Notes: generated from the letters alone by a model not told the origin. A stretch of DNA of 36,207 nt from Bradymonadia bacterium (GCA_046290225.1 JBKAGE010000066.1:1-36207), one strand, 5' to 3'; positions 1 to 36,207 are shown, counted from the first letter of the stretch. Numbers and translations: made by a program.

Positions 1-86
1 CAGGAGCGCCGGATGCGGGAGATCCGCACGTCCGGTGCGATGGGGGGCGGGCAACGCGGTACTACGCCGCGACCCGCCTACCCTAC
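1..86 (+). mobile_element. Group II intron, 3' terminal part (domain V at about 6-38, domain VI at about 42-83, 3' end ...CCUAC at 86); the rest lies upstream of the window
   Basis: GCGCCGGATGCGG-GAGAT-CCGC-AC-GTCCGGTGC folds as a domain V hairpin with an AC bulge. It is followed by the GGGGGGCGGG...CCCGCCT-A-CCC domain VI stem with bulged A80, seven nt from the terminal AC. Confidence 0.9.
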
Positions 87-222
87 CGGGGCTCGTGCAT
101 GCCTGGGTTATGGCTTTGAGGGGCAGAGGGGTGGTTTTTGGGCAGGGTTTTGAGGATGCGTGTGATAGCACGCTCTTGAGAATCAGTTTGAACGATGACT
201 TTCACATCATTGCAGGCCTTGT

Positions 223-861
223 ATGCCCATCTTTTTTGCCCATGGATTCGAGGGCAGCGCCACCGGCGCCAAGCCCACATACCTGCGTGAGCGGCTCGGC
301 CTCGACGTCGTCGCACCTCAGATGAACGCCGACGGGCTCGGTTTTCGTGAGCAGGTGCAGGTCGTGCTCGACACGCTGCTGCAGCACACCGGAATCACCA
401 CCCTCATCGGATCGAGTATGGGTGGCCTCGCCTGTGCCGTTGCTGCCGAGCAGATGCATCAGCAGGGTGATGAGCGTCCGCTGCAGCTCGTCTTGCTTGC
501 CCCTGCCGTCGGTGTGCATCAGACTTTTGCCCGGCGCCTCGGCCCCGAGGCGATGGCCCTCTGGAAAGAGCAGGGCACTTTGCCGTATCCCCACGCTGGT
601 CTGAACAAAACCGTGCCGCTCCCGTGGCGGCTCTACACTGAGTGTGAAGCCGCCAGCGCGGTGACCGTTCATCACCCCTGCGTCGTCATCCACGGCAAGC
701 ACGATGACGTCATCGCCCCCACAGATGTGCTCCAGCTCGCCCTGAGATCCCCCGGCGTCATGCGTATGCATCTCGTCGACGACGATCATCGTCTCCTCAA
801 GAGCCTCGCCCAGATGTCCGAGGCTCTAAGAGAGCTCGCTGGAATTTCGTCCCAAAACTGA
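223..861 (+). CDS. YqiA/YcfP-like alpha/beta fold hydrolase (esterase)
   Basis: N-terminal HGF motif, nucleophile elbow GSSMGG, HGKHDDVI and DDHRL (Ser-Asp-His triad). Confidence 0.85.
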   Translation: MPIFFAHGFEGSATGAKPTYLRERLGLDVVAPQMNADGLGFREQVQVVLDTLLQHTGITTLIGSSMGGLACAVAAEQMHQQGDERPLQLVLLAPAVGVHQTFARRLGPEAMALWKEQGTLPYPHAGLNKTVPLPWRLYTECEAASAVTVHHPCVVIHGKHDDVIAPTDVLQLALRSPGVMRMHLVDDDHRLLKSLAQMSEALRELAGISSQN

Positions 862-1052
862 AAAGTCGCTCAAGCCGCAAATCCGATTTTCCAGCCAGGT
901 CTCTAGATCTACTCACCGCATCACCCGCATGATGAGTGTGAGCAGCAAGAACCCAAACCCCGAACTCTCCGAGCTGAGCCACCCCACGGATGGCCGGCCC
1001 CAGGGAGTTCCGGAGGTCTCGGCGCCCATCGACGAGGCCGGAGGAACGGACC

Positions 1053-2078
1053 ATGAACTGGCGTCGGCGCAATCCGCCTGGGACTGGGATTCGCCGCCTG
1101 ACGTTCGAAGATCTGGATGTCGTCGCATCAGATTTCAACGATTGGGTGGCTCGCTCCCCTGACATCGACCAGTTCTGCTCCAGCGCAGACTGGTTGTTGC
1201 CTGCCCAGCATGCGCTCACACCGGAAGCGGAGCCGTTCATCCTCGCCACTGATGATGGGTACATCGCCCTCATGGCTTTCGACGTGCCCTCACTCGGGCG
1301 CACCCTTACACCTTTGGAGCATGCTTGGGGTCTTGCGTGCCCCCTCGTGGGGCCTGATCCCCGTCGGCTCGTGGAGCACCTCTTCTATGCCGTCACCGAG
1401 TTGCCCATTCAGTGGGACGCGTTGTGGCTCTCGGGGCTCAAGGAAGAAGGTGAAGGCTTCTATGGTGTCGTGCAGACTTTCTACCCTCAGTTCACCGTCG
1501 GTGTAGGCCCCAGCACACTGCGTCGCTCAGCGAGCATCACCGAGGGCCCTGAGGCGTTCCTCGCCGAGCGATCGTCCAAGTTCAGGGCCACTCTGCGGCG
1601 TTCAGTGCGCAAGGCGCAGAGCGAAGGCTTGAGCTACCAGGGGTACAGTACCTTCACCCCCCGTGAGGTCGATGCTGTCTTCGAGCGGATCATCAACGTC
1701 GAAGGCCGCAGCTGGAAAGGCCAGAGCGGTCAGGGCATGGACAGCCCGCCTTCGAGCACTTTCTACTACGCCATGCTGCAGCGGCTCGCCGCCCGAGGGG
1801 CCCTGCGAGTGGGATTCTTGAGCCAGGGGCATCAAGACGTCGCCTACATCTTCGGCGGCATCTTCGAAAGCACCTATCGCGGGCTGCAGTTCAGCTTCGA
1901 CGATGTATATCGCCCCCTGTCATTGGGCAATGTCATTCAATGGCACATGATCGAGCAGCTGTGTGCAGAGGGGATAGGGCAGTACGATCTGGGGACCGAC
2001 ATGGCCTACAAGCAGCGGTGGGGTGTGGAAGATCTCAAGACCAACAGCCTCGTGGTCTTCAAAGAGCGGCGGCGATAG
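1053..2078 (+). CDS. GNAT family N-acetyltransferase (CelD/BcsL-like)
   Basis: C-terminal SFDDVYRPLSLG...YDLGTDMAYKQRW and SSKFRATLRRS motifs. The ATG at 1053 is preceded by a GGAGG RBS, so it is preferred over 990. Confidence 0.75.
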   Translation: MNWRRRNPPGTGIRRLTFEDLDVVASDFNDWVARSPDIDQFCSSADWLLPAQHALTPEAEPFILATDDGYIALMAFDVPSLGRTLTPLEHAWGLACPLVGPDPRRLVEHLFYAVTELPIQWDALWLSGLKEEGEGFYGVVQTFYPQFTVGVGPSTLRRSASITEGPEAFLAERSSKFRATLRRSVRKAQSEGLSYQGYSTFTPREVDAVFERIINVEGRSWKGQSGQGMDSPPSSTFYYAMLQRLAARGALRVGFLSQGHQDVAYIFGGIFESTYRGLQFSFDDVYRPLSLGNVIQWHMIEQLCAEGIGQYDLGTDMAYKQRWGVEDLKTNSLVVFKERRR

Positions 2079-2095
2079 ATCCGCCTTTAGGACCT

Positions 2096-2788
2096 CTAAA
2101 TCCCGGCGTCGACCTCGCCCATCTCGTCCATACCACCATCAGGTACCCCACCGTCGGGCATCTCGGGCCCTTCGAAGATGCCTGGGCAGTCCTGCTGAAC
2201 TTCGATGCACACCGCAGTGTTGGGGATCGCCTCTCCGAGACCCTTGGCGGCATCGAGGGCGCCCTCGAGGCTGAGCACGTTGCAGTCGATGGCCCGGGCC
2301 GTCTCGGTGGTGGCCACCGCGACGTCCTGCAAGCACTCTTCGAGCTTGGCCACTGTCACCGTGCAGTTCTCTACGCCGCCGCGGAACAGCGCGCAGTCGC
2401 CCAGAGGGGCGTCGGCAGGATCCTGCCCGAGGGCCCGGGCGCCGGTGGCGGCGTCCTGGCAGGGCTCCAGAATCTCGGCGCAGCGCGCCCGGACACCTTC
2501 GATGCCCTCGGCGACGGCGCTCACCGAGCCGATGGCCGCGGTGAAGTCACATCGATCAGCATCGGAGAGGGCCGCGTTGATGGCGTTGCCCGTCTCTTCG
2601 CAGATGGTGGCCTGCTCGTCTTCGGTGAGATCACCCACCTCGGTGGCGTCATCGACGGTGATGTCCACCATGACTGGCCCGCCGACGCCTGCGTCAGGGG
2701 CGAGCTCGCCCACGGCGTCGACGATGTCGTCCTTGCTGCAGCCAGCAGCGGCGACGGCGATGAGTGCAAAAGCGGTGATGCGCATCAT
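2096..2788 (-). CDS. Cysteine-rich acidic lipoprotein of unknown function
   Basis: Signal peptide with lipobox AAGC, multiple spaced Cys, GGAGG RBS upstream and GC3-biased codons. Confidence 0.7.
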   Translation of the reverse strand: MMRITAFALIAVAAAGCSKDDIVDAVGELAPDAGVGGPVMVDITVDDATEVGDLTEDEQATICEETGNAINAALSDADRCDFTAAIGSVSAVAEGIEGVRARCAEILEPCQDAATGARALGQDPADAPLGDCALFRGGVENCTVTVAKLEECLQDVAVATTETARAIDCNVLSLEGALDAAKGLGEAIPNTAVCIEVQQDCPGIFEGPEMPDGGVPDGGMDEMGEVDAGI

Positions 2789-2796
2789 GATCCTCC

Positions 2797-3177
2797 TTAC
2801 TTCCCAAGAAGACGGGACAGGAAACCTTTACCTTCCGCTTTATTGATCAGCCACTTTACCTGTTTCTCCAGATAGGCCGGCGGACGCACGCCGATGATGG
2901 CATTCTTGACCTGCTTGTCGTGGAACAGCAGCAATGTGGGCAGGCTGCGCACGCCGAAGGCCTCGGGCAGATCGCGCACCACCTCGGTGTTCACCTTGGC
3001 GAAGGTCACCTGCTCGTGATAGCGCTCAGCGAGGCCCTCGAAGATGGGCCCCAAGGTGCGGCACGGGCCACACCAGCTGGCCCAGAAGTCGATCATGGCG
3101 GGTTTGTCGCTGTGGAGGATCAAGTCCTCGAAGTCGTCCCGGCCGGTGAGTTCGATGATGTAGGGTGAGGTACTCAT
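2797..3177 (-). CDS. Thioredoxin
   Basis: DFWASWCGPC active site and GVRSLPTL cis-Pro loop. The start MSTSPYIIELT at 3177 fits typical thioredoxin N-termini. Confidence 0.9.
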   Translation of the reverse strand: MSTSPYIIELTGRDDFEDLILHSDKPAMIDFWASWCGPCRTLGPIFEGLAERYHEQVTFAKVNTEVVRDLPEAFGVRSLPTLLLFHDKQVKNAIIGVRPPAYLEKQVKWLINKAEGKGFLSRLLGK

Positions 3178-4012
3178 GGGTCGAGAGCATGACGGCGAGG
3201 GCATCGAAGGTCAACGGCACCGGTTCTTCGAGGGCCTTGAGCCCACGCTGCACATCGCCCATCGGGGCGGCAGCACCCTCGCGCCCGAGAACACCATGGT
3301 GGCCTTCGAGCAGGCTGTAGAGGTCTACGACACCGACATGCTCGAGATCGACGTGCACCTCACCGCCGACGGTGTCGTCGTGGTGCACCACGATGACGAT
3401 CTCGATCGCTGCTCCAATGGCCGAGGGCCCATCGCCAACCACACCTGGGCTCAGCTGCAGAACATCGACGCAGGCTACCAGTTCACCCCCGACGGCGGGC
3501 AGAGCTGGCCCTGGCGCGATCGTGGCGTGCGGATACCTCGCCTCGACGAGACCCTCGAAGCGTTTCCCGAGTTGAGGTTCAACATCGAGATCAAGACGCC
3601 GAACCCCCACGCGATCGCAGCCTTCTTGAAGGTGGTGCGCGATCTCAACGCCATCGATCGGGTGTGCATGGGCAGCGCCCGAGACCGCGTGGGCGCCCGA
3701 CTGGCCGCTGCGGCCCCAGAAGGATGTCACTTCTACCCGCAGAACGCCCTGGCGCGGTTCATCCTGCCGGCCCTCGCCGGGCTGAAACCTCGACTCGACC
3801 GCCGCTATACCGTGCTCGACATGCCCGATCACCTCGGGCCGTTGAACCTGGTGACCCCGAGGCTGCTCGACGTCGCCCGGGCGACAGGACGTTGGGTGAA
3901 CGTGTGGACCATCGACGACGCGGTACAGATGGGGCGTTTGATCAGGCTGGGCGTCGGCGGTGTGATGACTGATCGGCCCGATCGGCTGTTGGCTGCCCTG
4001 GCTGGGGGTTGA
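3176..4012 (+). CDS. Glycerophosphodiester phosphodiesterase (GDPD family)
   Basis: HIAHRGG, PENT, EIDVHLTADG, HHDDDLDR, NIEIK, WTID and GVMTDRPD motifs. Confidence 0.92.
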   Translation: MGREHDGEGIEGQRHRFFEGLEPTLHIAHRGGSTLAPENTMVAFEQAVEVYDTDMLEIDVHLTADGVVVVHHDDDLDRCSNGRGPIANHTWAQLQNIDAGYQFTPDGGQSWPWRDRGVRIPRLDETLEAFPELRFNIEIKTPNPHAIAAFLKVVRDLNAIDRVCMGSARDRVGARLAAAAPEGCHFYPQNALARFILPALAGLKPRLDRRYTVLDMPDHLGPLNLVTPRLLDVARATGRWVNVWTIDDAVQMGRLIRLGVGGVMTDRPDRLLAALAGG

Positions 4013-4125
4013 GTACGCTCTGCGCTCAGGGTGAGTGACGCGAGTTCACACCCGGTGACCGTTGATTGTCGTCCCATGTTCACACTGCATTGGGGCGATG
4101 TACCTGGTTATGGGGATCACGGCGC

Positions 4126-4141
4126 TGGCATGGTGTCTGCT
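4126..4141 (+). promoter_or_regulatory. Putative sigma54 (-24/-12) promoter
   Basis: TGGCATGGTGTCTGCT has exact GG-N10-GC spacing and lies about 55 nt upstream of the ATG at 4197. Confidence 0.6.
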
Positions 4142-4196
4142 CTAGAAGAGAGTGACCACACCGGACATTCCGGTCCAGACACCAAAGGGCGCTCCC

Positions 4197-4418
4197 ATGT
4201 TCAAGTTCATCTTCACCACCGCCATCTTCTCCTTCGGCGTGCTCGTCGGCACGCACATGACCCAGACCGAGGGTGAGCTGCACACCAGGCTGCTCACCTC
4301 GATCCAGAAGTCCATCGACGACGTCATCGAGGTCGTGGAGGGCTTCACATCCGATGGCATAAAGACAGCAGAGTCACCCCCTGATCCCGCTGAGGTCACA
4401 GTGGCGAGGGCATCTTGA
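4197..4418 (+). CDS. Small membrane-anchored protein of unknown function (73 aa)
   Basis: MFKFIFTTAIFSFGVLVG hydrophobic N-terminus followed by an amphipathic helix, strong GC3 bias and an upstream sigma54-like motif. Confidence 0.6.
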   Translation: MFKFIFTTAIFSFGVLVGTHMTQTEGELHTRLLTSIQKSIDDVIEVVEGFTSDGIKTAESPPDPAEVTVARAS

Positions 4419-4505
4419 TGCAGGTGGGTCGATCAGGCAGGACTGATTGAGACAGGGAGATGAGTGAGGGAGATGAGTGAGGGGGTGCATGACCCCCATT
4501 TTCAC

Positions 4506-5480
4506 TCAGCCCTTGGTGCGGCTCGCCACCTTCTCGGTGAGCTCGGGCATCACGTCGAAGAGATCAGCCACCAGACCGTAGTCCGCCACGCTGAAGATCG
4601 GGGCGTCGGGGTCCTTGTTGATGGCCACGATGGTCTTCGAGCCCTTCATACCGGCGAGGTGCTGGATGGCACCGGACACGCCGATGGCGAAGTAGAGGTT
4701 CGGCGCCACGACCTTACCGGTCTGGCCCACCTGCCAGTCGTTGGGCACCCAGCCGGCGTCGCAGACGGCGCGGGTGGCGCCGATGGCCCCACCCATGAGG
4801 TCGGCGAGCTTCTCGATGAGGGAGAAGTTCGAAGCCTCCTTGAGACCACGACCACCGGCGACGACCACGTCGGCCTCGGTGAGATCAGGGCGCTCCGACT
4901 CCACGGCGTCGAGGCCCAGGTACTTCATGCGCAGGTTGCCGGTGTCGATGTTGGCGGCGGCCTTGTTCACCGAGCCACCGCCGGCGGGGGCGGCGACGTC
5001 GAACTCGGTGGTGCGCACGGTGAGCACCTGGGTGTCGGTGTTGATCTTCACCTTGGCGATGATGTTGCCGGCGTACATCGGGCGCTTGTAGATGACCTCG
5101 TCGTCGTCGCCTTCGAAGGCGAGCACGTCAGAGGCCATGCCGGCGCCGAGGCGGGCGGCGACCCGAGGGGTCATGTCCTTGCCGATGGCCGTGGCTGCGG
5201 CGATGACGTACTTGGCGCCTGAGGCCTCGACGGCCTGGTGCATGGCCTGGGCGTAAGCCTGGGCGGTGTACTTCTCGAGGGCGGCGTGCTCGAAGTAGTG
5301 CACGTTGCCGAAGGCGGACAGCTCCTCGGCCACGCCGTCGACACCCTGACCGGCGAGGGCGATGTCGAAGCCGTCGGACCCGATCACCCCACCGAGGGCC
5401 TTGGCGGCGCTGATGGCGTTGAGGGTGGCCTTGGACAGTTTGCCGTTTTGCTGCTCTGCGAGAACAATGATGTCGCTCAT
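4506..5480 (-). CDS. etfA: Electron transfer flavoprotein alpha subunit
   Basis: [27 protein letters not shown] and [30 protein letters not shown] motifs. Confidence 0.97.
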
Positions 5481-5491
5481 GATGACCTCCC

Positions 5492-6244
5492 TCAGATGAC
5501 CTTGGCTTCGTTCGCCAGCTTCTCGACCAGCTCGTCCACGCTTCCGACCTTGATGCCGGCAGCGCGCTCCGGGGGCAGCTCGTACCCCACCACCTCGACC
5601 TTGAGCTCCATCTCAACGTCGAGATCGTCAGGATCCATCTCGTCGAGAGGCTTGCGCTTGGCCTTCATGATGCCCGGCAGGCTGGCGTAGCGGGGCTCGT
5701 TGAGGCGCAAATCGGTGGTGATCACCGCGGGGAAGCTCACGTGCACGGTCTCGACGCCGCCGTCGACCTCGCGCATGACCTGGGCGCCGCCGTCTTCCAC
5801 GGTGACCTTGTAGGCGAAGGTGGCCTGGGGCCAGCCGAGGTACTCGGCGAGCAGCTGGGCGACCTGGTTGCTGTCGCCGTCGACGGCCTGCTTGCCGAGG
5901 ATCACCAGATCGGGCTCCTCTTTCTCGACGACGGCCTTGAGCAGCTGCGCGGTGGCGTCGGAGTCGAGCTCCTCGAGCTCGTCCTCGACCTCGACCAGGA
6001 TGCCGCGGTGGGCGCCCATGGCCATGGCGGTGCGCAGCTCCTTGGTGGCCTCTTCGTCGCCGATGGCCACAGCGACGACCTCGTCGCCGTCGTGCTCTTC
6101 GAGGATCTTGAGGGCCTCTTCCACGGCGATCTCGCAGAAGGGGTTCATCTTGTAATCGACGTTGTCCACGTCCAGCTTGCCGCCGGACAGGGTCAGCTTG
6201 GAATCTGGATCTGTGACCCGCTTTGCGGTGACCAGGATTTTCAC
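5492..6244 (-). CDS. etfB: Electron transfer flavoprotein beta subunit
   Basis: [20 protein letters not shown] and [21 protein letters not shown] motifs. The GTG start at 6244 has a GAGAGG RBS. Confidence 0.97.
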
Positions 6245-6361
6245 GTCCAACCTCTCGGGTGAAGGGGTTTCAAAAGTGCAGTGTGCTTCTCGTCTTGCTC
6301 TGTCGAATCTGCGGTTGTTTGAGTCTCTGCGGTGCCTCGTGGTCGCGCCTCGATGGCCGGA

Positions 6362-6961
6362 TCAGGCTGTGCCCCCCATGAGCCCCTGAAGGAAGATGCC
6401 TTGCAGGGTCGGGGCGTTGGCCACCAGAGTGCCAGGGGTGCGCTTGCCTCGAAGCCAGACCAGGTTGGTCTCGTCGAGGGCCCCGAAGATGGCCCGGGTC
6501 ATGACCCGGACGTCGCCTTCGAGGGCGAACTCGCCGGTGCGCTGGCCTTCGGTGATCACCTCGGCGAGCACCTCGAGGTACTCACCGAACTGCCTCGCCT
6601 TGTACTCGCGCATGAACTTCGCAGACTGCCTCAACTCCACGGTGAGCACCTCGGCGAGGGCAGGCTGCTGCTCAGCGAGCTGCAAGTGCAGCTGGATGAA
6701 GCGGCCGAGCTTCGACCGAGCGTCGGGGCAACCCGAGAGCTCTTGCCGAAACGTACCCACGAGGGTCTCCATCCGATCTTCGAAGAGACAGATGAGCAGA
6801 TCGTCTTTGTTGCGAAAGTAGTTGTAGATGGTGCCGTCGGCGACACCGGCGGCCTTGGCCACGTCACTCACCCGAGCGGCGCTGAAGCCGTTCTGGGCGA
6901 AGACGTCGATGGCCGCCTCCATGATCCGCTCTCGCTTGTCTGGCTGTCGACGGTCGATGAT
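6362..6961 (-). CDS. TetR family regulator, FadR/YsiA-like (fatty acid degradation); start uncertain (ATC at 6961/6958 proposed, first ATG at 6922)
   Basis: HTH motif DKRERIMEAAIDVFAQNGF...VAKAAGVADGTIYNYFRNKDDL, C-terminal VELRQS and AIFGALDE, first gene of the etfBA operon, flanked by TGAATGA-N4-TCATTCA boxes. Confidence 0.88.
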   Translation of the reverse strand: MIDRRQPDKRERIMEAAIDVFAQNGFSAARVSDVAKAAGVADGTIYNYFRNKDDLLICLFEDRMETLVGTFRQELSGCPDARSKLGRFIQLHLQLAEQQPALAEVLTVELRQSAKFMREYKARQFGEYLEVLAEVITEGQRTGEFALEGDVRVMTRAIFGALDETNLVWLRGKRTPGTLVANAPTLQGIFLQGLMGGTA

Positions 6962-6974
6962 GACGACTCCAGAG

Positions 6975-6992
6975 TGAATGAATGGTCATTCA
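6975..6992. promoter_or_regulatory. FadR(YsiA)-type operator 1, TGAATGA-ATGG-TCATTCA
   Basis: Perfect 7-4-7 inverted repeat whose arms match the Bacillus subtilis FadR box; lies just upstream of the TetR gene. Confidence 0.8.
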
Positions 6993-6993
6993 G

Positions 6994-7022
6994 TGTTTAG
7001 GGATGGCAGCAAAGGTTGTCAA
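6994..7022 (-). promoter_or_regulatory. Putative sigma70 promoter of the tetR-etfB-etfA operon
   Basis: Minus strand TTGACA (7022-7017), 17-nt spacer, TAAACA (6999-6994). A second TTGACA lies at 7036-7031, and operator 1 overlaps the expected start site. Confidence 0.55.
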
Positions 7023-7063
7023 CAGGGGATTGTCAACGGCATGAAAAGGCTGAAGATTTAGAC

Positions 7064-7081
7064 TGAATGACGCCTCATTCA
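7064..7081. promoter_or_regulatory. FadR(YsiA)-type operator 2, TGAATGA-CGCC-TCATTCA
   Basis: Second perfect copy of the same 7-4-7 inverted repeat in the same divergent intergenic region. Confidence 0.8.
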
Positions 7082-7149
7082 TGTGGAAGGCGGCGGGCCG
7101 ACCTTCAAAGCCGTGGTATGTCTTCACCCTCTCCATGGGAGACACGTGC

Positions 7150-8712
7150 ATGAAGACCACCAGGACAACGACCAGAACAACGGCGAGGCTCACCGCTGAA
7201 GACGAGGGGTTTCACCAAGACAGGCTGCGGCTGTTCCTCAAGGTGCTGTTCCTGATCCGGATGCTGTTCATGACCATCGGGATCACGGTGAACTATGTGC
7301 TCTACGACGGGAATGATCCCAACGATCCGTACAACCTGAGGTGGCTGGACAGGGTCATCAACCTGCTCTTCGGTGTGGGCTGGTGGCTGGCAGTGTACAA
7401 GCCCATGAGCGCACGGCTGCTCGCGGGGCTCGACATGGGCTTCACCATGCTGTCCACCCTGGGCGTGTGCATCGTACTCATCTCGATCCCGGAGCTCGAT
7501 CCGGCCTACATGCTGCTGGTGCTCAACCTCACCCTGGTATTGCGGGCGTCGCTGATCCCCAGCTCTGTCTGGCGCACATGTGTCGTGGCGCTGTGTGCCA
7601 TCTCGATGATCGGCGTCACCATGGTGCTCGTGGATCGCGCCTTCACGGTGCTCACGCTGTGGCAAGGCGTGCTGGCTCTGGCCTACGTGATCGTCACAAT
7701 GGTGAACTCCAACGTGATTTATGGTCTGCGTCGTGACGTACAGCAGGCCAAACAGCTCGGCCAGTATGTGCTCAAGCGCAAGATCGGTGAGGGTGGGATG
7801 GGGGTGGTGTACGAGGCGACACACGTGCTGCTGAAGCGGCCCACGGCCCTGAAGCTGTTGCCGGTGGACAAGGTGGGCGCCCAGGCCGTGGCGCGCTTCG
7901 AGCGGGAGGTGCGTCACACGAGCCGGCTGGAGCATCCGAACAGCATCTACATTTATGACTATGGCCACACCCCCGATGGCCAGTTCTACTATGCCATGGA
8001 GTACATCGACGGCCTCACCCTCGAGGCGTTGATCCAGCACGAGGGGCAGCTCTGCAGCAGCCGGGTCAAGGCGATCTTGACGCAGGTGGCTTTCGCCCTG
8101 GCTGAGGCCCATGACAAGGCCCTGGTACACCGTGACATCAAGCCGGCGAACATCATGCTGTGCGAGCGGGGTGGGGTGCCCGACACAGTGAAGGTCCTCG
8201 ACTTCGGCCTCGTGAAGAACACTGGCGGTGAAGAAGATGTGGACGTCACTCAGGCCCACACGGTGATGGGCACTGCCCATTACATGGCCCCGGAGATGGT
8301 TCAGGGCGGTGAGGTCGGCCCCGCCGCCGATGTATACGCCGTGGGCGCTGTGGCTTTCTTTCTGCTCACAGGGCAGCCGTTGTTCTCGGGCCGCACGCTG
8401 GTGGAGATCTGCGCCAAGCAGCTCACCGAAGCGCCAGCGCTGCCCTCCAGCCTCGCCGAGGAGCCTGTAGATCCGGAGCTCGAGGCCCTCATCATGACCA
8501 TGTTGGCGAAGTCGCCGAGTGACAGACCGCAGAACGGCGCCGCCCTCGCCGATGCTCTCGAGGCGCTCTCCACGCCATCATGGACGACGGCTCAGGCCCG
8601 CCGCTGGTGGCGGACCTATCAACCTGCGGCGCAGCCCATCAAGACGACAAGCGCCACCCAGCTGGCCATCGATCTCAAGGGGCGTCGGGGCAAGCCCACT
8701 ACGGCAGGGTGA
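7150..8712 (+). CDS. Membrane-bound Hanks-type Ser/Thr protein kinase (paralog 1)
   Basis: Several N-terminal TM helices, then GEGGMGVVY, ALK, HRDIKPAN, DFG and YMAPE. The ATG at 7150 follows GGGAGA. Confidence 0.93.
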   Translation: MKTTRTTTRTTARLTAEDEGFHQDRLRLFLKVLFLIRMLFMTIGITVNYVLYDGNDPNDPYNLRWLDRVINLLFGVGWWLAVYKPMSARLLAGLDMGFTMLSTLGVCIVLISIPELDPAYMLLVLNLTLVLRASLIPSSVWRTCVVALCAISMIGVTMVLVDRAFTVLTLWQGVLALAYVIVTMVNSNVIYGLRRDVQQAKQLGQYVLKRKIGEGGMGVVYEATHVLLKRPTALKLLPVDKVGAQAVARFEREVRHTSRLEHPNSIYIYDYGHTPDGQFYYAMEYIDGLTLEALIQHEGQLCSSRVKAILTQVAFALAEAHDKALVHRDIKPANIMLCERGGVPDTVKVLDFGLVKNTGGEEDVDVTQAHTVMGTAHYMAPEMVQGGEVGPAADVYAVGAVAFFLLTGQPLFSGRTLVEICAKQLTEAPALPSSLAEEPVDPELEALIMTMLAKSPSDRPQNGAALADALEALSTPSWTTAQARRWWRTYQPAAQPIKTTSATQLAIDLKGRRGKPTTAG

Positions 8713-8725
8713 GGAGACGATTCGA

Positions 8726-10273
8726 GTGGCGTCGGAGAAGATGATGGGTCCCCCTGTTTCGCCTGCCTCGACAGAAGATCAGGATCTCCTTCGAGATCGT
8801 CTGAGGGTGTACCTGAAGACCCTCTTTTTCATCGCGTGCGCCTTCCACCTCGTCTCGATCCTCACATGGCTGCTGGTTTGGGGCGGTCGAAGCCTGAATG
8901 ACCCCTACAGATTGAAGCTGATGGTGTTGGGCTACGTGATCACGGCGAGTATCGGGGTAGGTTGGTGGCGTGTCGCGCGCCACTCTCTGTCTGTGCAGAG
9001 CCTGGTGATGCTGGATGTCGGGTTGAGCCTGTTCTCGATCTTGAAGAGCAGCCTGGTCATCGTCTCGGCCCCCATGTTCGATCCGGCCTATGGGCTGCTC
9101 GGTTTCGCCCTCAAGCTCTCGTTGAGAGCAGCTCTTTTACCGAGCCCTGCGCTCCGCACACTCTCCGTCGGGCTGGCCTCTCTCGGCATCCTCGGCGCGG
9201 CGCGAGCGATCAGCGTGCGTCCCATGAGCTTCGGAGATGTATGGTTCTATGTGTTGGGCATGGCTTTCGTCGCCGTCACGGTGATTTGCTCTCGGGTCAT
9301 CTACGGGCTGCGACGTGACGTGCGCCATGCGCGCCGGTTGGGCCAGTACGAGCTGATTCGCAAGATCGGTGAGGGTGGGATGGGGGTGGTGTACGAGGCG
9401 ACACACGTGCTGCTGAAGCGGCCCACGGCCCTGAAGCTGTTGCCGGTGGACAAGGTGGGCGCCCAGGCCGTGGCGCGCTTCGAGCGGGAGGTGCATCACA
9501 CGAGCCGGCTGGAGCACCCGAACAGCATCTACATTTATGACTATGGCCACACTCCTGATGGCCAGTTCTACTACGCCATGGAGTACATCGACGGCTTCAC
9601 GCTCGAAGCGCTCGTGCGCCGAGACGGTCCTGTGTCCGACGCTCGAGCGAGGGCGATCGTGCTGCAGGTCGCTCACGCCCTCGCTGAGGCGCACGCGAAG
9701 GGGCTGGTACATCGTGACATCAAGCCGGCGAACATCATGCTGTGCGAGCGGGGCGGGGTACCCGACATGGTGAAGGTCCTCGACTTCGGTCTCGTAAAGT
9801 CGATGGAGGGGACAGAAGTAGAAGCTCAACTCACACACGCCGACGCCATCGTCGGTACAGCGCACTACATGGCACCCGAGGCGCTCAATGGAGATGAGGT
9901 CGGGCCGCAGGCCGATGTGTATGCAGTGGGTGCTGTGGCGTTTTTTCTGCTCACAGGCCAGACACTGTTCTCTGGGAAGTCGATCATCGAGGTCTGCGCC
10001 AAGCACCTCAACGCGCCACCGACGCCGCCCTCGGCGCTTGCCGAAGAGCCGATTGACCCGAGTTTCGAAGCGCTCATCATGCAGATGGTGAGCAAGTCCA
10101 CTGCCGAGCGGCCCCGTGACGGCGTTGCGCTCGTGCATGCCCTGAAGGCCCTCGAGCTGTCAGGGTGGGCGTTGGAAGACGCCGAGCAATGGTGGAGGAC
10201 TCATCGACCCGAGCAGGTGGTAGTCACAGGGACAGAGCCCACTCAGCTGGCCATCGAACTCCATGAACGGTGA
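8726..10273 (+). CDS. Membrane-bound Hanks-type Ser/Thr protein kinase (paralog 2)
   Basis: Same architecture and catalytic motifs as paralog 1. Start is GTG 8726 (GAGGAG RBS) or ATG 8741. Confidence 0.92.
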   Translation: MASEKMMGPPVSPASTEDQDLLRDRLRVYLKTLFFIACAFHLVSILTWLLVWGGRSLNDPYRLKLMVLGYVITASIGVGWWRVARHSLSVQSLVMLDVGLSLFSILKSSLVIVSAPMFDPAYGLLGFALKLSLRAALLPSPALRTLSVGLASLGILGAARAISVRPMSFGDVWFYVLGMAFVAVTVICSRVIYGLRRDVRHARRLGQYELIRKIGEGGMGVVYEATHVLLKRPTALKLLPVDKVGAQAVARFEREVHHTSRLEHPNSIYIYDYGHTPDGQFYYAMEYIDGFTLEALVRRDGPVSDARARAIVLQVAHALAEAHAKGLVHRDIKPANIMLCERGGVPDMVKVLDFGLVKSMEGTEVEAQLTHADAIVGTAHYMAPEALNGDEVGPQADVYAVGAVAFFLLTGQTLFSGKSIIEVCAKHLNAPPTPPSALAEEPIDPSFEALIMQMVSKSTAERPRDGVALVHALKALELSGWALEDAEQWWRTHRPEQVVVTGTEPTQLAIELHER

Positions 10274-10385
10274 GACACCGGGCAGAAAGCTACACTGTGC
10301 CCTCGTGGTGGGCTGGTTATACTGCGACGTTGCTGTGCATCTGCTTGAAACCCTGAAGAGATTCTGTGCCTGAGGCTGTCGTTAC

Positions 10386-12398
10386 GTGATCGACATATCC
10401 ACCCTCAATCCCCAGCAGCGCGACGCCGTCGTCACCACCGAGGGCCCATTGCTGGTGCTCGCCGGTGCCGGCTCGGGCAAGACCCGGGTGATCACCCATC
10501 GCATTGCGTGGTTGCTGGCTCAGGGGGTGCCTGCGGAGCGGATCCTCGCGGTGTCGTTCACCAACAAGGCCGCCGGGGAGATGCAGGAGCGCATCGTGCA
10601 GCTGGTGGGTCCTGCGGGGCGAACCGTGCTGGCGAGCACGTTCCACGCCCTGGGGCTGCGGTTCATCCGGCAGGAGTACGAGGCCGCAGGGCTGTCGAAG
10701 ACCTTCACGATTCTCGACGAGGGCGATCAGCTCGCCGCTGTACGCGACTGCCTCACCGCCTGCGGCTACGACACCACCAAGTTCGACCCCAAGGCGGTGC
10801 TGGCCCGCATCAGCCACTACAAGAACCTGCTCATGTCGCCGGCCCCGGAGGCTTCTGACTTCGATCAGGTGGTGGGCCGGGTGATGCCCCTCTACAAGCG
10901 TCGACTACGGGCCATGAGCGCAGTCGATTTCGACGATCTCATCGGGCTGCCGGTGACCCTGCTGGAGACCTCAGAAGAGATCGCCCTGCGGTGGGCCTGG
11001 CGGTTCCGCTACATCATGGTGGACGAATTCCAGGACACGAACGGGGCCCAGCTGCGGTTCATCAAGGCTCTCGGCCGGGGCTCGGGCAACGTGTGCGTTG
11101 TGGGAGACGACGATCAGTCCATCTACGCGTGGCGTGGGGCCGTCGCCGGGAACATCCTGCGCTTCGACGAGCACTTCCCCGGGGCCAAGAGCATCTTCCT
11201 CACCCAGAACTACCGGTCGACGAACTGCATCCTGCGGTGCGCCAACCACGTCATCGCCAACAACGTCGAGCGCCATGTCAAAGAGCTGTGGAGCGAGAAC
11301 GGCGATGGCGAGATGGTCCGCTACAAGCTCTGCGAGAACGACGAAGAAGAGTCCCACTGGATCGCCACCGATCTGCTGTTGCAACGCAACGCCCGGAAGC
11401 TGCCCTGGTCGAGCTTCGCCGTGCTCTATCGCACCAACGTGCAGGCCCGCACTGTAGAAGACGCCATGCGGGTGGCCGACATCCCCTATCGCATCGTCGG
11501 CGGATCACGATTCTACGACCGTAAAGAGGTCCGAGATGTCGTGGCCTACATGCGGCTGGTGGTGAACCCCAAGGACGAGGCTGCTCTGCGCCGCGTGATC
11601 AACTACCCCGCCCGTGGGGTGGGGGACTCGAGCATCGAGCGCATTCACGAGCAGGCTCGGGCCTCGGCGACCCCCTTCAACGATCTGGCCCTGAATCACC
11701 CCGACGAGGTGCAGGGTCTGCGGCCCAAGACAGTAAAGGCCCTCATCGATTTGAGGGGCCGCCTCGCGCGCTATCGCGGCTGGTTCGACTCGATGTCCAT
11801 GGCCGAGGCGTCCAGGGCCATGATTCAAGACCTCAACTTCGCCAACGAGATCTTCCGTCGTATTCGGGAGACGCGGGTGGCGCGGAAGAAGCTCGACAAC
11901 GTCGAGGAGGTGCCCAGCGCCCTGGCGGCGTTCTCGAAGCGGGTGCCCGACGCCGAGCTGCCCGACTACCTCGCGAGGCTCTCTCTGGACAGCCGATCTG
12001 AAGAAGATGGCGACGAGCAACGTGACGAAGTGTGCCTGATGACACTCCATAGTTCTAAAGGGCTCGAGTTCGACTCGGTCTACCTTGCTGGAGTGGAAGA
12101 AGGGCTGATGCCCCACCAACGCACCCTCGATGGTGATGGTGAGATCGCCGAAGAAAGGCGTCTGGCATACGTAGGCATCACTCGGGCACGAAAGCTGCTA
12201 ACGCTGAGCGGGGCGAAAATTCGCTTACGCTTTGGGCGGGTTCAACGCCGGAAGCGATCCAGATTCCTGAAGGAGATCCCCGAGCATTTGATAGATGGGG
12301 GCCATTATGGGGATCCGGAGGAACGCAGTGAGGAAGAGCAAAGGGAGCACGCCAAGGCGGCATTCGACGCCATGTCGGCCCTCTTTGACGAGTTGTGA
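10386..12398 (+). CDS. SF1A ATP-dependent DNA helicase, UvrD/Rep/PcrA family (Rep-like C-terminus)
   Basis: LAGAGSGKT, VDEFQDTN, VGDDDQSIYAWRGA, QNYRS, MTLHSSKGLEF and EERRLAYVGITRA. It ends in a short amphipathic helix rather than a UvrD/PcrA Tudor-like tail. Confidence 0.95.
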   Translation: MIDISTLNPQQRDAVVTTEGPLLVLAGAGSGKTRVITHRIAWLLAQGVPAERILAVSFTNKAAGEMQERIVQLVGPAGRTVLASTFHALGLRFIRQEYEAAGLSKTFTILDEGDQLAAVRDCLTACGYDTTKFDPKAVLARISHYKNLLMSPAPEASDFDQVVGRVMPLYKRRLRAMSAVDFDDLIGLPVTLLETSEEIALRWAWRFRYIMVDEFQDTNGAQLRFIKALGRGSGNVCVVGDDDQSIYAWRGAVAGNILRFDEHFPGAKSIFLTQNYRSTNCILRCANHVIANNVERHVKELWSENGDGEMVRYKLCENDEEESHWIATDLLLQRNARKLPWSSFAVLYRTNVQARTVEDAMRVADIPYRIVGGSRFYDRKEVRDVVAYMRLVVNPKDEAALRRVINYPARGVGDSSIERIHEQARASATPFNDLALNHPDEVQGLRPKTVKALIDLRGRLARYRGWFDSMSMAEASRAMIQDLNFANEIFRRIRETRVARKKLDNVEEVPSALAAFSKRVPDAELPDYLARLSLDSRSEEDGDEQRDEVCLMTLHSSKGLEFDSVYLAGVEEGLMPHQRTLDGDGEIAEERRLAYVGITRARKLLTLSGAKIRLRFGRVQRRKRSRFLKEIPEHLIDGGHYGDPEERSEEEQREHAKAAFDAMSALFDEL

Positions 12399-12554
12399 AG
12401 CGCCACGGTCGACGCTGACGTCGGGGGACCGTGCCAAAGTGCACGCCCCCTGACGAAGCAGTGCAGACTGCGGATTTGAGATGGGTAGGGGTCGATCAGG
12501 GTGCGAAAGCATGTCATATCCTGATCGCTCCGTTCACCTGGAAGGAACCGGAAC

Positions 12555-14870
12555 TTGGCCAGACCGAACCTGCTCCTCGTCGACGACGACACACGCAGCC
12601 TCCGGGTGATGGAGGTCTCTCTACGCAACGCTGGCTTCGAGGTGACCACTGCCGGCGATGGTGAAGAGGCCCTGAAGCGTCTCGAGGCCGCGGCGCCCTC
12701 GTTGATCATCTGCGACACCCACATGCCCGGTATGGATGGATACGCGTTCTGCGGGCAGATCAAGGGTGACGATCGCTTCAAGCAGATCCCCTTCGTGTTC
12801 CTCACGGAGCACGGATCCACCGAAGATAAGGTGAAGGGGCTCGAGCTGGGGGTGGACGACTACCTCACCAAGCCCATCTACATCAAAGAGGTCATCACCC
12901 GAGTACAGCTGGTTCTGCAGAAGCACGAGCGCTCCTCGCTGGCCACCATGGAGCGTAAGCGCTTCTACGGCAGCCTCGAGTCCATGGGCGTGGTCGATCT
13001 ACTGCAGACGCTGGAGATGGGCGGTCGCTCTGGGGTGTTGTCCTTCGAACATCAGGTAAAGCCCGCTCAGCTCTGGTTTACCGAGGGCAAGATCATTGAC
13101 GCCGTGGCCGGGCGCCTCACCGGGGCCCAGGCGGTGTACCGCATGCTCACCTGGGAGCAGGGGTCCTTCGAGATCGACTTCTCCGACGTGGATCGCCCTG
13201 CCAGTGTCGATGAGTCTACACAGGCCCTGATCCTCGAAGGCATGCGCCAGGTGGACGAGTGGGGCCGGATGATCGAGCAGCTGCCCTCGATCAACTCGGT
13301 CTTCCACGTGGATTACGCCGAGCTGGCAGAGCGTTTGTCCGATTTGCCGCCGGCGGTGAACGATCTGGTGCGTCTGTTCGACGGCCGCCGCTCGGCACTG
13401 CAGGTCATCTTCGACGGTGATCTCTCCGATCTCGATGCCCTGGCGGCGATCTGCCAGCTCTACTTCGAAGGGGTCATCTACGAGGCCGACGGCCCCGCAG
13501 AGGCCTCGGGCGCTGCCTTGAGCGTACCCCGAGCCGACATCTCGCCCATGGAAGGCCCGGTGCTCGATGCGCCTTTGGGGCCCGTACAGGCAGAGGCCGA
13601 GGTGAAGGGGCTCGTCGACGATCTGCTCACTGCCGCCCGCACGCCGATGCCCAACCCTGGAGGCGCTCGCCTTCAGACGGGTGGTCAGGTCCCCGAGACG
13701 CCGGCGCCGCAGATCAGAGTGCACACACCGATCCCCGAGCCGACCCCAGCGCCTGAGGTGCAAGCACCACCGATCCCCGATGATGCGGGCGACGACTTCA
13801 TGAGCCTCGGCGCCCTGGCGACAGAGCAAGAGGCCGAAGCCCCCGGCGACGACGTGGCTACGGTGCGCAACGCCCTCAACGCCTCGCTCCTCGGCGATGA
13901 CACGCCGGCTCCGGAGAGCAGCACACCAGCCACTCAGGGTGCCAGCGATCGCAGCACGCCTCCGCCGGTCCCCCTTGAAGGGGGTGATGCCAGCGGTGCG
14001 GTGGAAGATCACGCCCACGAGACCGACTTCTTCAACAGCCCCATGCCCGAAGAAGAGGATCTCATCCTCTTCGACGAAGAGCCTTCTGGCCCCATGCCCA
14101 AGTCGGCCTGGGCGGCCATCGTCCTCTTCGGTGGCGCTGTGCTCGGTGTCGCCACCTTCGCCGTCGCCCGCGATGAGGTGGATCCTCAGGTTGTGGAGAA
14201 GGGGGTGGTGCACCACAACTGGCACAACTCGGTGCTCAAGACCCGCACGCCTGCAAAGCAGGTGGCGGCCCTCAAAGATGCCGACTGGCGGGTGTTCCCC
14301 GAGCAGCAGGTTGCCCCTGCGGTCGATCCCGAGGCGGTGGCCGAGGTCGATCCCGAAGCGCCCACTGAGGATCCCGCGATGGTGGCCGAGGCCCCCGCGG
14401 AGACCCCTCCTGCCGCAGCTCAGCCCCCGGCAGAGACCCCCAAGGCTGATCCTGCACCTGAGCAGGTGGCCGAGCAGCCCCCGGCGACGGCCACTGACGA
14501 CAACACCAAAGAGTTCAACAAGCTGCTCAAGAACGGCCTGGCCGCTGTGCGCAAGGAGAACTACGGCAAGGCGGTGAACATCCTCGACAAGGCCCTGGAC
14601 CTCAACCCGCGTCACCCCAAGGCGCTGTTGAACTATGTGCAGGCCACCTTGGAAGAGGGCATGATCAAGAAGTCGCTGCAGGCGGCGAACAAGCTGGTGC
14701 AGATTCAGCCGAAGAACGCCGATGCCTGGATGTTCAAGGGCACGGCTCACCAGGAGCTCAAGCAGAGCAGCAAGGCGGTGGCGGCTTACGAGCGCTTCAT
14801 CGCTCTCAAGCCCAACAGCCCGTACGCTGCTGAGGTGAAGACGATCATCAGTCGGGAGAAAGTGCAGTAA
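12555..14870 (+). CDS. Response regulator: receiver, DUF4388-like domain, Pro/acidic linker, TM helix, C-terminal TPRs
   Basis: Receiver LLVDDD...CDTHMPGMDG...FLT...YLTKP, FYGSLESMGVVDLLQTLEMGGRSGVL (DUF4388/PatA_N-like), TM AWAAIVLFGGAVLGVATFAV and TPR-like repeats. Confidence 0.85.
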   Translation: MARPNLLLVDDDTRSLRVMEVSLRNAGFEVTTAGDGEEALKRLEAAAPSLIICDTHMPGMDGYAFCGQIKGDDRFKQIPFVFLTEHGSTEDKVKGLELGVDDYLTKPIYIKEVITRVQLVLQKHERSSLATMERKRFYGSLESMGVVDLLQTLEMGGRSGVLSFEHQVKPAQLWFTEGKIIDAVAGRLTGAQAVYRMLTWEQGSFEIDFSDVDRPASVDESTQALILEGMRQVDEWGRMIEQLPSINSVFHVDYAELAERLSDLPPAVNDLVRLFDGRRSALQVIFDGDLSDLDALAAICQLYFEGVIYEADGPAEASGAALSVPRADISPMEGPVLDAPLGPVQAEAEVKGLVDDLLTAARTPMPNPGGARLQTGGQVPETPAPQIRVHTPIPEPTPAPEVQAPPIPDDAGDDFMSLGALATEQEAEAPGDDVATVRNALNASLLGDDTPAPESSTPATQGASDRSTPPPVPLEGGDASGAVEDHAHETDFFNSPMPEEEDLILFDEEPSGPMPKSAWAAIVLFGGAVLGVATFAVARDEVDPQVVEKGVVHHNWHNSVLKTRTPAKQVAALKDADWRVFPEQQVAPAVDPEAVAEVDPEAPTEDPAMVAEAPAETPPAAAQPPAETPKADPAPEQVAEQPPATATDDNTKEFNKLLKNGLAAVRKENYGKAVNILDKALDLNPRHPKALLNYVQATLEEGMIKKSLQAANKLVQIQPKNADAWMFKGTAHQELKQSSKAVAAYERFIALKPNSPYAAEVKTIISREKVQ

Positions 14871-14871
14871 A

Positions 14872-15930
14872 ATGCCTCTGGTCCTGGGGGTGGAGACGAG
14901 CTGCGACGAGACCGCGGCGTCGGTGGTGGAAGACGGCCACTGCGTACGCAGCAGCGTGGTGGCCACCCAAATCGACATCCATCGAAAATATGGTGGTGTG
15001 GTGCCCGAGCTGGCGAGCCGGAACCACATCGTGGACATCGTGCCGGTCATCGAAGAGGCCGTGGCTCAGGCGGGGACCACCCTCTCCGATCTCGACGCCA
15101 TCGCTGTGACCCGGGGCCCCGGCCTCGTGGGGGCGTTGCTGGTGGGGTTGCAGGTCTCCAAGGCGCTGGCCTACGCCCACAAGACGCCTTTGGTGGGGGT
15201 GCACCACCTCGCCGGACATCTGCACGCGGTGTTCCTGCACCGGCCAGAAGATCCCCGCCCGGAAGGCCCCCAGGGCGCCCACGTGGCCCTCGCAGTGAGT
15301 GGTGGTCACACGGCGCTGTACCGGGTCGAAGCCCCTGGCGGTGCCATCACTCAGATCGCCAACACCCGAGATGACGCCGCCGGAGAGGCCTTCGACAAGG
15401 TGTCTCGCATGCTGGGGCTGGGCTATCCCGGCGGTCCGGTCATCGAGAAGCTGGCCCGAGATGGCGATCCCACGGCCCACAAGTTCACTCGGGCGCGCTT
15501 CAAGAGCGGTGCCCTCGACTTCAGCTTCAGCGGCCTCAAGACGGCTGTGCGGACGGTGATCCAAAGGTTGCCCGCGTTGCCCGAAGGGCAGGCCCTCGCT
15601 GATCTCGTGGCCAGCTTTCAGGCCGCCGCAGTGGATCAGCTCGTCGATCGCACCGTGAAGGCCGCCCGGGCTCAGGGCGTCACTGATGTGGTGCTCGCCG
15701 GCGGAGTGGCCTGCAACGGGGTGCTTCGAGAGCGCCTCAAAGCAGAGCTTGAAGATCGCGACATCACGCTGCACGTGCCCCCACCGCGCTGGTGCACCGA
15801 CAACGCCGCCATGATCGCCGGCGCAGGCTGGCGTGGGGCCGAGGCCCGATTGGGCACGGGGCACCGCGTCACCGATCGACAGATGAACGCCACGTCGAAC
15901 TGGCCTCTGTCTCAATACTCGCCCACCTGA
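14872..15930 (+). CDS. tsaD: tRNA N6-adenosine threonylcarbamoyltransferase
   Basis: LGVETSCDETAA, GGVVPELASRNH, HHLAGH, SGGHT, DDAAGEAFDK and CTDNAAMIA motifs. Confidence 0.97.
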   Translation: MPLVLGVETSCDETAASVVEDGHCVRSSVVATQIDIHRKYGGVVPELASRNHIVDIVPVIEEAVAQAGTTLSDLDAIAVTRGPGLVGALLVGLQVSKALAYAHKTPLVGVHHLAGHLHAVFLHRPEDPRPEGPQGAHVALAVSGGHTALYRVEAPGGAITQIANTRDDAAGEAFDKVSRMLGLGYPGGPVIEKLARDGDPTAHKFTRARFKSGALDFSFSGLKTAVRTVIQRLPALPEGQALADLVASFQAAAVDQLVDRTVKAARAQGVTDVVLAGGVACNGVLRERLKAELEDRDITLHVPPPRWCTDNAAMIAGAGWRGAEARLGTGHRVTDRQMNATSNWPLSQYSPT

Positions 15931-15966
15931 GCTGCATCGTCCCGCAGCCCTCGAGATCGGCCCCCC

Positions 15967-16821
15967 ATGATCGAGTTCCGTGATCCCCGCCTCGCCCTCA
16001 AGGCCCATGGCCTGTGGGCCAAGAAGCACTTTGGCCAGAACTTCCTCGTGGCCCCCGACGTGCCCAGCCGCATCGCCCACTCGGGCCGCGCCGGCGCCGA
16101 CGACACCGTCTTCGAGATCGGGCCTGGGGTGGGCACCCTCACCCGAGCCCTTGCCGACGTGAGCGGTCGGGTGGTGGCCCTGGAGCGTGATCGCGATCTG
16201 GTGCCGGTGGTGAAGGCTGAGACTGAAGAATTTGGCAATGTGGAGATCAGAGAAGGCGACGTGCTCGACGTGGACTGGCCGGCGTTGTGCGACGAGCTCA
16301 AAGACGAGCGCGGGCAGCCGCCGATCATCTACGGCAACCTGCCCTATCACCTGAGCACGCCCATCATCGTGAGTTTGCTTGAGGCTCACCGCAGCTGGCG
16401 CCGGTGCTGTTTCTTGCTGCAAAAAGAGTTCGCTGATCGCGTGGCTGCGAAGCCTGGCGACAAGCTCTGCGGCAGCCTCTCGGCCCTGGCATGGATGTAC
16501 GCCAAACCGCGCCGGGCTTTCGTGGTCCCTGCAGGCGCATTTCATCCCAAGCCCAAGGTGACCTCAGCGGTGCTGGTGATGGACGCCCGGGAGGCGCCCC
16601 CCGTCGACGTCGGCGACGAGCGGGTGTTCCGGACGATGGTGCGAGCCCTCTTCAATCAACGACGCAAGACCGCCCGCAACGCCCTGAAGCAGGTGTGCGC
16701 AGATCCGGGGCTGGCCCTCGAGAAGGCAGGGCTCGACGCTCGGCGGCGGGGGGAGACCTTCACCCTGGAAGAGCTCGGCGCCTTGAGCCAAGCAGTGGTG
16801 GCATTGCGAGAAGGCGCGTGA
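15967..16821 (+). CDS. rsmA: 16S rRNA adenine dimethyltransferase (KsgA)
   Basis: KKHFGQNFL, EIGPGVGTLT, GNLPYHLSTPI, QKEFADR, FHPKPKVTS and FNQRRKT motifs. Confidence 0.97.
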   Translation: MIEFRDPRLALKAHGLWAKKHFGQNFLVAPDVPSRIAHSGRAGADDTVFEIGPGVGTLTRALADVSGRVVALERDRDLVPVVKAETEEFGNVEIREGDVLDVDWPALCDELKDERGQPPIIYGNLPYHLSTPIIVSLLEAHRSWRRCCFLLQKEFADRVAAKPGDKLCGSLSALAWMYAKPRRAFVVPAGAFHPKPKVTSAVLVMDAREAPPVDVGDERVFRTMVRALFNQRRKTARNALKQVCADPGLALEKAGLDARRRGETFTLEELGALSQAVVALREGA

Positions 16822-16982
16822 GCACACAACACCAGGTTGTGTGTATGCAACATCTCACCTCCAGCCCTCGGTAAAAGCTGGAAACACCTTCGCCGATGGG
16901 TTCATGCTGTCACCGAGCGTAATCATTGCGCCTGACACATGATCCCCGTGGCCTCTCCAGGCCCACACTCGAAGGTGTGCCC

Positions 16983-19900
16983 ATGAAACAGCCCATCAGG
17001 CTCCTCGTGTATGCCGTTCTCACGGCATGTTTGACCTTTGCCTGTGACGATGACGAGACCGGAGATGCCACCCCAGGCGCCGATGCTGCTGCCGGTGCTG
17101 GTGGTGAAGCAGGCAATGGTGGTGCCGGTGGCGAAGCTGGCGCGGGCGGCGAGGCCGGTATGGGCGGCGCTGGTGGTGAAGCAGGCGTGGGTGGCGCTGG
17201 AGGTGAGGCCGGCGCTGGCGGCATGGCCGGTGCCGGTGGGGAAGGGGGCATGGTGATCATGCCCGAGACCTTTGCCATTCGATATCACCGCGCCGATGGT
17301 GCCTATGGTGACTGGACCGCCGAGGGTGATCTCGCTGGCAGCGCTGATGACTTCGGCGCCCTCTACGAAGTGCCTCTCGGCGAGTCGGGCACCATCCCCG
17401 TTCAGCTCTATGGTCCTGGAGGCGAGACCCTCTTTGCGGCCCCCGTAGACGTGAACATCGCCGACGCCCCCGACGGGGTGTGGATCTTCCACGGACAGGA
17501 GACGCCCATGACCCGCGCCCCCATGGGGATCCCCGGTGAGAACCAGGTGGCCATCTACTACCTGCGAGGCGATGACGCCTACGAAGGGTGGGGGCTGCAC
17601 CTCTGGGGCGATGTCGTCGAAGAGACTCTGTGGTCGTTCCCGGCGCCTCAGAACGGCATCGATCCCGACTTCGGCGCATATTGGATCGTCGACGTTGCCG
17701 AAGACGGGGATCGGGTGAACCTCATCGTGCACCTGGGCGACGAGAAAGATCCGGGCCCCGACATGGGCTTCGACATCAGCGATCTCGGCGACATCGTCTT
17801 TGTGGTGAGCGGGTCCACCGACATTCATCCGCTGCCGGTGCAGATCCCCGAGTTCGCCATCGACGGCGCCAAGGCGTTCTGGATCGACGCCGACACTGTG
17901 GCTCTCGACGCCCCTGAGGGATCGACACAGTTCGAACTGCGCTATGCCGAGCAGGCGGGCATGGCAGTGGAGGGCCTCGACATCGCCGGCGGTGAGACCG
18001 TTGGGCTGAGCCCTGTCGACGGTGGTCTCACCGAAGATCAGGCGGCCACCTGGCCCCACCTCGCCCGCAAGCAGGCTTTTGCCCTGCCGGGGAACTTCGA
18101 TCGCGACACCCTGCTGCAGAGCCAGCTCATCGTGGTGGCTCGGGACGACAACGGCGCTGCGCTCTGGGCCACCCGCGTGCAGATGCCTGGGGCCATCGAC
18201 GATCTCTACGGCGACTACGACGGCCCTCTTGGCGCAGTGTATGGCGACAACAACGCCCCTGCCGTCTACCTCTGGGCCCCCACCGCCCACGATGTGAAGC
18301 TGCTCCGGTTCGACGAGGCCCTGAACCCCATTGGGGATCCGGTCGACATGATCCGCACCGACAACGGGGTGTGGTCTGCTGCCGGCGGGGCCGACTGGTA
18401 CGGCACCTACTACCGCTACGAGGTCACCGTGTTCCATCCGGTGACCAACCGCGTGGAGACCACCCAAGTCACTGATCCCTACTCGGTGAGCCTGTCGATG
18501 GATGGTCGCTACACTCACCTCGTGAGCCTGGATGATCCAACCTACATGCCCGAGGGCTGGGCCCAGACGCCGAAGCCCGCCCTCGCGGCTCCGGAGGACA
18601 TCGCCCTCTACGAGCTGCACATCCGGGACTTCAGCGCATGGGACGAGACGGTGCCTGCGGCCCACCGGGGCAAGTTCCTGGCGTTTGGCCACAACGGTGT
18701 GGGCGGCGCCGACGAGTCCGACGGTATGGCCCACCTGAAGGCCTTGCGGCAGGCGGGGCTCAACACCATTCACCTGCTGCCGGCCTTCGACATCGCCACG
18801 GTCATCGAAGATCCAGAAGGTCGGGTGGAGATCACCGACGGCTTCGATCGTTTGTGCGCCCTGAACGAGAACGTGCCCGCGGATATGTGCGCTGAGCACG
18901 GCAACACGCCCATCGCCGATGTGCTGGCGAGCTACGCCGGCGACGGCGTGCAGGCCCAGGCGCTGATGAACTACATGCGCAACCTCGACGGCTTCAACTG
19001 GGGCTACGACCCGCTGCATTACACCGCTCCCGAGGGCAGCTACGCCACTGATCCACACGGCGGCAGCCGAATTCTGGAGTTCCGGCGCATGGTGCAGGCC
19101 CTGGCGGAGGTGGACCTGCGGGTGGTGATGGACGTCGTCTACAACCACACCAACGCCTCGGGCATTGGCGAGAAGTCGGTCCTCGACAAGATCGTGCCCG
19201 GGTACTACCACCGCCTCAGCGTGGAGACGGGCTTCGTAGAGACGAGCACGTGCTGCGCCAACACCGCCACGGAGCACAAGATGATGGAGCGGCTGATGCT
19301 GGACTCCCTCGTCACCTGGGCTCGGGCCTACAAGGTCGACGGCTTCCGCTTCGATCTGATGGGCCACCACATGAAGTCGAACATGATCAAGGTCCGCGAC
19401 GCCTTGCACGCCCTCACCCCTGAGGTCGATGGTGTGGTGGGCTCCGAGATCTACCTCTATGGCGAGGGCTGGAACTTCGGCGAGGTGGCCAGCAACGCCC
19501 GCGGTGTGAACGCCACCCAGCTCAACATGGCGGGTACGGGCATCGGCACCTTCAGCGATCGCCTGCGTGACGCTGTGCGGGGCGGAGGTCCTTTCGACAG
19601 CGAAGGTGATCTGGTCCTCAACCAGGGCTTCATCAACGGGCTCTATGTCGATCCCAGCGATCACCCTGACCGCAACCTCGAGGCTGATCGGGCCAAGCTG
19701 CTCGAGCTGAGCGATCAGATCCGGGTGGGCCTCGCGGGCAACCTCAAACGTTTCCGCATCGTGACCCGTACCGGAGGCACCTCACCGGGATCGCTGGTGG
19801 GTTACAACGGCCAGCCGAGCGGCTACACCGAAGACCCGCAAGAGGTGATCACCTACGTCAGCAAGCACGACAACCAGACCCTCTTCGACAACAACGCCTA

Positions 19901-20618
19901 CAAGCTGCCTGCGGGCACCTCCATGGCGGACCGCGTGCGGGTGCACAACCTCGGGGTGAGCCTCACGGCCCTGGGCCAGGGGATCCCGTTCTTCCACGCT
20001 GGGGTCGACATGCTGCGCTCGAAGTCCATGGAGCGCGACTCCTACGACTCCGGGGACTGGTTCAACCGCCTCGACTTCACCTACACCACCAACAACTGGA
20101 AGGTGGGCCTGCCCCGGGAAGATCAGAACGGCAGCAACTGGTCGATCATCGAAGAGATCTTCGCCGACGAGGCCATCGCCCCCACAGGGGCACACATCCA
20201 AGCCGCGGTGGCCCACATGCGCGAGATGCTGCAGGTGCGCTTTAGCACCCCGCTGTTCCGCTTGCGCACCGAGGCTGAGGTCATGACCCGAGTGGACTTC
20301 CACAACGTGGGCCCAGATCAGACGCCCGGGCTGCTCGTCATGAGCGTCACTGATGGCGTGTGTGCTGGTGAGGATCTCGATCCGGCCCACGACGGCTTGA
20401 TCGTGCTGCTCAACGCAACGCCCGAGGCGCAGCAGTTCACCGTAGACGGGCTGTCGGGCATGGTGCTGCACCCGATCCTCGCCGGGAGCGCTGACGAGGT
20501 GGTGCGTGGATCCACCTTCGCTGGTGGGACCTTCACGGTGCCTCCGCGGACGACGGCGGTCTTCGTGATGCCTCAGGAGGGTGGTCAGGGCGCTGGGTTG
20601 CCGTGTAACGGGCGTTGA
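16983..20618 (+). CDS. pulA: Lipoprotein pullulanase (alpha-1,6-glucosidase, GH13, Klebsiella PulA-type) with N-terminal CBM41-like modules
   Basis: Lipobox TFAC, CBM41-like [26 protein letters not shown], and catalytic motifs [15 protein letters not shown] and SKHDNQTL. Confidence 0.92.
17091..17249 (+). repeat. Coding Gly/Ala/Glu low-complexity repeat (GAGGEAG) tether in the pullulanase
   Basis: Repeated GAGGEA units read directly after the lipoprotein N-terminus. Confidence 0.85.
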
Positions 20619-20619
20619 G

Positions 20620-20760
20620 AGCGGACGGCCGTGCTTGCGCACCGCCTGTAGCGGACGGTCATCGCCTTACGGCGACAGCCTGTAGCGGACGCCTGCTTCG
20701 GCTTCGCCTTGCAGAGCTGTAGCGGACGCTGAGTCTGCCTCCGGCAGCCTTTGCTGTAGC
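20620..20760. repeat. Intergenic array of CTGTAGCGGACG repeats separated by variable hairpin-forming spacers (REP-like)
   Basis: Full copies at 20646, 20680 and 20717, with partial copies at 20620 (AGCGGACG) and 20754 (CTGTAGC). Each spacer contains its own inverted repeat. Confidence 0.8.
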
Positions 20761-20834
20761 TTTTTTAGAGAGTGATGGTGTGGCTGGTGGGCTTCTTGAC
20801 TGTGGGCTTGAGCATTCTCAGCAGAGAGACTTGG

Positions 20835-21248
20835 TCACTGTTGAGGCGCGAGAGGCTTCGGGGGCTGCTTGATGTGCTTGAGTGGCTTGCAGGCATCCGC
20901 CACAGGGCCACAGTCCGGCATTTTGAGGCCTTCACTGCTCAAGGCCTCTTCAGCATCGTCACAGAACGCCTTCACTGAAGCGTATCGCTGCGCTGGATCA
21001 GGCTCGACCTGAGAGCCCAGGCGGGCCATGCCCTCGGCGAGCTGCCCGGCCTTGCCTCCACGTGTCCCGATCTCCTCGATGTGTTTCATCATCTTCTTCG
21101 CCACTTCGGCGCGTTGAGTGACCTCGACTGTCAGAAGCTGCTGGTATTCGGGCACCGAGCAGATGGCTTGCAGGTTCTCCTTGTTGTTGGGCTTGGAGGC
21201 GCAGCCAACGAGGGCGAGCACGAGAAGGCTCAATGCATACTTGGACAT
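20835..21248 (-). CDS. Small lipoprotein of unknown function
   Basis: MSKYALSLLVLALVGC lipobox, GGAG RBS and four additional Cys. Confidence 0.7.
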   Translation of the reverse strand: MSKYALSLLVLALVGCASKPNNKENLQAICSVPEYQQLLTVEVTQRAEVAKKMMKHIEEIGTRGGKAGQLAEGMARLGSQVEPDPAQRYASVKAFCDDAEEALSSEGLKMPDCGPVADACKPLKHIKQPPKPLAPQQ

Positions 21249-21364
21249 ATGTGGGGCTCCTGAGCGGGTCAAATGTGAAAGCGTGTGTGATACGCCATCA
21301 TTTCACGTGTCCAGCACGCGATGGATCTTCAATGCTTCGAAAGCACGTGTTCAGGCGTCGGTGT

Positions 21365-23038
21365 TCAACGGAGCTTCACGAAGGCGAACCCTCGGCCCTT
21401 GAGCCCTGCGAATGACAGTTCGCCCTTTGCCTGAGTCGGCTGACCCATCAAGCCCTCTGCGAAAATCACTTCTGCCTCTTCGCTGATCTTCACCGTGAAT
21501 GGCGTCGTCTTCTCCCCGTGGAAGTTCACTAGAAAAAGCACCTTCTCGTCGCCGTGGGTGCGGATGAGGCCCGTGAGGCCGCGATGCTTGCCCGTGATCC
21601 GAACCGGCGCCACCTCGCCGTCGGAAAGCGCCTTGTGTGAAGCGCGCACCCTGATCAAGTCGCGAAACAGGGTCCAGAGTGAGCCCGCTTTGCCCCGCTG
21701 GCTCTCGACGTCTACCCCGGGCTTCTCCGGGCGGCTGCGCCAGGGTGTGCCTGTGGTGAAGCCCCGATGATCGCCGCCGATGGTCCAGGGCATCGGCGTG
21801 CGCTTGTCTTCGTCTTGTCCTGAGGGGCCGCCGAGCATGCCCAGCTCTTCGCCGTAGTAGATGAAGGGGGAGCCTGCCTGAGCGAAGAGGGCCGCTGACG
21901 CCACCCGCATCGCCCCCGGATCTTCCCGCAGCGTGCGCATCACCCGCTTCATGTCGTGGTTCGCGAGGAAGGGCGCTTCGAAATTGCGGTCCGCGTAGGC
22001 CTTCTTCAGGCGGGGTTGTACCTGGTTGAACGAGGCCTTCAGTCCGTCGTTCGCCGACTCCCTGAGAGAGCCCGCCGTGGTGAAGCCGAAGGCCATGTGG
22101 AACTCGTCATCGTCGCCGGCGTAGGTCGCCACCGTCTCTACATCGGTCCAAATCTCGCCGATGAGCATCACTCCGGGGTGGCTCTCCTCGAGGGCCTTGC
22201 GTACGCGCTTCACCAGATCGTGGGAGGCCGGTTGATCCGAGAGCTTGCCGTCGGCGCTTTCGAAGAAGTGGCGGGCCGCGTCTACACGAAAGCCCGCCAC
22301 GCCACGATCGAGCCAGAAGCGCATCGAGCGGATCATCTCTGCTTCGACCTCGGGGTTGGCCAGGTTGAGATCGGGCATGCCCCCCCAGAAGAGGCCGTAG
22401 TAATAATCCTTCCCCGCGCGGTGCCAGACCGGCCCCGAGCCCCAGGGTTGAGTCCACCCCGGATCGTCGGCGCGCCACGTGTACCAGTCTCGGTGCTTTG
22501 ACTCCGGGCCCTTGCGCGCGGATGTGAACCAGGGGTGATCCCGACCGCTGTGGTTCATCACGAAGTCGATGATCACCTTGATGCCGCGGGCGTTCGCCGC
22601 GGCGATGAAGGCGTCGAAGTCGGCGAGGGTGCCGTACTGCGGGTTCACCCCGGTGTAGTCGGTGACGTCGTAGCCGTGATAGCTCGGCGACGGGTGGATC
22701 GGCATCAACCAGATGCCTGTGATGCCCAGGTCGGTGTCCGTGGTCGGATCGCCGTCGTTGAGGTAGTCCAGCTTTGCCGTGAGCCCCTTGAAATCACCGA
22801 TGCCGTCACCGTCGCTGTCGGCGAAGCTGCGCACGAAGATCTCGTAAAAGACCGCGTCTCGCCACCAGCGGGGCTTCAGTGTGGGTCGGGCCACAGGTGG
22901 ATCTGCCGGGTGGGCCTCAGACCCTGTGGACGCTGGTGTCTGTGCCATGGCGCCGGAGCACAACGCTGTGGTGATCCCGATGGCCAGCGTGACCGCTCTA
23001 CATGGCCTTCGGAGGGGGGCATACCTGGGCTTTGACAT
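21365..23038 (-). CDS. Secreted alpha-amylase family glycoside hydrolase (GH13)
   Basis: Signal peptide, FYEIFVRSFADSDGDGIGD, YHGYDVTDY, DFVMNH, GFRVDAARH, IGEIW and FLANHDM motifs. Confidence 0.93.
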   Translation of the reverse strand: MSKPRYAPLRRPCRAVTLAIGITTALCSGAMAQTPASTGSEAHPADPPVARPTLKPRWWRDAVFYEIFVRSFADSDGDGIGDFKGLTAKLDYLNDGDPTTDTDLGITGIWLMPIHPSPSYHGYDVTDYTGVNPQYGTLADFDAFIAAANARGIKVIIDFVMNHSGRDHPWFTSARKGPESKHRDWYTWRADDPGWTQPWGSGPVWHRAGKDYYYGLFWGGMPDLNLANPEVEAEMIRSMRFWLDRGVAGFRVDAARHFFESADGKLSDQPASHDLVKRVRKALEESHPGVMLIGEIWTDVETVATYAGDDDEFHMAFGFTTAGSLRESANDGLKASFNQVQPRLKKAYADRNFEAPFLANHDMKRVMRTLREDPGAMRVASAALFAQAGSPFIYYGEELGMLGGPSGQDEDKRTPMPWTIGGDHRGFTTGTPWRSRPEKPGVDVESQRGKAGSLWTLFRDLIRVRASHKALSDGEVAPVRITGKHRGLTGLIRTHGDEKVLFLVNFHGEKTTPFTVKISEEAEVIFAEGLMGQPTQAKGELSFAGLKGRGFAFVKLR

Positions 23039-23264
23039 CAAAACAGCCTCGCGTGGGGGTGTGACGCAGTCGGGCGCACACGGCGTTCAAATGGGGTTCG
23101 TGCCTGGGGCAAGTTAAAGAAGTCTTTGTCTTTAATGGGAAAGTTTTCAGATGGGCTCATTGCGCGCCGATGCATCCCGGCGACTGATGGTTGCAGCCGC
23201 TGTGGATAACTTGCAAAACATGCGGGGATGACCCTTTTTACAAGGTCAGTCACAGTCCTCCAAT

Positions 23265-23281
23265 TCGGCACACGGGGTGCT
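23265..23281 (+). promoter_or_regulatory. Putative sigma54 promoter of the DOMON/barrel-lipoprotein operon
   Basis: TCGGCACACGGGGTGCT with GG(23267-68)-N10-GC(23279-80), about 75 nt upstream of the start codon. Confidence 0.55.
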
Positions 23282-23353
23282 ACAGCTCGGGCTGCCATCG
23301 GGGCGTCAGGACGCACGCAGCCAGGCCGTCGAGCACACAGGAGAAGGTCAGAC

Positions 23354-26200
23354 GTGGTGAACGCCAAATCCATCATCAGCCCTCGGGCTCTCTCTGCCTT
23401 CGCCCTCTCCGGGGCGTTGCTCGGCCTGGCGGCGAGCGCCAGCGCGCAAGCGGTGGCCGGGGTGACATTGGAAGATCCCGCCGGCGACGACAAGGGCCCC
23501 GGGGCCTATGTCTACCCCACCGACAAGGTCTACAAGGCCGGCGCCTTCGACCTGCGCAAGTTCGAGGTGATCCCCAAGGGTGACACCGTCGAGTTTCGCG
23601 TCACTGTGAACAGCCGCATCGAGGACCCCTGGGATTCGAAGGCCTGGAAGGGGAACGGCTTCTCGGTGCAGATGGCGTTCATCCACATCGACACCGATCA
23701 CAAGCCGGGCTCGGGTGCCGTCGAGTCCATGCCCGGCGTGAACGTGAAGTTCCGCCCCGAAGAGGCCTGGGACAAGCTGGTCATCATCAGCCCCCAGCCC
23801 CAGAGCCGGTTGAACAGCGAGGTCGACTCCAAGGCCCCTGGTCTCAAGGACAGGGTGGTGGTGCCCAAGGTCACTCGGGCGAGCGGCAAGACCCTCATCG
23901 CCATCGTCGACGCTGCCCAGCTCGGTGGCGCCCCTCAGGCGAGCTGGGGCTACCAGGTGCTGGTGCAGTCCAACGAGGGCTTCCCCGACAAGACCGATCT
24001 GCTCACCCGGAAGGTGAACGAGTACGAGGGTCAGCACCGCTTCGGCGGCGGCAGCGACTACGACAACGATCCCCACGTCATCGACATGCTCGCCGGTGGT
24101 GGCGCCGGTGCTGCCGACGAGGCCAAGGCCCAGTTCAGCGCCCTCGACGCCTACAACAAAGAGGCGTTCGAAGGCACGACTCTCGCCGATCTGGCCACCG
24201 TGCCCATGATCTACCCCGCCGCCGGTGGTGCCGCGGCGCCTGTGGCTCAGCCGCCTGCGGCGAGCCCGAACCCGCCTGCGGCAGCGCCTCGCCCTGCGGC
24301 GCCTCGCAAGGTCGAGACCTTCGAGATGAACGGGAAGATCTACACCAAGTGGCTCTACAAGAACGACGACAGCCGGGGTTGCCTCTCACTGTCGAACCCG
24401 TTCTGGCCCGACAACATCGGCGGCAGCAACGGCGCCTGCACCGAGTTCGAGATGAACATCCGGGGCCGGGTGAGCCGCTATGTCACCGCAGGGGTGCGCA
24501 TCAAGAGCCGCTTCGGCGCCTTGTGGCAGAACTGGTGGGAGAACGGCGACACCCGCTGGGACTACCCCAACGACGATCCCTTCCACGAGAACACCTCGGG
24601 CGAGACCCTGGGCATGAACCACGCCCAGTACATGAAGCTCCGCGGCACCTTCATCCGGGCCAAGCTGCCCATCCCCACCGTGGAGTGGGTGCACATCGGC
24701 GCCAGCGATCTGTCGATGTTCAACGCCTGGACCGTGGGCAAGGTGCGCTACATCGACCGCGACAACGCCAACGGCGTGTTCTTCGAGGGCGCCTTCGACG
24801 ACCGGTTCCGCTACCACACCGCCGCCATCGCCACGCCGAAGCTCTTTGTGGGTCCCCGCTGGACCTCGGGTCTGCAGGATGCCGACCCTCTGGCGGGCTT
24901 CTGGGGCGCCGACTGGACCTACGCCTTCAAGCTCGAGGCTGATCCCACTGACGATCTCCAGGTGGAGTTCGTGGCGAGCTACGTCAACGACTACGAGGCC
25001 GACGACAACGATCCTGACGTCACTGGGGCCTCGGATGCTGATCGCGGTACTGATCGAGCCATCGACTGGGAGAACCGCTTCCAGGCCCTCAACCTCACCC
25101 TCGACGTGAGCTACTCCCCGAGCGCCTGGGACAACAAGGTGGCCATCAACGGCTTGCTGGCCTACGCCCACAACGAGCCCAACCACGATTACGCCACCAA
25201 CGGCGTGCAGAACGATCAGGGCTTCTCGCCGGTGCTGTTCCTCACCGACGAGGACGGCAACCCCGAGGCCGCCAAGGACATCGCCGGCAAGCTGCTCATC
25301 GAGTTCCTCGATCCCTTCGACAACGGCCTCAACCTCAAGATCGAGGCCTTCAGCATCGGCAGCGAGTTCAACGCCATCTTCGGCGCCCGCCGCGAGGCCG
25401 ACGTGCTGCTCACCGAAGGCATCATCACCAGCGGCTTCATCAGCGGCGGCCAGCTGCCCACCCTCAACCTCGCCAACGAGTTCGTGGACTTCGACGAGCC
25501 CTGGTACGAGTCCATCATCGGCTGGCGAGGCCTGACAGGGCTCTTGGAGTGGGTGAGCGGCTCGATCCGGACCTCGGTGGAATACACCATGATCGACTAC
25601 AACACCGATCAGCAGTTCCGGGACACGGACAACCAGTATCCCGACTTCCTCTACACCGATGGTTTCACTGATCCCCAGGCCTTCACCGCCGACTTCGACT
25701 ACTCAAACGTCTTCGATCGCGGCAGTGACCCACGCAGCGTCTACAAGCTGCATCAGTCCCGCTTCACCCAGATCGCCATCTTCAACGGCGAGACCCGTCT
25801 GCCCTACTTCGAGGACACGACGCTGAGCACCAAGCTCAAGCTCGTCCTCGACACCGACAAGCGGAACCGGACCAACACCGAGGACAACTACGACGGTCAG
25901 ATGCTTCTGGCCTACGGCATGCTGAGAACACAGTGGAACAACGAGCTCAGCACCGGTGTGGGGTACGAAATCCAGGACTGGGAAGAGAAGAACCGCTCTG
26001 GTTCGCAAGAGACCGGGTTCTTTGATTACCATACCCGCAAACACACGGGCCGCTTCGTCGCAGGGTACGATTTCGGCGGTCTGAAGTTCGGTTACCTGCT
26101 CGAGTACTTCCACAAGGACCAGGAGCGGAACCGACCCGGTGTCTCTGATCAGGCATGGCGCGTCTGGCGTTCCAAGGCCACCCTCGAAGTTGCATGGTGA
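23354..26200 (+). CDS. Glucodextranase-C/DOMON-like domain fused through a Pro/Ala linker to a putative outer-membrane beta-barrel
   Basis: Signal peptide ending ASA-Q and DPAGDDKGPGAYVYPTD...FDL DOMON-like motif. The C-terminal ~630 aa have alternating polar/hydrophobic strands and end KATLEVAW. Confidence 0.75.
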   Translation: MVNAKSIISPRALSAFALSGALLGLAASASAQAVAGVTLEDPAGDDKGPGAYVYPTDKVYKAGAFDLRKFEVIPKGDTVEFRVTVNSRIEDPWDSKAWKGNGFSVQMAFIHIDTDHKPGSGAVESMPGVNVKFRPEEAWDKLVIISPQPQSRLNSEVDSKAPGLKDRVVVPKVTRASGKTLIAIVDAAQLGGAPQASWGYQVLVQSNEGFPDKTDLLTRKVNEYEGQHRFGGGSDYDNDPHVIDMLAGGGAGAADEAKAQFSALDAYNKEAFEGTTLADLATVPMIYPAAGGAAAPVAQPPAASPNPPAAAPRPAAPRKVETFEMNGKIYTKWLYKNDDSRGCLSLSNPFWPDNIGGSNGACTEFEMNIRGRVSRYVTAGVRIKSRFGALWQNWWENGDTRWDYPNDDPFHENTSGETLGMNHAQYMKLRGTFIRAKLPIPTVEWVHIGASDLSMFNAWTVGKVRYIDRDNANGVFFEGAFDDRFRYHTAAIATPKLFVGPRWTSGLQDADPLAGFWGADWTYAFKLEADPTDDLQVEFVASYVNDYEADDNDPDVTGASDADRGTDRAIDWENRFQALNLTLDVSYSPSAWDNKVAINGLLAYAHNEPNHDYATNGVQNDQGFSPVLFLTDEDGNPEAAKDIAGKLLIEFLDPFDNGLNLKIEAFSIGSEFNAIFGARREADVLLTEGIITSGFISGGQLPTLNLANEFVDFDEPWYESIIGWRGLTGLLEWVSGSIRTSVEYTMIDYNTDQQFRDTDNQYPDFLYTDGFTDPQAFTADFDYSNVFDRGSDPRSVYKLHQSRFTQIAIFNGETRLPYFEDTTLSTKLKLVLDTDKRNRTNTEDNYDGQMLLAYGMLRTQWNNELSTGVGYEIQDWEEKNRSGSQETGFFDYHTRKHTGRFVAGYDFGGLKFGYLLEYFHKDQERNRPGVSDQAWRVWRSKATLEVAW

Positions 26201-26205
26201 GTGTC

Positions 26206-27576
26206 ATGGTATTCAAATACGTTAAAATCGCAGGCCTGATGGGTCTGGTGGGTGCCTCGCTCTCTGGATGTGGTCTCGAAGGGGCCGTCGTCGAGGCGTT
26301 GGGCGAGACGAACGAGCTGCCGGCCACCCGTATCCGGGGCTCTGCTGCGAACCAGCCTACGGCGATGACTTACACCGAGCCCAACGGTGATCTGGTCGAG
26401 GCCGTCGAGGGCCCCGACTTCAACGGCGCGAGCTTCTACATCGCGCTGCCTTCGGGGAGCTACACCAACGGTCGCCTCTCGGCGGCGAACGGTGAGCGGG
26501 TGATGACCACCCTGGTGCCCGAGCTCTTCGAAGAGAGCGCCATCGACGGCGTGGTCATCGACGCCTCCACCACCACGTCTACCCTCATCACCGACGCGGT
26601 GCTGTCTGCTGGGGGTCGCACCCTGCAGAATGTCGAGCCCCGCGAGGTGATCGAGATCTTCGACCAGATGGCTGCGGCGTATGGTGAAGAGGGCCGCGAG
26701 CAGGCGTTCCTGCGCATGGTGGAGCGGGTGCTCGAGGCCGCCTCGACCGGTGGCAACATACCGGTGTTCAACATCCCGGCCTTCGACGCCGAGTTCAACG
26801 CCACGGCCCCCACCCTCAACCCCGACTGGCTCGCCGCCCGTCAGGTAGATTACGACGGCGACGGCGCCCCCGACTCGGACGCTGCTGCCTTCGACGCCGC
26901 CCTCGGCCGAGTGGTGGAGAGCCGTCTGTCAGAGCCGGTCTGCTACGATCCGCAGCTGATCCAGGTGGTCTTCGAGGTCGACTTCAACGAGGGCCGCCTC
27001 GACGGGAACTGCGACAGCATCAACCGCTTCCGGTGGGTGCAGGACGAGCCCGGCAAGCAGATGTACTTCGTCGGCGGGGTGCACGAAGAGTCAGAGCTTC
27101 AAGATCCCATCGTCGATGCCATCCTCGGCAACACCGGCAGCTGGACCCCGAACACCGTGCCCATGTACGACGACGGCACCAACGGTGACGAGGTGGCCGG
27201 CGACAACATCTGGACCCGGGCCTTCGCCCTGCCCATCGGCATGCGCATGGGCTACAAGTACACCTGGGGCCAGCAAGGGCAGCTCTGGACCGGCAGCGAA
27301 GAGTGGCCCGGGAACCAGCACATCCTCGAGATCGTCGACGTGAACGGAGACAACTTCGTCCGCCGCCGCGACAACTTCGGCGACGAGGCCACCAACAAAG
27401 ATTTGTCCAACCTCGGTCGCGACAGCGGCGGCATGGTGACCTGGGACAGCGATCACAACGGTGATGGCATCCCCGATGTGCACGAGCGGCCCATCGACGT
27501 GGACAACGACTGCACCCTCGACGAATGGCTCACCCCCACCGCCGTGCCACCTCTCACTGTTCCCTGTGAAGAGTGA
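26206..27576 (+). CDS. Lipoprotein with a YDDGTNGDxxAGDxxW motif (choice-of-anchor X-like), putative glycan-binding
   Basis: Lipobox LSGC, PMYDDGTNGDEVAGDNIWT, Trp-rich YKYTWG region and DxDxDG Ca-binding loops. Start may be 26197. Confidence 0.7.
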   Translation: MVFKYVKIAGLMGLVGASLSGCGLEGAVVEALGETNELPATRIRGSAANQPTAMTYTEPNGDLVEAVEGPDFNGASFYIALPSGSYTNGRLSAANGERVMTTLVPELFEESAIDGVVIDASTTTSTLITDAVLSAGGRTLQNVEPREVIEIFDQMAAAYGEEGREQAFLRMVERVLEAASTGGNIPVFNIPAFDAEFNATAPTLNPDWLAARQVDYDGDGAPDSDAAAFDAALGRVVESRLSEPVCYDPQLIQVVFEVDFNEGRLDGNCDSINRFRWVQDEPGKQMYFVGGVHEESELQDPIVDAILGNTGSWTPNTVPMYDDGTNGDEVAGDNIWTRAFALPIGMRMGYKYTWGQQGQLWTGSEEWPGNQHILEIVDVNGDNFVRRRDNFGDEATNKDLSNLGRDSGGMVTWDSDHNGDGIPDVHERPIDVDNDCTLDEWLTPTAVPPLTVPCEE

Positions 27577-27695
27577 AGGTGTAAAGCGTGTAACAGGCAA
27601 AAGACTTGAAAAAGACCTCCAGGTTGCATTTCAGTGCATGCCTGGAACGTGTGAAACCTGCTGACCGGGAGCGTCAGCATGGGAGGAGCAAATAC

Positions 27696-29090
27696 ATGAA
27701 GCGCGTACACAGCAAGAAGCTCGCGATCCTGTTCAGCAGCGTGTTGGCTCTGGGCATGGTGGCCTGTGACGATGACGACGACGGTGGCAGCGGCACCGCG
27801 GGTGCTGGTGGCGGCGAGGCCGGCGCTGGCGGCGGCGAGGCCGGCGCTGGTGGCGGCGAGGCCGGTGCCGGTGGTGGTGAGGCTGGCGCCGGTGGCGGTG
27901 AGGCCGGTGCTGGTGGCGGCGAAGGCGGCGCTGGTGGCGAGGCCGGTATGGGCGGCGCTGGTGGCGGTGGCGAGTTCAGCCAGGCCTGCATCGACGCTTG
28001 CACCACCCTGGCCGACTGCTCGGCGAACTCCGACGCCTGCCCGGGCATCACCCCCGAGACCCGGGACGGGTTCTACGACGCTTGCCTGCCCACCTGCGAG
28101 GCCAACCCTGCTCTGCGGGCCCTCGTGAACGGTGACGATTGTGATGGCACCGTCAACACGCTCCGTGGCCTCAACGAGGACTTCGACAACGGCTGCGTGG
28201 ATGATGGCATGGGCGGCGCTGGCGGCGGCGGTGGCATGATGATGCCCGGTCCCTTCGACGGCAACCAGCCCGAGGGCACCACGGCCATCAACTTCACCAT
28301 CGACGACAGCGCCAACATGACCTACGGCGAGGCCGACGGCCTGGCATGGAAGGGCAGCTTCTCCTACGATCCCGAGACCCGCATCCTGACCCGCGATCCC
28401 GGGTGGGGCGGCCCCTTCGCCGTGGTGTACGACGACGGTGCTTGGAACGAGGGCGGTCACGAGCCTGCTGGCGCCGTCGCGGGCGACAGCGTCTGGGGCA
28501 TCACTGTCTTCTACCCCAACCCCGCCGAGGACACCCCCTTCGAGTACGGCGCCATCAACGGCTCCGTCGATGGCTCTGACGGTGGCTGGATCTGGATCGG
28601 CGCCAACGGCAGCTTCACCGTCGCCGCTGGCGGCAGCGCCGACGGCATCACCGCCGACGGCCTGGTGATCCCCGCCCATGGCACCATCGACATGCGCCTC
28701 ACCATCGACACCGGTGCGCTCGACGAGTCCTTCGCCGAGTTCGACCCCGCCAACGGCGTGCGGGTGAAGGGCAACGCCTTCGCCTGGAACGAGGTGGACT
28801 GCGTGGACGACGGCACCAACGGTGACGTCACCGCCGGCGACGGCGTCTACACCTTCGTGCTCAGCGAGAACGTGGGCGAGGGCACCAGCCTGCCCCACTC
28901 CGGTCTGCTCCTGAGCGGCGACATGCCCCAGTTCGTCTTCGTGCTCGGCGGTGTGGAGTACAAGGTGGGCGGCATCGCCTCCACCGCTGGCGTGGCTGCC
29001 TCCACTCAGGCCCCCGAGGGCGAGTGGGCCGACGCCCCGGTGATGAACCAGCCCGACGGCGATCAGAACACCTTCATCACGGTGCCCTGA
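27696..29090 (+). CDS. Lipoprotein with Gly-rich tether, Cys-rich module and two DDG..AGD (choice-of-anchor X-like) domains
   Basis: GGAGGAG RBS, lipobox MVAC, and motifs YDDGAWNEGGHEPAGAVAGDSVWG and VDDGTNGDVTAGDGVYTF. Confidence 0.75.
   Translation: MKRVHSKKLAILFSSVLALGMVACDDDDDGGSGTAGAGGGEAGAGGGEAGAGGGEAGAGGGEAGAGGGEAGAGGGEGGAGGEAGMGGAGGGGEFSQACIDACTTLADCSANSDACPGITPETRDGFYDACLPTCEANPALRALVNGDDCDGTVNTLRGLNEDFDNGCVDDGMGGAGGGGGMMMPGPFDGNQPEGTTAINFTIDDSANMTYGEADGLAWKGSFSYDPETRILTRDPGWGGPFAVVYDDGAWNEGGHEPAGAVAGDSVWGITVFYPNPAEDTPFEYGAINGSVDGSDGGWIWIGANGSFTVAAGGSADGITADGLVIPAHGTIDMRLTIDTGALDESFAEFDPANGVRVKGNAFAWNEVDCVDDGTNGDVTAGDGVYTFVLSENVGEGTSLPHSGLLLSGDMPQFVFVLGGVEYKVGGIASTAGVAASTQAPEGEWADAPVMNQPDGDQNTFITVP
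27798..27923 (+). repeat. Coding tandem repeat, 6 x 21 bp (AGAGGGE)
   Basis: Six consecutive heptapeptide units with synonymous codon variation. Confidence 0.9.
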
Positions 29091-29181
29091 TTCGCGCCTC
29101 GGCGCCCCGCGCTTTCAGCGCGGGAAAGCCTGCAAAAACCCCTCCTTGACTGATTGACAAGGGGGAGCTGATGTAGGCAAT

Positions 29182-29221
29182 AAAGGAGGCATGCCCCGCT
29201 GTGGTGCGTGCCTCTTTTTTT
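29182..29221 (+). terminator. Rho-independent terminator
   Basis: GGAGGCATGC...GCGTGCCTCT stem followed by a T-run. Confidence 0.75.
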
Positions 29222-29294
29222 GTCTATCCATCACACCCACCACAAGGCCTGAAGGTACAAGGCCTGCGCTACAGAATCTGAGTCACAGAGCCTG

Positions 29295-30617
29295 ATGCCA
29301 TCACACACAGCATGTTCCAGCGAAGCGCGGTCCTCGAGACACATCTCGAGTGTGTGGGCTGTATGGTCCGTGGTGTGGGCACCCATGGTGGCCACCATGA
29401 CGCTGGTGATGTCGACGGCCATGGCGGCGCCAGCCCTCGAACTGAAAGATCCCAGCTACGACGACAAGGGGGCCGGCACCCTCGTCTACCCCACCGAGCC
29501 GGGGTACCAGAGGCGGGGGCTCTTCGATCTCAGGCGGGTCACCGTTGAGGTCGACGGCGACGAGGCGGTCTTCTCCATCACCCTCGGCGCCCCCATCGTG
29601 AAGCCCGAGGCCCCACGCATCACCGACGCGGTGATGATCGAGCTGAACAACAACATCTATGTTCAGCACATCGACATCTACATCGATCGAGATCCACGAC
29701 CTGGAGCTGGCCACACCGAGGCGCTGCCCGGACGGAACGTGAGCTTCAACCGCGACAACGCCTGGGACCAGGCCGTGGTCGTCACACCGAGGCCTTTTGC
29801 CCTGAAGTCCACCCTCACGGGGTGGGCCCCAGCCAGAGATGTCATCACCCCCACGCGGGTGAACAGCATCGGCAACACCGTCGTGGCCCGCGTGCCGCTG
29901 ATCGATCTCGGCGGTGCCCCGCAGAAACACTGGGGCTGGCAGGTGGCGGTGAGCGGCGCGCTGTGGGTGAGTGGTCTGCAAGCGTATGGCCGCCTCGGTG
30001 ACGACGGCCACCCCAACGCCATGACCATGCGCGTGACCCCCGTAGCCGAGCGCTTCGCCTTTGGCGGGGGCGACGTGGTGCTCAACCAGCCCCACGTCAT
30101 CGATTTGCTCGCCCCCGAGGGCATCAGCCAGAAGACGATTTTGAAGACCTACAACGCCCGGACCGGGGCCTTCGCCACGGTGCCCATGGTGTATCCCGAT
30201 CCAGCGGCTCGAGAGGCCGAGAAGGCCAAGGCGTTGAAGTTGTTGGGTCCTGTGGCCGCAGCTGCGCCCATGCTCACCGGGACCCCCTCAGTGGGCGCGC
30301 CTGCTTCGGGCGTCGGTGCGTTGCTGCCCAACGGGGTGCCCTCTGCTGCGCCAGAGGCCCCTGTAGGCTACTTCGAGCTGGGCATCAAAGATGTTCAGGA
30401 CGAGACCGTGGTCCTCGAGAAGCCCGCCGAGGGAGATCCCCGAGAGGTGAAGGCCTTCAAGGTGGGCACCGTCGTCGACTTTTACGGGCGCCCCATCGGG
30501 AAGGTGGTGATCACCACCATTTACCCCAAGTTCATCCTGGCCACCCCCATCGAGGGGCAAGGCCAGCTCGCCGGCGGTGCCCGGGTGAGATTCAAGACGC
30601 AGGAGACTGCACCATGA
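29295..30617 (+). CDS. Secreted glucodextranase-C/DOMON-like protein with a small C-terminal beta domain (start uncertain)
   Basis: DPSYDDKGAGTLVYPT...FDL, IDIYID and PHVIDLL are paralogous to the N-terminus of 23354-26200. Signal peptide ends AMA-A, and the stop overlaps the next start (ATGA). Confidence 0.78.
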   Translation: MPSHTACSSEARSSRHISSVWAVWSVVWAPMVATMTLVMSTAMAAPALELKDPSYDDKGAGTLVYPTEPGYQRRGLFDLRRVTVEVDGDEAVFSITLGAPIVKPEAPRITDAVMIELNNNIYVQHIDIYIDRDPRPGAGHTEALPGRNVSFNRDNAWDQAVVVTPRPFALKSTLTGWAPARDVITPTRVNSIGNTVVARVPLIDLGGAPQKHWGWQVAVSGALWVSGLQAYGRLGDDGHPNAMTMRVTPVAERFAFGGGDVVLNQPHVIDLLAPEGISQKTILKTYNARTGAFATVPMVYPDPAAREAEKAKALKLLGPVAAAAPMLTGTPSVGAPASGVGALLPNGVPSAAPEAPVGYFELGIKDVQDETVVLEKPAEGDPREVKAFKVGTVVDFYGRPIGKVVITTIYPKFILATPIEGQGQLAGGARVRFKTQETAP

Positions 30618-31819
30618 AGTACGCACGTAGTCTGGCGGCCGCTGTGGCCGCTACCCTTCTCATCCCCGCCTTCGCCGCTGCCGAGACCACCGTCTCGGTG
30701 TGGCACGCCTACCGTGGCAAGGAGAAGGCCGCCCTCACCGAGGTGGCCGAGAAGTTCAACTCGGCCAACGCCGACGTCAAGATCAAGCTGCTGGGCATCC
30801 CCTACGACGCCTTCGCCGACAAGATCAGCGCCGCCGTGCCGCGGGGCAAGGGTCCGGACCTCTTCATCTTCGCTCAGGATCGTGTCGGTGACTGGGCGGC
30901 GAGCAAGCTCATCGAGCCCCTCGACTTCTGGATGACCGAAGAGCTCGAGAAGGCCTACCTCGAGCCCACCCTCGAGGCCCTCACTTACGACGACAGCGTG
31001 TATGGCCTGCCCATCGCCGCCAAGAGCGTGGCGTTGTTCTACAACACCGATCTCGTCAAGGCGCCCCCCAAGACCACCGACGAGATGGTCACCCTGGCCA
31101 AGAGTCTCACCGACAAGGGCAAGAAGCAGTACGGCCTCGTCTACGAGAACGCCAACTTCTACTTCCACGGCATGTGGATGCAGGGCTTCGGCGGCAAGGT
31201 GTTCAGCAAGAAGGGCAAGCCCACCCTGGCGAGCAAGGCCGTGGTGGACTCCCTGGCCTTCGCCCAGAACCTCGCGAAGAAAGAGGGCATCATGCCCCAG
31301 GAGGTCAGCGGCAACCTGGTGAGCACCCTGTTCAACGACGGCAAGGCCGCCATGGTCATCAACGGCCCCTGGTTCATGGGCGAGATCAGCGGCAACGTGA
31401 AGTACAAGGTGGCGCCCCTGCCCACCATCAGCGCCTCCGGCAAGCCCGCCACCCCCTTCCTCAGCGCCGAGGGCGTCATCATGAGCGCCAAGGCCAAGGA
31501 CAAGAAGGCCGCCTTCAAGGTGATGCAGTACCTCACCGGCAGCGAGGCCGGGAAGATCCTCGCCACCAAGGGACGCCAGCTCGTGGCCCGCAAAGATGTG
31601 CACGCTGATCCTGCCGTGAAGGGTGATCCGCTGCTCGCCGCCTTCCGCAAGCAGCTCAAGCACTCCCGCCCCATGCCCAACACCCCAGCCATGCTCATGG
31701 TCTGGACCCCCGCCACCACGGCCATGAACAAGGTGATCAACGGCGACACCGCCCCCGCAGACGCAGCCAAGGCGATGCAGGCCGAGGTCGAAGCGCTGGT
31801 CAAGGGCGCCAAGCGCTGA
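30614..31819 (+). CDS. malE: Maltose/maltodextrin-type ABC transporter substrate-binding protein (MalE-like)
   Basis: Signal peptide, GPDLFIFAQDRVG, LFYNTDLV, AMVINGPW and PMPNTPAM motifs. Confidence 0.88.
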   Translation: MKYARSLAAAVAATLLIPAFAAAETTVSVWHAYRGKEKAALTEVAEKFNSANADVKIKLLGIPYDAFADKISAAVPRGKGPDLFIFAQDRVGDWAASKLIEPLDFWMTEELEKAYLEPTLEALTYDDSVYGLPIAAKSVALFYNTDLVKAPPKTTDEMVTLAKSLTDKGKKQYGLVYENANFYFHGMWMQGFGGKVFSKKGKPTLASKAVVDSLAFAQNLAKKEGIMPQEVSGNLVSTLFNDGKAAMVINGPWFMGEISGNVKYKVAPLPTISASGKPATPFLSAEGVIMSAKAKDKKAAFKVMQYLTGSEAGKILATKGRQLVARKDVHADPAVKGDPLLAAFRKQLKHSRPMPNTPAMLMVWTPATTAMNKVINGDTAPADAAKAMQAEVEALVKGAKR

Positions 31820-31832
31820 TCCGGAGGAACAA

Positions 31833-32947
<1,115 letters not shown>

Positions 32948-32951
<4 letters not shown>

Positions 32952-34891
32952 AGCGTGGCGCCCTCTACCTCGGCATCTCCACCGCCCTGGTGACCCTGGC
33001 GTGGATGACCCTGGCCCATTTCCAGAACAAGGCCGATGAAGAGCAGTTCCAGGCGCGCCGTGCCGCCCGAGTGGCCCGGGCGGTGGCGTGGGTCTACGAG
33101 CAGGAAGATCTGCGAGAAGATGACGAGGCCGAGGACATGGCCCAGCGCTTCACCGAGGCGGTCACCAAGGCCCCAGGGGTGAAGCAGGCCTTCGTGCTGC
33201 GCAAGGTCAAGTTCAAGACCCACAGCGATCCCGACAGGGTGGGCAAGCGCCTCGATCGCGAGAGCGTGGCCGACAAGGTGCTGTTCGACACCGCCAAGGA
33301 CATCAAGTCCAACGTGCGGAACAACGTCGAAGAGCGCACCGCGCGGCCTGATCTCAAGCGCAACCCATTCGAAGAGATCCAGATCAAGCTGCTCGACGAC
33401 GGCACCATCGCAGCCTTCGTGCCCACGTTCAGCGAGGGCGAGGCCGACGCCATGGCCCGGGTGGTGGTGGCTCCCGTACCCAGCGAGGGGCCATTCCCCA
33501 CCTCGTTGGTCCTCATCGCCTTGGGGATCCTGCTCGCTGGCATCGGCGCCGGGCTGTTTCTCACAGGCCCGCCGGTGCGCCTTGTAGGGAGCATGCTCGT
33601 CGTGGGCCTGGCGGTCGCCGCGGTGTACAGCCTCGCCGACTGGCGGGCCGAGTTGAGGGCGCATCACGCCCAGCTCGAGGCGGAGACGCTCAGCGCCCTG
33701 AGCGACGCGGGGTTGCTCACCGCCGCTGCACCAGAGCATGCAGAGAAGCTCACCGAGGCCATCACCCGGGACGCCTTCGGCGAGCCCCGGGGTGACATCA
33801 CGGCATTGAGCACTGATGCCCTCTCCGGAGAGGTGCAGACCTTCGAAGCAGGCGCCCTGAAGATGGGCGTCTCGAAGTCGTGGCTCCAGGCCACCCGGTC
33901 TCAGGACGTGGGTCACTTGACGAAGTGGGCCATCGGGTTCGGCGTGATCGGGCTGCTCGTCTTCCTGCTCGGCGAGATCGGGCGCATCGGCCGCGCAGGG
34001 CGAGCGCTGAAGGCCCACCGGTCTGCGTACTACTACTTGTCACCGGCCATGCTGGGCATGGTGGTGCTGGTCCTCATCCCGGCGATGTACGGCGTGGTCC
34101 TGAGCTTCTTCTCTCGGGACTACAACCTCTTCAACTTCGCCGGGCTCGACAACTACATCCAGATTCTGTCCAACTTCGACATCGACGAGCCGAAGAACTT
34201 CTACTTCAAGCTCGGCGTCACCGTGTTGTGGACCTTCAGCAACATCGTGCTCCACGTGGGCATCGGACTGTTCCTGGCCATCTTGCTCAACGACAAGATG
34301 CTCAAGGCCAAGGGCTTCTTCCGGGTGCTGCTCATCGTGCCGTGGGCCCTGCCCAACTACATCACCGCGCTGATCTGGAAGAGCATGTTCAACAACGAGT
34401 TTGGCGCGGTGAACTCGTTCATCAAGCTCATGGGCGGAGAGACCTCGTCGTGGTTTCAGGACTTCTGGTCCGCCTTTGCCACCAACCTCGCCACCAACAC
34501 TTGGCTGGGCTTCCCCTTCATGATGGTGGTCTCGTTGGGGGCGCTGCAGAGCATCCCCGCCGATCTCTACGAGGCCGCCCGTGTGGACGGGGCGAGCCGA
34601 TGGCAGCGCTTCAAGGACATCACCTTCCCGTTGTTGATGCCCGCGTTGGTGCCTGCCGTCATCGTGGGCACGGTGTGGACCTTCAACATGTTCAACGTGA
34701 TCTATCTGGTGAGCGGCGGTGCGCCCAATGGCGCCACCGACATCTTGATCACTGATGCCTATCGGTGGGCCTTCGAGGCGAACAAGTACGGCTTCGCTGC
34801 GGCGTACTCCACGATCATCTTCGTGATCTTGTTGCTGTTCACGTTGGTCACCAACCGGATCACCGGCGCCACCAAGGGGGCCTTCGAGTGA
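32948..34891 (+). CDS. malF: Carbohydrate ABC permease (MalF-like) with a long N-terminal extension
   Basis: WLGFPFMM and EAA loop LYEAARVDGAS in the C-terminal half, plus about 350 extra N-terminal residues with TM helices and soluble domains. Confidence 0.88.
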
Positions 34892-34925
34892 TGGGCAACG
34901 CTACAGGCGTACGGGAGTCGCGATA

Positions 34926-35768
34926 ATGTCGCTCAAAGAGGATCACCCCTATACCCCACTTCGTCTGGCGAAGATGGCGTTCTTGCTGGTGTTCACGCTG
35001 CTCACGTTGTTCCCGGTGTTGTGGGTCTTGAAGATGGCCTTCAACGAGGGGCAGGGCTTCGAGGGGTCTCTGAGCCCCCTGCCGCCCAAGCCCACCCTGA
35101 GCAACTTCGATCACATCTTCAATCAGGAGCCGTTCTTCACGTGGCTCTGGAACAGCGCCCTCGTCAGCATCGCCACGACAGTGCTCGGGGTGTTCCTGGC
35201 GTGCACCAGCGCCTACGCCCTGAGCCGGTTTCGGTTCCCCGGGCGCTCCACAGCCATGGTGTCGTTCCTCGCCGTGCAGATGTTCCCCGGCGTGTTGATG
35301 ATGATCCCCCTGTATCTCATCATCGACTCATTGGGCCTGCTCGACAATCTGTTGGGCCTGGTGCTGGTGTATTCCACCACGGCCATCCCGTTCTGTGTGT
35401 GGATGCTCAAGGGCTACTTCGACACGATCCCCAAAGAGCTGGAAGAGGCGGCGCTGATGGACGGCGCCACCCCTGCCTTGATCTTCTGGCGCATCATCAT
35501 GCCGTTGAGCCTGCCCGCCGTGTCGGTCACGGCCCTGTTCTCGTTCATGACCGCCTGGAACGAGTTCATCCTCGCGGCGGTCTTCATGAACGATAAGAAC
35601 AACTTCACGCTGCCCGTGGGGCTGAACTCCTTCGTGGGATCTCAGTCCACTTCTTGGGGCTATTTCGCCGCCGGCGCTGTGTTGGTGAGCATTCCGATCA
35701 TGGCGCTGTTCTTCATGTTGCAGAAGAACCTCGTGGGCGGCCTCACCAGCGGTGGTGTGAAGGGATGA
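34926..35768 (+). CDS. malG: Carbohydrate ABC permease (MalG-like)
   Basis: KGYFDTIPKELEEAALMDGA, AWNEFILA, TLPVGL and terminal GLTSGGVKG motifs. Confidence 0.92.
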   Translation: MSLKEDHPYTPLRLAKMAFLLVFTLLTLFPVLWVLKMAFNEGQGFEGSLSPLPPKPTLSNFDHIFNQEPFFTWLWNSALVSIATTVLGVFLACTSAYALSRFRFPGRSTAMVSFLAVQMFPGVLMMIPLYLIIDSLGLLDNLLGLVLVYSTTAIPFCVWMLKGYFDTIPKELEEAALMDGATPALIFWRIIMPLSLPAVSVTALFSFMTAWNEFILAAVFMNDKNNFTLPVGLNSFVGSQSTSWGYFAAGAVLVSIPIMALFFMLQKNLVGGLTSGGVKG

Positions 35769-35920
35769 TGTCCCGCAGCGTGGGCTGGTGTGTCGGCGCT
35801 CTATGAGACTGTCCCGGGGTTGTCCCATGGGTCACCTCAGCAGAGGTGATATGGCGGTCATGCTGGTTGATGTGAGCCAGGTTACCTGAATTAAAACATT
35901 TTCTGTTGTTTGTTGGGCGT

Positions 35921-35935
35921 TGGCACACCCGTTGC
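35921..35935 (+). promoter_or_regulatory. Putative sigma54 promoter
   Basis: TGGCACACCCGTTGC is a near-consensus -24/-12 element. An AT-rich tract lies upstream, and it sits about 45 nt before the ATG at 35981. Confidence 0.75.
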
Positions 35936-35980
35936 CAACTTCTCCTGGCGGTTACGCGACACACCCCCAGGAGGAGACAC

Positions 35981-36207
35981 ATGCGCTTTCTGAATCAGAT
36001 CAAGATGCGATGGCTTTCGGTCCCGTTGATGGCAGCAGGGATCATCGGCTGTGCCGAAGAATCGTGGGTGGAGCACAAGGATCCCCCGACGATAGAGACC
36101 GCCGAGCAGAGCCTGGGCTGGGGGTTCACGTCCAGCCTGAGCCTGTTCACGCCACCGCCCATCTATGTGCCCAAGGAAGAGGTCCGCACCGAAACCTTCG
36201 AGACGCC
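35981..36207 (+). CDS. Lipoprotein of unknown function (5' part only, truncated by the window end)
   Basis: AGGAGG RBS and MRFLNQIKMRWLSVPLMAAGIIGC lipobox; the frame stays open to the end. Not in the supplied ORF track. Confidence 0.7.
   Translation, partial: MRFLNQIKMRWLSVPLMAAGIIGCAEESWVEHKDPPTIETAEQSLGWGFTSSLSLFTPPPIYVPKEEVRTETFET

Follow-up and report, generated by a model that had tools for sequence, protein, structure and literature searches.

An alpha-glucan locus of a Bradymonadia bacterium encodes an unannotated, plug-less barrel that is a likely substitute for LamB

The window analysed here is a whole stretch of 36,207 nucleotides from a Bradymonadia bacterium (GCA_046290225.1, contig JBKAGE010000066.1), and the locus under study occupies positions 16983 to 35768. 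The original prediction placed in it a pullulanase, an alpha-amylase-family enzyme, a MalEKFG-type importer and four exported accessory proteins, and Pfam and NCBIfam searches recovered all of these genes where they had been called:

16983-20618, + strand: pullulanase-type alpha-1,6-glucosidase (GH13), lipoprotein; TIGR02103, 1186 bits against a cut-off of 698
20835-21272, - strand: small lipoprotein-like ORF of 145 codons; no Pfam match
21365-23041, - strand: exported enzyme of the GH13 alpha-amylase family, oriented divergently to the barrel operon; PF00128, E 2.5e-91
23357-24310, + strand: DOMON1 (Glucodextran_C), signal peptide, domain and Ala/Pro linker of a fusion; PF09985, E 1.6e-54
24311-26200, + strand: unannotated outer-membrane beta-barrel, 629-aa C-terminal domain of the fusion; AlphaFold2 model
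26155-27576, + strand: lipoprotein Lp1; NF041940 choice-of-anchor X above cut-off, Cys at 26269
27606-29090, + strand: lipoprotein Lp2; NF041940 above cut-off, Cys at 27765, likely start 27699
29295-30617, + strand: DOMON2, exported Glucodextran_C protein; PF09985, E 2.1e-40
30614-31819, + strand: MalE-like sugar-binding protein; SBP_bac_1/8, NCBIfam MalE best, 177 bits against a cut-off of 291
31833-32951, + strand: MalK-like ABC ATPase; ABC_tran, OB_MalK and TOBE, NCBIfam MalK 446 against 568
32948-34891, + strand: MalF-like permease with a long N-terminal extension; BPD_transp_1, NCBIfam MalF best, 193 against 392
34926-35768, + strand: MalG-like permease; BPD_transp_1, NCBIfam MalG best, 202 against 261

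The pullulanase contains PUD (PF03714) and CBM48 domains according to Pfam and has a lipobox-like Cys; of the 44 ORFs that match pullulanase in related loci, where starts were called roughly, 22 have one too. The small ORF at 20835-21272 is probably not part of the system, judging from tblastn, which matched it in none of 79 + 80 related loci. The four importer genes all score under the NCBIfam equivalog cut-offs; nonetheless, the MalE, MalF and MalG models are the top matches for their respective genes, and the maltodextrin specificity of the importer is assigned from gene context. Promoter and terminator scans stayed at chance level, and P0148 has no plasmid match.

The predicted lack of LamB, SusC and SusD at the locus stood: Pfam and NCBIfam profiles of the LamB, TonB-receptor and SusD families that were searched have no match in 16983-35768, and the host genome (99.4% complete) has no PF02264 (LamB) match at all. 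PF00593 has seven matches in this genome, six of them above cut-off, all on contigs other than that of the locus; in the single case where PF00593 and GH13 share a contig, they are 428 kb apart. A Pfam scan of the locus gave no tonB or exb gene, and a TonB C-terminal motif was absent from 1786 crudely called neighbouring ORFs, which is a weak test.

Both DOMON proteins score far above the PF09985 cut-off of 22 bits (185 bits for DOMON1, 139 for DOMON2) and are thus members of the family of the glucodextranase C-terminal DOMON-like domain, known from Arthrobacter globiformis glucodextranase (1ug9) and GH57 amylopullulanases; the DOMON1 profile matches residues 780-999 of 1ug9 (E 5e-23), and DOMON2 has a small extra C-terminal domain. 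In those enzymes the domain is appended to a hydrolase, whereas here it is free-standing or fused to the barrel. The fusion is rare, since PF09985 was detected in 4 of 120 barrel homologues among the matches listed, most of which are stand-alone proteins of about 650 aa, and in most relatives DOMON1 is encoded by a separate gene upstream of the barrel gene. An assembly error is excluded by P0002 (86% identical), P0035, P0062, P0132 and P0144, which are fused too. DOMON1 precedes the barrel in 39/39, 26/30 and 73/73 loci of three locus groups, and DOMON2 downstream of it in 33 of 34 loci of the window's clade and 31 of 33 distant loci; in one split locus (L199), DOMON2 adjoins malK-malE. Since DOMON1 is fused ahead of the first barrel strand, its topology suggests a periplasmic location. 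The DOMON1 profile has no match to E. coli MalM.

Lp1 has a beta-sandwich at its N-terminus, some helical structure and a domain (about 26956-27384) that holds the choice-of-anchor X insert (NF041940), which is the DDG motif noted originally in both lipoproteins. Its model (pLDDT 91.5) has two beta domains and few helices, and the above domain is, in this model, a CBM20 fold. The Foldseek match to the CBM20 of STBD1 has a target-normalised TM-score of 0.71, an rmsd of 4.0 Å and E 7e-4; all Lp1 matches listed by Foldseek are CBM20-bearing chains, and SusD is absent from them, which by itself does not argue against a likeness to SusD. By sequence, PF00686 (CBM_20) reaches 14.6 bits on the Lp1 domain, below its cut-off of 23.3, and matches 18 of 44 Lp1 domains at E up to 1, all under the cut-off (best 5e-4), while Lp1 resembles the C-terminal CBM20 region of a GH57 protein encoded in a related locus, L010 (36% identity, E 4e-14). 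Lp2 contains a Gly/Ala linker and a Cys-rich module specific to its genome (27972-28205), besides two DDG-motif domains that are rich in Trp and stand in tandem; these two domains may be CBM20-like, to judge from profile links to the Lp1 domain that span only the 30-37 columns of the DDG region. The lipobox Cys is invariant among Lp1 members, and a lipobox is present in 36 of 42 Lp2 members. Neither the SusD/RagB Pfam families (44 Lp1 and 35 Lp2 members) nor those of SusE/SusF (matches up to E 0.1) were detected in these proteins, and PDB sequence searches with the Lp1, Lp2 and Lp1-domain profiles gave none or chance-level matches.

The barrel matches nothing in Pfam or NCBIfam, and PDB sequence searches with two barrel profiles (A1 and A2) returned 0 matches up to E 10. 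Three overlapping, candidate-limited searches for this family yielded at least 559, 785 and 809 proteins. Among the barrel matches listed, all source names are 'hypothetical' except two generic 'opacity protein-like' ones, and 119 of 120 homologues end in W or F. Carriers are mostly uncultured bacteria, and every named carrier found is a metagenome-assembled genome. The AlphaFold2 model (pLDDT 80.6, pTM 0.82) has 22 long strands, counted from its secondary structure, and no plug; long loops follow the odd strands, turns of 2-8 residues follow the even strands, and strands 3-7 are short. Parts of loops L1-L4, L7 and L8 have pLDDT below 50, so the model shows no open pore. Loops L2, L3, L4 and L7 are long, conserved and rich in Trp/Tyr/Phe and Arg/Asp/Glu. 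Covariation in 423 sequences (Neff 189) revealed a few hairpin ladders but is too noisy for a strand count. In stand-alone barrels, the signal peptide and a few residues are followed directly by strand 1, which begins the mature chain.

Several comparisons separate this barrel from the known starch channels. PF02264 has no match in the barrel and 44 diverse homologues, and the same 45 members have no match to PF00593 or the plug. Profile-profile comparison with LamB gave a probability of at most 2%, against 66.5% (E 5e-5; hmmsearch E 6e-9) for the positive control, E. coli LamB with the Myxococcota LamB profile; a full-library profile search produced 209 matches at E up to 0.001, and LamB was matched by none of the 45 diverse members. 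In Foldseek, maltoporin ranks third, with query-normalised TM-scores of 0.30-0.32 and rmsd of 11-13 Å; in a second structure comparison, LamB (Z 12.5, rmsd 7.1, 285 aligned) ranks 16th inside a flat run of unrelated barrels. The best query-normalised TM-score, 0.43, belongs to FrpB (rmsd 13 Å). TonB-receptor chains align to the model only from the residue after their plug and span model residues 1-629. Solved barrels are generic matches in both fold searches, with no stand-out relative, which does not imply a new fold. A Cys pair in loop 1, considered as a LamB-like trait, is not supported by the profile comparison and is unconserved in distant members. Since the model has 22 strands and no plug, the barrel is not a TonB-dependent receptor; together, the tests run and the model support its being neither LamB nor such a receptor, in agreement with the original prediction.

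In the window's clade the cassette is kept in 32 of 34 long-enough loci, and hence its arrangement is not due to chance. A GH13 gene is present within 9 kb in 26/26 full-length clade loci, GH13 lipoproteins being usual neighbours, and Lp1 is immediately 3' of the barrel in 34/34 clade loci and in 6 of 25 others. The suggested Myxococcota setting proved too narrow: distant homologues (26-32% identity) include proteins of Acidobacteriota and Pseudomonadota, and a betaproteobacterial subfamily was found among the homologues. Distant loci have the order GH13-malK-E-F-G-DOMON-barrel-DOMON; mal and GH13 genes are present in 15/15 full-length distant loci, and a GH77 cluster in 15 loci. Lp1 and Lp2 occur in 0 of 80 distant loci and are limited to one Myxococcota clade and a few neighbours. 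Because the distant loci keep the DOMON-barrel-DOMON genes with malEFGK and drop the lipoproteins, the former constitute the core of the system, and the lipoproteins are a Myxococcota add-on. Thus, the idea that the four accessory proteins form one apparatus holds for the barrel and the DOMON proteins but not for Lp1 and Lp2. Likewise, the expected co-occurrence of accessory genes with mal and GH13 genes is seen in the clade and in distant loci but not in a second Myxococcota branch, where the DOMON-barrel pair is located beside dnaK/dnaJ and full-length loci have mal genes in 0/15 and GH13 in 1/15 cases, although a MalE-like gene is encoded elsewhere in the genome in 23/23 genomes of family f15.

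Genome-wide counts were obtained for 301 genomes of one phylum, the Myxococcota. The barrel is present in 49 and PF02264 in 114 (9 of the 114 LamB matches being under the family cut-off), and no genome has both, against 18.6 expected if they were independent, a statistic that overstates the exclusion since kin are not independent. Among the 168 genomes with a MalE-like gene, 100 have LamB, 47 the barrel, 21 neither and 0 both; conversely, a MalE-like gene is found in 47 of 49 barrel genomes (the exceptions are G119 and G239) versus 21 of 138 genomes with neither channel. The two channels swap inside family f1 (12 LamB genomes; barrel in G000 and G096), f24 (six and six), f40 and also genus g92. 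Myxococcota LamB genes adjoin GH13 in 14 of 20 loci, thus both channels share a context. PF09985 is found in 52 of the 301 genomes, including all 49 with the barrel; in two genomes (G099 and G164) DOMON1 is retained although the barrel is absent and LamB present, therefore DOMON1 is not strictly dependent on the barrel. As the barrel never accompanies LamB in the sampled genomes, it is likely a separate gateway for starch fragments.

We consider it likely that the locus is an alpha-glucan utilisation system in which the predicted 22-stranded, plug-less barrel acts as a passive maltodextrin channel that replaces LamB and from which a periplasmic DOMON partner and the MalE/F/G/K importer receive the sugar. 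Judged by their families, the lipoprotein pullulanase and the exported GH13 enzyme would cut starch, glycogen or pullulan, presumably at the cell surface; prey might supply the glycogen, as originally suggested. Lp1 and Lp2 might hold the polymer near the cell via CBM20-type domains, by analogy with SusE/F. Maltodextrins would then diffuse through the barrel, where the conserved loops L2, L3, L4 and L7 may fold inwards as a selective constriction. The fusion and the gene order suggest that chains leaving the barrel would be caught by DOMON1 and relayed by DOMON2 in the direction of MalE, and MalEFGK would import them, as is established for the family of this importer.

The closest counterpart is the enterobacterial maltose system (LamB, MalE/F/G/K, MalM and Klebsiella PulA), which likewise combines an outer-membrane barrel with a binding-protein ABC importer, a GH13/pullulanase lipoprotein and GH77. 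From genome to genome, the barrel takes the place that LamB holds elsewhere, and a periplasmic accessory gene adjoins it as malM adjoins lamB; however, LamB is an 18-stranded barrel that forms a trimer with an aromatic slide in its lumen and has no detectable homology to the barrel, and here two DOMON proteins stand in place of MalM and CBM20-type lipoproteins are added. Myxococcota LamB-GH13 operons (L182-L189) occur in the same host families, with the same MalE subfamily elsewhere in the genome, but there one or two GH13 genes come after LamB, and DOMON, Lp1 and Lp2 are absent from the loci examined. The Bacteroides Sus system has non-catalytic starch-binding lipoproteins, SusE/F, to which Lp1 and probably Lp2 are comparable, a lipid-anchored GH13, SusG, comparable to that of the locus, and a 22-stranded barrel; in contrast, the locus lacks a plug, a TonB box region and a SusD-family protein, an ABC importer follows, and its lipoproteins are optional and CBM20-like, the two beta domains of the Lp1 model differing from the TPR-rich helical fold of SusD. 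Given the missing plug, the CBM20-like rather than SusD-like Lp1 and a fused DOMON that is periplasmic by its topology, the system behaves less as the proposed Sus analogue than as a stand-in for LamB that supplies an ABC importer. TonB-dependent maltodextrin receptors such as Caulobacter MalA share the single-barrel route and the strand number, but have the PF00593 domain and plug that are absent here. CymA of Klebsiella oxytoca (PDB 4d5b) is a passive channel for cyclodextrins and alpha-glucans that belongs to neither the LamB nor the TonB-dependent type and operates together with an ABC importer; it is far smaller (312 residues in the entry) and only a generic match to the barrel model (Z 12.2, rmsd 7.8). 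Because CymA exists, the designation of the locus as a third type of capture system was overstated.

Among the alternatives, an unlikely one is that the barrel is a translocon or anchor which presents the lipoprotein enzymes on the cell surface, together with the starch-binding lipoproteins, while sugar enters elsewhere. The invariable Lp1 position in the clade, the GH13 lipoproteins beside barrels and the wide lumen of 22 strands would suit such a role; however, distant loci lack Lp1 and Lp2, the exclusion of LamB would be unexpected, LamB genomes carry GH13 lipoproteins too, and the host genome already encodes a type II secretin. We give slightly less credence to a degenerate receptor of the TonB-dependent type, working as a gated or energised transporter with DOMON1 or inward loops as its plug. 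This would account for the strand number, the top FrpB score and the N-terminal place of DOMON1 in fusions, but not for the missing PF00593 and plug matches, the FrpB rmsd, mature stand-alone chains beginning at strand 1, a locus devoid of tonB/exb, or DOMON1 persisting without a barrel in G099 and G164. Improbable, too, is very distant descent from LamB with four strands added, whereby the function would be the same and the family not new: orthology would also give perfect mutual exclusion, maltoporin ranks high in Foldseek, and short strands 3-7 recall the low wall of trimeric porins, yet the profile comparisons that recover E. coli LamB fail here and unrelated barrels outrank LamB by structure. 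Equally improbable is export or tethering of an alpha-glucan in the manner of AlgE, Wzi or DUF6029. In its favour, the closest named clusters by language-model features are DUF6029 (0.95), alginate export (0.94) and Porin_4 (0.94), and DUF6029 is tied to polysaccharide secretion in PMC9603273; by structure, AlgE has Z 12.8 with rmsd 6.2 and Wzi has Z 10.2 with rmsd 7.0. Against it, the barrel genes are surrounded by genes for hydrolases, GH77 and a binding-protein importer, no synthase or OPX cluster recurs among annotated neighbour clusters, Pfam matches to these families are not above chance in 45 barrel members, and Wzi is 18-stranded (PMC9603273).

Beyond the passive-channel reading, we tentatively raise a bolder and distinctly less probable one: a TonB-independent importer class in which a 22-stranded plug-less barrel, gated by its own loops, would pass long or branched alpha-glucans, and two periplasmic DOMON proteins would act as a ratchet, binding the chain and relaying it to MalE. 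Such a class would extend across Myxococcota, Acidobacteriota and Pseudomonadota, and one Myxococcota clade would independently have topped it with a Sus-like surface built from CBM20 lipoproteins. As originally supposed, no functional description of this locus or barrel was found in the literature searched, although a proteomic or transcriptomic table may list a member under its locus tag; the consulted portions of PMC9603273, PMC5286417 and PMC10074034 contain no account of either.

The proposed role gives a large family of unannotated barrels a function that can be tested and would explain how about a quarter of the sampled MalE-bearing Myxococcota (47/168) take up starch fragments without LamB. 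Among sugar channels, a 22-stranded barrel without a plug would stand out as intermediate in build between porins and TonB-dependent receptors, and the free-standing Glucodextran_C proteins of the system are the first natural ones on which alpha-glucan binding by this domain can be assessed.

The α-glucan locus (16983..35768 of the window) is real and conserved, and apparently undescribed so far: the literature searched yielded no description of either the locus or its barrel. All genes named in the original prediction were recovered by ORF listing and family scans of the window, in the following arrangement:

minus strand: GH13 gene, divergent from the plus-strand run below
24311..26200, plus strand: 629-aa barrel, the C-terminal part of a fusion with an N-terminal PF09985 (Glucodextran_C) part, termed DOMON1
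26155..27576, plus strand: Lp1, DDG-motif lipoprotein
27606..29090, plus strand: Lp2, DDG-motif lipoprotein
29295..30617, plus strand: DOMON2, second PF09985 protein
plus strand, in this order: malE, malK, malF, malG

The pullulanase scores over the TIGR02103 cut-off, and the Mal proteins match the E. coli equivalogs with scores under the cut-offs, which leaves their specificity to be judged from context. The DDG motif corresponds to the choice-of-anchor X domain of NCBIfam. MalF carries a long N-terminal extension (32948-33900) with a weak sCache_3_2 match (E 8e-4), and similarly long MalF proteins occur in metagenome loci of a remote barrel subfamily (26-32% identity, hereafter distant loci). 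The locus begins directly after ksgA; further upstream lie two tandem membrane-anchored Ser/Thr kinases (7081-10273), whose kinase domains are nearly identical and whose N-terminal membrane portions differ, and a response regulator receiver, DUF4388 and membrane-anchored TPR protein (12555-14870) ahead of tsaD and ksgA. The predicted lack of LamB extends to the whole genome (8.58 Mb, 99.4% complete, the window being contig C66), which has no PF02264 match, and none of its seven PF00593 matches is near GH13 genes. We consider it likely that the barrel serves as the maltodextrin channel in place of LamB.

By sequence comparison, the barrel is a new family. Searches with residues 362-990 of the 990-codon ORF gave 559 relatives among 7998 scored candidates. 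Of the 120 listed, 119 have a C-terminal Trp or Phe and four carry PF09985; most have a signal peptide and stand alone, at about 650 aa. A barrel profile run against 1.84 billion representatives returned 209 matches at E 0.001 or better. Two distant subfamilies, all from MAGs and all labelled "hypothetical protein", have sources named as Acidobacteriota (Holophagales, Thermoanaerobaculaceae) and Pseudomonadota (Gallionella, Rubrivivax, Gammaproteobacteria). Six loci labelled alphaproteobacteria or enterobacteria (L001, L046, L057, L065, L067, L077) have barrels and gene order that fall inside Myxococcota branches; these labels are probably unreliable and are not counted in the range of the barrel. 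A Pfam scan of 45 members gave only weak generic barrel matches (OMP_b-brl in 4, Porin_4 in 1), and a PDB sequence search gave none.

The AlphaFold2 model of the barrel (112-sequence alignment; pLDDT 80.6, pTM 0.82) has 22 long predicted strands, counted from its secondary-structure list. Predicted loops after odd strands start out long (L1-L8, 22-55 residues) and then shorten (L9-L11, 10, 3 and 7), and turns after even strands are short (2-8 residues), so that, under standard barrel topology, the barrel N-terminus and the fused DOMON1 would lie in the periplasm. Mature stand-alone barrels begin at strand 1 and hence have no plug. Foldseek found generic barrels only (TMq at most 0.43, rmsd 10-18 Å). 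An exhaustive structural aligner ranked OpdQ first in a flat list (Z 14.7, rmsd 5.8, 316 aligned); LamB reached Z 12.5, and the alignments to TonB receptors start only past the plug. Membership of the TonB-dependent receptors is rejected on plug and profile, and of LamB on strand number and profile (profile-profile probability 2% or less, against 66.5% for an E. coli-Myxococcota LamB control), as had been foreseen. Conserved residues of 45 diverse barrels concentrate in L2, L3, L4 and L7 (among them W72, W75, F137, W140, Y147, W184, R146, R150, R360, R361, E362 and D364, barrel numbering); these loops may form a selective constriction, which we infer rather than see in the model because they are partly at pLDDT < 50.

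Gene neighborhoods were read in 79 genome loci, from the best 80 of 132 confirmed, and in the best 80 of at least 413 distant metagenome loci; the counts omit five genome loci that are partial or truncated. The barrel tree (91 rows, leaving out partial barrels and 64 metagenome loci) places the window inside a 41-row clade with support 99. In this clade (40 loci) DOMON1 is upstream in 39/39 loci with sufficient flank, Lp1, Lp2 and DOMON2 are all downstream in 32/34, and full-length loci have GH13 genes within 9 kb in 26/26 and mal genes in 23/26. Among the distant loci, DOMON1 precedes the barrel in 73/73, DOMON2 follows it in 31/33, and mal as well as GH13 genes occur in 15/15 full-length loci, with a GH77 gene recurrent (15 loci). 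The 34 other genome loci retain DOMON1 upstream in 26/30 and Lp1 next in 6/25; however, mal genes are near in 0/15 and GH13 in 1/15, which counts against a maltodextrin channel, and dnaK, dnaJ and an amidohydrolase gene recur in their place. The proposed association of the accessory genes with mal genes thus holds in the window's clade and the distant loci, but not for Lp1/Lp2 in the latter (0/80) nor for the mal-less branch. There, a PF06841 (phage-tail-tube) gene is often just 3' of the barrel (L047, L062, L063, L065, L074), the pair sitting between dnaK-dnaJ and the amidohydrolase gene.

Across 301 genomes of the phylum, taken from the closest homologues to be Myxococcota and all searched alike, we found the barrel in 49, PF09985 in 52, MalE-like proteins (E 1e-50) in 168 and the LamB family in 114 (105 over cut-off). 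Barrel and LamB co-occur in none, against 18.6 expected if independent, although the nominal probabilities overstate the exclusion, given the kinship among genomes. PF09985 is present in all 49 barrel genomes, and MalE-like proteins in 47 of them; the 168 MalE-like genomes comprise 100 with LamB, 47 with the barrel and 21 with neither, whereas only 21 of the 138 genomes with neither channel have MalE-like proteins. The alternation repeats within families f1, f24 and f40 and genus g92. Myxococcota LamB genes adjoin GH13 genes in 14/20 loci; within the family that the window belongs to, lamB is followed in operons by one or two GH13 genes, and the loci read there have no DOMON or Lp genes. These divergent LamB-family porins, common in the phylum, are usually beside GH13 lipoproteins, and no paper on them was found in the literature searched. 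In split barrel systems DOMON1 lies with the barrel or away from it, and a second DOMON gene adjoins malK-malE-malF (genomes G084, G284); DOMON1 is retained together with LamB in G099 and G164, and G212 has a longer DOMON-bearing ORF. In family f40, a lone DOMON1 gene (L195:8932-9867, L196:9044-10003, L198:9744-10574) has a shared neighborhood, with LamB or barrel alike.

The DOMON1 profile matches the glucodextranase C-terminal domain (1ug9); kinetic data reported in PMC10074034 hint at α-glucan recognition by domains of this type, but that paper notes that binding itself is yet to be demonstrated. Most DOMON1 relatives have an ordinary signal peptide, and 15/134, mostly in the window's nearest clade, have a lipobox. 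The C-terminal end of DOMON2 (about 30380-30614) is a small beta-rich domain without Pfam match that may resemble FlgT C-terminal domains. The Lp1 model (pLDDT 91.5) retrieved a CBM20-bearing chain in every Foldseek match listed, and the Lp1 domain matches the CBM20 region of a neighboring GH57 enzyme (in locus L010). Lp2 has two Trp-rich repeats, tied to the Lp1 domain via the DDG region only, that may be CBM20-like. It also contains a Cys-rich module of about 78 aa (27972-28205; weak TIGR04453 match, E 0.11) that recurs in lipoproteins of its own genome, at 91-93% aa identity in three unrelated ones and 44-57% in three more, mostly 3' of a Gly/Ala linker. No copy was found in the 79 related loci. 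The module appears to be mobile among lipoproteins. Its copies in the window's genome (G000) are:

C81:2020-2250
C82:74990-75211
C49:55130-55354
also on C50, C7 and C41

The simplest account would be a LamB-equivalent uptake route, in which surface hydrolases, with CBM20-type lipoproteins as an optional component, would feed a plug-less outer-membrane barrel, followed by periplasmic DOMON proteins and the importer MalEFGK. Such a route would work like the enterobacterial Mal system, although by the tests above its barrel belongs with neither LamB nor the TonB-dependent receptors. The originally proposed analogy to Sus survives in the SusE/F-like addition of CBM20-type lipoproteins, but the emphasis moves to LamB replacement. 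Further α-glucan channels beyond the LamB and TonB-dependent types are exemplified by CymA, so the barrel would be one more type and not the third starch capture type that had been suggested. The locus would represent a known kind of system, α-glucan uptake, here built on a new barrel family.
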